Positions 1 to 37,616 of a stretch of 37,616 bases of DNA are shown here, piece after piece; positions within the stretch are counted from its first letter, which is position 1; each line of letters opens with the position of its first letter. The position numbers were made by a program, and so were the translations under genes. This DNA comes from a virus. The stretch lies in UHGV virus genome UHGV-0218797. One strand, given 5' to 3'. Under the pieces are notes generated by a model. It worked only from the letters and a program-made list of their open reading frames with translations. It did not search any database and was not told where the DNA came from.

Positions 1-145
1 ATTTCAGGGATTCCGGGTCAAGTTCGGAGGCTGGCCAGTGCTTGAATTTATGATCAGCAAACGGAGAAACCAATATCTGGACCGCCTCTTTCACCTTGCC
101 GCGAAGCCTGGGAAATAATGCCATGAACGAATAGAGATTTAAGGA

Positions 146-727
146 TTAAACAAGCTCCTGCGCCATGCTGAACGCATCGTCGCAGCGGTTCAGCCATCCT
201 TTGCCGAACACGGGGAACTGTTTGCAAGAATGGTAAAATGATTTGCGCCGTTCGTTCAGAGTGGAGAGAAATTCGGACTCTCCCGTTTGGGCGAGAACGG
301 TTTTTAACATCTGCCGGGTTTGTTTTCCCGGGATGCCGTCCACCACAAGCCCGGCGCCGTTAATATTCAGCGCGCGCTGCAAAATCTTCCCGGTATTCCT
401 GCTCCCGGAATTGAAAAAATGGTCCCGCAGGATGAATTCAACGCCAGGAAAAGCGTCGGAACCCAGCCAGGAGCGCACGGCGGCGGTATTATCCAGCACA
501 TACTGGAGACATCCTTCCCAGGCCTCTTCACGTCTTCCGGCATTCAGCAGGGCCTTCAACCTGTTAAACACGTCCGGTTCAATACCGTCGCAAATGCCGC
601 AAATCTCCCACTTGCCGCCCTTGTCGGCGGCGGGAAGGCGGGAAACGCGCAGGGAATCCGGCCCGGTGACGAGGCTGTCTTCAAAGCGGAGGATGGCCGC
701 AGCCATCTTTCTTTCTATAGTATTCAT
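146..727 (-). CDS. Endolysin-like glycoside hydrolase family 108 with a C-terminal PG_binding_3 domain.
   Basis: The N-terminal motifs FEDSLV...DKGGKWEICGI resemble the GH108 EGG...DPGG...GIT region. The C-terminal LVVDGIPGKQTRQMLK matches the PG_binding_3 pattern. The start was chosen at the internal Met MNTIERK, which gives an ATGA overlap with the upstream ORF; the track ORF runs 146-805. Confidence 0.7.
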   Translation of the reverse strand: MNTIERKMAAAILRFEDSLVTGPDSLRVSRLPAADKGGKWEICGICDGIEPDVFNRLKALLNAGRREEAWEGCLQYVLDNTAAVRSWLGSDAFPGVEFILRDHFFNSGSRNTGKILQRALNINGAGLVVDGIPGKQTRQMLKTVLAQTGESEFLSTLNERRKSFYHSCKQFPVFGKGWLNRCDDAFSMAQELV

Positions 728-912
728 TCGTTCAGATTGTCGATAAGTTGCACAAGCCGCTTGCCTTCCACGGTGTAGCAATGGCACCTGGCATGCAAAT
801 GCCACTCATTAAATTGAGCCAGGAAAAAAGCGGCGTCTCTTTCGGTAAGAAAAATTTTCATCCACTGCTCCTTTCCGGGTTCGTCCACAATGAGTATGTA
901 CAGGGTAGGCAT
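724..912 (-). CDS. Hypothetical 62-aa protein, translationally coupled to the lysin by an ATGA overlap.
   Basis: ORF on the same strand whose stop overlaps the lysin start. No recognisable domain. Confidence 0.35.
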   Translation of the reverse strand: MPTLYILIVDEPGKEQWMKIFLTERDAAFFLAQFNEWHLHARCHCYTVEGKRLVQLIDNLNE

Positions 913-1122
913 GCGGAAACTATTGATTATTAACTAAAGGGAACTTGTAAGAAAAACTTTACAGTTGGTGTTATCGTCCGCACCGAGAAAAGTACAAGAG
1001 AATGGCCAGTGCAGTGAGCCATACCCCGATACCATATCCAGGTTCCCCTATACACATGAGGGTAAATCCCAAAACTGTTGCTGATAAAATGGCCATTAAC
1101 GACAGAAAGAATTGTTCTTCAT

Positions 1123-1374
1123 TCACTTTTCCAGCTTCCTTTCTATGTTTTCGATGCGCACGGCAAGCAGTTGAATCGCCTTGGCCGTCTCCACCTGGGC
1201 CTGCGTCTGCATGGTCATCAAATCACAAAGGCGGTCATTGTGGTGGCTGACCACCTCCCCGATGTACCAGCATGCCCCGCCGCATATCGTCAGCGACATC
1301 AGGACGCAGGCAAACACGGGGGAAGCCTTGGCAAAATCCAGGAAACGCGCCGGTACTTCGGAGAGCTTACACAT
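1123..1374 (-). CDS. Small single-TM protein with a C-terminal coiled coil. Holin or i-spanin-like member of the lysis cassette.
   Basis: Hydrophobic segment SPVFACVLMSLTICGGACWYIG followed by a charged helical tail. Sits beside the lysin. Start placed at the internal Met (MCKLSEV). Confidence 0.35.
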   Translation of the reverse strand: MCKLSEVPARFLDFAKASPVFACVLMSLTICGGACWYIGEVVSHHNDRLCDLMTMQTQAQVETAKAIQLLAVRIENIERKLEK

Positions 1375-1378
1375 GGCC

Positions 1379-1849
1379 TTATTTCTTGGAAGGTACGATC
1401 TGAACAACGGGCGGAACGTCCGTTTCCGGCAGGGCCTGACTGTAGGAGATATGCCCCTGCTCAATGACGAGGCAGGAGCCGTCTTTGCATACCACCGTCT
1501 TTTCCGGCGTCACGTCCACGGAATGGCCGCAGCCGGAGAGAGACATTCCCAAGCCGCCAAGGATGGCGCCAGCGATAACCGCTCCGGCTGCATATAGGGC
1601 CTTTTTCCACCAAGTGGACGCGCCGGAAGCCTTGAGGCCGAGATAGGCCCGAACATCTTCCAGCGCATGCTTACCGATGATCGGGAGGGCAGTATTTGCT
1701 ACGGCAATCCATCCTTGTTGATCGTTTTCCGTCAGGTCTGCCCAGTGAGGGATTGGAGTGTTGGACTCATTGTGTGCCTGGGCTGCATAGTACATGTGCA
1801 TTTCTCTGGCGATAGCCTCGGCATGATTGCATTGATTATTAGTAGTCAT
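1379..1849 (-). CDS. Membrane protein, 156 aa. Possible spanin, lipoprotein or holin of the lysis cassette.
   Basis: Central TM segment ALYAAGAVIAGAILGGLGMSLSGC ends in a lipobox-like LSGC. Adjacent to the lysis genes. Confidence 0.35.
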   Translation of the reverse strand: MTTNNQCNHAEAIAREMHMYYAAQAHNESNTPIPHWADLTENDQQGWIAVANTALPIIGKHALEDVRAYLGLKASGASTWWKKALYAAGAVIAGAILGGLGMSLSGCGHSVDVTPEKTVVCKDGSCLVIEQGHISYSQALPETDVPPVVQIVPSKK

Positions 1850-2271
1850 ATGATTATGTTGTTATTGGTAGAGGTAGTGAAGTAATTGAAAAACTCCACG
1901 GCGGCGGGTTCCGTGATGATAAAAGCCGGGTAGTCCGAGACTGTAAAAATCCTGCGGCCTTTGGTCTCCGCATGGACGGCCTCAACGGTCAAAGACACCG
2001 CATCAATCATTGTATAGGCACCATCCTCCGCAAGGGTCAGGACATCTTTTCCCAGCCTTGCCCATACCTGGACGGCTTGCCAGTCCTCGCCCAGTTCCAC
2101 CAGAGCGGCAACGACGGCGGCCATGGCCGGGGTCTGGTTCGCCGGAATTTCGTCCGCTGTGTAGCGGTCTGTCCGGGTGTAACCGTCCGCGTCCTGATAA
2201 ATGGGCGTCAGGGTAAATTCATCCCACTGTCCCGGCTGGGGAAACTGAATCTGTATCTCTGCATTATTCAT
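1846..2271 (-). CDS. Hypothetical protein downstream of the tail fibre. Possible fibre assembly or chaperone protein.
   Basis: ATGA-coupled to the fibre gene. No recognisable motif. Confidence 0.45.
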   Translation of the reverse strand: MNNAEIQIQFPQPGQWDEFTLTPIYQDADGYTRTDRYTADEIPANQTPAMAAVVAALVELGEDWQAVQVWARLGKDVLTLAEDGAYTMIDAVSLTVEAVHAETKGRRIFTVSDYPAFIITEPAAVEFFNYFTTSTNNNIII

Positions 2272-2273
2272 GA

Positions 2274-4571
2274 TTAGAGAGGTATGTTAATGTCCACAAA
2301 ATCTGCCGTTTCTTCGGTTTCAATACAGTTGCGGGATATCGCATCCAGACCATAGAAAACCGGATTAACATTTCCGGGATGGTAATAGGTGTACTCTCCG
2401 GTTCCCGCATAAACGGAAACATCGCCAGCCGTATTATTCACCACATCAGCCACCCATTGAGAAACGCCAACCCCGGTTTCAAAATTGCTGACCCCCCGGC
2501 ATGTGGCAATTTGATACAAATTATACCCCTGACCTCCGGTGAGCATGAGCCAGAGCGCGCCCGTATCCTCATACTTGGCAATATTGGCTGCAGATTTCTG
2601 CTGGTAAATAACCTTGGCAATCGTCCACGGAACAGGCTCATTCTGACTGGCTGGGATGAAGCTGGTGGTGGTTTTCACCTGCCAGCCAGCCGCGGCTGTC
2701 AGCGCGTAAATCTCACGCACCTTTATTATATAACCGTTGCGCTGTGTGTCCCTGACATTGTCAAAAGTAATATCCAGAATTTCACCGTGATTGTAAGCCA
2801 AACCGTTTGCCGGGATAATACTGTAAGAATCTATGGAAAGGTCGGGACGAATCGTCTTCCCGCCGCGTCCGATACCAAAGGACAACTTTGCGGCATTGGT
2901 AGCGCGCCAAAGGAAAGAGAACCCGGCGAAACTGGAATAATTCCATTGAGGATTACTCACCTCAAATCTCGCCTGAATGGTCGAATGAGTACCCTTGGGA
3001 ACCTTAATACCAGCCAAATGGTAGGGAACTGTTTTGGCGACTGTCGAAGATCCTGACGCGGTAATGGCATCCGTATTGAGGAAAGCATTAGAGGTTAGGA
3101 TGCCCGTCACGCCGGCCATGCCCGCGGCATACAGACGGTTGACCGCCCCCGTATCGGTCGCCGCTCCCACGGCCAGCGGAATGTTCACCCCTCCGTTGGC
3201 GTTAATAGCCCCGGCCGCCGTCAGACCTCCGGCCAGCGTCATGTTGCCGGAGGCGTCCACTTGAGGCATGGCCGCCAGGGCGTTAGCCGCCGCCGTCGCG
3301 GAGTTGGCCGCGCTGGTGGCAGAGGTTGCGGCATTATCGGCAGCCGTGGCCGCGGCAGCGGCGGACTGGCCAGCCGTCTGCGCCGCAGCCTCGGCGGTCG
3401 CGGAAGATTGGCGCACATCCCGTCCCAGGCTATCCAGTTGCCGCGCGGTGGCCAGCTCCATCCCTCCCAGGGTGATGCCGTCGTCATAGTCCACTACTAC
3501 GGTCATCAGCGGGGCCATCGTGCCGTTCACGGTGGGCGGGTTGGTCACCTCCGTCACCAGGCCGCGCCCAGGGACGGACGGAGTAAGCACGGCGTGCATG
3601 CCCAGCGCGTAGGGCGTCATCTCGGTCCCTTCGCATACCTGGATAATGATCTTGTCCCCGCGTTGCAACGTAACGCCCGGCGTAAATACCCACGTGGCCG
3701 TCTGGCCGCTGGAAAGGTTGGACACATAGGCGGAGGTGCCAATCAGGCTGTAAGCGCCGTCCGTCAGCCGCCAAATCCGCAGGCAATATTGATTAGCGGC
3801 CGGGGTTTCAAAAAAATACACGGTGGAAATGCTTCTCAGGCGGCAGCTGTCGGGCAGATGCCCCGCCAGAATCTCGTCTCCCCAAGTGAACGCGTAGCCT
3901 CCGACGATGGTCCAGGTGTCGGCGGCATCTCCACTGGACAAGGTGGATTGCCCGGTCACCGCTTCCAATTCCACGCCCGCATCCTTGAGCGCGGCCGGCA
4001 ATTTATTTGCTACAGCCTCATTGACCAATTCCCCGCTTTCCACCTGTTCTTCCAGCGTTTCCACAAGCCGCGTTGCTTCATCCCGGGCCGCTTCGGCCTG
4101 TCGTACAAGTTCCTCGACCACAATGGACGGGTTTTCCACAATGGTTACGGAGCCGTCTTCCGTTTCGGGGATGGAGACATCAAGAGCGCCGGCCACGGCC
4201 GCGGCCTCATTCGTTCCATCCGGAGGCGTAACGCGGGACACTACATGCACGGATCCCTTCAACAAGGGGTATTCTTTTCCCGATGCGTCGGTCAGAAAAA
4301 TATCATATGCGCCGCATCCGGCGGCCAGCCTCGGCCATGTCACCAATGCCGTACTCACCCCCGTAACGGCACAGTCCAGCATGATCACCCCATCCTGTAC
4401 CACCGCGCCGCGTAGCGTCATGCCGCTGATGTCCATATCCTCACCGGAAGGAGAAATAAAATGCAGCGCAAGAGACTGCGGCAGGGATTCCGTGGCGTGT
4501 ACGTTGTAGTTGGCAGCTTGCCTCATGCACGCATTATCGCCCCAACGTGAGGGAGGGTACAACAATGTCAA
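2274..4571 (-). CDS. Tail fibre or receptor-binding protein, 765 aa.
   Basis: Long Ala/Thr/Ser-rich low-complexity stretch (AAAQTAGQSAAAAATAADNAATSATSAANSATAAANALAAM) and a Gly-rich beta-type C-terminal region typical of fibres. TTG start embedded in the GTCAAAATGGGCTACG motif. Confidence 0.55.
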   Translation of the reverse strand: MTLLYPPSRWGDNACMRQAANYNVHATESLPQSLALHFISPSGEDMDISGMTLRGAVVQDGVIMLDCAVTGVSTALVTWPRLAAGCGAYDIFLTDASGKEYPLLKGSVHVVSRVTPPDGTNEAAAVAGALDVSIPETEDGSVTIVENPSIVVEELVRQAEAARDEATRLVETLEEQVESGELVNEAVANKLPAALKDAGVELEAVTGQSTLSSGDAADTWTIVGGYAFTWGDEILAGHLPDSCRLRSISTVYFFETPAANQYCLRIWRLTDGAYSLIGTSAYVSNLSSGQTATWVFTPGVTLQRGDKIIIQVCEGTEMTPYALGMHAVLTPSVPGRGLVTEVTNPPTVNGTMAPLMTVVVDYDDGITLGGMELATARQLDSLGRDVRQSSATAEAAAQTAGQSAAAAATAADNAATSATSAANSATAAANALAAMPQVDASGNMTLAGGLTAAGAINANGGVNIPLAVGAATDTGAVNRLYAAGMAGVTGILTSNAFLNTDAITASGSSTVAKTVPYHLAGIKVPKGTHSTIQARFEVSNPQWNYSSFAGFSFLWRATNAAKLSFGIGRGGKTIRPDLSIDSYSIIPANGLAYNHGEILDITFDNVRDTQRNGYIIKVREIYALTAAAGWQVKTTTSFIPASQNEPVPWTIAKVIYQQKSAANIAKYEDTGALWLMLTGGQGYNLYQIATCRGVSNFETGVGVSQWVADVVNNTAGDVSVYAGTGEYTYYHPGNVNPVFYGLDAISRNCIETEETADFVDINIPL

Positions 4572-4582
4572 AATGGGCTACG
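4567..4582 (+). repeat. Copy a of the 16-nt motif GTCAAAATGGGCTACG.
   Basis: Exact 16-mer at the TerL/fibre junction. The fibre TTG start is the reverse complement of the CAA inside the motif. Confidence 0.8.
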
Positions 4583-4589
4583 AACAGTC

Positions 4590-6107
4590 CTAAATGGGAT
4601 AAAATTTCCCCGTATGTTTGACGGCGTGCTGACTCTTGCCCACAATAGGCCTGTTGCCCTCTCCTGTCCAAACTCCGGAAGATCCACGAAAGGAAGCCCA
4701 TATAGCCCCCAGCAAGGCGTCCGCGCGATCAGGAGAAGACAGGTTGCGAGCCTTCATTTTCTCCTTCTTCTCGTTCCTGAGCCTGGAATCGTCCGCATAT
4801 TCTTTCTTCCGGGTAGTCAACTGCACGAAAAGCGTCTTGTCCGGCCGCCTGGACCTGATATGCACTCGCCCGGTCATGAGTTCCAGTCCGGCGTCATTCC
4901 AGCATTCCGCCGAGAGATTGATGTAGCGGTCGCGGTCTTCCGGAGGGTTGTTCCCAAAGAACTCATTCGGATACCAACCTGATTCATTAAAATCGCTGAT
5001 GACAGCCAGGCCCATGCCCGGAGCGTCCACCCACAAATCACAATCCGCAATGCCCAGCCCCTTGAGGGTGGCAATGCACTTGCGGACACTCTGCACCGTG
5101 TCCCGCTGTCGTTCCGCGTATTCAATCCAGGCTTCGTTTCCGTCGCAGATGGCAAGGACTGTTTCATCCCCGCCCGCGGCAATGTCCAGGAAGGCCACGG
5201 GGCGCCCCCTGCGCGGCTCGTAGGGCTGCCGCTGACCCCATTCCAGTTTTCCAGGGTCAATGATGTACAAATCTCCTTCCAGCGTGAATTCCGCCAGCAC
5301 GACGGAACGGAAATAGGAATCATCCTCATTACCCCCCACACGGGCCAGAATGCGGTCAATGCGCTCCTGGGAGATATGGGGGCAATCAAAGGCCGTTACC
5401 ACCATCGGACAGAAGAGGTCTTTTTCCTCGTGGAAACAGCGATAAAATTGCCCTTCCGGCTTGCCTGGGGATGAAAGGTAGATGCAGAATTGAAGCGTAC
5501 ATCGTTCAATGGCGTCAAAGATTTCATCAGGAACCGTCTTTGCCTCGTCCACCACGAAAAACACGGGGGAAGAAGGATCATCCCCGGTAAACTCGTCAAC
5601 GTCAAACAGACGGGCTTTCTTCTCGCTGCGGGGGTCTTCCTCCTCCTGTTCCTTCCGCTCATCCTTGAATTCGTCCGTCACACGCCCGTGCCAGCCTTCC
5701 GCCTTCCCGGCGTGGTTGGTGGAAAAGCCTTCGATGAATCCCCCTTCCGGCGTTTCCACGCGGCAATTCTTGAGCCATTTCCAGCCCGCAAGGGATGGGT
5801 TGTTCCGGTGCCGTTCCAGGGCAGGCCAGAGCTGGTTTTTTACCTGGCGCCATGAGCCGGACGTAATAGGCATACGCCCACGGGGGTAGCGCCAGAGAAA
5901 CCATAGGGCAAGGATACCAATTACCTTGTCCGTCTTGCCGGAACCATTAGCAGCGCGCAGGGCAACCCGCTTTCCCCGGGCAGCCCTTTCAAGGGCCCGC
6001 ATCTGCCATTTGTACAGCCCTGTTTCCCCCAGAATCAGGGCGGCAAAGATGACGGGAGAGTCTTCCGGCCTGACCGGAGCCCCTAGCTTTCTTCCTCTTC
6101 GGACCAT
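4590..6107 (-). CDS. Terminase large subunit.
   Basis: Walker A AANGSGKT, Walker B FFVVDEAK, and a C-terminal nuclease-like region. Overlaps the upstream TerS. Confidence 0.85.
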   Translation of the reverse strand: MVRRGRKLGAPVRPEDSPVIFAALILGETGLYKWQMRALERAARGKRVALRAANGSGKTDKVIGILALWFLWRYPRGRMPITSGSWRQVKNQLWPALERHRNNPSLAGWKWLKNCRVETPEGGFIEGFSTNHAGKAEGWHGRVTDEFKDERKEQEEEDPRSEKKARLFDVDEFTGDDPSSPVFFVVDEAKTVPDEIFDAIERCTLQFCIYLSSPGKPEGQFYRCFHEEKDLFCPMVVTAFDCPHISQERIDRILARVGGNEDDSYFRSVVLAEFTLEGDLYIIDPGKLEWGQRQPYEPRRGRPVAFLDIAAGGDETVLAICDGNEAWIEYAERQRDTVQSVRKCIATLKGLGIADCDLWVDAPGMGLAVISDFNESGWYPNEFFGNNPPEDRDRYINLSAECWNDAGLELMTGRVHIRSRRPDKTLFVQLTTRKKEYADDSRLRNEKKEKMKARNLSSPDRADALLGAIWASFRGSSGVWTGEGNRPIVGKSQHAVKHTGKFYPI

Positions 6108-6571
6108 ATTTCTCTCAAGGCTGTCACTAACGGAACGATTGCTTCTGCTGGAAGTTTATGGGTCACCTCTACGTTTTTTTCTCCACCTTCCAGAGCCAAC
6201 GCCGCACGGTCTCCGTACTTCTTCGGCATCAGCTTGGCAAGCATCCATTTGAGTGTGTCTATTTCCAACTTGACCGCCTGCAACATGGTTCCCCCTATTT
6301 CGGCACGTGGGGCCACTTCATGCCCTTTCTCCACAAGGTCAAGCAACTTGTCTTCTAGGGCGGCAAGCCGTTCCTCGCACGCGCGCGCGTATTGGTTTGC
6401 AAAATCCGCGTTCTCTCTGGCCCAATTCATCACCGTGGGATGGGGAATGCCTTCCTTTTCGGCAGCCTTCCTCAGACTATCCCCGCAACGTATATGACCG
6501 CAAATGCGTTCAGAGAGGGCAGCGCTATACCTGGAAACATTTCCCTTCTTCCCGGTCCTCTCTTTCTTCAT
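6083..6571 (-). CDS. Terminase small subunit, HTH-containing.
   Basis: The segment YSAALSERICGHIRCGDSLRKAAEKEGIPHPTVMNWARENADFANQYARA resembles the terminase small-subunit HTH region. Lies immediately upstream of and overlapping TerL. Start chosen at the ATGA overlap with the upstream ORF. Confidence 0.6.
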   Translation of the reverse strand: MKKERTGKKGNVSRYSAALSERICGHIRCGDSLRKAAEKEGIPHPTVMNWARENADFANQYARACEERLAALEDKLLDLVEKGHEVAPRAEIGGTMLQAVKLEIDTLKWMLAKLMPKKYGDRAALALEGGEKNVEVTHKLPAEAIVPLVTALREIWSEEEES

Positions 6572-6897
6572 TTCGCATACTCCTTGTTGATTTTTTCCCA
6601 CCCTGCCGGAGGTATATCGTCCTGGCGGGGAACGTACGCCTTTCCGGAGAGTTTCACATATCCTTCAATCCAGCGCAGCCCTTCCGCGTCAATACAGCGT
6701 TCAAAGCTGGGGCAGTCCGCGTTATCGTAGAGGATACTATCAGGTTTACGCTCATAAGCGCTACATTCCATACTACCCGGGTTGAGCTTCTTCTTGGAGC
6801 ACAAAAGGCATTTCATCAGGAGAGGGTGGGATGTTTTGCATCCTTTGAAATCAGACTCCCAAATTCTCTTGTGCGCTGGTGATGTTTCTTCTTTCAT
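6568..6897 (-). CDS. Cys-rich small protein, 109 aa. Possibly Zn-binding or HNH-like.
   Basis: Several Cys and His residues (CKTSHP...CLLC...C...C). It is a packaging-adjacent gene. Confidence 0.35.
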   Translation of the reverse strand: MKEETSPAHKRIWESDFKGCKTSHPLLMKCLLCSKKKLNPGSMECSAYERKPDSILYDNADCPSFERCIDAEGLRWIEGYVKLSGKAYVPRQDDIPPAGWEKINKEYAK

Positions 6898-6901
6898 ATC
6901 A

Positions 6902-8497
6902 TTATTGTATCAATTCACAGTCAATGATCAATTTCCCGTTCTGATTATGGAATTGGAGAAATTTGAGGGTTCCTCCCTTCTGGATGATGATTTCATCTTC
7001 ACTGCTAAAATAGGTTTGCGGGCTAAGGCCGTCCCAGTCCTTACCGGCCCCTGCCCCGAATCTGGAAAAGGGCTCTGCATAAATGGCACGGGTTTTCTTC
7101 TTCAGGAGAATTCTGAACAACACGGGACGGTTCATGAATCCTTTCCCCTCCGCTACGGCAGCAGACATGAAACCTTCGTCTTTGAGAGGGTTTCCCACTA
7201 CGGAGAGATTGAGCATATCAACCAGCTCGTCTGTTATTTCTTCTCCTTTCCAGTTCAAAGCGTCTTTCAATTCCTTGTAAACCCCACAGCCACGGAAAAC
7301 AACCATGTCTTGAGGCACTTTGCATCTGTCAATGACTTTGGCGATCTGTTTCGCCTTGGCGTTGGACTTCCCCTTCCTCAAATCGTTGTTGATGCGGGCA
7401 TATCCATTTCCGGTGTAGGAAAACAAAGCGTTCTTTTCCAGTCTGGATGCCTTTGCCCACACTTCCCCGGTAACGCTTCGCAAAAGGTCATCAGCTTCCT
7501 TATCCGTCAACGGGGCAGGCATCTTCACCTTGGGGACATCTCCCAGGCTGACCGTGTGCGTGACGGCTGAGACTGGCGCAGGAATGGGAGCAGAGGGAAC
7601 CTTGATGACTTTCTCCGCCGTTTCCCTGGCCTTTTTCGCCACTTCCTGTGAGGGAAAGACAACCTCATCAGATTTGTCCTGTTTGACTCCCCAGCGGTCT
7701 TCATAGACCTTTTTCAATTTGGCCTTCAGTTCCTCCGGCAACTTCGCCGTACTGGCCTTCTTGCCGTACCCGTACCGTTCAATCAGGTCAATCCCGAAGC
7801 GCTCCGCACCCCTTGGACGCTTCAACGGCTCCCCGGGTTTGAGTAGTCCCAGCCGTTCGCATTCTTCCCGGGAAACAGGCTCCTGATCCATGTAGGAGTT
7901 GAAGCCGAACGGCGGCCAGGGGACCTCAAAGCCCCCGAGGCTGGCGGCGTTCATTTCGTCTGCCCAAAAAGTAAAGTCGGTTTTAAGCCGGACAGCATCT
8001 TCGTTGACGACATGAACAAGCCGCTTTGTCTTGGCTCCCGGAAAGCGGATGAACCGGAAAGCAGGCCATGCTTTGAGATTGGCTGGTTTCATGGATGCCT
8101 CCCATTGAGCAGCCCCAATGCTTTGCCGGACGTTGGTCTTGAAAATGAGCTTCAGACGGGCCAGAGCACCGATGTTTTTAATATCGTTGTGATACTTCGG
8201 GCCTTCGGCGTCCGGTGGAACAAGTCCCTCGGTTTGGAGCCATTGAAGTGCCTGGTTGGAAAAGTCCGCGGCGCTTCCTACCTTGATAACCGTTTCCCCA
8301 TTGGGTAAAGTCTCCTTTTCTCCTGTCAGATAATTCTTAATCAACCTGTGCAGCCGTTCCAGCAATCTGATATTCTCCACCTTGGAAGAGAAAAACTTGT
8401 TTTCCTTCATGGCAGCGTTCAGAGCAGCCCATTCCTTTGAATCCATGCCGGAGGGTGTGGGATGTTTTGCCAGGAATTTTTCCAGGGGTGTTACCAT
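6902..8497 (-). CDS. Head-morphogenesis-like protein (tentatively MuF/SPP1 gp7-like) fused to a C-terminal ADP-ribosyltransferase domain. Resembles a MuF-type polymorphic toxin.
   Basis: The C-terminus carries YTGNGYARINNDLR, then R in VVFRG, an STS-like GFMSAAV and an ExE-like SSEDEII. This is the R-S-E arrangement of C3/iota-like mono-ART domains. The N-terminal PP..F motif is weakly MuF-like. Confidence 0.6.
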   Translation of the reverse strand: MVTPLEKFLAKHPTPSGMDSKEWAALNAAMKENKFFSSKVENIRLLERLHRLIKNYLTGEKETLPNGETVIKVGSAADFSNQALQWLQTEGLVPPDAEGPKYHNDIKNIGALARLKLIFKTNVRQSIGAAQWEASMKPANLKAWPAFRFIRFPGAKTKRLVHVVNEDAVRLKTDFTFWADEMNAASLGGFEVPWPPFGFNSYMDQEPVSREECERLGLLKPGEPLKRPRGAERFGIDLIERYGYGKKASTAKLPEELKAKLKKVYEDRWGVKQDKSDEVVFPSQEVAKKARETAEKVIKVPSAPIPAPVSAVTHTVSLGDVPKVKMPAPLTDKEADDLLRSVTGEVWAKASRLEKNALFSYTGNGYARINNDLRKGKSNAKAKQIAKVIDRCKVPQDMVVFRGCGVYKELKDALNWKGEEITDELVDMLNLSVVGNPLKDEGFMSAAVAEGKGFMNRPVLFRILLKKKTRAIYAEPFSRFGAGAGKDWDGLSPQTYFSSEDEIIIQKGGTLKFLQFHNQNGKLIIDCELIQ

Positions 8498-8790
8498 AGA
8501 GGCAATTCTGGATGTTCAAAGGGGGGAGGTTCAATCTTGCCAAATTGGGCTACGTGATGTTCCAGAATGCGGACGGCGGGAAGACGGTAGAGTCCGGCGG
8601 ATTCCAGAGCATTGATAATGCTGTTGGCGCGTTCTTCGGCTTCCTGTCTGTCGTTAGTACCAAGTCCCAGCTCGACAAGTTTGCCTTTCTTTCTGGGATC
8701 CACCAGAAGCGTTAAGCGCAGTTTGTAGGATCCGGGCTTTCCTCGCCGCGTCGGCTTGTTTTTTCGCAGGGATGGTTTGGGGGGTCTCAT
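8491..8790 (-). CDS. Hypothetical basic 100-aa protein. ATGA-coupled to dnaB, and its stop overlaps the MuF-like start.
   Basis: The ORF sits between strongly supported genes. Its start ATG overlaps the helicase stop codon. Confidence 0.3.
   Translation of the reverse strand: MRPPKPSLRKNKPTRRGKPGSYKLRLTLLVDPRKKGKLVELGLGTNDRQEAEERANSIINALESAGLYRLPAVRILEHHVAQFGKIEPPPFEHPELPLW
8539..8554 (+). repeat. Copy c, a variant: GCCAAATTGGGCTACG.
   Basis: Two mismatches versus the consensus. Lies about 45 nt upstream of the MuF-like/ART start. Confidence 0.6.
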
Positions 8791-10172
8791 TTGTTGGTGA
8801 CGGGATAATTCTGTTCTTCCTCGTATTTTGTGAGTTCCGCGGTCCAGCGGAATTGAATACGCCCCAGCCGTCCGAAGCGGTTTTTGCCGATGATCCACTG
8901 CGCTTCCGTGGGGTCGTGCTTGTCGGGCTTGTACATGTAGGGGCGGTGGATCATGATGATCTGGTCGGCGTCCTGCTCAATGGAGCCGGAGTCGCGCAGG
9001 TCGGAAACGACCGGTTTGCCCTGGGCGTTCCCGGCTCTTTTTTCCACGTCGCGGTTGAGCTGGGCCAGCACCAGGACGGGAATATTGAGTTCCTTGGCCA
9101 GGGATTTGAGGCCGGCGGAGATTTCCGAGACTTCCCGTTCCCGGCTTCCCCGGGCCTGCTGGGTCGTGGAGCGCACCAGCTGCAGGTAGTCCACGCCGAT
9201 GCATTTGACGCCGTGTTCCCGGACCATCCGGCGGCCCCGGGCTCTGATGCTGTCGATGGTGAGGGAGCTTTCGTCGTCGATGTGCAGCGGGGCGGCCGTG
9301 ATTTTCCTGACGGCGGCCGTGAAATGCTGCTGCTGTCCGACCGTCATCGGCTTGCCGCGGCGGATGTCGTCGGAGTTGATGCCGGCCATGCCGTAGAGGA
9401 TGCGTTCCAGGAGCTGGGATTTCGGCATTTCCAGGCTGAACATGCCCACGGGGGTTCCCTCAAGGCAGATGTTGGTGAGGATGTTGACCAGGGCGGCGGT
9501 TTTCCCGACTCCGGGCCGGGCGGCAAGCACGATCATGGCGCCGGGCTGCAGGCCGTCCAGGGTCAGGTCCAGGCGGCGGTATCCGGAGGAGATTCCTTTG
9601 ATAGCTCCGGGGTTGTTCATGCGCCATTGCAGGTTTTCAATGATGGTTCCCACGGCTCCGCGGATGGTTTCGGTTTGGCGGACGCCACACCGGTCCCGCA
9701 GGGCGGACATGCCGCGCTCGGCTTCATCAAGGGCTTCTTCCGCGCTTTTGAGCTGATCGCCGGCGGCTTCCGCCATCCGGGAGGCAAACGCGAGCAGCGC
9801 ATGTTTTTTGGCAGCTTCCGTGACCATTTCCAGGGCGGCGGCGGTTTTGTACCGGGCAAGGGCTCCGTAGGTGGCCGTCTCCACGACTCCGGCGTGCCCT
9901 CCCACGGCGTCAAGCTGGCCCTGGGCTTCAAGGCGCGCGATGACGGTGAGGGCGTCCACGGTTCCTCCCGTGCCGGCGACGGTTTCCAGAGCGGTCCAGA
10001 TTTGCTGGTGCGCCGGGAGGCTGAATGTCTGGCGGCTGATGCCCTTGTCCCGGAGGTCCGCAAAGGCCAGGGAGCCGTCCATTGCCTGGGAGAGCACCAG
10101 TTTTTCGGCGTCGATGAGTGTCTGAGAGTCGATCATGTTTTTTTGAAATTGTTGATTGTTAAAGTTCTTCAA
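8787..10172 (-). CDS. dnaB: Replicative DNA helicase (DnaB family).
   Basis: GISSGYRRLDLTLDGLQPGAMIVLAARPGVGKTAALVNI matches the DnaB H1/Walker A block. Size is 461 aa. Confidence 0.9.
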   Translation of the reverse strand: MKNFNNQQFQKNMIDSQTLIDAEKLVLSQAMDGSLAFADLRDKGISRQTFSLPAHQQIWTALETVAGTGGTVDALTVIARLEAQGQLDAVGGHAGVVETATYGALARYKTAAALEMVTEAAKKHALLAFASRMAEAAGDQLKSAEEALDEAERGMSALRDRCGVRQTETIRGAVGTIIENLQWRMNNPGAIKGISSGYRRLDLTLDGLQPGAMIVLAARPGVGKTAALVNILTNICLEGTPVGMFSLEMPKSQLLERILYGMAGINSDDIRRGKPMTVGQQQHFTAAVRKITAAPLHIDDESSLTIDSIRARGRRMVREHGVKCIGVDYLQLVRSTTQQARGSREREVSEISAGLKSLAKELNIPVLVLAQLNRDVEKRAGNAQGKPVVSDLRDSGSIEQDADQIIMIHRPYMYKPDKHDPTEAQWIIGKNRFGRLGRIQFRWTAELTKYEEEQNYPVTNK

Positions 10173-10839
10173 GGTTGCTGTAAGGGTCTTTGTCTCCGTT
10201 CCCAGGGGGTGGCGGATGGTTGACGGCGTAGGAGGTGGCGAAGCTGATGGCGTCGGATTGCCATTTGGTCACGGGGATGCCGTTGCGGGTCCAGTTGACG
10301 GCATCCCGGCTTCCCCAGTAGGCTGTGGCGCAGTCCGGTATCTGGTCGGGGGTTAAACGCACACGCCCCGCAAAGGCCGCGGCCCGAAGATGGTCTTCGA
10401 CTTCTTCCACGGTGCACGGAAGGGGGGTAGAGGGGGTATTATTCGTCTTCGTCTCCGACTCCGTCTTAGTGTGCATATGCTGCGCATCTGCTAAGCATGT
10501 GCTGCGCATATGTGCATCAGGCGCAGGGTATTTGCTTTTCTTGCTCCGTACCTGTTGCCGGAAGTTGGTCACTTCCAGATATTCTTTTCCCTCGATGGAG
10601 TACAGGACGACGAGCCGGGCTGCCTCACAGGATTTGAGGCAACGTTGAACGGAATCCTCCCTCATGGAGTCGAGTTTCAAGGGGTACAGGGCAGAGCGTA
10701 GAACAGACGAACGGGCGTCAAAACGTCCAAAGTCGTCTACAACGGAGAGCAAGCGGCGGAAAAATACCTCCGCTTCCCAGCTCAGAGAATTAACCGCTTC
10801 GCTGGTTAAAATCCCTTCTCTGATTATTCTATTTGGCAT
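10159..10839 (-). CDS. Putative replication initiation or helicase-loader protein.
   Basis: Immediately upstream of and overlapping dnaB. No firm motif, so the call is positional. Confidence 0.35.
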   Translation of the reverse strand: MPNRIIREGILTSEAVNSLSWEAEVFFRRLLSVVDDFGRFDARSSVLRSALYPLKLDSMREDSVQRCLKSCEAARLVVLYSIEGKEYLEVTNFRQQVRSKKSKYPAPDAHMRSTCLADAQHMHTKTESETKTNNTPSTPLPCTVEEVEDHLRAAAFAGRVRLTPDQIPDCATAYWGSRDAVNWTRNGIPVTKWQSDAISFATSYAVNHPPPPGNGDKDPYSNLEEL

Positions 10840-10851
10840 ATCAAAAAAGTG

Positions 10852-11322
10852 TCAGTTGGGGGTTGTAGATTTCATAAAGACCAGGAAGACGGTCTTCCCG
10901 CGGCGGTGTCCGAACAAAGGTTCATGGCTGGCCAGCTTCAACACTTCTGCCGTGCTGACCTGATCCTCACACCATTTGAACACCAGAACGCCGCCCGGTT
11001 CCAAAACCCGGAAACACTCCCGGAAACCGGCCTTCAAATCCTCCTGCCAAGTCTCCCTGTCCAGTTTTCCGTATTTCTTGGCCAGCCAGGACGATTCCCC
11101 GGCGTGAATCAGGTGCGGAGGGTCGAACACGACAAGGCGAAACGCCCCGTCACTGAAAGGCATGGCCCGGAAGTCTCCGACGACATCCGGCTTGATTTCC
11201 AGAGTGCGCCCGTCGCAAAGCGTGTGTGTTTCCTCCCGGCGGTCCATGAACACCACGTCAGGATGGCGGCGGTCAAACCAGAACATGCGGGAGCCGCAGC
11301 AGGCATCAAGCACAGGCTTCAC
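10852..11322 (-). CDS. Small orphan DNA methyltransferase, N6-adenine or N4-cytosine type.
   Basis: Motif I-like LDACCGSRMF and motif IV-like VVFDPPHL. Size is 156 aa. Confidence 0.55.
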   Translation of the reverse strand: MKPVLDACCGSRMFWFDRRHPDVVFMDRREETHTLCDGRTLEIKPDVVGDFRAMPFSDGAFRLVVFDPPHLIHAGESSWLAKKYGKLDRETWQEDLKAGFRECFRVLEPGGVLVFKWCEDQVSTAEVLKLASHEPLFGHRRGKTVFLVFMKSTTPN

Positions 11323-11681
11323 TCTCCCTCCTTTCTCGGCTCCCAGTTGACAGCAAATCCCTCGTTGATGCAGGGGTTACAAACAACCGGCACGGGTTTA
11401 ATATTTTTGTAAGCGCAGTTGTGGCAATCGCGATGGATTAAAGGCACCCACGCCCTGCACGCGGCCCGTTTCTGGCGAACGACATGAATTTTCGAGGCAA
11501 GGCCCATCGCGTTAATTAGGCATTTCTGTTCATGCATCATGAGACGGCGATATGGTTCCCCGAATCCATGAATGGCATTTTTGCGGATTTTATAAATTGT
11601 CCCTCTGAGAGATTCCACAGCTCGACCATATTCATAAAACGCTTTCTGTTCAGGCGTCATCTTCATTTTCTTTTTCCTCAT
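11319..11681 (-). CDS. Hypothetical Cys-containing early protein, 120 aa.
   Basis: ORF coupled to neighbouring genes. Contains CHNC...CNPC. Confidence 0.4.
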   Translation of the reverse strand: MRKKKMKMTPEQKAFYEYGRAVESLRGTIYKIRKNAIHGFGEPYRRLMMHEQKCLINAMGLASKIHVVRQKRAACRAWVPLIHRDCHNCAYKNIKPVPVVCNPCINEGFAVNWEPRKEGE

Positions 11682-11883
11682 ATTTTAAGTAGACTTCAAT
11701 CGCTTTAAGAAATCCTTTGTATTGGCCCGCTAAATAGCGGTAATACCCAAATGAGAAAATGGATACTAAAACAACTATAAGTTGCGCAATATCAAATATC
11801 ATTGCTTCCTCCTTTCTGCTCAAGCTCCCAGGGCCATTGTTTAATCTCGTCCACATCGTAGGGAAGTGCATTCCCATATACAT
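11650..11883 (-). CDS. Small membrane protein, 77 aa, in an AT-rich patch.
   Basis: Hydrophobic segment IAQLIVVLVSIFSFGYY. Confidence 0.3.
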   Translation of the reverse strand: MYMGMHFPTMWTRLNNGPGSLSRKEEAMIFDIAQLIVVLVSIFSFGYYRYLAGQYKGFLKAIEVYLKYEEKENEDDA

Positions 11884-12157
11884 CCTGAAGATATATTTTC
11901 CCCCGGTCTACGTTTGTATAAAGTACTGTATGTGTATCATCACTAAAACGAACCATGACGTTATCACCCTGCCCTAACCGCATGATGGGGGGAAACTTGG
12001 AGACATATTCTTTCCATCCATCATGATGGTTGAATCCAATCTTGCAGGTAGGGCAACCAAACAATTTGGCCGTAGTAGCGTAATATGGATTAGTTCCTAT
12101 TGCGCATAAGAAATATTCTGAATTTGTTCCGCACAGCGGGCATTTAGGCGTTTTCAT
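11792..12157 (-). CDS. Zinc-ribbon protein, 121 aa.
   Basis: N-terminal CPLCG and C-terminal CPTC pairs. Confidence 0.4.
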   Translation of the reverse strand: MKTPKCPLCGTNSEYFLCAIGTNPYYATTAKLFGCPTCKIGFNHHDGWKEYVSKFPPIMRLGQGDNVMVRFSDDTHTVLYTNVDRGKIYLQDVYGNALPYDVDEIKQWPWELEQKGGSNDI

Positions 12158-12396
12158 CGGGTTCCTTTCTCAATCAAGGCTTTAAGTTCATCAGAACAAC
12201 GGAGGCGTGAAGCATTTTTCACCGTGCAAATAAGGTGCTGCGCCCACCGGGCATGCCGTTTCGTGGGGTACTCCATTCGATAGCGGGCGATAAGCCCTTT
12301 GTGGTGAACAATCGCGGCCTGAACTTCATATTTCCCATCGTCGGTTTTCTTCATGGGGCAAACCTGCTGGACGATGATGTGAGGGTTCCGTTTCAT
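12154..12396 (-). CDS. Hypothetical 80-aa protein.
   Basis: ATGA-coupled within the early operon. Confidence 0.4.
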   Translation of the reverse strand: MKRNPHIIVQQVCPMKKTDDGKYEVQAAIVHHKGLIARYRMEYPTKRHARWAQHLICTVKNASRLRCSDELKALIEKGTR

Positions 12397-12905
12397 GGTT
12401 CCTCCTTCTTCTTAAATTGTTCAACGCTCTTAACCTGAAAGGCCTTGAATCCTGTTCCGTCCAGATAGCAGCGCCCAAACTGGCAAAGGCCGAACGCATC
12501 GGCGGCATTGTTATTGCCGATTTCAACGAGCCAGTTCCTAAGGCAATGCATCATCATGGCGGCTTTTTCCGCCTGCCCTTTCCCGGTAACAAATTTTTTC
12601 AATGTCGCCGGGGCGACGGCAATGTACCGATACCCCATGCGGTGAAGAGACAGGCGGACAACACCGCCCAGTTCCGCAAGGGCCGCCAGGCTTAGAGAGT
12701 TGCCGAAGGCATAGTTTTCAATCACGACAAGATCGGGCATTTCCGCCTCAACGAGGCGTGTAATGGCGTCATCTATATAATCAAGCCGGGACGCCCCCCG
12801 CCTGGCAGTTTTAATGACGCCCCATTTACGGCGTTCGTCGGCGGCGTCTATCGCCCACCCCGTAGAGGTGAGCGACAGATCAAGACCCAGTACACAGTTG
12901 TTCAT
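12393..12905 (-). CDS. RuvC-like Holliday junction resolvase.
   Basis: N-terminal LGLDLSLTSTGWAI resembles the RuvC GIDPG...TG motif. Size and genomic context fit. Confidence 0.65.
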   Translation of the reverse strand: MNNCVLGLDLSLTSTGWAIDAADERRKWGVIKTARRGASRLDYIDDAITRLVEAEMPDLVVIENYAFGNSLSLAALAELGGVVRLSLHRMGYRYIAVAPATLKKFVTGKGQAEKAAMMMHCLRNWLVEIGNNNAADAFGLCQFGRCYLDGTGFKAFQVKSVEQFKKKEEP

Positions 12906-12914
12906 GGCTGTTGA

Positions 12915-13466
12915 TTAGAAGGGGATTTCGTCTTCTTCCGCCGGCGGTCCCGCCGTGGCGCTCATGTGGTTGTTGGCCGGCAGGTCCGCCGGGCGCGGAG
13001 GCAGGGACGCTCCGCCGCGCCCTGCCGCTGCCCTGTCCTGAGCCGCCATGATGGCCCGGGCTTCGTCCGGCCCCAGCACGTCTTCGCAGTTGCTGAATTC
13101 GGGATAAGTCCCGTCCGCCCTGGGCTTGTCTCCCTGTCTGACGCTGAGCCGGACGTAGCAGGGTTTGCCGAGGTATTCCGCCGGGTTGATGATGACCTGC
13201 TGGCCGGGTTGGTAGACGTTCCCGGTGACGTTTTTGACGAACAGGTCGATTTTCCAGGCCAGGTCTTTCGAGGCGGTCAGGTAGTAACGGACCGTCGCCG
13301 CCCCTTCAGGGCCGAAGGCTCTGATGTGGACGGCCAGCTGCGGGCATCCCCGCGTTTTGGCGCCTTGGGAGATTCCTTCTTCCATTTTGACGATTTTTCC
13401 TTCGTAGACGCCCGCGGGGAGAAATCCGTATTCGCTGGGCTCGCCTTCTGATATGTAACTGAACAT
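12915..13466 (-). CDS. DUF669-like phage protein. Predicted ssDNA-binding partner of Sak4-type ATPases.
   Basis: FLPAGVYEGKIVKMEE...GCPQLAVHIRAF... follows the DUF669 pattern. Lies adjacent to the AAA_24 ATPase and the nuclease. Confidence 0.5.
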   Translation of the reverse strand: MFSYISEGEPSEYGFLPAGVYEGKIVKMEEGISQGAKTRGCPQLAVHIRAFGPEGAATVRYYLTASKDLAWKIDLFVKNVTGNVYQPGQQVIINPAEYLGKPCYVRLSVRQGDKPRADGTYPEFSNCEDVLGPDEARAIMAAQDRAAAGRGGASLPPRPADLPANNHMSATAGPPAEEDEIPF

Positions 13467-13471
13467 AATGG

Positions 13472-14635
13472 TTATTTGGTGGTTGCGGTTTTGGAGACGG
13501 AGATTTTTTTAACGTAGGAGGAGCCGGCCCCCGTCCTGACCAGTTCTTCCGGGAATTGTTGTTCCGGCAATGCTTCCGCGAACAAGGCGCGGAAGACGTC
13601 CGCCTTGAGCGGGCCATAGGATTTCAGGAGTTTCGGGACGCCAATCCAGGTGGCGTATTTGGCGACGTCTTCCGGAGCGACGGTGTCCGTGCCTTTCCGG
13701 GAGACGCGCCTGAATCCGGGGACTTCCGTGCCGTTGTTGAGGTAGTCGAGGATTTTTTCTTTTCCCTTTTTGACGTAACTTTCCAGCACAGCCGCCTTGG
13801 TGACGAATTCCGCCAGCCTGGACGGGTTTTCCGCGATTTCGGCGAAGCTCGCTTCCAGCGTTCCGGCTTCCGCCAGGGTCAGCATTTCCTGCGCCGCCCG
13901 GTTCCGCAGCGGGCAGGTGTCCTGCGAGGCGCACCAGCCGCAGTAGTCGCAGAGGCGCGGCCCGCCGCCGCGGTCCACGGCGTCCACCACTCCGTTGACG
14001 ATGGAGATGGCTTCCCGGTAGGTGAATTTCCGGGTGACGATTTGCTGCTGGTCGCAGTAGAGGAGGTGGCAGGTGATTTCATCCATGAATTCCCGTTCCA
14101 TGAAGGATTTCGCGTAAGAGGCCTGCTGTTCCCAGTAGTTGCGGATTTGGCCGCTTTTGAGGTCGAAGAGTTTGCCCAGCGCGGGACAGAGGCAGTCCGC
14201 TTCCCCGCCTGTCACGCGGGGGTGCCATTGCGGGAAGGCGCAGCGGTTTTTGTCGGCAATGATTTCTTCGCCGGAGCAGAGCGTCCGGACCGTTTTCACC
14301 GCCCAGAGGATGGATTCTTTTTCATCGGCTTTCAGGTGTTCACACGCCCTGAATTCGTCCACGCCCATGAGCAGGGACCGGAAGGCGGCGTCCATCCGGG
14401 TTCCCCGCTGGGCCGCTTCCCCCGCGTCGGGGGAGGAGACGTAGCAGGGGCATTGCGCCAGCTTGGGGAGCAGGGACGGCCTCAATAGTTCCGTGGCCGG
14501 GGCCGGACGGGGCCCGGCAATGTCAGCGAGGATTTTTTGCAGGTCGTCCAGGCTGACGGCGTATTCCGCTCCGTCCAGGGAGAGGACGGCATGCCCGGTT
14601 TCGCGGGCGACGTTGATGCAGGTGACGGGTTTCAT
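13472..14635 (-). CDS. PD-(D/E)XK nuclease, Cas4/RecB-like, with a C-terminal Cys cluster.
   Basis: GGEADC...FDLKSGQ...NYWEQQASY carries the D, D-x-K and QxxxY motifs. The C-terminal CDYCGWCASQDTCP looks like an Fe-S-type cluster. Confidence 0.6.
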   Translation of the reverse strand: MKPVTCINVARETGHAVLSLDGAEYAVSLDDLQKILADIAGPRPAPATELLRPSLLPKLAQCPCYVSSPDAGEAAQRGTRMDAAFRSLLMGVDEFRACEHLKADEKESILWAVKTVRTLCSGEEIIADKNRCAFPQWHPRVTGGEADCLCPALGKLFDLKSGQIRNYWEQQASYAKSFMEREFMDEITCHLLYCDQQQIVTRKFTYREAISIVNGVVDAVDRGGGPRLCDYCGWCASQDTCPLRNRAAQEMLTLAEAGTLEASFAEIAENPSRLAEFVTKAAVLESYVKKGKEKILDYLNNGTEVPGFRRVSRKGTDTVAPEDVAKYATWIGVPKLLKSYGPLKADVFRALFAEALPEQQFPEELVRTGAGSSYVKKISVSKTATTK

Positions 14636-15660
14636 TGGGCGGCAGGGGTGTTGTATTGCAGAACGGCCGTGTTGAACCGGTCGGGGGCGGAGAGGATGAA
14701 GGTGGCGAATTTTTCCGAGACGGCTTCAAGGCCCTGCCCCGGCTGGATTTCCTTTTTGTACGCGAGGAAGTTCAGCGCTCCCGGCACGTCGTTGATGACC
14801 GCGGCCAGTTGGTCCGCCAGGGAGGGAGCCGGTTTTTCCTGCTGTGCGGGAGGCGGCGCCTGCTTTTCGCCGGCCGGAGCGTTCCCGGAAGGTCCGCAGC
14901 CCTCTCCAAACAGCAGGCGGGAGATTTCCCCGGCGTCCATCGCCATCACCGCGGGCATCCCGTGCCGGTTTTTGGCTTCCCAGGTGGCCCGGTGTTCCGT
15001 GTAGACGGCCCGGAGTTCCCCGCCTTTGGCCTTGCCTCCGTCCGTGAAGGTGGTCACGTAGTTGCAGAACAGGATAGCGTCCCCCCATTCCTTGAGTTTT
15101 TCCTTGGCGGTGATGGCCTGTTTGGCCGGAGCGTTGATTTTGATGGTGTACATGGTGTAGGCTTCCCCTTCCGGAGGGTTCACCGTTTCCACTCGGCAGT
15201 GGCAGATGACGGCGATGTGCAGCCCTGCGCTCCGGCAGTTGTCAAAGACGGAAAGCAGGTTGACGAACATTTCGCTGGCCTGGGCGTACCCTTTTCCATA
15301 GCCGATGCTTTCAATGGAGGAGATTTTTCCGTCTTTGGGGGAGGCGTTGTAGTCCCTGATGACCTGGCGGGCGCACATGTCCCACAGGCGGTCTCCCGTG
15401 TCGATAACGAGCGTTTTGTAAGGGAGGTTTCCGTTCCGGGCTTCCTTGTAGATGTCCTGCAGGGCTTCCAGCATGGCGCCGTAGTGGTCTACCTGGATGC
15501 GGTCCACATTCATGTGCTGGGTTCCTTCTTCCGTGTCCAGGAAGAGGGGGGCGGGCAACCCGGCCGCCAGCGTGGATTTTCCCACGCCTTCCGGCCCGTA
15601 GATGATGACACGCTGCGGCCGCTGCTGCACTCCGCGCTTGATGTTTTGTAATAGGCTCAT
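14632..15660 (-). CDS. AAA_24 (Sak4-like) recombination ATPase with a Pro/Gln-rich C-terminal extension.
   Basis: VIIYGPEGVGKSTLAAGLPAPLFLDTEEG matches the AAA_24 N-terminal block. Confidence 0.7.
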   Translation of the reverse strand: MSLLQNIKRGVQQRPQRVIIYGPEGVGKSTLAAGLPAPLFLDTEEGTQHMNVDRIQVDHYGAMLEALQDIYKEARNGNLPYKTLVIDTGDRLWDMCARQVIRDYNASPKDGKISSIESIGYGKGYAQASEMFVNLLSVFDNCRSAGLHIAVICHCRVETVNPPEGEAYTMYTIKINAPAKQAITAKEKLKEWGDAILFCNYVTTFTDGGKAKGGELRAVYTEHRATWEAKNRHGMPAVMAMDAGEISRLLFGEGCGPSGNAPAGEKQAPPPAQQEKPAPSLADQLAAVINDVPGALNFLAYKKEIQPGQGLEAVSEKFATFILSAPDRFNTAVLQYNTPAAQ

Positions 15661-15724
15661 ATTATTTCCTTGTTTGATTGTATTCAGGTCGGGTGTCAGT
15701 TCCTGCTGGCCCCGGCCTTTTTGG

Positions 15725-16096
15725 TTATGGGTAGTTGGAAAGGGTACTGACGGAGTTACGTTTCCGCTTAGCGGGAGGTTTGTTCATGTCCGTCCTGGTT
15801 TTGGATGTCTTTTGGGTCAAATACCTGTACACGCTTATCGCGGAAATTCTATATTCGCGTTGATTGGTGCCAATGTCTTCTATTTCATGGTTCTGCAACA
15901 GGTTACGAACCTTTTTCCTACCCCATAAACAAGCAGGGTGTTTCCGCAGATCCTCAAGGGTAAGCCATATCTTGCCGTCGAACATGCGAGTGGCATTCTC
16001 TTCCTCGGACTCATTCAAAATCAACAAGCCACGTTCATGAAGGGATTCTATGGTTTGCTCCACAATAGAGGTTACAAATTGATCTAATCCGTTCAT
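15725..16096 (-). CDS. Hypothetical early protein, 123 aa.
   Basis: ORF in the leftward early operon. Confidence 0.4.
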   Translation of the reverse strand: MNGLDQFVTSIVEQTIESLHERGLLILNESEEENATRMFDGKIWLTLEDLRKHPACLWGRKKVRNLLQNHEIEDIGTNQREYRISAISVYRYLTQKTSKTRTDMNKPPAKRKRNSVSTLSNYP

Positions 16097-16102
16097 AATT
16101 CA

Positions 16103-16294
16103 CTAAGATTTAACGATGAAATAAATGATTGCAAAAATCCCAACCAGCAGAGCGGAAAAGACAAGGTTCTGTACGATACCGGGCCGGGGCTTGAGTTCGT
16201 CTTCCGAAAAGTCTATTGGGCAGCCGTAAAGAGATTTCATTTTCTCGGCGCGGTCTCGGCGCATCCAATATTGTTCGTTCGTCATTTTTTTCAT
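16103..16294 (-). CDS. Small membrane protein, 63 aa.
   Basis: C-terminal hydrophobic helix NLVFSALLVGIFAIIYFIV. Confidence 0.35.
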   Translation of the reverse strand: MKKMTNEQYWMRRDRAEKMKSLYGCPIDFSEDELKPRPGIVQNLVFSALLVGIFAIIYFIVKS

Positions 16295-16365
16295 TGTTGT
16301 TCAGGGGGCGGGTTAAAGCTCGTGCCAGCCGAGCCGGATAAATTCTTCGATCAGGTCTTCTTCCA

Positions 16366-16566
16366 TTAGGCTGCAGGCTTCTTGGGGTTCTTCGGGCGGG
16401 GAAGATCGCGGGGCGTGGTCAAGTGAACACGGAATCCCCTGCGGAATGATTCTCGTTCAATGATGCGAATAATAGCCTCCGAAGGCTTCAACCCTTCTTC
16501 CGCTTCGGCCAGCAGATGGCTCTTGCAGCCGTCCGGCAATTTGTCTAAGTCGATTTCTGTTTTCAT
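16366..16566 (-). CDS. Cro-like first leftward early regulator. Tentative.
   Basis: It is the first gene divergent from the repressor across the operator region. It is small at 66 aa. Confidence 0.35.
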   Translation of the reverse strand: MKTEIDLDKLPDGCKSHLLAEAEEGLKPSEAIIRIIERESFRRGFRVHLTTPRDLPRPKNPKKPAA

Positions 16567-16587
16567 GATCTCTCGTAGTTGATGAAA

Positions 16588-16689
16588 TCTTTTTACGTAA
16601 AAATCATGAACACGTCAACACACATTTCATGTTTTATGCGTGATATTTTCTAATCAATAGGTTGACTTTTCATGAAATGTGCGTAAAAT
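16588..16689. promoter_or_regulatory. Divergent immunity promoters and operators.
   Basis: Rightward promoter: TTGACT at 16662-16667, a 16-nt spacer, then TAAAAT at 16684-16689. This ends 6 nt before the repressor ATG, which implies a leaderless transcript. Leftward promoter, read on the minus strand: TTGACG (16611-16616), a 17-nt spacer, then TAAAAA (16588-16593). A palindromic TCATGA core sits in each spacer (16604-16609 and 16669-16674; the latter lies within TTTCATGAAA). The 11-bp inverted repeat CACATTTCATG (16621-16631) pairs with CATGAAATGTG (16671-16681). Confidence 0.4.
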
Positions 16690-16695
16690 CAACGT

Positions 16696-17457
16696 ATGAC
16701 GCCGACTAAAGAAGACGTAAAAAAATGGCTCAAAACTATAGGTAAGGATCGCTTTTGGCTTTCAGGGAAACTCAACACGCCTAAAAGAACCATAGACAAC
16801 TGGCTTGCTCCCGGAGGGGCATTCCCTGCTTATGCAGTTCTTCAGCTCCAAAAACTAATGAACGGAGAAGCCGAATCCTCTCCCCGCATCGTCATAGACT
16901 TCACAGATGAAGAATGGGACATCATCTGTGAGGCTGCTAAAGCCCACAAAGAAACCTTCCTGGAATTCGTCAATACCGCCATTCAAAATGCCGCCAAAGA
17001 AAAAGAGGCTGCCCGCAAGAAGTTTACCCCGGTAGAAACATTCACAGCCCCTCCCTTGGAGGCTCAGGGACGAATCATCGGCAACATTGCCGCCGGCAAC
17101 CTGGCGGATGGAGACACCATTCCGCAGGACATCCGACTATACCGTGAACTGGAAAAAGGGGAATACTTGCTGCGCGTGAACGGTCACTCTATGGAACCTT
17201 CCATTCCGGACGGCTCCGTGGTCATCATGAAAAAATACACTATCCCCCCCATCCCCAAACCCGGAACCATTGTTCAATACCATGATGAACGCGGCGTGAC
17301 GCTCAAAAAACTGGTTCGCAGGAAAAACCCGGAAACCGGCAAAATGGAATACACCCTCCATCCCATCAACCCCAACTTCGGAGACATCGAACCCATGGAC
17401 GGAGGAAAAATCTCCGGCGTGTACGTGGAGACGCTGGAACGCTGGAAGAAGGCATAA
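16696..17457 (+). CDS. CI-like repressor with a C-terminal S24 (LexA-like) autopeptidase domain.
   Basis: NGHSMEP provides the catalytic Ser and TLKKL the Lys. The N-terminal region is HTH-like. The gene is divergent from the early operon. Confidence 0.8.
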   Translation: MTPTKEDVKKWLKTIGKDRFWLSGKLNTPKRTIDNWLAPGGAFPAYAVLQLQKLMNGEAESSPRIVIDFTDEEWDIICEAAKAHKETFLEFVNTAIQNAAKEKEAARKKFTPVETFTAPPLEAQGRIIGNIAAGNLADGDTIPQDIRLYRELEKGEYLLRVNGHSMEPSIPDGSVVIMKKYTIPPIPKPGTIVQYHDERGVTLKKLVRRKNPETGKMEYTLHPINPNFGDIEPMDGGKISGVYVETLERWKKA

Positions 17458-17514
17458 CTTCCCCCCATCAAAAAACAGTATACATCATAACTAAAATACA
17501 CTTATTATCATTCT

Positions 17515-19233
17515 ATGAGATACAAAAATTTCAAAATAAAAAATTATAAGGCTATTTCCAAAGAACTTACGATTGATCTTTCTCCACGTCTTATTCCATT
17601 AATCGGAATCAATGAATGCGGTAAAACAACAATTTTACAAGCAATTTTCTGCTTTGACGAAGAAAACGATGACCTTTATGAAGGAAGCCACATCAGCAAT
17701 CGTTTTAATCTATATGAACCATCAGACAATGGCCCCACGGAAATAACTGCTGTTATTGAATGCACAAGGGAAGAACTTGATCTTGTGTATGAAGAAATGA
17801 AAGCTGACAGTGGATTAGAAATACAAGATGATTTCGTGGAAACAGACGGACAAATCACAATAACGAGAATACTTAACGGTAAATCTCACTATATATCTTC
17901 ATTAAACTTTTATGAGCCGTCGGAAGAAGAAGAGAAGCCTTATGATGAAGAAATAACATCAAATATATGTTCCTGCATTATTCAGAATTGTCCTGCCATT
18001 ATTTATAGTGATGACTTCAATGATCGCCCTCCATCATTCATTGACTTTAAAAGTAATTCCCAGTCAGGAAACTTTGAATGGAAAGAAATATTCAAAAGAA
18101 TAGCGAAAGAAGCTGGAGTAGAAGAGCCATTCAACAATATCTTTGAGGTTGACGAGCGAAGACAACAAACCGTATTGTCAAGGATTGCATCCCATATCAA
18201 CCAAAGAATAACAGATGAATGGTTGAGATTCTCTGAAAACGCAAAAGACCTATTTAAAATTGAATTGAGAGTCAAAAATACACCAACTGAGCAGGGAATA
18301 AAAATTCAGATTAATGATAGAGTGCAAGATAACGATAACTATTTTGATCTGAGTGATAGGAGTAAGGGATTTATATGGCATTACAACTTCATCATGAAAA
18401 CCCTTTTCAATTCTAAACCCTTTAAACAAGAAAGGGAAACAATATTTCTCTTAGATGAACCCGGATCGTATTTACATGTATCCGTTCAGGCTCTTTTATG
18501 TAAAAAATTAAAAGAAATATCAGAAAAAGAAGGTGTTGTAATCTACAGTACACACTCAAGTTCACTGCTTGATATTAAATACATCCCTTCAAACAACATT
18601 TTAATTGTAGATAAGGAAAGCAATACGAGTGCCATCCAAGCCATTCCAATTACAAAGAAAAAAACAGCTACTAGAAAATCCGATCATTTACAACCACTCT
18701 ACGAAGCTCTCAGAATACCCCACATTCAAACATCTGAAATAAAAAATCATCCGATTATTTGTGTAGAGGGAATCAGCGATTTGTATGCAATAAAATCATT
18801 CTGTGACCTTCCTGAAAACGCAGTCGTGATACCTGGAGCCAATGCTGCATCAATCGTTGACACTATACAACACCTCATTGCTTGGGGAGCTAACTATGTT
18901 GCTCTGTGGGACAATGACCGTGAAGGAGAAAAAGAATATGAAAGAGCTAAAAAAACTTTTGGTGAAGGAGAATCGCATAAATTTCTGCTTCTACCTGCTC
19001 CCTCCAAAACGGAAGGCAAGAGAAGAATGGAAGAAATGTTCTCTTCCCAAACAATCTCTTCCTTGAAAGACCTACTCGGAATGGAAAAAGATACCAGTTA
19101 TGAGGCTCTAATAAGAACACTCCATTTCATTGACCAAGAAAAGAAATCCCTTATCATTAAAAAATCCTTGGATACTCAAACAAAAAAAATATTTTCACTC
19201 CTATCGAGAAACATCAAAGAGGCCTTTAAATAA
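17515..19233 (+). CDS. OLD-family ATP-dependent nuclease (ABC ATPase plus Toprim), class 1.
   Basis: Walker A GINECGKTT at the N-terminus. Toprim motifs CVEGISD (E-G-x-x-D) and WDNDRE (DxD). Size is 572 aa, similar to P2 Old. No helicase partner. AT-rich. Confidence 0.7.
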   Translation: MRYKNFKIKNYKAISKELTIDLSPRLIPLIGINECGKTTILQAIFCFDEENDDLYEGSHISNRFNLYEPSDNGPTEITAVIECTREELDLVYEEMKADSGLEIQDDFVETDGQITITRILNGKSHYISSLNFYEPSEEEEKPYDEEITSNICSCIIQNCPAIIYSDDFNDRPPSFIDFKSNSQSGNFEWKEIFKRIAKEAGVEEPFNNIFEVDERRQQTVLSRIASHINQRITDEWLRFSENAKDLFKIELRVKNTPTEQGIKIQINDRVQDNDNYFDLSDRSKGFIWHYNFIMKTLFNSKPFKQERETIFLLDEPGSYLHVSVQALLCKKLKEISEKEGVVIYSTHSSSLLDIKYIPSNNILIVDKESNTSAIQAIPITKKKTATRKSDHLQPLYEALRIPHIQTSEIKNHPIICVEGISDLYAIKSFCDLPENAVVIPGANAASIVDTIQHLIAWGANYVALWDNDREGEKEYERAKKTFGEGESHKFLLLPAPSKTEGKRRMEEMFSSQTISSLKDLLGMEKDTSYEALIRTLHFIDQEKKSLIIKKSLDTQTKKIFSLLSRNIKEAFK

Positions 19234-19426
19234 ACCTAATGAAGTTTACATTATATTACTTGCTTCGCCCCTTGGCCTCCGGGCCAGGGGGCTTTTTCGT
19301 TACTGCTACCTAGAGTCGAGAAGGAAATATCTCCTAAAATGTTGGAAATAATCATTTCATAATGCCGTTGAAAGAGTTAAGCAAATTATTTACAACTCTC
19401 TATATTTCATGGTATTATGAATTTGT

Positions 19427-19717
19427 ATGAAACTATTCTCTCTCATTTTAGCTGTTATTTCCCTCACTTCATTCTCGGAGGCGCACCCTGGCGGCTTGGA
19501 CGCCAACGGCGGTCACTACAACCGCAAAACGGGGGAATACCACTACCACCGGAAACCAGCGACCAAAACAGCAGCGGAAGAAAAAACGTACTGGATCAGC
19601 TCAACGGGCAAGACCCATAACAAAAACTGCCGGTACTACCGGGCTTGCAAAGGGCGAGCCAGCGATACGCCCAGCGGTGTGAACTGCAAGATTTGTGGGG
19701 GATCGAAGAAACAATAA
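19427..19717 (+). CDS. Secreted YHYH-motif protein, 96 aa.
   Basis: Signal peptide MKLFSLILAVISLTSFSEA, followed by GGHYNRKTGEYHYH. Confidence 0.5.
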   Translation: MKLFSLILAVISLTSFSEAHPGGLDANGGHYNRKTGEYHYHRKPATKTAAEEKTYWISSTGKTHNKNCRYYRACKGRASDTPSGVNCKICGGSKKQ

Positions 19718-19752
19718 ATATTTATTTGAATAAGGAAAAATACAATAATATT

Positions 19753-20616
19753 ATGAAGATATACGTTTATACTGTTACAGAAGAAAATCATCTTCAACCA
19801 CTTAAAGACATTCTTCACTTGGTAAAAGAAGAATCCTTAATGGCCAGAAATCGTCCTTTTTTAGGAGATTTTATGCGACTCAATAATATAATATGGAATG
19901 AAGAAAAAAATCTATTTTTTATGGATTTTATTAGAGTAAGAATGAGTCACGGTCCCGCTATAGGGGGACTTCAACGGGAAATAGAGGGATTTAACTTCAA
20001 TGAGGATGAGGGTTTCTGTGAAGAGACAGCAGCTATTTATTCTCCTGAACATCACGTATGGGTTGATCAATATAATTTTGCTGGTATCAGAAGTAGTAAA
20101 ATGGCAAACTATCTTTCAGACTTTTATCCTAATCGTCATGCTACTTTCCGTTTTGAACCTATTTTAAATCATGACATTGAGCAAAAATTATTGAATAAAA
20201 CGCTTTTTACAAAAATCGATTTTAAAATGCGACCTCATGTCATTACTGAAGCAGATCGAGAAGAAAATATTTCTGTCCGAAGAGCAGTTGAAATGGCAGA
20301 AGAGAATGGTTCAGCTTATGTTAAAATCACCATAGGAGCAGAGAGATACCACAGTTTGGCGAATCGTGCTGCGTCTTCTCTAGCTCATTGGTTACTAAGA
20401 AAAAGTCAACAATCTGAATATGCTATTGATAGAGCATGTATTACTGGAAAAGATTCAGAACAAGATCCTTCAGAAACCCTAGATTTACTAAGAGCAAGAG
20501 AATATAAAGAATGCGAAATTACAACTGCCTCTGATAGACGCTTCCCACGTGATGACAGATGGAATGCGTTAGAACGATCATTCCATGAATGGAGACGAAA
20601 CGGATTATTCGAATGA
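19753..20616 (+). CDS. Unknown cytoplasmic 288-aa protein. Candidate sensor of a two-gene module (positionally RexA-like).
   Basis: Good AAGGA RBS. ATGA-coupled to the downstream 4-TM gene. No recognisable family. Contains a possible Rx6H (NRAASSLAH) motif. Confidence 0.5.
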   Translation: MKIYVYTVTEENHLQPLKDILHLVKEESLMARNRPFLGDFMRLNNIIWNEEKNLFFMDFIRVRMSHGPAIGGLQREIEGFNFNEDEGFCEETAAIYSPEHHVWVDQYNFAGIRSSKMANYLSDFYPNRHATFRFEPILNHDIEQKLLNKTLFTKIDFKMRPHVITEADREENISVRRAVEMAEENGSAYVKITIGAERYHSLANRAASSLAHWLLRKSQQSEYAIDRACITGKDSEQDPSETLDLLRAREYKECEITTASDRRFPRDDRWNALERSFHEWRRNGLFE

Positions 20617-21077
20617 ATACACTTTTTGCAGAACGATTCTGGCCTTTGGTAGCTGGCATTTTAGGCACAGTGCTTGGCATTGTTCTGTATAATTTCAATT
20701 ATGTTTTATATATATCATCAAGTATTCTATCTTCGGGAATTACAGTAGGTGCAATTTTCGCAGGATTTGATGTTACACACAAAACATTATTGATTACTCT
20801 TAACTCGAATAAAATTAAACAAATAGAAAACGTAAAAAGCTATTATAACTACCTTATTGGTTACATGAATGCCAATTTAAAAGGAGCTCTTATTTTTGTT
20901 ATTTATTCCTTTATACTGCTCCACATGATAGATAGTAACCAAATATTTAATTTGAAAGAGCATTGGTGGAAGCCTTTTGCCTTTGCCCTATGGTTAGGGT
21001 GCGGTACGTATATGTGTACAGCATTTTGGAGAATTAGTTCCATTTTTACAGTTCTTCTAAAGAAAAAATCTGTTTAA
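20613..21077 (+). CDS. 4-TM membrane protein, about 154 aa (positionally RexB-like).
   Basis: Four hydrophobic helices. Start codon overlaps the upstream stop (ATGA). The track start at 20589 is also possible. Confidence 0.5.
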   Translation: MNTLFAERFWPLVAGILGTVLGIVLYNFNYVLYISSSILSSGITVGAIFAGFDVTHKTLLITLNSNKIKQIENVKSYYNYLIGYMNANLKGALIFVIYSFILLHMIDSNQIFNLKEHWWKPFAFALWLGCGTYMCTAFWRISSIFTVLLKKKSV

Positions 21078-21365
21078 CCTCATTTGAAATACCAGACAGA
21101 AACTCTTAAAAATAAACGTCTTTATCTTTGATAAGCCCTAATATGTTAGCGTACCGATTTCATAATAATTCTCCTAAAAATCTCTTTTTACAGAACAAGA
21201 TGTTTCACAGCTTCAGCTATGGCTTCAGAATACGGATGTACGTACACCCGTCCAATCTCTTTGAAATATGCTCCAAAATCACTCAACAGAGGCTAATGAG
21301 CCTCCATCTTCAGGGAAAATCCGCCAGTAGGCGGACACATCTTCTGGGTTGCAAGCCGCAAATAA

Positions 21366-22442
21366 CTAAAAAGTGAGTTTTCTAGCCGCTTCCTTACTGT
21401 GTTCGTCCCGAAGGTGTCCATATACCTTCATAGCCAATGCTCCGCCGTCACGATGCCCCAGCCATTTAGCCACCGTAGGAATATCAATGCCTGCCTCAAT
21501 GCAGGACGTGGCGAAGAAATGCCGTAAATCGTGAATCCGGACGTGAGGCAGTCCAAGCCTGATACACGCGTTTGTAAGGGCCTTTCGGGGGCTTTCTATG
21601 GCAAATACCGGGTCATCTGGGCTATTCCCCCGCCTTTCTCTTCGGAGGCTTTCTATCACCTCCGCCAGAGATGCGTTAATGTACAGGGTCCGGCGTGAGG
21701 TGGCATGTTTGATATCAGGCACGGAAATGGACTCTTTCCCGATATCTCCCCACACCAAGCGCCGGACTTCCTCAATACGTAACCCTGAATAAGCCAGGAA
21801 AGCGATCATATCCGCCGCTTCGGAATATAGCCCCTTCTTTTGCCACTTCCTTAATATAGGGGCTTTTTTCACTTCCTCAACGATTCTTCGGAAATCTTCT
21901 TTTTCCGGAACGTTAAGATTTGAACTCCTCAAAGTCATCCGTTCAAGCTTGGCTGCTGGATTGCTCTTGATACTTCCTGCTTCCTGAAGCATGGAAAAAA
22001 TATTTTTCACAACAGCGAGTGTTCCGTTTGCTGTTCGTGCAGACACAGACAACGCATCTTTTTTCCACCAAGCCCGGCACATTTGTTCCGTGATGGCCTC
22101 TGCTGCAATATCACGAGCAACAAGCTTTTTAGCGCGGCTGGAAAAGAACTTGATGGATTCTACAGCGGCCGGCTTCAAATGGGGGCGCATTTCCTGCCGC
22201 TGGACGTACATATCAACCGCCAAATACCAAGACACGGATTCCACGGGTAATTCATCCCTCCCTTGCTCCGCCAGGAACCCGGCCAGCCTGGAAAGGGCTT
22301 CCGTCAACACGCGCGTTTTAAGAGATTTTTTCACCGTTTTTCTTCCGGTATCAATTCGGGCATAGAAAATTTCCGACTCTTTTGACCGATACAAGTTCGG
22401 ATAATCCGTCGCAACAAGGGTGTTTTTCATACTTCCAAGCAT
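21366..22442 (-). CDS. int: Tyrosine-type site-specific integrase.
   Basis: C-terminal HDLRHFFAT...LGH...Y provides the catalytic H-x-x-R and Y. Lies adjacent to the tRNA-derived att core. Confidence 0.9.
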   Translation of the reverse strand: MLGSMKNTLVATDYPNLYRSKESEIFYARIDTGRKTVKKSLKTRVLTEALSRLAGFLAEQGRDELPVESVSWYLAVDMYVQRQEMRPHLKPAAVESIKFFSSRAKKLVARDIAAEAITEQMCRAWWKKDALSVSARTANGTLAVVKNIFSMLQEAGSIKSNPAAKLERMTLRSSNLNVPEKEDFRRIVEEVKKAPILRKWQKKGLYSEAADMIAFLAYSGLRIEEVRRLVWGDIGKESISVPDIKHATSRRTLYINASLAEVIESLRRERRGNSPDDPVFAIESPRKALTNACIRLGLPHVRIHDLRHFFATSCIEAGIDIPTVAKWLGHRDGGALAMKVYGHLRDEHSKEAARKLTF

Positions 22443-22479
22443 GCCCTGCGGCCCTTAAACCGCAAGAATAATCTCTTTT

Positions 22480-22503
22480 TACGGACAACCATACGGACAA
22501 CCA
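22480..22503 (+). repeat. Tandem arm-type repeat, TACGGACAACCA x2.
   Basis: Exact 12-bp tandem duplication about 60 bp from the att core on the integrase side. Confidence 0.6.
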
Positions 22504-22510
22504 ACACAAA

Positions 22511-22553
22511 GACAAAAGAAAAGAAAACCCCGCAAACCTTTCAGTTTACGGGG
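22511..22553 (-). terminator. Rho-independent terminator downstream of the tRNA-derived core, minus strand.
   Basis: 10-bp stem CCCCGCAAAC / GTTTACGGGG with one mismatch and a 6-nt loop. On the minus strand it is followed by TTTTCTTTTCTTTT. Confidence 0.55.
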
Positions 22554-22560
22554 TTTATAA

Positions 22561-22610
22561 TGGCACGTCCAACTGGATTCGAACCAGTGACCCACTGCTT
22601 AGAAGGCACT
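22561..22610 (-). other. 3' 50 nt of tRNA-Arg(UCU), from the anticodon arm to CCA. Interpreted as the att core.
   Basis: The reverse complement reads AGTGC-CTTCTAA-GCAGT (anticodon loop with U33, anticodon TCT, A37), then GGGTC, then the T-arm ACTGG-TTCGAAT-CCAGT, then TGGACGT-G-CCA. No D-arm or 5' acceptor strand is present upstream. Confidence 0.6.
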
Positions 22611-22743
22611 TACGGACGTTAAACTTATTTTAACTTTTCTAGCATTTTCAATGGGTTATTTAATCCTCCCCCCTTTCATAATTGTCCGCACTTATCCGTA
22701 TTTGACCCTATTTAACCCCTTATACGGACAACCTACGGACAAC
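22611..22743. repeat. Arm-type repeat cluster on the far side of the core.
   Basis: TACGGACGTT (22611-22620). Inverted copies TGCGGACAAT and TACGGATAAG (reverse complements of 22681-22690 and 22691-22700). Direct tandem TACGGACAACC and TACGGACAACT (22723-22743). Confidence 0.55.
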
Positions 22744-22870
22744 TTGCAGTGCGTCACAGCTTCTTGCTCGTGTTCTCGGTAATTCTTTCCAGAAGGAAGA
22801 GTGCCAGAAAAAATCAGCCTTGTCTATTTTGGACTTGCAGAAAAATACTATCTGGAAATGATAAAAAGCA

Positions 22871-23401
22871 ATGGAACAGTATTACATTGCAACGGAGGAA
22901 GGACAGACGGAAGGGCCGTATTCCTTTGCATCACTAGAAACTTTCTACGCCGAAGGCAAGATAACACAAAAAAGCCTTGTTTGCATTGCTGGCGGTCAAG
23001 AGTGGGTGCAGTTTTGGACAATTTTAGAGCAAGAGCGGAAGAAAGAAGTTCAACCCTGTGAAGAACCTAAAAAACAAGCCTTGGAAAGACTGATGAATGA
23101 ATATGATCCCATTCCAAAGGAGCAGCCCAAGAAAGAGTTACAGAAGGATATTAAACCGTTGGAAATAACCGTTGAAGGCTTATTCCGTATTGCAGGTATT
23201 CTTGCTCTACTCGCTGGGGTTGTGCTGCTTTTTTCAACTGCAAAAGATCGGCAACCAGTCTTAGGCTTCATTTACCTACTTTCCGGAGCCTTCTCCTGCC
23301 TTGGATGCTTCTGGTGTGCCAAAGTCATTAAATTACTTTCTAATACCGTCGAGCTACTCACTACAATTTCCAAGAGAATGTATAATATTGACAAGGATTA
23401 A
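22871..23401 (+). CDS. DUF4339 (GYF-like) N-terminal domain protein with two C-terminal TM helices.
   Basis: YYIATEEGQTEGPYSFASLETFYAEGKITQKSLVCIAGGQEWVQF matches the DUF4339 pattern. Two hydrophobic helices follow. AT-rich. Confidence 0.55.
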   Translation: MEQYYIATEEGQTEGPYSFASLETFYAEGKITQKSLVCIAGGQEWVQFWTILEQERKKEVQPCEEPKKQALERLMNEYDPIPKEQPKKELQKDIKPLEITVEGLFRIAGILALLAGVVLLFSTAKDRQPVLGFIYLLSGAFSCLGCFWCAKVIKLLSNTVELLTTISKRMYNIDKD

Positions 23402-23622
23402 AACGTTCCTGCCCCTAATTAGGGGCTCTATGGTTAGAAGCATCTTAATTCTGGTGCGTTATAGCCAGAGAACGCTTATTCTCTCGAAAACGACTAAAAC
23501 CTTTGTATTTCCAGTTTTCTAAAGTTCTGCTGCTATATTCTTGCTATTCTCAACACCAACAACATTTCTGTGCCTCACATTTCTAGAGAACATTCTATGT
23601 ATGAAATATCATACATTATTTT

Positions 23623-24369
23623 ATGAAAGAGATACTTACTATAGGAGAACAATTACTAAGAACAACTGTCTTAATTAATATTAAAAATAAAGATTCCTTA
23701 ACATCTGGAACAGGTTTTTTATTTTACTCTCATAAAAATATATTTTTGGTAACGAATAGACATGTTGTTGAAGATTCAAAAGAAATAGAATTGAAATTTT
23801 ATGGTCAAGATGATTTTCTTGTTATAAAAAATAATTTTATAACAAGTTTGCAGTATGATATAGCTATTTGTATATTGAACGATATTCCTTCCTCTGCAAA
23901 AACATTAACTCCAAATCAAATTCCAAATCGGAAGCAAGTGGAGAATTTTGATGCCATTGAAGATATTCTGTTCATTGGTTATCCTACAGGAATATACGAT
24001 ACATACAATAACTCCCCTATTGCACGAAAAGGTATAACTGCTACACCTATTTCGTTAAATTATGAGGGAAAGTATCAATTTCTCATTGATGCTTCCATCT
24101 TTCCAGGAAGTAGCGGAAGTCCTGTTTTTCTTATTAAATATTTAAAATCTACCAGCAAAAAAATTATACAAGTTTTTTTATTGGGCATTATAACTGAAGG
24201 ATATAGTTATGGAAATTCTATAAAAAACAGCTTTTCTCCTCCACCTATCCCTATCATAATATCTAAACAGATGATTAACCTTGGACTCGTCATTAAATCT
24301 AGTGAACTCATCAAGCTTATCAATGATAGTAGAAATCCCTACTCTGTTAGAAAGGTTGACTATCAATGA
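23623..24369 (+). CDS. Cytoplasmic trypsin-like (S1/Trypsin_2) serine protease.
   Basis: Catalytic triad context TNRHVV (His), YDIAIC (Asp) and PGSSGSPVF (Ser). No signal peptide. AT-rich. Confidence 0.65.
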   Translation: MKEILTIGEQLLRTTVLINIKNKDSLTSGTGFLFYSHKNIFLVTNRHVVEDSKEIELKFYGQDDFLVIKNNFITSLQYDIAICILNDIPSSAKTLTPNQIPNRKQVENFDAIEDILFIGYPTGIYDTYNNSPIARKGITATPISLNYEGKYQFLIDASIFPGSSGSPVFLIKYLKSTSKKIIQVFLLGIITEGYSYGNSIKNSFSPPPIPIIISKQMINLGLVIKSSELIKLINDSRNPYSVRKVDYQ

Positions 24370-24478
24370 CTATTTTCAAACAAAAGATTCGAATATTATA
24401 TACAAAAAATAGTTTTCATATTGTTCCTTCTACTTTTCAACAAGATATAAAATATATTTTTTAATCCTTTGAAGAAAT

Positions 24479-26962
24479 CTATCTCCGGTAAGGAAGATTA
24501 ACAATTCCCCCGGGGCGTTTCTGCCTTTGGGTAGTATTGGCCCATTTACCTATTGCGTCAATTTGAGCATTGATTCCTCTCAACCCCTGGGTTAATTCCT
24601 CTTTCAATCCATTGATGGCACGTTTTGTTGCCAGTCCTAATTCCTGAAGCTTGGCAACGTAGAGCTTGCCTAATTCCCTCATTTCAGCTTCATCAATGTG
24701 TCCATCCGCGGCTGCAGCTTCAATATTTTTACGTATGGCATCAAGAGCCTTGTTGGCCAGGTCTGACTGCTGGGGGCTAGAACTTTCGCCCGTTTTCATG
24801 AGCAATCCCTGTACAAAAGTTTTAAACGCCTCTTTAGTATCTTTCTGCTGTTCCCGCTGAAGCTTCTTCAGTTCCCGGTCCCGCTCTTTTTCAAGCTTTT
24901 CCTGGGCCTTCTTGGCTTCCTGGGCTTCCTTTTTGTCGGCCCGTTTGTTGAACAGGTCAATATTGGCGGAATTGAGCCGGTCTTGCGTCCTGATGCTCCG
25001 CTCCTGATCAACAATGTTGCGTTCATAGGCCCCCATAATATCCCCCAGCTTCCCGGCTTCTTCTCTGGCATCGGCAAGTTTGTCCGCAAGTTCTTTTGCC
25101 TTGGTGTTCTGGTCTTCCAGGGCTTTTTGATATTCCCCGGTTCGGCTGGTTACGTCCGTTCCCTGCTGGTAGGATGGTTCAAAGTTCACGCCGGATTGGC
25201 GGAACAAGTCCCGGAGTTCATCTATTCTGACAGTGGCGGCATTTCCCTCGTTTTGGGCTGCATCACGGGCAGACAGAAGGCGTTGCTTCTCGGCTTGAAG
25301 TTTTGCCAATTCTTCCCTAGCTTTTCGTCCTTCGGAGTTAGGGACTCTTGCTAACGCCTCAATATCATTTATTTTTTCATTCACCTTGCTAATTCTACCG
25401 TTACTCGCATCAATCCGTTCCTGGGCTTTGAACTGTTGCTGGAACAGTCTTTCAACCTCTTGAAGGGAGGGCATTTGACCTTGAATGAACTTCATGTCAA
25501 AGTCCTTATCTTGCAAACGGTCACGGTTTTGAACGGCCGTATCCAACTGCTTTCCGTAGTCCATGAATTCCTTCTGCGCTACTTCCAGATCCCGGCGGCG
25601 TATTTTGTCGTCAAGATTCTGGTCAATCATCATCATGCCGTAGTCCCGCTGACGTTTGGTGATTTTGCCGTCTTCAAAGTCATTGTCCAACTTCACGCGG
25701 GCAAGCTCGGCTTCCTGCGTGTCAATACCCTTCTGGCGGGCGGCTTCCTCTCTCCGTAGCTGGATTTGCCGTTCAATCTCCTGCGTTTGCAAGCGGTATT
25801 GCGTCGTAATGCCCTTGATGAAGTCCTCGAACCCTTTGTTGATTTCCTGCGTCCGGTCGGCTTTGTTATAGTCTTGGATGGCCTCATAACTCTTTTTGAT
25901 GGCTTCGGCAGCATCCCTGGCACGTTTTTTCATCCTTTCGGTTGCCTTCTCGGCGGCCTTGTCAAGTTCATCACTCTTAGCCTTGAAATGGTCAATCAAA
26001 GCGGTAATGCCGGCGGTCAGCCCCTGGATCAGCAGCATAGCCCAGCCCAGCGGCCCCATAGCCGTTTTAATGGTGGTTCCAAAAAGACGAATAAACGGAA
26101 TAGCCCCACGCAGGGAACTGGACATGCCGAGGATGCGCGTTGCCGCAATGGTGATTTGCCCGGCCAGCCCCTTGACCTGCGTGGAAGTGAGTTGTCCGGC
26201 ATCCCCGGCCGTCTTGATGCGCCGTCCCAAATCCTGGATATTCTTCAGGGCGTCCGCCTGGGCTACGTTGTCCCCGGCCTTCCGGGCTTCTTCCAGTTTG
26301 GCAATGTAGGATTCCAGTTCGGCCTGCAGTTCTTCATAGGTGGCGGAGGCGCGGCGGTTGTTGGCTTCCAGCCGTTCCACCGTGGCGGCGGCGGCCTGCT
26401 GCTTCCGGGCCTCCGCGGCTTCCGCCTTTTCCGCGGCCTTGTCGGCGGCGTCCATTTCCTTGTTGTAGCCGTCGATGATTTGTTGAAGGTTTTCGTCAAG
26501 GTCATCTCCCCATTTCGCCCCAAGGTCCAAATCAGACATTTTGTTATTGAGGACTTCAAAGACGTCATCCACCTGTTCCAGCTTCTTCCTGAATTCCTCG
26601 GAGGTCAGCACGGCGTTGGTGACTTCGTCAATAAACCCGGTCAATCCCGGGTTGTCGTTGAAGGCGGCTTTCATCCGGGAGCCGGCGGCAGTCAGGGCGT
26701 CGGCGTATTGGTCAAGTTTGGAATTGGCGTTTTCCAGGGCTTGTTCATATTCCGCCCCCATGCCGTCCTTCATGGCGGCGCCGGTTTCTTCAGCGGCCGT
26801 TTTGACGTTGTTCAGGGAGTCGGTTACCTGGTTGATGGCGTCCGCGCTTCCGCCGGCTCCCCGGGCGGCTTCCCTGGTCTTGTTGATGGCTTCCGTTGTC
26901 TGGTCGGCGCCGGAGGTGTCGGCGGTCGTTCTGATGTTGATGTTCAAGTCTCTGTCTGACAT
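24479..26962 (-). CDS. Tail tape measure protein.
   Basis: 827 aa, highly charged coiled-coil protein with a central hydrophobic segment (GAIPFIRLF...GWAMLLIQGLTAGITALIDHF). Confidence 0.75.
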   Translation of the reverse strand: MSDRDLNINIRTTADTSGADQTTEAINKTREAARGAGGSADAINQVTDSLNNVKTAAEETGAAMKDGMGAEYEQALENANSKLDQYADALTAAGSRMKAAFNDNPGLTGFIDEVTNAVLTSEEFRKKLEQVDDVFEVLNNKMSDLDLGAKWGDDLDENLQQIIDGYNKEMDAADKAAEKAEAAEARKQQAAAATVERLEANNRRASATYEELQAELESYIAKLEEARKAGDNVAQADALKNIQDLGRRIKTAGDAGQLTSTQVKGLAGQITIAATRILGMSSSLRGAIPFIRLFGTTIKTAMGPLGWAMLLIQGLTAGITALIDHFKAKSDELDKAAEKATERMKKRARDAAEAIKKSYEAIQDYNKADRTQEINKGFEDFIKGITTQYRLQTQEIERQIQLRREEAARQKGIDTQEAELARVKLDNDFEDGKITKRQRDYGMMMIDQNLDDKIRRRDLEVAQKEFMDYGKQLDTAVQNRDRLQDKDFDMKFIQGQMPSLQEVERLFQQQFKAQERIDASNGRISKVNEKINDIEALARVPNSEGRKAREELAKLQAEKQRLLSARDAAQNEGNAATVRIDELRDLFRQSGVNFEPSYQQGTDVTSRTGEYQKALEDQNTKAKELADKLADAREEAGKLGDIMGAYERNIVDQERSIRTQDRLNSANIDLFNKRADKKEAQEAKKAQEKLEKERDRELKKLQREQQKDTKEAFKTFVQGLLMKTGESSSPQQSDLANKALDAIRKNIEAAAADGHIDEAEMRELGKLYVAKLQELGLATKRAINGLKEELTQGLRGINAQIDAIGKWANTTQRQKRPGGIVNLPYRR

Positions 26963-27047
26963 GGTTTTACTGATTGGTTTTATTTGGTTGGCTGTTGTTG
27001 TTTCAACGGGTAGTTGAAGGGGGGCATATCCGTGGTTGCCGGAGCAT

Positions 27048-27785
27048 TCATGGATTCAAACGGGCGTCGCACAGGGCGCGCATGACTTCCCTACGGGCGC
27101 TTTTGGGAACGTGGGGAGGCCGGGGATTGCCGACGCTCACCACGTCATAGCTGCGGGCATAGTCCTCCGGATTCGCCGTCCGGCTGTCCCAGTTCCACCA
27201 GGACCACCGCCCGGCCCGGTTCAGGGGCGTCCACGGCTCGTCAAGCCGGACACGCTCCCGGCCGCAGACGTCCATGACGGCCCGGCAGATGGTTAGGTCT
27301 TCCGGGGCGAGCGGGGGGATAGCGGCGCATTCCAGAGCTTCTGCGGCCATCCTGGCCGTCCGGCCGCTCAGGGCGTAGCAATTTCCGTAGGCGGACCGTT
27401 CGGAAGGGTTCCTGGGGACCCGGTATCCGGAGGCGTGCAGCGCAAGACCGTTATGCTGCATATCACGGACCCATCCGCCCGACAGAAGCGCCGTGTCGGA
27501 GTCAATCTTGACGACGGTATCGCCATCCGCCGCCCCCCCGGCCAGAGTGGCAATGATTCCCCGGACGCACTCCGGGCCGCGCAGGTTGCCGCAGCGGGGG
27601 AAAGAACTCCGGCGATACCGCGCCCCATGCGCTACAAGAGCCCTCCTGGCCTCCGGGGGCACCGGGGCTGCGCTGTCGTCCACCACCGTAACCACCGCCT
27701 CCGGAAGAGCCGTCCTGGCGCACCGGACGCAGGCCACGGCTTCCTGCGCGTCTCCGGCATAGGTGAAGGTGTATATCCTGATCAT
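27048..27785 (-). CDS. GT-A fold (GT2-like) glycosyltransferase in the tail operon.
   Basis: Beta1 IRIYTFTY, a DD motif VVTVVDDS around residue 40, and a DxD-like KIDSDT around residue 100. ATGA-coupled to the upstream tail gene. Confidence 0.4.
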   Translation of the reverse strand: MIRIYTFTYAGDAQEAVACVRCARTALPEAVVTVVDDSAAPVPPEARRALVAHGARYRRSSFPRCGNLRGPECVRGIIATLAGGAADGDTVVKIDSDTALLSGGWVRDMQHNGLALHASGYRVPRNPSERSAYGNCYALSGRTARMAAEALECAAIPPLAPEDLTICRAVMDVCGRERVRLDEPWTPLNRAGRWSWWNWDSRTANPEDYARSYDVVSVGNPRPPHVPKSARREVMRALCDARLNP

Positions 27786-29983
27786 GACATTCCGGAGGGG
27801 CCGAAGGTTCCCGGGTGGGTCTGGAGATAAACCGTGCCCGCCTGGTGCTGCACCACCTTGCTGCCGTCGATGGTGGCCAGATGGAAATAATATTCATAAG
27901 GGGTTTCCCGGTCTTCCTCCGCGAGCCTGACGGGGTCGGAGACGCCGCCCGCGGCGGACAGAGAGGATCCGAGGTATTTCGCGTCCTTGTCCAACTGGAT
28001 CTTGAGCCAGATTTCCCCGGAGGTGACGGGGCTTTTCACCCATCCCCCGGAACCGGCCCCCTCCGGAAGCAGCCCCCCGATATAGTTGCCGGCATAGATA
28101 GCCTTCCCCTGGCGGATGTAGGCGTCGGACACCTTGCCGTCGCTCCCGTAAGACAGGCGGCATTGGAATCCCACCTCGACGGCGCTGGTTCCCCACGCGG
28201 GCGGTTCCTGGGCCTGCAGCAGTTTTACGGACGGCCCGACGCTGGGAAGCTCCGGGACTTCATCGTCCGCTCCGGAAGAGCCTCCGCTGCCGGATCCTCC
28301 GCCCGAAGAACCTCCCCCGGAAGACGTGGACGAGTCCGCCCAGGCCGTCCGGCGCAGCGCCTCGGCAAGCTGCCGGCTCCGGTCGATGGAGTCCTGCAGG
28401 GAGATCTGTTCCGGGGCTCCCACCGTCACGTCGGAAACTCCCGTTTTAAGGTCGAGGGATATTTCCTGGATGACGGACCGCATGGTTTCCCATTCTTTCA
28501 ACCCTCCCGTGATGGAGAGGCGCCCCCCGCAGACCTGGTCAAAGTCGTCGTGGACGGTCGCGGATCCGTCATAGGGCAGCGCGCGGGTGGCTTCGTAGTA
28601 GGATTTCAGGAAATTTTTATACAGTGCGGAGGTGTCGTAGCTGCCCGATGTTTCGTCGTCTCCGGAGCTTCCGCCGTCGTCGGACACACTTTCCACCGTC
28701 CCTGCCCTGTCCACCCGGTAGGATGCGTAGCCGACATTCGTCGTGGTCACTTCAAACGTCAATGTTCCGATCCAGCGGTCCCCGGTTCCGGATTTTCCGC
28801 CGTATTCCGGAAAATATTGTTTCACCGTGTCGGGGGGATCCGTCGCCCGCACCCGCAAATCCACCCGGACCTTGCCCCATTTGATTCTCGCGCTCTTTCC
28901 GTTGATCTGGCCGGAGGTCAGTTCGTGGGTGATGGCCGCGCTGCTGTATCCCCGGTGTTCCGCGTCAGCCGGCGTGATGGACGTGATTTTCGGACTGGCC
29001 GCCACTTCCAGGCCGGCGCAATCCTCCAGGGCCGGAGCCCAGCGTTTGACGCGGGCCGCCCACTGGGCCGTGCCGGTCGGGAATTTGTCTCCCCGGACAA
29101 TCATCCGCGGGGCGTCGTAACCCAGCGAGTCCGTTTCCACAGGGCTGTATTGCCCGGCAGTGTCGGAGACCTTGACGCCGCCCGGAACGTCCACTTCCGC
29201 CGTCACCACATAGAGCTGGGACAGGGAGGCGCCTGAGGGATAGACGGCCAGCGCGCGCTGAACCCGGGAAATAACGGAGGCGTTGCAGGTCAGCCCCACG
29301 GCCGGAGGCACCAGATCGGGACGCGCCTTGAGGGACAGGGCGCTTACGTCCACGGCGGACAGGTCGAGCACGACATCCGGCAAATGGGCATGGTCGGCAA
29401 TGACCAGCGTGGCGGAGTCATCCGCGCCGTATTCAAACCACGCGGCCATGTTGGGGCGCCATTGCTGGATCTTGGAAAGCAGGGAGGCATACGTTTCCGA
29501 CGCGTAGGCAAACGGAATGATTTCGGCATCCTTGTCGATCCGGAGGTCGTATTTGATGGGGACCAGGGCCGTGCTGACGGCGTGGTCCAGGACTCCGGAG
29601 AGGGCGTCCCGGATGTTCGCGGTCGCCTGTTTTTCCTGACCGCTTCCGCCTGTACCCTGGCGGTATTCGGCAAAGATGCCGTTGGCGCGGCCGTTCACAA
29701 AGTACTGGATGTTGCTCAGGTTCCACCAGTAATCGCAAATCCTGATGTCCCAGCTCTCGGAGGTTCCTTCAAGGGAGTGTTCCAGGTCGATGACCGGGCC
29801 GATGAGCAGGGTTTTCCCGCGCCAGACAACTTTCACTATTTCCCCTTCTTCAAACGGGCAGGAGGCAAACCGGGAGACCGGCGCGCGGAAGGAGACGGAG
29901 GCTCCCCCGAAGGAGAGCCGGTTGTAGGACGGGCTTTCGGCCATGTCCAGGAAGTCGGCGGAAGATACGTCAAGGGTTTTCAC
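27782..29983 (-). CDS. Large tail protein, 733 aa, with a Gly/Ser linker. Could be a host-specificity or distal tail protein.
   Basis: Lies between the major-tail candidates and the tape measure gene. Contains the linker SSTSSGGGSSGGGSGSGGSSG. Confidence 0.45.
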   Translation of the reverse strand: MKTLDVSSADFLDMAESPSYNRLSFGGASVSFRAPVSRFASCPFEEGEIVKVVWRGKTLLIGPVIDLEHSLEGTSESWDIRICDYWWNLSNIQYFVNGRANGIFAEYRQGTGGSGQEKQATANIRDALSGVLDHAVSTALVPIKYDLRIDKDAEIIPFAYASETYASLLSKIQQWRPNMAAWFEYGADDSATLVIADHAHLPDVVLDLSAVDVSALSLKARPDLVPPAVGLTCNASVISRVQRALAVYPSGASLSQLYVVTAEVDVPGGVKVSDTAGQYSPVETDSLGYDAPRMIVRGDKFPTGTAQWAARVKRWAPALEDCAGLEVAASPKITSITPADAEHRGYSSAAITHELTSGQINGKSARIKWGKVRVDLRVRATDPPDTVKQYFPEYGGKSGTGDRWIGTLTFEVTTTNVGYASYRVDRAGTVESVSDDGGSSGDDETSGSYDTSALYKNFLKSYYEATRALPYDGSATVHDDFDQVCGGRLSITGGLKEWETMRSVIQEISLDLKTGVSDVTVGAPEQISLQDSIDRSRQLAEALRRTAWADSSTSSGGGSSGGGSGSGGSSGADDEVPELPSVGPSVKLLQAQEPPAWGTSAVEVGFQCRLSYGSDGKVSDAYIRQGKAIYAGNYIGGLLPEGAGSGGWVKSPVTSGEIWLKIQLDKDAKYLGSSLSAAGGVSDPVRLAEEDRETPYEYYFHLATIDGSKVVQHQAGTVYLQTHPGTFGPSGMS

Positions 29984-30387
29984 AGGGGGCGGCCGAGGGT
30001 GAAGTTGTAGGAGACAATAAGGCGCAGGCCTTGAACCTTCGGCTCGGCGTCGGCGATGACAGCTTCAAAGCGCTGTTCACGGCCGCAGGCGTCGGTCCAG
30101 GTCCATTCCCCCTTCCCCGCCGTTTTCCATTCGTTGAGCCATTCGTAAAAGGCGCTCCACGCGTCCATGTGGGAGGCGCATTCCCGCACGGTGGAGATGG
30201 TGAAGGACAGGGACAGGTTGCCGAATGCGTCCAGCCTGGGGAACGGGCTGTTGATGATCGGCGTGGCGGACGTGCCGAACTGCACCGGGAAAGCGTGTTC
30301 CGGCAGGGAGTCGAGCAGGAATTCCCCGGCGCGCACGACGGGGCGCCCGTCAAAGGTAATGGAAAAGGGAGATACGGTCGTGTCCAT
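29980..30387 (-). CDS. Hypothetical tail-associated protein, 135 aa.
   Basis: Coupled within the tail operon. Confidence 0.35.
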   Translation of the reverse strand: MDTTVSPFSITFDGRPVVRAGEFLLDSLPEHAFPVQFGTSATPIINSPFPRLDAFGNLSLSFTISTVRECASHMDAWSAFYEWLNEWKTAGKGEWTWTDACGREQRFEAVIADAEPKVQGLRLIVSYNFTLGRPL

Positions 30388-30454
30388 GCCTCAATAATGG
30401 TGGGGGAAACAGGGGCCGCCCCTCCCCATGCAAACAGAGGGGCGGCCCCGGCTG

Positions 30455-31036
30455 TCATGCTCCGGCGGAGGCCGGGAAGGCGATTTCTTCCGTGGGCGTC
30501 AGGGAATTCAGGGAGGACGGTATCACTTCAAGCGTCAATTTCGGCGTGATCAGCTTGTTGTTTTCCGTGGGGATTTCCACCTTGAGCAGCGCCGCGACTT
30601 CCAGGACCATCATTTCTTTTTTGTCTTCCTGGTATTTGGTGAGGCGCGCCCATACCTTTTGCCCGTAGATGTTCCGGGAAAAGGGCTGCACTTCCTTCCC
30701 GGCTTCCAGCCTGTCGCACTGGTAAATCACCTGCCAGCAGACCGGATTAACCTCCGTGGAGTTAATCTCGATGGTGTTGCCCGTCACTTTGGTGTTCTTC
30801 CGCGTCACATAGGAGGTCGTGTCGCGGGAAAATACCGTGCGGGCGTCGTCTTCCGTGGTCGGCGTGATTTTGTAGTCGATGACTTCGTTGGCAATCATCC
30901 AGGCGTCGGAGTCCTTCGCCGGCTTGAAATGCTCGTCCACCGTGTCCGTGCCGCTTTCGGCCGTGACTGTCGTTCCGAACGGGCACAGGTCGAGAAAGGT
31001 GCCGACCAGCATTTCCTTGTTGTAGAGTTCTGACAT
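30455..31036 (-). CDS. Putative major tail protein, 193 aa.
   Basis: Position between the head-tail connectors and the tail genes. Size fits. Confidence 0.35.
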   Translation of the reverse strand: MSELYNKEMLVGTFLDLCPFGTTVTAESGTDTVDEHFKPAKDSDAWMIANEVIDYKITPTTEDDARTVFSRDTTSYVTRKNTKVTGNTIEINSTEVNPVCWQVIYQCDRLEAGKEVQPFSRNIYGQKVWARLTKYQEDKKEMMVLEVAALLKVEIPTENNKLITPKLTLEVIPSSLNSLTPTEEIAFPASAGA

Positions 31037-31041
31037 GGTTG

Positions 31042-31248
31042 TTAGCTTCTTACGTAGTCAATAAAGGTCACTTTCCCGGCGTCGGCGTGGACTTTGTACA
31101 CGTCTTCCGGGATGTGGACGATTTTTCCCCGCGCGGCGATGCCGTGAGGGAGTTCCAGCTTGTTGACGGCCACCCGGCATTTGACGATGCGGGGCGCCGG
31201 AGCAGTAGCGGCCTCCTGGGCCGCGGCAGTGGTGGGTTTAGTTGCCAT
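31042..31248 (-). CDS. Small structural-module protein, 68 aa.
   Basis: ORF in the structural operon. Confidence 0.3.
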   Translation of the reverse strand: MATKPTTAAAQEAATAPAPRIVKCRVAVNKLELPHGIAARGKIVHIPEDVYKVHADAGKVTFIDYVRS

Positions 31249-31723
31249 GTTTGATAATCAGGGTTGTTTCCATCGTCAGGACGATGGACTTTTTCAGGAT
31301 TTTGGCGAGAGCCGGCTTGGAGCTGGTAACGATTACCTCCGTCATCATCAGCCGGGCATGGTTGCGGCGCCACTTGTGAAAGCCCTCCTGGATGATGTCG
31401 GCAAGGTCGTCGGCGTCCCAGCCGTCACCGTCCAGAAGCGGGTTGCTCTCCACGGTGACGTGCCATCTGGCCGTGCTTTTGCCGCTCCTGCTCAACTTGT
31501 CCGGAACAATTTCCGGACGCTCCATGACGATGACGGTTTCCAGGGAACCGGTCACCCTCTTGATTTCTTCCTCAAAGGAACCGTCCCATGCCTTAATAAT
31601 GATTTCCGGGTCTTCCCCGTTGTTGGCCGCGGAGCAAATTTCCACGGCCCGCTGACAGAGGACTTCCGCAAATGCAATGACAGGCGACTTCTTCAGGGTT
31701 TTCTTCATATCGGATTGCTCCAA
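31238..31723 (-). CDS. Head-tail joining or completion protein, 161 aa.
   Basis: Position and overlap coupling. Confidence 0.35.
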   Translation of the reverse strand: MEQSDMKKTLKKSPVIAFAEVLCQRAVEICSAANNGEDPEIIIKAWDGSFEEEIKRVTGSLETVIVMERPEIVPDKLSRSGKSTARWHVTVESNPLLDGDGWDADDLADIIQEGFHKWRRNHARLMMTEVIVTSSKPALAKILKKSIVLTMETTLIIKHGN

Positions 31724-32148
31724 TCCTGGTGTTTCGGCCCTCCGTAAATGACGTCGCTGGGCTGGTGCCCATCGTAGGGGGCAAACTCGACTTCACAGGC
31801 AGCCACGGCGCGGAGTTTCGCGCGGGCATCCTGATATTGAGCCGCCCGCGCCGTCCCCTGCAGGGATTCGCTTGAACCTGGCACGGAGCTGGTGACGGCA
31901 TCCCGCACCAGAATGCAGGTGGTGAATACCAACTCCGCGGGAACGGAACTGGAATCCATCGCAATCCTGGCATTTCTGGGGCAGGAGTTGACTGCAGCCG
32001 CCACCTCGTTGCAGACCTCGCGGATGATGTCGCTGATTTTGTCCCGGGCAATGGAAGTAATTTCCTTGTCCAGGCAATAGCGGGCAACCGCTTCCGGAGT
32101 AATCCTTACGAGGGCCATTGTTTCAATAAGGTTATACCTTGACGGCAA
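31705..32148 (-). CDS. Head-tail connector or completion protein, 147 aa.
   Basis: Position and overlap coupling. Confidence 0.35.
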   Translation of the reverse strand: MPSRYNLIETMALVRITPEAVARYCLDKEITSIARDKISDIIREVCNEVAAAVNSCPRNARIAMDSSSVPAELVFTTCILVRDAVTSSVPGSSESLQGTARAAQYQDARAKLRAVAACEVEFAPYDGHQPSDVIYGGPKHQDWSNPI

Positions 32149-32527
32149 GGACGGCTTCCTGTGCCGTGCTGTCGCCTGCGGACGTTTCAGCTGCGATTTT
32201 CAGGCGCAGCCAGGGGCCGGCCTCCAACGGAACGCGCATGAACACTTCTCCGGAGCCGGAACCATTGCTCTCACCCCCCGTCGCAACCAGCTTCGGGGAA
32301 TCCTGTTCCGTCCAGGCATCACCGTCCTCGGACGATTCGACGGTGAGGGTCATCGTCTTGCCGGCGGCCAGCGCGGGAAGCTCTTCGTGCTTCAATGAAA
32401 TGACAGCGCTGTCGATGCCTCCTTTCTGTCCGATATGAATCGGGGCAGACGTTACCGTCTTTCCGGTTCCCGGCATCTTCAGACGGATCGTAAGCGCTTC
32501 GTCATTGCGGTACATATTCTTCATCAT
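32132..32527 (-). CDS. Head-associated protein, 131 aa. Possibly a decoration or connector protein.
   Basis: Lies immediately downstream of the capsid gene. Confidence 0.35.
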   Translation of the reverse strand: MMKNMYRNDEALTIRLKMPGTGKTVTSAPIHIGQKGGIDSAVISLKHEELPALAAGKTMTLTVESSEDGDAWTEQDSPKLVATGGESNGSGSGEVFMRVPLEAGPWLRLKIAAETSAGDSTAQEAVLAVKV

Positions 32528-32559
32528 GTGGTGTGTTTCTCCTTTCTGCGGATAAAAGG

Positions 32560-33600
32560 TTAATTTTTGAGGGCAAGGGAGTTGCGACGGGCGCGGAAAA
32601 AGTCTTCCGCAAATGCGGCGCGGACACTGGACAGTGATTCGTCATCAAGCAGGGAATCCACTTCCAGAATCTTGATTCCCATCACGGAATCGGGTTCAGG
32701 GGCGATCATGCCCGTTCCGCCGTTTCCGGTGGCAGGCGTAAGGGTTCTGGATTCCTGCAACAGCAATTTCACATTGCCGTTCATAACCACATAGGAAATC
32801 ATGCCGCGCAAGGCCGCAGGAAACAGGCTCTTCGCCTTGGCGACAAGTTTGTCCGTCAAGGGATGCTGGGCGCTGATGTTCTTGATGCGGGCCACGGAAA
32901 ACGGAGATTCCACGGCAATGCCCGTCCAGCCTTCCAAACGGGAAGTATAGGCCCTCATTGTTCCTGATTCCCCGTCTTCCGTATTCCTGGCTACGGTCTC
33001 TTCCTGCACCGGAGACATGGAAAGCGTCTTCTTGTTCCCCCATATGGAGTGCAGGAAGTCGTCACCCAAAATGACCAGGTAAGCGGAAGCTCCGGAGTTG
33101 TCGGCGCGGTTGGCTTCCGAGTCTTCCTGCTTGGAAGGATCCGCGGAAATGGTCATATAATCCCCCATCTGTTCAGAAATAGCCGGGAACACATTTTCCT
33201 GTTCCGGAAGCCTGTACCACATCTGCAGGGCAATGGAGGCCATGGCACCCAACGTAACGCTTCGGGTTTCCTTGGTGAGCAGCTGCGCCCCCCTGGCGGA
33301 GCTGGTGACAACGGCCTTGTCCACCGCAATAGGTCCGTCAATGTAGTAACACTTAACGGTTTTATTGGTGTATTCGGTCGTCAGGTTCTTGGCTCCGGCA
33401 TTGGCCGGACGAAACCCGAAACGGGGAATGCCGGTGGGCATATTGATTTCGTACTGCGTTCCGTCAATAACGGTAACGGGAAACGCGGTTACTTCCGGGG
33501 ATGCAAGTCCAACAGAACGGACTGCGTCAAGGGCCTTGATAGATCCTGTTCCTTCCTGCTGAAGCACGTCCAGCAGGGTCATAAATTCTTTCGCGGGCAT
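32560..33600 (-). CDS. Major capsid protein. The call is positional.
   Basis: 346-aa gene directly after the protease/scaffold gene. Confidence 0.55.
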   Translation of the reverse strand: MPAKEFMTLLDVLQQEGTGSIKALDAVRSVGLASPEVTAFPVTVIDGTQYEINMPTGIPRFGFRPANAGAKNLTTEYTNKTVKCYYIDGPIAVDKAVVTSSARGAQLLTKETRSVTLGAMASIALQMWYRLPEQENVFPAISEQMGDYMTISADPSKQEDSEANRADNSGASAYLVILGDDFLHSIWGNKKTLSMSPVQEETVARNTEDGESGTMRAYTSRLEGWTGIAVESPFSVARIKNISAQHPLTDKLVAKAKSLFPAALRGMISYVVMNGNVKLLLQESRTLTPATGNGGTGMIAPEPDSVMGIKILEVDSLLDDESLSSVRAAFAEDFFRARRNSLALKN

Positions 33601-33601
33601 A

Positions 33602-34699
33602 TTACTTGTTCAGGTTATTGAGTTCGGTTTCAAAGGAGCTGCGAAGAGCCGCGGTTCCCGTGACGGGTTCTTTTGGGGAGCCTTCCGGCTTGCCGGCATT
33701 CACGTCATCGAATGCGGGATTTTTCGGCAGGGCGTTCAACTGCTTGCTGGCGGCAATATAGTCTTCCGTCAGGGCTCGTTCCCAAAAGGTCTTGGATGCT
33801 TCATCCTTCGGGGCGATTTTGCCCGCAGCAATGGCATCGGCAACGTCCTGGACGGCGCGTTCCTTCACCTGCTTCCTGGATGCGGCAATTTCTTCCTGGC
33901 ATTTCGCCAGCTCCTTCTTGCTTGCTTCCAATTCGTCGGAGCTGGCCTTGCCTTTGTCCTGCAGGGCCTTGATGCGCTCCAACACGATAGCCTCGGCATT
34001 TTCAGCCTTGGCTTCTTCCTCGGTCAAAATGCCGAGGGCAACGAGTTTAGTGATGTCCATGTCTCGGTTGGTTGTATGGTTGTCTTGCTGGTCGAGGCCC
34101 TCCTTGGGCTTCTCAAGGTCTCTATTGTCGCCCGGTTTCCCGGGGTCTTCAACGTCGTCAAAATGGGCTACGTCGCCCTCCATTCGGCTGGCGGCAATGC
34201 GTTCGATGTCGTCAAATGCGGGGTCATTGACCAAGGAACCTACTTCTATGGATTCCGGCAACAGGCCGAGGATTTCCCCGGTTCCCTTGTCGCGCCGGAA
34301 GCGGGGGCTGTGATAGCCGTAATTGCCGCCTTCCACGTCCGTTCTTCCCTTCTCCGTCCATCCTTCCAGTTCCAACACAACGCCTTTTTCCTCGTTCCAC
34401 ACAAACCGTCCCGGCTTGTAAGAGGCGGGCCCCATCTCATGATCATAGAGCCCGACCGGTTTGACGTTGCTGGATAGCTTGGCTTCCAGGTCGGCATTGA
34501 GCCGGGGAACGCAGTCGGACGTTACCCGCACCACACACGTTCCCGGCTGGCCGTTGAGCGAGCATTTAATAGTATGTTCTCCTTTGGGGGCCCACAGGAT
34601 AGCCATGGGAGCCTTGCCGTGGTTGCCGGCTACCGTCGTTATCAGCGTACTCATGCCCCCATGATGAGGCACAGTGGAGGTATGGGGCAATAGACGCAA
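33602..34699 (-). CDS. Prohead protease with a nested C-terminal scaffold (Mu I/Z-like arrangement).
   Basis: N-terminal globular domain followed by an acidic coiled-coil C-terminus. TTG start embedded in the conserved motif. Internal Met (MEGDVAHFDD) next to a second copy of the motif. Confidence 0.5.
   Translation of the reverse strand: MRLLPHTSTVPHHGGMSTLITTVAGNHGKAPMAILWAPKGEHTIKCSLNGQPGTCVVRVTSDCVPRLNADLEAKLSSNVKPVGLYDHEMGPASYKPGRFVWNEEKGVVLELEGWTEKGRTDVEGGNYGYHSPRFRRDKGTGEILGLLPESIEVGSLVNDPAFDDIERIAASRMEGDVAHFDDVEDPGKPGDNRDLEKPKEGLDQQDNHTTNRDMDITKLVALGILTEEEAKAENAEAIVLERIKALQDKGKASSDELEASKKELAKCQEEIAASRKQVKERAVQDVADAIAAGKIAPKDEASKTFWERALTEDYIAASKQLNALPKNPAFDDVNAGKPEGSPKEPVTGTAALRSSFETELNNLNK
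34157..34172 (+). repeat. Copy d of GTCAAAATGGGCTACG.
   Basis: Exact 16-mer inside the protease/scaffold gene, just downstream of an in-frame internal Met. Confidence 0.8.
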
Positions 34700-34709
34700 A
34701 ATGGGCTAC
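34696..34709 (+). repeat. Copy b, GCAAAATGGGCTAC.
   Basis: The 13-mer core CAAAATGGGCTAC (34697-34709) is exact; 34696 is a flanking G. Overlaps the TTG start of the protease gene, directly after the lipoprotein moron. Confidence 0.75.
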
Positions 34710-34883
34710 AAAATATTCAAGCCGTAACGATCAGGAATAAAATCCCGGCTGGCCGAGAATAATATCTTGCCACCTCCCAAAGTTTTACGTAATATTATAA
34801 TGGTATTGGGAGAGAATTGATTTCTCAGTCCCTGCTCTATTGAATTAAGAAAAAACACTAATTAAAAAAGAAAGGTACTTACC

Positions 34884-35321
34884 ATGAAAATGATTTTTTT
34901 ATGGGCCACATGTTTAGTTGTCATAACCGGTTGCAATGCTCCTCAAGAGAATCATGATCAAATTGAAAACGGTGGAACAAAAATAGAAAACAAGTCGGAA
35001 AATTCTAATTTTTACGGCACTTATGAAGGAACTCTTCCCGCTGCCGATTGTGAAGGTATAAAGACGACACTGACATTAAATAAGGATAAAACTTATATAC
35101 TGAGGAGCGAATATATAGGAGAAGGAGAAAAAAGCGCAACTTTCGAATCAAAAGGTCATTATAATTTGATAAATGGAAACTTGATTGAATTATCTCTAAC
35201 CTCTTCTAATGAAAAATCTTATTATAAAATACTTGATGGTAGTAAATTAATGTTGTCAGACAAAGAAGGATCAATTAATCAAGGAATCTTATCCGAACAT
35301 TATATTTTAAAAAAGAAATAA
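34884..35321 (+). CDS. NlpE N-terminal-domain-like lipoprotein. A moron gene.
   Basis: Lipoprotein signal MKMIFLWATCLVVITGC. YGTYEGTLPAADCEGIKTTLTLNKDKTYIL matches the NlpE/CutF N-terminal domain pattern (YxGxLPCADCxGIxTxLxL). AT-rich and on the opposite strand. Confidence 0.6.
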   Translation: MKMIFLWATCLVVITGCNAPQENHDQIENGGTKIENKSENSNFYGTYEGTLPAADCEGIKTTLTLNKDKTYILRSEYIGEGEKSATFESKGHYNLINGNLIELSLTSSNEKSYYKILDGSKLMLSDKEGSINQGILSEHYILKKK

Positions 35322-35352
35322 AACTATTTCTATAACAAATCTTTTTTCTACT

Positions 35353-35386
35353 CCGCCGCAGTTTCCCCTCTGCGGCGGTTTATTTT
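35353..35386 (+). terminator. Rho-independent terminator for the lipoprotein gene.
   Basis: CCGCCGCAG, a loop of tttcccct, CTGCGGCGG, then TTTATTTT. Confidence 0.65.
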
Positions 35387-35414
35387 ACACCGTCTTTCAG
35401 CTTAGCTCTCCTAG

Positions 35415-36119
35415 TCAATTTATCCAGTCTTCGGAACCTCCCCCGTCATCAAGCATGGCATCCATGAAGTGTTTGAATGCTATGCCCGTAAGTTCTTCCA
35501 TATCCGGAAAAGCCTCCGGCCATGGCGCAAAGATCTGCGACTTCTTGAGCTTATAGACGGCCCTGACTCCGCCATGCCCGTCCGATTCAAAAAGGCAGCC
35601 CGGCTCCAATCCGGAGCCGGTCATGCTGTTGCGAAGGTTGAGGATGCTTTTACGAAGAGTGAAAAGTTTGCGGCCCGTCATAGAGGCGTAAGCGCCAGCG
35701 CGAACGCCGTGCGCCTCCGGAATGACAGGAATGGTCAGCGCCTGGGCCCGCTTGGCCGTCACCGTGCCGCCGTAGATTTTCAATAACAGGGATTGTGCAA
35801 GGTCTAGAGGTTCCCCCCCGTTCCCCTCCCCTGCCTGCCCGGTGAGGTAGATGCGGGCACCGTCCGCCGTCGTCTCGGCAAACCAGTTTCGGGCAATGTC
35901 GTTGGCCCACCCGGTTTTCTTCCTTCCAGGCCCGTGGGTCGGCAGGGACGTGTTTTCAAAGTGTCCGGATTCCGCCTTGTTCCTGTACCAGGACGAAAGC
36001 CAGCTTTTCACTCCCTCCCCCATGCGTTCATTGGCTTTCGCCAAACTTTCCGGAGCTGCTATTTTTTTCACTTCTGCAATTACCGGGTCAACACCGTTCA
36101 AGTCGATCGTCAGGTTCAT
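35415..36119 (-). CDS. Putative virion morphogenesis protein, 234 aa.
   Basis: Position between the portal and the protease. Confidence 0.35.
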   Translation of the reverse strand: MNLTIDLNGVDPVIAEVKKIAAPESLAKANERMGEGVKSWLSSWYRNKAESGHFENTSLPTHGPGRKKTGWANDIARNWFAETTADGARIYLTGQAGEGNGGEPLDLAQSLLLKIYGGTVTAKRAQALTIPVIPEAHGVRAGAYASMTGRKLFTLRKSILNLRNSMTGSGLEPGCLFESDGHGGVRAVYKLKKSQIFAPWPEAFPDMEELTGIAFKHFMDAMLDDGGGSEDWIN

Positions 36120-36379
36120 ATCTCGTCTTCAATCCGATTGATTTCCCACCCCTTCCGGTAAGCTTCCGCGCTGGCGTCCCACAGGGCTTCCTGCAGCAAA
36201 TCATCATTGGTGAGGTCCATTTCCGGAAGGCGGGCAAGCACAGCGGCCAGTTCCGCCCGAAATTCATGATCAGAAAGCCCGGAACGGGCTTTGCCGATCA
36301 ATTCCCGGACAAAATCAGCGCATGGCTCGGCCCACGCCTGTAAAATTTCTTCTGCGGCCTTTTCCGCGTCCTGCTCCAA
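36116..36379 (-). CDS. Hypothetical acidic 87-aa protein.
   Basis: ATGA-coupled between the portal and the morphogenesis gene. Confidence 0.3.
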   Translation of the reverse strand: MEQDAEKAAEEILQAWAEPCADFVRELIGKARSGLSDHEFRAELAAVLARLPEMDLTNDDLLQEALWDASAEAYRKGWEINRIEDEI

Positions 36380-36402
36380 CTCGACGGCCAGGGCGAGCGG
36401 AG

Positions 36403-37616
36403 CTAGTTTTTTCCCTCGGAGGCAGCGGCTTCAATGGCATCCCCGTATTGGCCCGGAGCGGAACCGATAGACGGGGCTTTTCTCAAGACAGGCTCGCCGG
36501 AACGCGGCTTGGGTATCTTGACGATGGTGCGGGCGAATTCTTCTCCTACATCCATGATTTCCGCCGCTTTGGCAACCGTTTCCAGGGCTTCTGCGTCAAT
36601 GCCGCGGATAGAGGGAACAAATTGAGGGAGACGGGAAGGAATATGCCCGTAATTCAAGTGGATGATGGCAGGAATGAGTTGGGAATTGAGAATATTCGCC
36701 ACGGCCTGCCCCGCGTCTTCAATGACCTCTTTGCGGATACCGGCATGCACTTTGCCAAGGGCATACGCCCCTCCGTCCCCCTTGGAACTGGTCAACGTTT
36801 GTCCCAGGATCAGGTTGTCGCATTGTTCGTCCGCCAGTTTGATCAAATCCGCCTGGGGCAGCCCGTTGGCTCCCTTTACGGCGTCATGAAGCTGAAACTC
36901 CATATTCTGCGTTGTGACGGCCCATCCCCCGGAACCAAGGTTTTGCAGCATTTCCGCCGCCTCCGTTTTTGCTTTTTCGTCACCCCTGACTTTAGCCGTC
37001 CGGAAAGGGATGCCGAAAAGCTCGCAAAACGTCATCAGCCAGGGCAACCCGTAACAGGCGGCTCCGAACCATCCCACAAGACACCGGAGCTTGGCGCCAA
37101 AAATAGGGTGGAACACGTCGGCCTTATTCAGCCCAATCAGGAACTTGTCCGGGGGAAATTCTTCTCCTTCCAGGTCGTTTTCCAGGCCGTTGCGGAAAAG
37201 GAGCAAACGATCCTTCCTGCCGTAGTTATATTCCCATGCGTAAAATTGAGCGGAAAGAGACTCGTAACAGCGGGGGTAGATGATATCATCCGACGCCCAT
37301 TTGATTTGATGAACGGTGTTGCCGCAAGTAAGCATATAGGTCAGGGATTTGAGCAAATCGTCTGCTCCCTGCTCTACCGTGTCCGGTTCCGGTTCTGACC
37401 GCCAGAAGGCGGATTCGACAAGCTCCGCCATTTCCTGCGCTTCCGGGGTCGGTTGCTGTCCTTTTTCCGTCCAGGGCATGACTGTCCATTCCATGCGGGC
37501 AACGGCGTTTGCTATTTCCCCAAGATTCTTCCGGAGACGCGGCCATTTTTCCAGCATAGCCATAAAGAGCTGTTCCTGCCGGTCCAGCCGCCCGGAAGCA
37601 ATGGACTCTTTCAGAG
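36403..37616 (-). CDS. Portal protein (DUF935/Mu gp29-like). Probably 5'-truncated by the window edge.
   Basis: Heads the head module. The reading frame stays open upstream of the first Met through to position 37616. No ATPase motifs. Confidence 0.45.
   Translation of the reverse strand, partial: LKESIASGRLDRQEQLFMAMLEKWPRLRKNLGEIANAVARMEWTVMPWTEKGQQPTPEAQEMAELVESAFWRSEPEPDTVEQGADDLLKSLTYMLTCGNTVHQIKWASDDIIYPRCYESLSAQFYAWEYNYGRKDRLLLFRNGLENDLEGEEFPPDKFLIGLNKADVFHPIFGAKLRCLVGWFGAACYGLPWLMTFCELFGIPFRTAKVRGDEKAKTEAAEMLQNLGSGGWAVTTQNMEFQLHDAVKGANGLPQADLIKLADEQCDNLILGQTLTSSKGDGGAYALGKVHAGIRKEVIEDAGQAVANILNSQLIPAIIHLNYGHIPSRLPQFVPSIRGIDAEALETVAKAAEIMDVGEEFARTIVKIPKPRSGEPVLRKAPSIGSAPGQYGDAIEAAASEGKN

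What the first reader, a model, noticed from the sequence alone, without database searches (positions are those of the whole stretch)
4567..34709. 16-nt motif GTCAAAATGGGCTACG present four times in one orientation at late-gene starts and module boundaries
Exact 16-mers lie at 4567-4582 and 34157-34172. The same 13-mer core lies at 34697-34709, and a 2-mismatch variant at 8539-8554. A specific 13-mer is expected far less than once by chance in 37.6 kb. All copies are on the plus strand, while the overlapping genes are on the minus strand. Copies a and b overlap the TTG start codons of the tail-fibre and protease genes. In each case the start codon is the reverse complement of the CAA inside the motif. 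Copy d sits 12 nt after an in-frame internal Met that could start a nested scaffold protein, as with Mu I/Z. Copy c lies about 45 nt upstream of the MuF-like/ART start. A related half-copy, CCCATTTAG, closes terL. The positions coincide with junctions where synteny is atypical: terL to fibre, moron to protease, and replication to MuF-like. The motif could be a late-gene translational or regulatory element. It could also be a short boundary sequence that mediates modular recombination.
Basis: seen in the sequence. Interest (0 to 1): 0.55.

Follow-up and report, generated by a model that had tools for sequence, protein, structure and literature searches.

The report
Akkermansia phage late-promoter upstream element
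The repeated 16-base motif is most likely the upstream recognition element of four late-gene promoters in a temperate phage of the gut bacterium Akkermansia muciniphila, placed so that transcription would start at or near the genes' ATG codons; this is an undescribed variant of a familiar kind of phage control, not a recombination signal or a start-codon motif.

Summary
There are four same-orientation copies: 4567-4582, 8539-8554, 34157-34172 and 34695-34710. All local genes are on the minus strand, so the functional reading is 5'-CGTAGCCCAWTTTG-3'.

The "TTG starts" are ORF-extension artefacts. The true ATGs lie 43, 44 and 43 nt after the motif's last G. Each copy is followed by a weak -35-like TTGnnn, a 17-18 nt spacer and a -10-like hexamer (GATAAT, CAGAAT, CATCAT, GACAAT). 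In three copies the hexamer sits 6-7 nt before the ATG. This looks like sigma-70-type, activator-dependent promoters making leaderless mRNAs.

The window is an A. muciniphila temperate phage. In relatives the motif and the -10-to-ATG block are conserved while the spacer and flanks vary. More distant or recombinant lineages carry different motifs at the same positions: TTAGCCATAAAAT, GAAACACATATCCAG... and CTCCTGCCCC.

The copy inside the protease gene lies in the linker before a conserved Met that begins the scaffold-like domain. In one lineage the internal copy is followed by TATCAT, 6 nt, then exactly that Met. I infer an intragenic promoter for a nested scaffold gene.

The activator is unidentified. 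A ~100-aa ORF after dnaB is a candidate with mixed evidence. There are no transcript data.

The parts
4567..4582 (-). Upstream promoter element, copy 1 (sense CGTAGCCCATTTTGAC). It lies in the terL / fibre-like gene intergenic region, at about -56 to -41 relative to ATG 4526.
   Evidence: It is conserved 16/16 in relatives whose spacer and terL 3' end diverge.
4557..4562 (-). -35-like hexamer TTGTAC of the post-terL promoter.
   Evidence: TTG is conserved in relatives. L168/L171 have TAGACA at the same offset.
4533..4538 (-). -10-like hexamer GATAAT, 6 nt before ATG 4526.
   Evidence: The block TTGGGG(C/T)GATAATGCGTGC-ATG is invariant in relatives.
2274..4526 (-). 750-aa fibre-like late gene. 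Its real start is ATG 4526-4524, not TTG 4571.
   Evidence: The L143 and L140 relatives have unrelated upstream sequence but the same ATG.
8539..8554 (-). Upstream promoter element, copy 2 (sense CGTAGCCCAATTTGGC). It is embedded in the 3' end of the 99-aa ORF. Its last core G (8541) is 44 nt before ATG 8497.
   Evidence: The core is conserved in relatives that differ on both sides. It is degenerate in L176 and L177.
8505..8534 (-). -35-like TTGAAC (8534-8529), 18-nt spacer and -10-like CAGAAT (8510-8505) of the MuF-ART / terS / terL promoter.
6902..8497 (-). MuF-like / ADP-ribosyltransferase gene (ATG 8497), first gene of the packaging operon. Its ATG overlaps the stop of the 99-aa ORF (ATGGTAA).
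34695..34710 (-). Upstream promoter element, copy 3 (sense TGTAGCCCATTTTGCG). It is followed by -35-like TTGCCC (34690-34685), -10-like CATCAT (34666-34661) and ATG 34654.
   Evidence: In L161, L165, L167 and L170 homology with the window begins at the motif, 3-12 nt after the stop of the 234-aa gene.
33602..34654 (-). Mu-I-like head protease / scaffold gene (350 aa). Its real start is ATG 34654, not TTG 34699.
34157..34172 (-). Upstream promoter element, copy 4 (sense CGTAGCCCATTTTGAC). It lies inside the protease gene and encodes D-V-A-H-F-D in the variable linker.
   Evidence: The peptide changes VAHFD -> LARFA -> LAIKS in step with each lineage's DNA motif.
34114..34152 (-). -35-like TTGAAG (34152-34147), -10-like GACAAT (34129-34124) and the inferred start point (~34117-34116) of the intragenic promoter.
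   Evidence: The -10-like hexamer is kept as GACAAT, AACAAT or GATGAT at the same offset in L170, L168, L171 and L169.
33602..34060 (-). Inferred nested scaffold ORF. It starts at the in-frame Met199 (ATG 34060, MDITKLVALGILT...) and is 152 aa long.
   Evidence: In L174 and L212 the lineage's motif is followed by TATCAT, 6 nt, then this Met codon.
8491..8789 (-). 99-aa ORF between dnaB and the first late promoter. It is a candidate, unproven, motif-specific activator.

Best explanation
The motif is the upstream cis-element of four late promoters of a temperate Akkermansia muciniphila phage. In the direction of the genes each unit reads:

[C/T]GTAGCCCA[T/A]TTTG - 6 nt - weak -35 (TTGnnn) - 17/18 nt - -10-like nAnnAT - 6/7 nt - ATG.

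Host sigma-70-type RNA polymerase would use the -10 hexamer. The motif, centred near -49, would be bound by a phage-encoded, sequence-specific activator that compensates for the poor -35. This keeps the promoters silent in the lysogen.

Transcription would start at or within a base or two of the A of the ATG. The MuF-ART/terS/terL unit, the fibre/lysis/portal unit and the protease unit would therefore begin as leaderless mRNAs.

The fourth copy, inside the protease gene, would start a transcript for the in-frame scaffold-like C-terminal domain (Met199) and the downstream capsid genes. That would raise scaffold and capsid output relative to protease.

Shown: the geometry, its conservation, its orientation rule and the lineage-specific motif alleles. 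Inferred: promoter activity, the start points, activator dependence and late timing. The activator gene is not identified; the ~100-aa ORF after dnaB is the leading candidate.
For: 1. Geometry. The last G of the core is 43, 44 and 43 nt from ATG 4526, 8497 and 34654. -10-like hexamers GATAAT, CAGAAT and CATCAT lie 6-7 nt before those ATGs, and GACAAT lies at the same offset in the internal copy. Only 8 of 43 gene starts in the window have such a hexamer, and all 3 motif-linked starts are among them (hypergeometric p about 0.005). None has a Shine-Dalgarno sequence at a usable distance.

2. The same phage has canonical sigma-70 early promoters. One is a leaderless arrangement for the S24 repressor gene: TTGACT-16-TAAAAT-6-ATG 16696.

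3. Cappable-seq found that about 10% of A. muciniphila transcription start sites lie at annotated start codons, with -35/-10 type promoters (PMC4782308).

4. Footprint. In relatives, the motif and the -10-to-ATG block are conserved while the ~20-nt spacer and the upstream flank vary. For the post-terL site, mean pairwise identity is 0.92 for the motif, 0.49 for the spacer and 0.34 upstream. A ~700-bp NlpE moron is inserted exactly between the preceding stop codon and the motif.

5. Distant relatives (structural proteins 25-55% identical) keep TTAGCCC[A/G]TTTTG about 43 nt before the ATG of the post-terL gene, the protease gene and a 1065-aa late gene, and in the protease linker. Their -10-like hexamers are CATGAT, AATGAT and CATGTT, 6 nt before the ATG.

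6. Motif alleles at the same positions:
- L172: CTTAGCCATAA[A/C]AT at four sites, including one on the opposite strand before an opposite-strand gene.
- L143/L230: GAAACACATATCCAG.CCC.G.TATTTACG at the post-terL and protease sites, in a phage whose dnaB is 98% and fibre gene 95% identical to the window's at the translated (tblastx) level.
- L174/L212: CTCCTGCCCC at four sites, each with TAnnnT 34 nt downstream.
Because two closely related phages, presumably of the same host, carry different alleles, the trans factor is most likely phage-encoded.

7. Internal copy. It lies in the variable linker, and its peptide changes track the DNA allele. In L174 and L212 it is followed by TATCAT, 6 nt, then the conserved scaffold Met.
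Against: - There are no transcript, 5'-end or binding data, so every functional step is inferred.
- The -35 hexamers are poor (3/6), and the generic promoter scan did not flag these sites.
- No Mor/C, Ogr, sigma or other known late-regulator family was found among the early ORFs.
- The candidate 99-aa protein has no significant fold or sequence match. It gives only sub-threshold DUF6538 hits.
- One short contig (L118/L046) pairs the other small-ORF allele with a window-type post-terL motif.
- The copy before MuF-ART is degenerate in two relatives (L176, L177).
- L168 and L171 carry a conserved antisense copy inside a PBECR1-domain gene that the model does not explain.
- The L143-type lineage shows no internal copy.
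- The motif's frequency in the host chromosome could not be measured.
Confidence: 0.68

Rival explanations
1. RNA-level element. The motif acts within long polycistronic late transcripts as a processing site, ribosome standby or translation enhancer, or a nut/put-like antitermination signal for SD-less genes.
For: The three downstream genes lack Shine-Dalgarno sequences. The sites lie inside a co-directional gene array, so read-through transcripts would contain the motif. The strict orientation fits an RNA signal as well as a promoter.
Against: Folding of eight sites gives no shared structure and mostly near-zero z-scores (-0.04 to -1.6, with one exception at -2.9). The motif is unpaired or paired differently at each site. 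There is no compensatory change when the motif changes from A to G in L171. No Rfam family matches. What is conserved with the motif is a -10-like hexamer at promoter spacing, not a ribosome-binding sequence: the 6 nt between the hexamer and the ATG vary among sites.
Confidence: 0.12
2. Operator for a phage repressor or other negative regulator, or for a host DNA-binding protein, rather than an activator site. The adjacent promoters would be intrinsically active and the motif would be used to silence them.
For: Sequence alone cannot give the sign of regulation. Lineage-specific alleles fit any phage-encoded DNA-binding protein.
Against: The site lies upstream of the -35 region (about -55 to -43), where activators usually act, and does not overlap the -35 or -10. 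The -35 hexamers are weak with an 18-nt spacer, which suggests a need for activation. The early-region operators near the repressor gene look different, for example the palindrome TTTTTACGTAAAAA at about 16600. Allele differences between closely related phages, presumably of the same host, argue against a host factor.
Confidence: 0.1
3. Module-boundary (linker) sequence that promotes homologous recombination between mosaic phages.
For: Flanks are exchanged next to the sites. The NlpE moron abuts the motif. The fibre gene is replaced from about 4510 in many relatives. L143 and L140 replace the sequence upstream of ATG 4526.
Against: Breakpoints are not consistently on the motif: they fall at the -10/ATG in L143 and inside terL in L118. 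The distance to the -10-like hexamer and the ATG is fixed. Orientation follows the gene even on the opposite strand. One copy is intragenic, in a linker, with no module junction. Different motif alleles occupy the same functional positions. Breakpoints at operon starts are expected anyway.
Confidence: 0.06
4. Chance, or a coding-driven repeat: a shared peptide VAHFD/VAQFG with no function at the DNA level.
For: Two of the four copies are inside ORFs. Within the window alone the statistics are only moderate.
Against: Two copies are non-coding. The coding copies lie in poorly conserved protein segments, and their peptides change to follow the lineage's DNA motif. The motif is conserved across phages with 25-55% protein identity.
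Confidence: 0.02

Closest known systems
[quoted passage not shown]
   Same: Both have four late promoters in a phage with Mu-type head genes. One lies directly upstream of the I (protease/scaffold) gene. Both have recognisable -10 hexamers with poor or absent -35 hexamers, and a conserved activator site upstream of or overlapping the -35 region. Both use host sigma-70 RNA polymerase (PMC2582627 and PMC4461284 abstracts; details of the C site are from general knowledge).
   Different: There is no sequence resemblance. The element here is asymmetric rather than a dyad. No Mor/C-family protein was detected. The inferred start coincides with the ATG (leaderless). One promoter is intragenic. The rest of the genome is not Mu-like: it has an integrase, an S24 repressor, terS/terL and no transposase.
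P2/186/P4 late promoters activated by the Ogr/B/Delta zinc-finger proteins
   Same: Both have several late operons, each preceded by a conserved element centred near -55, with a small phage-encoded activator (general knowledge).
   Different: That element is the dyad TGT-N12-ACA. Here the core is asymmetric, and CGT-N11-ACA occurs in only one copy. No Ogr-like protein was found. One 121-aa ORF (11792-12157) has only a sub-threshold zinc-ribbon hit.
Leaderless mRNAs (lambda cI from PRM; about 10% of A. muciniphila start sites)
   Same: A -10 hexamer lies 6-7 nt before the ATG with no Shine-Dalgarno sequence. The host is documented to make leaderless transcripts (PMC4782308). The same phage's repressor gene has the same layout with a consensus promoter.
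   Different: Here the first genes of late structural and lysis operons would be leaderless, coupled to an upstream specificity element. No 5' ends have been mapped.
Nested scaffold genes in head protease genes (Mu I/Z; lambda C/Nu3)
   Same: The gene belongs to the Mu-like_Pro family (PF10123). A conserved in-frame Met begins the C-terminal scaffold-like domain.
   Different: In the known cases the short product is attributed to internal translation initiation (general knowledge). Here a copy of the late-promoter element sits in the linker. In L174 and L212 it would give a leaderless mRNA that starts at the nested Met.
Conserved boundary or linker sequences at module junctions of mosaic (lambdoid) phages
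   Same: Both are short conserved sequences next to places where flanking modules differ between relatives.
   Different: Here there is a fixed promoter-like geometry, an orientation rule, an intragenic copy and lineage-specific alleles. Breakpoints are not centred on the motif.

Membership tests
Activator-dependent sigma-70-type phage late promoters (Mu C type) | Several copies, each just upstream of a late (structural, packaging or lysis) transcription unit and oriented with it. | tested here: met
   Four copies lie before the MuF-ART/terS/terL unit, the fibre/lysis/portal unit and the protease/capsid unit, plus one internal. An opposite-strand gene in L172 has the motif in its own orientation.
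Activator-dependent sigma-70-type phage late promoters (Mu C type) | A recognisable -10 hexamer and a poor -35 at a fixed distance from the conserved element. | tested here: met
   An nAnnAT hexamer lies 30 nt (28-30 in relatives) after the core. The TTGnnn hexamers match 3/6 with a 17-18 nt spacer.
Activator-dependent sigma-70-type phage late promoters (Mu C type) | A cognate Mor/C-family activator encoded by the phage. | tested here: not met
   No Mor/C hit, or any known late-regulator hit, was found in Pfam or PHROGs for the early ORFs scanned.
Activator-dependent sigma-70-type phage late promoters (Mu C type) | A dyad-symmetric activator site. | tested here: not met
   The core TAGCCCATTTTG is asymmetric. 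Only the protease site of L168/L171 has an inverted partner, GGGCTAA-N2-TTAGCCC.
Activator-dependent sigma-70-type phage late promoters (Mu C type) | Transcription is late and depends on the activator. | not testable with these tools
   This needs RNA time courses or reporter assays.
P2/186 Ogr-dependent late promoters | TGT-N12-ACA dyad centred near -55, with a zinc-finger activator. | tested here: not met
   CGT-N11-ACA occurs in one copy only. There is no Ogr-like protein. ORF 11792-12157 has only a weak zinc-ribbon hit, E 9e-4 and below the cut-off.
Leaderless-mRNA promoters | A -10 hexamer 6-8 nt upstream of the start codon and no Shine-Dalgarno sequence. | tested here: met
   GATAAT-6-ATG, CAGAAT-7-ATG and CATCAT-6-ATG. 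No SD is present. The same holds at about 12 further sites in relatives.
Leaderless-mRNA promoters | A primary 5' end mapped at the A of the AUG. | not testable with these tools
   Only the host-level precedent is available: about 10% leaderless start sites in A. muciniphila (PMC4782308).
Nested scaffold within a head-protease gene (Mu I/Z, lambda C/Nu3) | A Mu-I-family protease with a C-terminal scaffold-like domain that begins at a conserved in-frame Met. | tested here: met
   PF10123 E 6e-17. M-D-I is conserved at the domain start in 17 aligned homologues. In the window it is Met199, at 34060.
Nested scaffold within a head-protease gene (Mu I/Z, lambda C/Nu3) | A separate short protein product is made. 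| not testable with these tools
   This needs proteomics or a Western blot.
Module-boundary recombination (linker) sequences | Mosaic breakpoints fall on the conserved sequence itself. | tested here: inconclusive
   At 34710 homology starts at the motif. In L143 it resumes at the -10/ATG, and in L118 the breakpoint is inside terL.
Module-boundary recombination (linker) sequences | No required relation to expression signals or gene orientation. | tested here: not met
   The distance to the -10 hexamer and the ATG is fixed, the motif follows gene orientation, and one copy is intragenic.
nut/boxA- or put-type antitermination RNA; other known RNA families | A conserved RNA hairpin or a match to a curated family. 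| tested here: not met
   No common fold was found, and no Rfam hit in the window.
UP element (alpha-CTD site) | An A/T-rich tract at -40 to -60 without a specific G/C core. | tested here: not met
   The core contains an invariant GCCC, and other alleles (CTCCTGCCCC) are G/C-rich.

The most novel reading that the evidence does not exclude
Akkermansia phages carry a family of interchangeable late-regulation cassettes. Each would consist of a small (~100-135 aa) protein of a so-far uncharacterised fold, encoded just after dnaB, that acts as a monomeric late activator, paired with its own allele of an asymmetric promoter element. Late operons, including structural ones, would start as leaderless mRNAs. 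The scaffold protein nested in the protease gene would be produced from a dedicated intragenic, activator-dependent promoter, in some lineages as a leaderless mRNA starting at the nested Met. That would be a transcriptional solution to a problem usually ascribed to internal translation initiation.
Probability: 0.3. Interest if true: 0.6.

Novelty: new variant of a known kind. Interest (0 to 1): 0.42.

Why it matters
- Nothing is known about gene regulation in phages of Akkermansia muciniphila, a gut commensal being developed as a probiotic.
- If this reading is right, it gives the first late-promoter consensus for these prophages.
- It corrects the start codons of three major late genes. Gene callers extend them to upstream TTG or GTG codons.
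- It predicts leaderless late operons, and a promoter inside the protease gene that would set the protease-to-scaffold ratio.
- The lineage-specific motif alleles would be candidate orthogonal activator/promoter pairs for a genetically hard-to-engineer bacterium.
- The alleles would also explain which recombinant phages are viable.

Tried and rejected
- INPHARED phage collection, blastn distant mode on the protease-capsid region: no match.
- IMG/VR scan for the L168-type architecture (TTAGCCCATTTTG...ATnAT...ATG): 0 hits.
- The single metagenome scan with the same pattern: 11 hits, all single-copy, of mixed G+C and unrelated by tblastx, so chance matches.
The motif's frequency in Akkermansia chromosomes could therefore not be measured.
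- RNA folding of eight sites: no shared structure.
- Rfam and tRNA scans: nothing.
- Sigma-54, sigma-32 (CCCCATnT resemblance), ECF and Bacteroidetes-type (TAnnTTTG) readings of the motif were considered by eye and dropped. Nothing upstream of the motif is conserved, and the spacings do not fit.
- Reading the motif's own TTGAC as the -35: the spacing to the conserved -10-like hexamer would be 27 nt, and L172's allele lacks TTG.
- 99-aa ORF as a known DNA-binding fold: two AlphaFold models gave pLDDT 68-69 with a beta-beta-alpha-beta topology. Foldseek against PDB and BFVD gave no hit below E 0.01. A PDB sequence-profile search gave nothing. BLASTP against the phage's own integrase gave nothing. 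Pfam gave only sub-threshold DUF6538.
- A profile search for small-ORF homologues found none on the L168, L171 or L172 contigs. It also missed the L143 allele, so this absence is uninformative.
- Test for the 'upstream motif repeated in the protease linker' pattern in 26 more distant Mu-like protease loci: nothing significant beyond L212.
- The terL 'half-copy' CCCATTTAG: chance-level and not conserved.

Full report
OBSERVATION. The coordinates are right. GTCAAAATGGGCTACG is exact at 4567-4582 and 34157-34172. A 2-mismatch copy lies at 8539-8554. The 13-mer core recurs exactly at 34697-34709, within a 3-mismatch 16-mer at 34695-34710. All copies are on the plus strand. Shuffles expect 0.37 such matches. 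Three exact copies of any 13-mer appeared in 3 of 300 Markov shuffles. The repeat finder independently reports the four sites as a 36-nt family (D2). Taken alone the window gives only moderate significance. The weight comes from relatives.

WHAT THE WINDOW IS. The sequence is a temperate phage of Akkermansia muciniphila.
- A MAG contig of that species encodes an identical protease.
- 74 of the 87 IMG/VR stretches that carry the exact 16-mer are 80-99% identical relatives. Their alignments run across the window's ends, so the window is a circular permutation.
- All genes near the motif are on the minus strand, so the sense reading is CGTAGCCCAWTTTG.
- The gene order on that strand, is:
  - an early promoter near 16600, recombination and replication genes, and dnaB (10172-8787);
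  - a 99-aa ORF (8789-8491), then [motif];
  - MuF-like/ADP-ribosyltransferase (ATG 8497), terS and terL, then [motif];
  - a 750-aa fibre-like gene (ATG 4526), two small ORFs and a peptidoglycan-binding, endolysin-like gene;
  - (wrap) a Mu-type portal, an 87-aa ORF and a 234-aa ORF;
  - a plus-strand NlpE-like moron, then [motif];
  - a Mu-I-like protease/scaffold gene (ATG 34654) with [motif] inside it, then the major capsid and tail genes.

START CODONS AND GEOMETRY. The 'TTG starts' at 4571 and 34699 are only the furthest-upstream start codons of the open frames. The conserved starts are ATG 4526, 8497 and 34654.
- Relatives with unrelated upstream sequence keep the same ATG.
- Protease homologues begin MSTLITTV or MIVTSV.
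- The last G of the core lies 43, 44 and 43 nt before these ATGs.
- Each copy is followed, after 6 nt, by TTGTAC, TTGAAC, TTGAAG or TTGCCC. After a further 17-18 nt comes GATAAT, CAGAAT, GACAAT or CATCAT.
- In three copies, 6-7 nt then separate that hexamer from the ATG.
- Only 8 of 43 gene starts in the window have an nAnn[A/C]T hexamer at that offset. All three motif-linked starts are among them.
- None has a usable Shine-Dalgarno sequence.

This is the layout of a sigma-70-type promoter whose start point is the A of the ATG. The same phage shows that layout with consensus boxes for its S24 repressor gene: TTGACT-16-TAAAAT-6-ATG 16696. A canonical TTGACG-17-TAAAAA promoter faces the other way. 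Cappable-seq of a mouse gut community found -35/-10 type promoters in A. muciniphila, with about 10% of start sites at annotated start codons (PMC4782308).

CLOSE RELATIVES. I used loci retrieved through terL and the capsid protein rather than through the motif, to avoid ascertainment bias. In these loci the motif and the block from the -10-like hexamer to the ATG are invariant or nearly so. The ~20 nt between them and the sequence upstream vary. For the post-terL site, mean pairwise identity is 0.92 for the motif, 0.49 for the spacer and 0.34 upstream.

At the protease site, homology between the window and L161, L165, L167 and L170 begins at the motif. Those phages have the stop codon of the 234-aa gene 3-12 nt before it. 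The window and most close relatives have a ~700-bp NlpE moron inserted exactly between that stop and the motif. The motif therefore marks the upstream edge of something that insertions must respect.

DISTANT RELATIVES AND MOTIF ALLELES. Protease homologues led to contigs whose structural proteins are only 25-55% identical to the window's.
- L170 and L169 keep GTAGCCCATTTTG or [T/A]TAGCCCATTTTC, both upstream of and inside the protease gene.
- L168 has TTAGCCCATTTTG before the post-terL gene and before a 1065-aa late gene. It has TTAGCCCATTTAC before the protease gene and TTAGCCCGTTTTG inside it.
- L171 has TTAGCCCGTTTTG at all of these sites. In both lineages CATGAT, AATGAT or CATGTT lies 6 nt before the ATG.
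- L172 has a different sequence, CTTAGCCATAA[A/C]AT, at the post-terL site, upstream of the protease gene and inside the protease gene. It also has a copy on the opposite strand in front of an opposite-strand 667-aa gene. There CATCAT, CAAGAT or TAAAAT lies 6 nt before the ATG.
- L143 and L230 are adjacent pieces of one prophage. Its dnaB is 98% and its fibre gene 95% identical to the window's at the translated (tblastx) level. It has no TAGCCC copy. It carries CTGAAACACATATCCAG[T/C]CCC[A/G]G[T/C]TATTTACG at the post-terL and protease sites, 60 nt from each ATG, with CATCAT or CATGCT 6 nt before the ATG.
- L174 and L212 have CTCCTGCCCC at four sites, each with TAnnnT 34 nt downstream.

So the positions are conserved while the sequence is lineage-specific and uniform within a genome. 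That pattern fits cis-sites matched to a phage-encoded DNA-binding protein. It argues against a host factor or a generic host repeat, because two closely related phages, presumably of the same host, differ.

THE INTRAGENIC COPY. In an alignment of 17 homologues the protease domain ends at ...IERIAAS. A variable linker follows. The C-terminal scaffold-like domain begins at a conserved Met (M-D-I...). That Met is Met199 in the window, ATG 34060.
- The motif lies in the linker, and its peptide changes VAHFD -> LARFA -> LAIKS exactly as the lineage's DNA motif changes.
- The -10-like hexamer (GACAAT, AACAAT) is kept at the same offset, with no indels, in an otherwise gappy region.
- This means selection acts on the DNA.
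- In L174 and L212 the internal CTCCTGCCCC is followed by TATCAT, 6 nt, then exactly the conserved Met codon (MDEIKKLL).

I therefore infer an intragenic promoter for a nested scaffold gene, and probably for extra transcription of the capsid genes downstream. In the window the inferred start (~34116) would leave a 56-nt leader.

MECHANISM (inferred). Host RNA polymerase with its primary sigma factor uses the weak -35/-10 pair. A phage protein bound at about -55 to -43 supplies the missing affinity or isomerisation step, which gives late timing and silence in the lysogen. The first gene of each unit is translated from a leaderless mRNA.

WHO BINDS? No Mor/C, Ogr, sigma or other known late regulator was found. 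The 99-aa ORF between dnaB and the first late promoter is the best candidate.
- In favour:
  - It sits where late activators often sit.
  - Divergent homologues occupy the same slot in L143 (96 aa; hhalign probability 95%, E 3.6e-8) and in L174 (135 aa, 37% identity).
  - In every long contig where both can be seen, the allele of this ORF matches the motif allele.
  - Each allele's 3' end carries its own motif type.
- Against or neutral:
  - Two structure models (pLDDT 68-69) found no fold match.
  - Pfam gives only sub-threshold DUF6538 hits, in 3 of 12 members with best E 0.004.
  - The 7.2-kb contig L118/L046 pairs the 96-aa allele with a window-type post-terL motif. It may be a recombinant or a chimeric assembly.
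  - The early regions of L168, L171 and L172 could not be fetched.

I put this assignment at about one in three.

RIVALS.
- A recombination boundary sequence does not explain the fixed promoter geometry, the orientation rule, the intragenic copy or the alleles. Breakpoints are near the motif but not consistently on it.
- An RNA element is not supported by folding or by Rfam, but it cannot be excluded without 5'-end data.
- A repressor operator is possible in principle but fits the position poorly.
- Chance or coding constraint is excluded by the comparative data.

COMPARISON WITH KNOWN SYSTEMS. The closest analogue in logic is phage Mu. [quoted passage not shown] P2-type Ogr-dependent promoters are similar in plan. 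The present case is not a member of either family. The site is asymmetric and unrelated in sequence, and no C- or Ogr-like protein is present. The leaderless layout has precedents in lambda cI and in the host itself. New here are:
- the element itself and its allelic series;
- leaderless first genes of structural and lysis operons;
- a late-promoter copy inside the protease gene, in front of the nested scaffold start.

I rate it a new variant of a known kind, of moderate interest.

LIMITS. Everything functional is inferred from sequence. Conserved antisense copies in a PBECR1-domain gene of L168 and L171 remain unexplained.

Noticed in passing
window 34711-35414 (NlpE-like ORF 34884-35321, plus strand; terminator-like hairpin 35353-35378): A plus-strand moron encodes an NlpE N-terminal-domain lipoprotein (PF04170, E 5e-25). 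It has its own promoter-like site and terminator. It is inserted exactly between the stop of the 234-aa gene and the protease promoter element, and is absent in L161, L165, L167 and L170.
   Followed up: partly
window 16696-24369: This is a low-G+C (37-45%) lysogeny and cargo island. It holds an S24 repressor with a consensus leaderless promoter and an OLD/AriA/GajA-like ATPase (17515-19233; PADLOC Old, E 1e-23). It also holds a DUF6731 protein and a tyrosine integrase (21366-22442, minus strand). A GYF_2 protein and a trypsin-like protein matching the candidate defence family PDC-S45 (23623-24369, E 4e-59) complete it. This looks like prophage-borne anti-phage defence.
   Followed up: partly
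window 6902-8497: The first gene of the packaging operon fuses a MuF-like (minor head) N-terminal part to a C-terminal ADP-ribosyltransferase exoenzyme domain (PF03496, E 7e-21). It could be an injected toxin or effector.
   Followed up: no
L168 about 8589-8601 and L171 about 8575-8587 (plus coordinates; motif on the minus strand): A copy of the lineage's motif (TTAGCCCATTTTG or TTAGCCCGTTTTG) lies in antisense orientation inside the PBECR1-domain gene. It is conserved between the two lineages. No clear -10-like hexamer sits at the usual offset, and it is unexplained.
   Followed up: partly
L171 9958-9984 and L168 9935-9960: At the protease promoter of these lineages the element has an inverted partner (CAATCTGGGCTAA-AT-TAGCCCGTTTTG). 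This hints that TTAGCCC is a half-site that can be bound as a dimer at this one promoter.
   Followed up: no
L212 2393-2460: Three tandem 22-nt repeats, each containing the L174-type element (CTCTCCTGCCCCGCTGCCTG), lie upstream of the protease promoter. The element has been amplified in one relative.
   Followed up: no
L118 / L046 (IMGVR_UViG_3300039381_000079): This contig is L143-like (88%) up to about position 5442 inside terL, then window-like. It combines the 96-aa small-ORF allele and an ACATATCC element with a TAGCCCATTTTG element after terL. It is either a real recombinant with mixed promoter types or a chimeric assembly.
   Followed up: partly
window 4567-4592: terL and the fibre-like ORF are in the same reading frame. 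They are separated only by two in-frame TAG codons (4592-4590 and 4580-4578, the second inside the motif). This is probably coincidence, and it is why the ORF lister extends the fibre ORF to TTG 4571. Stop-codon recoding was not examined.
   Followed up: no
L016 (IMGVR_UViG_3300005935_000672), minus strand about 5444-5760: An unrelated viral contig was picked up by the exact 16-mer. It has several repeats of roughly 70-225 nt spacing, each containing TAGCCCATTTTGA... and ending in TTCTAGCAACTGCA. It has no similarity to the window.
   Followed up: no
window 16590-16625 (minus-strand early promoter region): A perfect palindrome, TTTTTACGTAAAAA, overlaps the -10 of the early promoter, and a related TGCGTAAAAT overlaps the repressor gene's -10. 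These are likely repressor operators, and they are unrelated to the late element.
   Followed up: no

Follow-up and report, generated by a model that had tools for sequence, protein, structure and literature searches.

Introduction

Bxa, the ADP-ribosyltransferase (ART) of the Bacteroides stercoris prophage PhiBxa, is an arginine-specific and promiscuous enzyme with toxicity towards bacteria; it depends on immunity genes next to it, and host myosin is another of its substrates (PMC11699363). Both bacterial killing and changes in host epithelial metabolism have been demonstrated for this related Bacteroides architecture, and proteins of the Bxa type are recognized by their N-terminal and middle domains together with the BAH and Bsi genes. 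Another phage ART, T4 Alt, is packaged in the head and ADP-ribosylates RNA polymerase on arginine (PMC9503650). In the MuF polymorphic toxins, a constant N-terminal domain is joined to exchanged C-terminal toxins, the carrier is a temperate tailed phage and the gene is expected directly downstream of the portal; muf genes adjacent to the terminase are also a normal context according to Jamet et al (PMC5576092).

Akkermansia muciniphila is among the most studied health-associated gut bacteria. A MuF toxin of the kind described here belongs to a known class that is unstudied in this species, and no mention of an Akkermansia ART was found in the literature searched. In the present study, we followed up an earlier note on one phage genome (UHGV-0218797; 37,616 nucleotides, hereafter the window), which had read positions 6902-8497 as a head-morphogenesis-like protein carrying a C-terminal mono-ART toxin domain.

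Results

The ORF at 6902..8497 is real and lies on the minus strand, where it encodes 531 aa plus stop, with the ATG at 8497 and the TAA at 6904-6902 in the ORF listing; the plus-strand translation of the same interval has many stops. An identical protein is held at NCBI (AYR34175.1, BBP47545.1) under the name 'ADP-ribosyltransferase [Akkermansia muciniphila]'. The exact protein was found on at least 1000 contigs, including A. muciniphila chromosomes, and the gene on about 48 IMG/VR contigs, which makes it an extremely common prophage gene, in A. muciniphila genomes as in gut viromes. It is an uncharacterised protein, already deposited as an ADP-ribosyltransferase, within the known class of MuF polymorphic toxins and polyvalent proteins. 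Pfam scans of the phage revealed an integrase and an S24 repressor, which are a temperate signature, and the phage encodes a complete Mu-type head module; in these respects it is a temperate tailed phage like the carriers of MuF polymorphic toxins. Its relatives Chantilly and Chambord are inducible, and virions are formed by prophages of that consortium (PMC10197239, PMC8008629). On the basis of the integrase, the repressor and the inducible relatives, the phage group is temperate and functional.

The ART domain occupies residues 349-527 (6917..7453, minus strand). The four motifs that had been quoted for it are all present and in the order given: YTGNGYARINNDLR (residues 361-374), VVFRG with R402 (codon 7292-7294), GFMSAAV with S445 (codon 7163-7165) and SSEDEII with E500-D-E502 (codons 6998-7000 and 6992-6994). 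When the C-terminus was compared with HMMs of the ART families, PF03496 (ADPrib_exo_Tox) matched it almost over its full length (profile positions 15-191 of 196) with E=7e-21 and 74.9 bits (gathering score, 23.4). In the PDB, phmmer with the protein found C3 exoenzyme at E=6e-9, and a seven-sequence ART profile found it at E=7e-20. The same profile matched iota Ia, CdtA and Lmo0066 over about its full length, and most of it was also covered by Vip2 (ending at profile position 176-190) and by C2I (ending at 190), with all the non-C3 matches at E=1e-17 to 1e-11. With a half-domain profile, the E-D-E aligned with Q212-L-E214 of C3, E-A-E of Lmo0066 and E-K-E of Vip2; a short C-terminal peptide gave no PDB match. 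The alignment with the catalytic R-S-E residues of ARTs, on which the earlier reading depended, therefore falls at R402, S445 and E500-x-E502, and these four residues are invariant in seven relatives down to 30% identity and, overall, in relatives at 30-99% identity.

The AF2 model of the domain (pLDDT 85.5, pTM 0.82) was used for Foldseek against the PDB and found C3, Plx2A, Lmo0066, Vip2, CDTa and iota Ia with E=1e-15 to 1e-13 and TM 0.69-0.76. The claim of a C-terminal mono-ART was thus borne out by sequence, profile and fold, and the model score, the ordered catalytic residues and the ART fold place the domain in the ADPrib_exo_Tox family (R-S-E clade). Judged from sequence and model, residues 349-527 are predicted to form a structurally complete R-S-ExE mono-ADP-ribosyltransferase of the arginine type (ExE). 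In its C-terminal half it resembles iota, Vip2 and Bxa-like enzymes more than the QxE enzymes of the C3 type, and the closest phage family for this half is phrog_16625, 'Bxa ADP-ribosyl transferase' (E=2.7e-12). At the STS position the textbook S-T-S is replaced by S-A-A, in which the first Ser is kept and the Thr and second Ser are lost, and NAD+ handling might differ. The ARTT loop bears an insertion of about 17 aa, GAGAGKDWDGLSPQTYF, conserved as a W-[DN]-G motif in relatives, Bxa-like proteins included. A word-indexed search with the ART domain returned Akkermansia fragments only, and a search with a three-sequence ART alignment gave the Akkermansia-phage contigs that the w109 scan described below also found, with one distant match in addition.

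The N-terminal two thirds had been taken for a MuF or SPP1 gp7-like minor head protein. The conserved N-terminal module covers residues 1-295 (7613..8497, minus strand), with a core that aligns to Mu gp30 at residues 22-219 (7841-8434, minus strand). By hhalign, the family profile A2 matched Mu gp30 with a probability of 97.6% and E=3.2e-12 over 166 columns (query 22-211, gp30 33-202), against 0.06% for terL as negative control. The standard models were silent: PF04233 (Phage_Mu_F, the family proposed for the comparison), PF06152 and TIGR01641 gave no match with the full protein or with residues 1-340 (Pfam at E<=10, NCBIfam at E<=1). A weak match was obtained to phrog_220 (E=5.5e-5), which carries the product name of Mu gp30 in RefSeq. 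The AF2 core of the module is well modelled (pLDDT 76-94). When the 340-aa N-terminal model was run against BFVD with Foldseek, the match list consisted mostly of MuF and minor-capsid proteins at TM <=0.33; these scores are low because of the floppy termini, and the matches are suggestive of MuF by annotation enrichment only.

Since the N-domain profile aligns to Mu gp30, the MuF reading holds, helped by phrog_220, the BFVD list and the distant relative L008, whose homolog occupies the gp30 slot, although in a form that Pfam and NCBIfam models do not recognize. Residues 1-295 belong, as a diverged member, to the lineage of Mu gp30 (F) and the MuF minor head proteins. Its family comprises 3512 cluster representatives; among 86 of them, one carries MuF_C and two touch PF04233 (E~1e-3), and a transitive search via the best 150 profile matches reached no clear PF04233 members. 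The locus ties a family of some 3,500 clusters, invisible to Pfam, to the MuF lineage. The NCRC motif of Mu gp30 has become NSYM in this subfamily, and the Cys pair of gp30 is absent. We also considered whether the N-domain belongs to the MuF sub-lineage of Rasovi gp5 or of the Bxa-like protein of Bacteroides phage Versailles. This was rejected because hhalign was negative for both (0.3% for Versailles), which places the domain in a different MuF sub-lineage.

Between the two domains lies a Pro/Ala/Val-rich flexible linker (7463..7612, minus strand; residues ~296-345), disordered in the AF2 model with pLDDT <50 at residues 298-331. Comparison with the sister prophage L003 revealed that linker, ART domain, stop codon and a 4-nt spacer constitute an exchangeable C-terminal cassette (6898..7610, minus strand). 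The flanks of the two prophages are 98.6% and 99.4% identical, and only this 713-nt block is swapped, in L003 for 1031 nt encoding an HExxH C-terminus and a 90-aa ORF. Identity drops sharply at window 7611/7610, at the start of the linker between ETAE and K, so that everything from codon ~296 onward is exchanged; the upstream breakpoint is at residue ~295 and the downstream one at the stop codon. In P0015 the ART is 98.5% identical to that of the window on a backbone that is 78.6% identical, and siblings 95% identical to the P0015 backbone bear three different HExxH C-termini. Across MuF-like backbones the alternatives are HExxH zincin/LPD1 modules, PBECR nucleases, further ARTs and a Kinase-PolyVal domain, an effector repertoire typical of MuF toxins and polyvalent proteins (PMC5576092, PMC5512222, PMC9503650). 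The segment from linker to stop is a recombination cassette passed among MuF-like backbones. The polymorphic-toxin reading of the earlier note was thus demonstrated directly, by cassette replacement between near-identical prophages, and the constant N-domain with exchanged C-terminal toxins is seen in L003, in P0015 and in the repertoire of the whole family. The locus offers a clean natural case of such a swap, with 99%-identical flanks and breakpoints readable to the base.

The surroundings of the gene are as had been described, with dnaB upstream and terS and terL downstream, and overlapping start and stop codons chain the genes in the order dnaB, w99, MuF-like::ART, w109, terS, terL. The basic 99-aa ORF w99 (8491..8790, minus strand) has an ATGA overlap with the dnaB stop and a 7-nt overlap with the start of the ART gene; it is 100% identical in L003 and 74% in L015, and no family match was found in Pfam or PHROG. 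The small terminase subunit is of the Sf6 type (6083..6571, minus strand; PF20901 E=2.5e-29, phrog_1482 E=1.4e-32; likely ATG at 6571), and the large subunit follows at 4590..6107 (minus strand; phrog_2, E=1.1e-20). The position between dnaB and terS had been called atypical. This is true, and the position is conserved among Akkermansia phages, being common to the window, Chantilly, Chambord, L003 and L015, but it is only mildly atypical because the gene is inside the packaging module and translationally chained to terS.

The head module is defined by a Mu-type portal (36403..37616, minus strand; PF06074 Portal_Mu, E=5e-58) together with a Mu-like gpI-type head protease/scaffold (33602..34699, minus strand; PF10123 E=6e-17, phrog_328 E=1.6e-16). 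The portal ORF runs open across the window end into its start, and the window is therefore a circular permutation. In the window phage, the MuF-like gene does not lie directly downstream of the portal. It does so in the distant relative L008, with the order Portal_Mu, w234 homolog, MuF-like::Kinase-PolyVal and Mu-like protease; w234 itself, the portal-adjacent gene of the window (35415..36119, minus strand), is 34% identical to the 227-aa ORF of L008 (E=1e-22). In the window phage, the ORF in the canonical MuF slot gave no Pfam, NCBIfam or PHROG match.

The 109-aa ORF w109 (6568..6897, minus strand) starts 4 nt downstream of the ART stop, has an ATGA overlap with the terS start and carries four invariant Cys (C30, C33, C45, C62). 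In L015 and L013, homologs of 59% and 40% identity, respectively, stand directly behind a MuF-like gene with an ART, and homologs also lie directly downstream of the ART-bearing gene in 47 of 47 IMG/VR loci, one lineage of which is 72-74% identical; since most of the 47 are near-identical phages, the linkage amounts to about four or five independent lineages. The distant ART relative L014 has no w109 homolog. In the non-ART variant L003, w109 is intact, and homology resumes exactly at its ATG, outside the swapped block. From L003 alone w109 had seemed unrelated to the ART, a view that was dropped when homologs were found behind distant ART genes. No Pfam match was obtained for w109, and the best PDB match (E=0.17, TcdA repeats) was judged spurious. 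A comparison with the small ORF neighbouring the Versailles gene gave 0.2% by hhalign, and w109 showed no likeness to the known immunity proteins compared. Going by its sequence and position, w109 is a candidate ART partner or immunity protein, and the locus nominates this unannotated Cys4 protein for that role. It could alternatively be a packaging-module gene, because of its ATGA coupling to terS and its presence in L003. A promoter-like site lies at 6931-6904, from which w109 may be expressed in the lysogen.

[quoted passage not shown] The gene product is probably a virion-associated effector of a temperate A. muciniphila phage, built from two modules, a MuF module of the Mu gp30 type and an ART. 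By analogy with SPP1 gp7, Mu gp30, T4 Alt and the MuF-toxin literature, we infer that the MuF module would dock the protein at the Mu-type portal or procapsid, that a few copies would be packaged and that these would be ejected together with the DNA on infection. The ART would then use NAD+ to ADP-ribosylate one or more host proteins on arginine, the residue predicted from its ExE motif, and this may favour the phage through takeover or anti-defence, or may intoxicate the cell. The most likely role of w109 would be that of an inhibitor or immunity factor silencing the ART in the producing cell; none of the Pfam-scanned ORFs of the phage encodes an ADP-ribosylhydrolase. Virion packaging, injection and toxicity of the protein are thus proposed from related systems.

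In a second explanation, which we hold to be rather unlikely, the protein is a Bxa-like fitness factor or interbacterial toxin, released on lysogen lysis or borne on the virion, that hits competing bacteria or the gut epithelium, with w109 as its immunity protein. The affinity of the C-terminal half to phrog_16625 agrees with this, as do the 30% identity to the Versailles Bxa-like domain with the long ARTT-loop insertion in both, the activities reported for Bxa and its dependence on adjacent immunity genes, the tight linkage of w109, and a host that is a mucosa-associated gut commensal in which the gene is very common. However, the N-terminus has no detectable counterpart in the Versailles/Bxa type, the phage lacks the BAH-type ADP-ribosylhydrolase that Versailles has (neither an ADP-ribosylhydrolase nor a macrodomain was found among its Pfam-scanned ORFs), and we found no secretion signal and nothing bearing on eukaryotic targets. 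It may be observed that this explanation is largely compatible with the virion-borne effector and differs from it only in where the enzyme acts.

The protein might also be a non-packaged intracellular modifier that is produced along with the replication and early-middle genes and works, like T4 ModA/ModB, within a cell already infected, its MuF domain having lost the capsid role after relocation from the portal. As the gene is away from the portal and directly behind the replication genes, it could be expressed earlier than the head genes; it comes straight after dnaB and w99, whose stop codons overlap the next start, and a sigma-70/terminator scan, uninformative for a Verrucomicrobiota phage, showed no terminator-like site on the coding strand there. 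In addition, the gene is gone from the portal-protease slot, which now holds an NlpE moron, and it no longer encodes the Cys pair of Mu gp30. Against this, the gene is equally chained to w109, terS and terL in the terminase-adjacent setting that is normal for muf genes. A second MuF match was not detected in this phage with its Mu-type portal and protease, and since no other gene gave a detectable match, the MuF-like::ART gene is probably its only MuF. The N-domain is strongly conserved, with 10 invariant columns in an 18-sequence profile, and stand-alone versions of about 280 aa occur in head modules, which argues for a retained structural role. We therefore regard the intracellular modifier as improbable and keep the virion-associated effector as the preferred reading.

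That the domain is degenerate or no transferase, being catalytically dead structural cargo or an NAD+ glycohydrolase, is very improbable: the S-A-A, the expanded ARTT loop, in a region modelled with low confidence (pLDDT <50 at domain residues 149-153), and the ART-fold NADase toxins known in other polymorphic toxin systems (PMC13285283) speak for it, but the catalytic residues are invariant, the ARTT insertion is conserved in functional-looking relatives and the presence of a 98.5% identical cassette on diverged backbones implies selection.

Since the MuF::ART class is well established, the conceptual gain is incremental. An intact predicted ART in an Akkermansia phage, taken with the Bxa precedent, is a testable candidate for phage effects on strain competition, superinfection and host interaction. 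We would put forward, only tentatively and at low confidence, a wider proposal in which w109 founds a new family of small, putatively zinc-binding Cys4 proteins dedicated to ExE-type phage ARTs, whether as their inhibitors and immunity factors or as chaperones or adaptors for packaging. Such proteins would take the place that ADP-ribosylhydrolases have in the immunity of Bxa and Lmo0066 systems, and the Akkermansia enzyme would act, much like Bxa, on the host or on competitors and contribute to the ecology of the commensal.

Compared with known systems, the ART domain shares with C3, iota Ia, CDTa, C2I and Vip2 the same fold, the Y-x-x-x-x-I-N-x-x-L-R helix, the catalytic Arg, the Ser of the STS position and the Glu of the ARTT loop. 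It has ExE where C3 has QxE, and it differs from this group in S-A-A against S-T-S and in the ARTT insertion of ~17 residues; the protein has neither secretion signal nor binding component, and delivery would be by the phage particle. The polyvalent proteins of Iyer et al (2017; PMC5512222) draw on the domains that occur in this family, namely MuF, ART, Kinase-PolyVal, MPTase-like zincins, LPD1/LPD3, PBECR and MuF_C. With these and with T4 Alt the same logic of a head-packaged effector injected with the DNA is proposed (PMC5512222, PMC9503650). Having a single effector domain, the Akkermansia protein stands at the minimal end of the polyvalent class, and its likeness to T4 Alt is limited to the ART fold (phrog_802, E=1.6e-4 over 65 residues).

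To Mu gp30 (F, 'minor head protein and DNA pilot') and SPP1 gp7 the protein is related through its N-domain, homologous to gp30 residues 33-202; portal and protease of the phage are of the Mu type and its capsid protein of the GP7 type, and L008 keeps the gp30 position. The C-terminus of gp30 is MuF_C/PBECR nuclease-like, whereas that of the Akkermansia protein is an ART, and the gene has been relocated. Bxa of PhiBxa and the Versailles Bxa-like protein are likewise fusions of a minor head protein and an ExE-ART in gut-commensal prophages (PMC11699363), and their N-domain family also bears alternative toxins. The Akkermansia protein is not of the Bxa type: the N-domains have no detectable homology, Bxa-type proteins have ~870 aa with a middle domain and follow the portal, whereas this one has 531 aa and lies between dnaB and terS, and Bxa-type loci encode the ADP-ribosylglycohydrolase BAH and Bsi (an ARH at the Versailles locus).

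From the MuF polymorphic toxins of Jamet et al (2017; PMC5576092), such as the EFV toxin of E. faecalis V583 (MuF1::ART), the locus differs in an N-domain outside PF04233 and every other Pfam/NCBIfam model, in a gene upstream of terS, not directly after the portal, in a host of the phylum Verrucomicrobiota, and in a candidate immunity protein that is of the Cys4 kind and lies outside the swapped cassette. With these toxins it shares the MuF-lineage N-domain, the variable C-terminal toxin, the temperate phage, a gene in the packaging module, ARTs in the repertoire and a small downstream ORF as candidate immunity gene.

Results

The sequence is a complete, temperate Akkermansia muciniphila phage genome of ~37.6 kb that is circularly permuted and cut within the portal gene, because no stop interrupts the Mu-type portal ORF upstream as far as the window end, and its reading frame continues through the end-to-start junction (37564-37616 joined to 1-~145). 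Parts of the genome are 92% identical to phages Chantilly and Chambord. An integrase, an S24 repressor and a replication module are followed by terS and terL, then by a 765-aa tail-fibre-like protein, an endolysin-like protein, and the portal, protease, capsid and tail genes, and Chantilly has the same order. The stretch from terL to the portal (146-4571, minus strand), which holds the 765-aa protein, several small ORFs and the PG_binding_3 endolysin-like gene, is an unusual arrangement for a head module, yet Chantilly keeps it. A low-GC (35-46%) cargo island at 16696-24369 adjoins the integrase (21366-22442, minus) and holds an S24-type repressor, a GYF_2 protein, a trypsin-like peptidase, and an AAA_15/AAA_21 ATPase (17515-19233) followed by a DUF6731 protein (19645-20616); this last pair looks like a prophage-borne anti-phage defence system.

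The ORF that the earlier note placed at 6902-8497 is real and lies on the minus strand, from an ATG at 8497 down to 6902 (531 aa); the plus-strand reading is interrupted by stops. All of the motifs quoted for it are present in the protein. A 483-aa ORF antisense to dnaB (8772-10223, plus), where the GC content is 65%, is almost certainly no gene but a shadow ORF.

The claim of a C-terminal ADP-ribosyltransferase (ART) was borne out by four independent lines, namely Pfam, PHROGs, profile matches to the PDB and the AlphaFold2 fold. In the HMM comparison that had been proposed, residues 349-527 matched ADPrib_exo_Tox (PF03496) at E=7e-21, with 74.9 bits against a gathering score of 23.4 and over profile positions 15-191 of 196. 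PHROGs returned 'Bxa ADP-ribosyl transferase' (E=2.7e-12) and 'ADP-ribosyltransferase exoenzyme toxin' (E=2e-7). Seven related ART domains were combined into a profile and run against solved structures; the profile matched C3 exoenzymes at E=7e-20, the arginine-specific enzymes iota Ia and CdtA as well as Lmo0066, a Listeria ART, along practically the whole domain, and Vip2 and C2I across most of it. The model of residues 331-531 (pLDDT 85.5, pTM 0.82) superposed on C3, iota, Vip2 and related structures with a TM of 0.69-0.76.

The catalytic residues, numbered in the full protein as domain residue plus 330, are R402 in VVFRG, S445 in FMSAAV and E500-D-E502 in SSEDEII. Failure to align with the catalytic R-S-E had been named as the outcome that would speak against the ART; these residues do align, and they do not vary in any of the relatives compared, the most distant at 30% identity, among them the Bxa-like protein of the Bacteroides phage Versailles and gp5 of Microbacterium phage Rasovi. 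ExE-type ARTs are associated with arginine targets, and the QxE of C3 is of the Asn type. By alignment the window enzyme is assigned to the ExE type and not to the QxE type of C3, because in a half-domain profile its E-D-E aligns with C3 Q-L-E (the Q212-x-E214 ARTT motif), Lmo0066 E-A-E and Vip2 E-K-E. The STS motif departs from the standard, being S-A-A, and the ARTT loop carries an insertion of ~17 residues (GAGAGKDWDGLSPQTYF) with a conserved W-[DN]-G, common to the MuF-associated phage relatives P0052, P0060 and Versailles. These comparisons of sequence and model showed a predicted intact ExE ART.

The N-terminus had been described as MuF-like. Standard MuF models did not support this, as no Pfam or NCBIfam MuF model matched even at permissive thresholds, PF04233 (Phage_Mu_F) included, and the sole signal in PHROGs, Pfam and NCBIfam was a weak one to phrog_220 (E=5.5e-5), which shares the product name 'minor head protein and DNA pilot' with the RefSeq record of Mu gp30. 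Homology to gp30 itself did support it. We gathered 48 homologs of residues 1-340 and built a profile (A2) from 18 sequences. The family is large, since A2 detected 3,512 cluster representatives at E<=1e-3 (644 at E<=1e-30). By hhalign, Mu gp30 matched A2 with 97.6% probability (E=3.2e-12, 166 columns), and window residues 22-219 aligned with gp30 33-202, pairing the R..LI..TN.R helix, the R-x-x-H and D-x-F-W motifs and the PP-x-G-x-N turn. The NCRC of Mu gp30 is replaced by NSYM in the window subfamily, which plausibly explains why PF04233 fails to detect it. The terL control scored 0.06% against A2, and the MuF-type N-termini of Rasovi and Versailles, considered as the same lineage, were rejected at <0.3%; because these controls were clean, the N-domain is assigned on homology specifically to the gp30 lineage. 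The Mu-type portal (PF06074, E=5e-58), the Mu-type protease (PF10123) and the GP7-type capsid protein of the same phage agree with this assignment. The AlphaFold2 core of the N-domain was confident (pLDDT 76-94, residues ~45-240); single matches in the BFVD fold library were weak (TM <=0.33), and the named ones were mostly MuF, minor-capsid or head-morphogenesis proteins.

The atypical position reported for the gene, between the replication module and terS and not after the portal, was confirmed by its neighbours. The operon runs from dnaB through an ATGA overlap to w99 (99 aa), a 7-nt overlap to MuF::ART, 4 nt to w109 (109 aa), a second ATGA to terS, and then terL; the dnaB-terS placement is kept in Chantilly, Chambord, the sister prophage L003 and L015. 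The ORF w99 (8491-8790, minus) has a very basic N-terminus and start and stop codons overlapping both neighbours; its identity is 100% with L003 and 74% with L015, and it is absent upstream of the distant L013 gene and gave no family match. In the distant relative L008 the order is Portal_Mu, a 227-aa ORF, MuF-like::Kinase-PolyVal and a Mu-like protease, so that its MuF-like gene occupies the canonical gp30 slot. Because L008 keeps the gene there beside the 227-aa ORF, a homolog of the portal-adjacent w234 of the window (34% identity, E=1e-22), the MuF-like gene has moved out of this slot in the Akkermansia phages. Between w234 and the Mu-like protease of the window, an NlpE-N-domain lipoprotein gene (34884-35321, plus; PF04170, E=5e-25) is encoded on the other strand, in the place that the MuF-like gene has in L008, and it looks like a moron filling the vacated slot. 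A second gene matching MuF was not detected in the window, and Pfam, NCBIfam and PHROG gave nothing for the ORF that lies in the canonical slot. In the distant relative L014, the MuF-like::ART gene lies in a conflict-system hotspot between head genes and terminase; its flanks (3492-4861 and 7454-9348) hold a HigB-like toxin and an HTH antitoxin to one side, and an AAA_15/AAA_21 ATPase and an RloB-domain protein to the other.

Comparison with L003 showed cassette exchange of the C-terminus. The DNA is 98.6% identical from 10437 to 7611 and 99.4% from 6897 to 4000, and the sole replaced block in 10437-4000 is 7610-6898 (713 nt), from codon ~296 through the stop codon plus the 4-nt spacer. L003 has instead 1,031 nt encoding an unrelated HExxH C-terminus and a 90-aa ORF (L003:7650-7922), which is acidic, contains an internal tandem repeat (MTEEEFIEEMKDRGYTE, twice), is chained to both neighbours via ATGA overlaps and is likely a cassette-specific immunity or partner gene. 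The homolog P0008 is 99.7% identical over residues 1-295 and unrelated beyond; P0015 has an N-domain just 78.6% identical and an ART 98.5% identical; and P0019, P0020 and P0021, with backbones 95-96% identical to that of P0015, have three different HExxH C-termini. Chantilly and Chambord have HEIGH together with a weak LPD1 match. Among 86 diverse family members, the C-termini were ADPrib_exo_Tox (4), PF01129 ART (2), PBECR2/3 nucleases (3), LPD1/LPD3 (11), zincins, DUF3626 and one MuF_C, and P0030 carries Kinase-PolyVal above threshold. About 40 of 138 newly listed representatives are <400 aa, ~22 of them N-domain-only proteins of ~240-320 aa. Both the polymorphic toxins of the MuF class and the polyvalent proteins are reported to have the same repertoire (PMC5576092, PMC5512222, PMC9503650), and the cassette exchange between near-identical prophages upholds the polymorphic-toxin reading of the earlier note. 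A second variable locus is that of the 765-aa tail-fibre-like protein, which is no more than 72% identical to the 824-aa counterpart in L003 although the flanking DNA is 99% identical.

The ORF w109 (6568-6897, minus), immediately downstream of the ART gene, is outside the swapped block and intact in L003. This retention first suggested irrelevance to the ART, and is countered by homologs downstream of distant ART genes. In L013, whose ART domain is 40% identical, a w109 homolog (40% identity, E=7e-29) is directly downstream; L015 has one at 59%. In IMG/VR, an ART-bearing gene ends 5-14 nt upstream in all 47 w109-relative loci whose upstream sequence is intact, among them a separate lineage at 72-74% identity; an ART-domain scan returned essentially the same contigs. 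The non-ART relatives Chantilly, Chambord, L008 and L009 lack w109. Four of the w109 cysteines are invariant (C30-x2-C33, C45, C62) and its PRxDDxPPxGWE tail is conserved; it matched nothing in PDB or Pfam and showed no similarity to the Versailles or L014 neighbour ORFs. We infer that w109 is probably a partner of the ART, most simply an inhibitor or immunity factor. The linkage is seen in only about four or five independent lineages, the translational coupling of w109 to terS counts against this reading, and in L014, an ART relative, the downstream ORF is unrelated to w109. A match to a sigma-70-like promoter with an extended -10 (6904-6931, minus; TTGATC, 16-nt spacer, TG, TACAAT; the host belongs to Verrucomicrobiota) in the last ART codons, just upstream of the w109 start, could give expression of w109 and terS independent of the ART. 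Orphan immunity genes after cassette displacement are a pattern of other polymorphic toxin loci, and the L003 w109 may be such an orphan, left behind when a newer cassette, which brought a 90-aa ORF of its own, took the place of the ART.

Discussion

The present analysis showed a gp30-lineage head-protein domain, a flexible linker and operon chaining with packaging genes. By analogy with SPP1 gp7, Mu gp30, T4 Alt and the MuF literature, a few copies would be incorporated into the capsid, directed by the portal, and ejected together with the DNA, and NAD+-dependent arginine ADP-ribosylation of host targets may follow; w109 would keep the ART in check in the producer cell. Alternatively, and compatibly with this, the protein may play a Bxa-like role: released on lysis, it would act on competitors or epithelium. 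Less likely are an unpackaged role inside the cell and a domain that is dead or an NADase. Relatives can be induced in A. muciniphila YL44, and virions were formed by prophages of that consortium (PMC8008629, PMC10197239).

An identical protein is listed in NCBI under the name 'ADP-ribosyltransferase [Akkermansia muciniphila]' and occurs on at least 1000 contigs, the homologous Chantilly gene is annotated 'head morphogenesis', and the papers searched included none on an Akkermansia ART. Fusions of MuF to ARTs of the Alt/VIP2 family are an established class, and the protein is therefore an uncharacterised addition to it. In Versailles an ADP-ribosylglycohydrolase neighbours the ART gene, whereas no ADP-ribosylhydrolase or macrodomain was detected across the window ORFs scanned with Pfam, and the Bxa locus of Bacteroides stercoris likewise contrasts with the window over the hydrolase (PMC11699363). 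Compared with the known members, the modest twists are a large gp30-derived subfamily invisible to Pfam, a gene relocated to a site before terS, and a candidate Cys4 partner instead of the hydrolase.

What the first reader, a model, noticed from the sequence alone, without database searches (positions are those of the whole stretch)
22480..22743. att site with intact attP architecture: tRNA-Arg(UCU) 3' core flanked on both sides by TACGGACAAC arm-type repeats
A 50-nt segment at 22561-22610 on the minus strand folds as the anticodon arm (anticodon UCU), variable loop, T-arm, 3' acceptor strand and CCA of a tRNA. It lacks the D-arm and 5' acceptor strand, so it is an att core and not a gene. Its own intrinsic terminator follows at 22511-22553. 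At least seven copies of a roughly 10-bp motif, TACGGACAAC, lie within about 130 bp on both sides: tandem direct copies at 22480-22503 and 22723-22743, inverted copies at 22681-22700, and a variant at 22611-22620. This is the classic arrangement of integrase arm-type binding sites around a core. Both flanks are phage DNA, with the integrase on one side and cargo plus tail genes on the other. That is the organisation of attP, not attL or attR. It implies the sequence represents an unintegrated, circularly permuted phage genome (or an excised or episomal form), or a tandem or unresolved arrangement.
Basis: seen in the sequence. Interest (0 to 1): 0.65.

Follow-up and report, generated by a model that had tools for sequence, protein, structure and literature searches.

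The report
Intact phage attP at tRNA-Arg
This is the ordinary, intact attachment site (attP) of a circular temperate Akkermansia muciniphila phage, which inserts into the host tRNA-Arg(UCU) gene and rebuilds that gene with its own copy of the 3' half.

Summary
Window 22560-22608 (minus strand) is identical over 49 bp to positions 30-77 of the 77-nt Akkermansia tRNA-Arg(TCT) gene, plus one base beyond it. A phage-borne intrinsic terminator follows at 22511-22556. TACGGACAAC occurs four times perfectly, as tandem pairs at 22480/22492 and 22723/22734, and nowhere else in the window. Three degenerate copies lie in the arm away from the integrase.

A lysogenic Akkermansia MAG carries the two halves separately. 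In attL, the host tRNA 5' half joins the phage terminator, one repeat pair and int. In attR, the phage tail genes and the other repeats join the tRNA fragment and the host terminator. Other Akkermansia genomes show the empty attB.

The window's two ends are contiguous. The portal ORF reads through the join, and the 40-mer spanning it is internal in 18 IMG/VR contigs. The window is therefore one circularly permuted genome carrying attP. A second metagenome contig carries the same attP junction.

The adjacent integrase is a tyrosine recombinase whose predicted fold matches full-length lambda Int. Relatives with about 60% and 38% identical integrases keep repeat pairs at the same positions but with different motifs. 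This is a textbook lambda/L5-type attP: a new member of a known kind, of low interest.

The parts
22480..22743 (-). Complete attP (P arm - core - terminator - P' arm), about 264 bp
   Evidence: Equals the phage side of attR (L003, L051) joined to the phage side of attL (L008, L055-L062) at the common core.
22723..22743 (+). P-arm distal tandem pair of arm-type repeats, 2 x TACGGACAAC, 11-bp spacing
   Evidence: Perfect copies. Present in attR of lysogens. Relatives carry a pair of a different motif at the same distance from the int start codon.
22681..22700 (-). P-arm inverted pair of degenerate arm-type repeats (TGCGGACAAT, TACGGATAAG)
   Evidence: 2 mismatches each. They align with AACGGGCAAG / TACGGACAAC in the diverged P arm of L033.
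22611..22620 (+). Core-proximal variant TACGGACGTT (heptamer TACGGAC); possible extra arm-type or core-flanking site
   Evidence: One of only 6 TACGGAC heptamers in the window, 5 of which lie in attP. Not conserved in L033, so the weakest of the seven.
22560..22608 (-). 49-bp common core, identical to attB: tRNA-Arg(UCU) gene positions 30-77 (anticodon stem 3 bp, loop, variable loop, T arm, acceptor 3' strand, CCA) plus 1 nt
   Evidence: Exact identity with full tRNA-Arg(tct) genes of Akkermansia. No complete tRNA in the window.
22511..22556 (-). Phage-borne intrinsic terminator that serves the rebuilt tRNA gene in the lysogen (stem-loop 22525-22556, T-tract 22511-22524)
   Evidence: Follows the tRNA in all attL loci. 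Compensatory stem change in L004.
22480..22501 (+). P'-arm tandem pair of arm-type repeats, 2 x TACGGACAAC, 12-bp spacing, 38 bp upstream of the int start codon
   Evidence: Perfect copies. Identical in 9 attL loci. Replaced by GCCACACGTCA or TTGACCACCGC pairs in relatives.
21366..22442 (-). Tyrosine integrase, 358 aa, lambda-Int-like three-domain architecture
   Evidence: PF00589 at 1.8e-17 and phrog_1 at 6e-46. Conserved R222, H304, R307, H330 and Y341. AF2 model has pLDDT 85, and the top PDB matches are full-length lambda Int.

Best explanation
The 37.6-kb window is one complete, circularly permuted genome of a temperate Akkermansia muciniphila siphophage. It is a mosaic relative of phages Chantilly and Chambord. 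Positions 22480-22743 are its intact attP.

Likely mechanism:
- The adjacent tyrosine integrase (21366-22442, minus strand) is heterobivalent, like lambda Int.
- Its N-terminal domain is inferred to bind the TACGGACAAC arm repeats. These comprise a tandem pair in the P' arm, and a tandem pair, an inverted pair and possibly a core-proximal copy in the P arm.
- Its core-binding and catalytic domains act on the 49-bp core.
- Recombination with the host tRNA-Arg(UCU) gene most likely crosses over in the 7-nt anticodon-loop segment flanked by the anticodon stem.
- Integration gives attL, in which the host 5' 29 nt of the tRNA join the phage-supplied 3' 48 nt, followed by the phage terminator, the P' repeats and int.
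- It also gives attR, in which the tail and cargo genes and the P repeats join the displaced host tRNA 3' fragment and the host terminator.

Shown here: the core identity, the attB, attL and attR forms, the circular continuity and the integrase family.
Inferred: Int binding to the repeats, the crossover position, and the need for bending and excision factors.
For: - Relatives are A. muciniphila phages. Chantilly has the same gene order in prophage-linear form, with int at one end.
- Circularity: the portal ORF is continuous and in frame across the window end-to-start join, with the same length as the Chantilly portal there. The 40-mer spanning the join occurs internally in 18 IMG/VR contigs.
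- attB: full tRNA-Arg(tct) plus host terminator in L005, L006, L007 and L009.
- Lysogen MAG Lapin-015: L008 is attL and L003 is attR. They are collinear with window 22611->21340 and 31374->22560 respectively.
- Eight more chromosomal attL loci lie downstream of plsX, a 7TM-HD gene and ybeY, all with an intact tRNA-Arg.
- A second, non-identical contig (L081, human gut) carries the same attP junction flanked by int and cargo.
- Integrase: PF00589 with the catalytic residues present. The AF2 model has an N-terminal beta-sheet plus helix, then a linker, the core-binding helices and the catalytic domain. The best PDB hits are full-length lambda Int chains aligned over about 350 columns, against about 285 columns for the 75-356 constructs.
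- Co-variation: integrases about 60% identical have GCCACACGTCA pairs, and one 38% identical has TTGACCACCGC pairs. The pairs sit at nearly the same distances from the int ATG: -301/-290 and -59/-47 in the window; -302/-291 and -69/-56 in L027; -307/-293 and -88/-75 in L049. They flank other tRNA-derived cores.
- The N-terminal and core-binding domains diverge most between these integrases: 41-54% identity against 72% for the catalytic domain.
- Anticodon-centred attP with a 3' tDNA fragment is the commonest class of tDNA integration (PMC4383910).
Against: - No binding data exist. The repeats could in principle bind another protein.
- No excisionase (RDF) gene could be recognised.
- The crossover point cannot be placed inside 49 identical base pairs. 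The T loop is also a symmetric candidate.
- No Pfam arm-binding family reaches threshold on the N-terminus (DUF6538 at E = 0.006, below the cut-off).
- A unit-length window whose ends abut is also what a tandem or concatemeric template would give.
- The attP junction was not found in IMG/VR. It was found only once in the metagenome collection.
Confidence: 0.9

Rival explanations
1. The site is a junction between two prophages integrated in tandem at the same tRNA gene, or a collapsed assembly of such an array. It would then not be a free attP.
For: Tandem arrays at tDNAs are known: 125 of 3919 Islander islands (PMC4383910). One relative, L033, shows a junction whose two arms carry different repeat motifs, as a tandem of two different elements would. 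A unit-length window with abutting ends is compatible with a tandem repeat of one phage.
Against: Both arms of the window carry the same motif, matched to a single integrase. The window contains exactly one genome equivalent, with no host DNA and no complete tRNA. Sequence-wise, a homo-tandem junction is an attP anyway. An independent 7.7-kb contig shows the same junction.
Confidence: 0.06
2. The site is a simple attR or attL of an integrated prophage, and the DNA on one side is host chromosome.
For: A partial tRNA next to an integrase is also what a prophage end looks like.
Against: The int side matches the phage side of attL and the other side matches the phage side of attR of the same lysogen. 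The host flanks (plsX-HD-ybeY upstream, host terminator downstream) are absent from the window. Both flanks encode phage or cargo genes.
Confidence: 0.01
3. The core is a real attP core, but the TACGGACAAC repeats are not integrase arm sites. They might be operators for a regulator of int, or binding sites for an excisionase or host factor.
For: The P' pair lies 38-60 bp upstream of the int start codon, where a promoter or operator could sit. No binding experiment exists. Tandem direct repeats about one helical turn apart also fit Xis-type proteins.
Against: The same motif occurs on both sides of the core, about 230 bp apart. It changes together with the integrase lineage, while the layout is kept across three lineages. 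The integrase has the extra N-terminal domain that such sites require. Dual use (arm site plus int autoregulation) is not excluded.
Confidence: 0.08

Closest known systems
Bacteriophage lambda attP (P-O-P') with heterobivalent Int
   Same: About 250-bp site. A core identical to attB is flanked by several arm-type repeats of a sequence unrelated to the core, on both sides. int adjoins the P' arm. The integrase's predicted fold matches full-length lambda Int best. Integration gives attL and attR with the arms separated.
   Different: The core is 49 bp of a tRNA gene rather than 15 bp between gal and bio. Seven putative arm sites in a different arrangement (own knowledge: lambda has P1, P2, P'1-3). 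No xis found next to int. IHF, Xis and Fis sites not identified. Int is only about 16% identical in the structural alignment.
Mycobacteriophage L5 attP / tRNA-Gly, and other tRNA-targeting phages such as HP1 and P22 (own knowledge)
   Same: A tyrosine integrase recombines a phage core that duplicates the 3' part of a tRNA gene, so the gene is rebuilt. There are multiple arm-type sites in both arms, and attP lies next to int.
   Different: Different host phylum (Verrucomicrobiota), tRNA (Arg-UCU) and repeat motif. These comparisons are from memory and were not tested here.
Anticodon-centred ('A') class of tDNA integration sites (Williams 2002; Islander, PMC4383910)
   Same: A 3' tDNA fragment is carried by the element. 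The identity block starts in the anticodon stem and runs to the 3' end. The integrase gene adjoins the regenerated tRNA, and the displaced fragment marks the far end.
   Different: None found. The crossover within the anticodon loop is inferred, not mapped.
Akkermansia phages Chantilly (ON453895) and Chambord (ON453894), induced prophages of A. muciniphila YL44 (PMC10197239)
   Same: 87-97% nucleotide identity over much of the structural, replication and recombination modules, with the same gene order.
   Different: Different int-att modules. The Chambord record ends in a different tRNA fragment and encodes an integrase of about 430 aa. Chantilly's int shares only 89 nt with the window. Those records are in prophage-linear form, whereas the window is in attP form.

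Membership tests
Lambda-type (heterobivalent tyrosine integrase) attP | Adjacent tyrosine recombinase with the catalytic R..HxxR..H/W..Y residues | tested here: met
   PF00589 at 1.8e-17. R222, H304, R307, H330 and Y341 are invariant in 53 homologues.
Lambda-type (heterobivalent tyrosine integrase) attP | Integrase has an additional N-terminal arm-binding domain | tested here: met
   The AF2 model (pLDDT 85) has strands at 9-40, a helix at 46-62 and a flexible linker at 62-66 ahead of the core-binding domain. Best PDB matches are full-length lambda Int over 345-376 columns, against 281-287 for the 75-356 constructs. Caveat: this is a predicted fold only, and no Pfam arm-binding family passes threshold.
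Lambda-type (heterobivalent tyrosine integrase) attP | Core sequence shared with attB | tested here: met
   49-bp identity with the Akkermansia tRNA-Arg(tct) gene.
Lambda-type (heterobivalent tyrosine integrase) attP | Repeated arm-type motif, unrelated to the core, on both sides of the core | tested here: met
   4 perfect and 3 degenerate TACGGACAAC copies, none elsewhere in the window. The motif co-varies with integrase lineage at conserved positions.
Lambda-type (heterobivalent tyrosine integrase) attP | attP x attB products (attL and attR, with the arms separated) exist in lysogens | tested here: met
   L008 and L003 from one MAG. Further attL in L055-L062 and attR in L051.
Lambda-type (heterobivalent tyrosine integrase) attP | Integrase physically binds the arm repeats; accessory bending protein sites; a recombination directionality factor | not testable with these tools
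   No RDF-like family was found among small ORFs. Binding needs EMSA or footprinting.
tDNA integration, anticodon-centred class A (Williams / Islander) | Element carries a 3' tDNA fragment whose identity block begins at the anticodon stem-loop and runs to the tRNA 3' end; int next to the regenerated tRNA | tested here: met
   Identity covers tRNA positions 30-77. Layout shown; class definition in PMC4383910.
tDNA integration, anticodon-centred class A (Williams / Islander) | Strand exchange within the anticodon-loop segment | not testable with these tools
   attP and attB are identical across the whole 49 bp in every locus found, so no polymorphism maps the crossover.
Simple prophage end (attL or attR) | Host chromosomal DNA on one side of the tRNA fragment | tested here: not met
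   Both sides are phage DNA. The host flanks seen in L003, L008 and L055-L062 are absent.
Circular or circularly permuted phage genome | Window ends are contiguous in other assemblies and no gene is broken by the join | tested here: met
   Portal ORF continuous across the join. The junction 40-mer is internal in 18 IMG/VR contigs.

The most novel reading that the evidence does not exclude
Akkermansia phage integrases of this clade share a fixed attP scaffold: tandem arm pairs about 230-240 bp apart, at set distances from the int ATG. Arm-motif specificity and tRNA target are swapped on this scaffold as separate modules. Relative L033 would then be a natural hybrid attP, with a window-type TACGGACAAC P arm, a tRNA-Pro(TGG)-like core, a GCCACACGTCA P' arm and the matching int. 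That would imply either relaxed arm requirements or an ongoing exchange of arm specificity, rather than a tandem-prophage junction.
Probability: 0.15. Interest if true: 0.4.

Novelty: new member of a known kind. Interest (0 to 1): 0.15.

Why it matters
The result precisely defines attP, attB, attL and attR for a very widespread A. muciniphila prophage. The exact integrase sequence is indexed in 2333 blocks of the assembly collection. This has three practical uses:
- Drawing exact prophage boundaries in Akkermansia genomes.
- Designing PCR or read-based assays for excision and induction in gut samples.
- Possibly building a site-specific integration tool for a bacterium that is hard to engineer.

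Conceptually it adds nothing new to site-specific recombination.

Tried and rejected
- ARAGORN on the window found no tRNA, as expected for a fragment.
- IMG/VR relatives with 92-100% identical integrase are provirus calls trimmed exactly at the int start codon. They carry no att region and could not be used for arm conservation.
- The IMG/VR scan for the tandem repeat pair gave 4 loci. Two (L052, L054) are unrelated chance or foreign matches. The other two are the P arm only, one as attR and one trimmed.
- The attP-specific 70-mer is absent from IMG/VR and occurs once in the metagenome collection.
- The search for an excisionase (RDF) among ten small ORFs, and among the int-flanking ORFs, found nothing in Pfam or PHROGs.
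- The sigma-70 promoter scan gave nothing meaningful between the terminator and int. Akkermansia promoters may not fit that consensus.
- The papers naming Chantilly and Chambord do not describe att sites.
- I considered whether Chambord or Chantilly share this att. They do not; their integrases and tRNA fragments differ.

Full report
**Observation**

ARAGORN finds no complete tRNA anywhere in the window. The reverse complement of 22560-22608 is AGTGC|CTTCTAA|GCAGT... through ...GGACGTGCCA.

A collection-wide scan with 42 nt of it returned seven loci, all from Akkermansia. In six of them the match lies inside a complete 77-nt tRNA-Arg(tct) gene. In register, the identity between the window and the host gene is an unbroken 49 bp. 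It covers gene positions 30-77 plus one base beyond CCA, which is window 22608 down to 22560.

The terminator is real. It has a 14-pair stem-loop at 22525-22556 and a T-tract on the minus strand. A related attL carries a compensatory C-G to T-A change in the stem.

TACGGACAAC occurs four times perfectly, at 22480, 22492, 22723 and 22734, and nowhere else in 37.6 kb. Only one 1-mismatch copy lies elsewhere. The inverted copies at 22681-22700 have two mismatches each. The 22611 copy keeps only the heptamer TACGGAC, but five of the six such heptamers in the window lie in this 264-bp stretch.

**What the window is**

Megablast places the window among Akkermansia muciniphila temperate phages. Chantilly (complete) and Chambord (partial) are both induced prophages of strain YL44 (PMC10197239).

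Chantilly's record is in prophage-linear order, with cargo and tail genes at one end and integrase at the other. The window has the same gene order but is circularly permuted, beginning and ending inside the portal gene.
- The minus-strand portal ORF reads in frame across the window end-to-start join (...DPESLKS|LKESIASGRL...), with the same spacing as the Chantilly portal.
- The 40-mer made of the last 20 and first 20 bases occurs internally in 18 IMG/VR contigs.

PHROG, Pfam and record annotations give the following:
- Portal, protease, major head protein, tail genes and tape measure lie on one side of the site.
- Repressor, an Old-like ATPase, a DUF6731 protein and integrase lie on the other.
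- Terminase, DnaB and the recombination genes lie further on.

No host DNA is present.

**Decisive test: attB, attL and attR**

- Loci L005, L006, L007 and L009 show an intact tRNA-Arg followed by a host terminator (CCATCTTTCAGAACCCCGTATTC...). This is the empty attB.
- In one MAG (Lapin-015 bin23), contig 2 (L008) has the host promoter region and a full tRNA-Arg. From the anticodon stem onward it is followed by the window's sequence: phage terminator, the two TTGTCCGTA repeats and int. It is 97.6% identical to window 22611->21340. This is attL.
- Contig 24 of the same MAG (L003) is collinear with window 31374->22560: tail genes, cargo, the P-arm repeats and the tRNA fragment. It then continues into the host terminator. 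This is attR.
- L051 is another attR.
- The exact integrase protein is indexed in 2333 blocks of the assembly collection. All eight long contigs shown, including complete genome CP029705.1, have it downstream of plsX, a 7TM-HD gene, ybeY and an intact tRNA-Arg(tct). Their attL is 100% identical to the window's P' arm.

The window therefore joins the phage half of attR to the phage half of attL at the core, which is the definition of attP.

A 70-mer that spans P arm, core and P' arm can only exist in attP. It is absent from IMG/VR. It is present in one human-gut metagenome contig, L081. L081 is a different strain (94-99% identity, one replaced segment) and runs from the repressor region through int and attP into the cargo gene.

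**The integrase and the repeats**

The 358-aa protein next to the site is a tyrosine recombinase (PF00589, phrog_1). Arg, His-x-x-Arg, His and Tyr are conserved.

An AlphaFold2 model (pLDDT 85) has a four-stranded N-terminal sheet (residues 9-40) packed on a helix (46-62). A low-confidence linker, a helical core-binding domain and the catalytic domain follow. Its best PDB matches are the full-length lambda Int chains 1z1b, 1z1g and 5j0n, aligned over 345-376 columns. The N-terminally truncated lambda constructs align over about 285 columns. This supports, but does not prove, a lambda-like arm-binding domain.

The stronger argument is comparative.
- Relatives with about 60% identical integrases keep the same layout but carry GCCACACGTCA pairs. 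These flank tRNA-Pro-like cores or sit next to a tRNA-Thr(tgt) gene (the tRNA-Pro assignments are my own reading of the fragments).
- A 38% identical relative carries TTGACCACCGC pairs.
- The pairs sit at nearly fixed distances from the int start codon: window -301/-290 and -59/-47; L027 -302/-291 and -69/-56; L038 -303/-292 and -72/-60; L049 -307/-293 and -88/-75.
- Forms in the attL state keep only the int-proximal pair (L035-L037).
- Between the window-type and GCCACACGTCA-type integrases, the N-terminal 70 residues are 41-49% identical and the core-binding domain 50-54%. The catalytic domain is 66-74% identical.

A repeat that sits on both sides of the core, holds its position and changes sequence with the integrase is what arm-type sites should look like.

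**Mechanism**

Shown here:
- the core identity;
- the three recombination states, attP, attB and attL/attR;
- the rebuilding of the tRNA gene from 29 host and 48 phage nucleotides, with a phage-supplied terminator.

Inferred:
- Int bridges arm and core sites to build an intasome.
- The crossover lies in the anticodon-loop segment. The identity block starts only 3 bp 5' of that loop and the anticodon stem supplies the inverted core-type half-sites. This is the common anticodon-centred class of tDNA sites (2083 of 3919 Islander islands; 3760 with 3' fragments; PMC4383910).
- A host bending protein and an unidentified excisionase are needed. No RDF could be recognised.

**Rivals**

- A simple attL or attR is excluded.
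- A tandem-prophage junction cannot be formally excluded from a unit-length sequence. However, both arms carry the same motif, no host DNA or full tRNA is present, and an independent contig shows the same junction.
- L033 shows what a mixed junction looks like: a TACGGACAAC-type P arm, with a GCCACACGTCA-type P' arm and int.
- A non-integrase role for the repeats is unlikely on the co-variation evidence. Dual use as an int operator is possible.

**Comparison and novelty**

This is a lambda/L5-style attP of the anticodon-centred tDNA class, in a Verrucomicrobiota phage. The relatives Chantilly and Chambord carry different int-att modules. The paper naming them does not describe att sites. This attP is therefore a new, fully ordinary member of a known kind. 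Its interest is low. Its value is practical: exact prophage boundaries, induction assays and a possible integration tool for Akkermansia.

Noticed in passing
L033 (IMGVR_UViG_3300029684_000029), locus 2150-2545: Hybrid att junction in a related phage. The tape-measure gene is followed by a P arm with window-type TACGGACAAC sites in the same layout as the window. Then come a tRNA-Pro(TGG)-like 3' fragment, a P' arm with GCCACACGTCA x2, and an integrase of the GCCACACGTCA type. It is either a tandem-prophage junction or a mosaic attP with mismatched arms.
   Followed up: partly
window 17515-19233 (+) and 19645-20616 (+): Probable defence cargo on the int side of attP. One is an Old-like / AriA / GajA-like AAA_15 ATPase (PADLOC Old at 1e-23). 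The other is a DUF6731 protein. This segment is replaced in other lysogens and in L081.
   Followed up: partly
window 22871-23401 (+) and 23623-24369 (+): Cargo between attP and the tape-measure gene. One is a GYF_2-domain protein. The other is a trypsin-like peptidase that matches the candidate defence family PDC-S45 (4e-59). Defence-type morons therefore flank attP on both sides.
   Followed up: partly
window 34884-35321 (+): An NlpE N-terminal-domain lipoprotein gene (5e-25) sits on the opposite strand inside the head module, between the protease and portal genes. It is a likely moron.
   Followed up: no
window 6902-8497 (-): The protein matching the one annotated 'head morphogenesis' in Chantilly and Chambord has a C-terminal region matching ADP-ribosyltransferase toxin families (phrog_16625 at 3e-12, phrog_3895 at 2e-7).
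   Followed up: no
L001 1-60 (Chambord ON453894, record end) and L082 187-1476: The Chambord record ends in a different tRNA 3' fragment (T arm CCGGTTCGAGTCCGG) and encodes a different integrase of about 430 aa. Closely related Akkermansia phages therefore exchange whole int-att modules.
   Followed up: partly
L004 2097-2200 (uncultured Akkermansia sp. attL): A related prophage in the same tRNA-Arg has a diverged P' arm with only one TTGTCCGTAG copy. Its terminator stem carries a compensatory C-G to T-A change.
   Followed up: no
L049 (IMGVR_UViG_3300028178_000005), about 2560-3000: A 38%-identical integrase has an attP whose core appears, by eye, to be the 5' half of a tRNA in the opposite orientation (...GCGCCTGTAGCTCAGAGGATAGAGCACCCGCC). 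It is flanked by TTGACCACCGC pairs. This would be the rarer 5'-fragment type of tDNA site.
   Followed up: no
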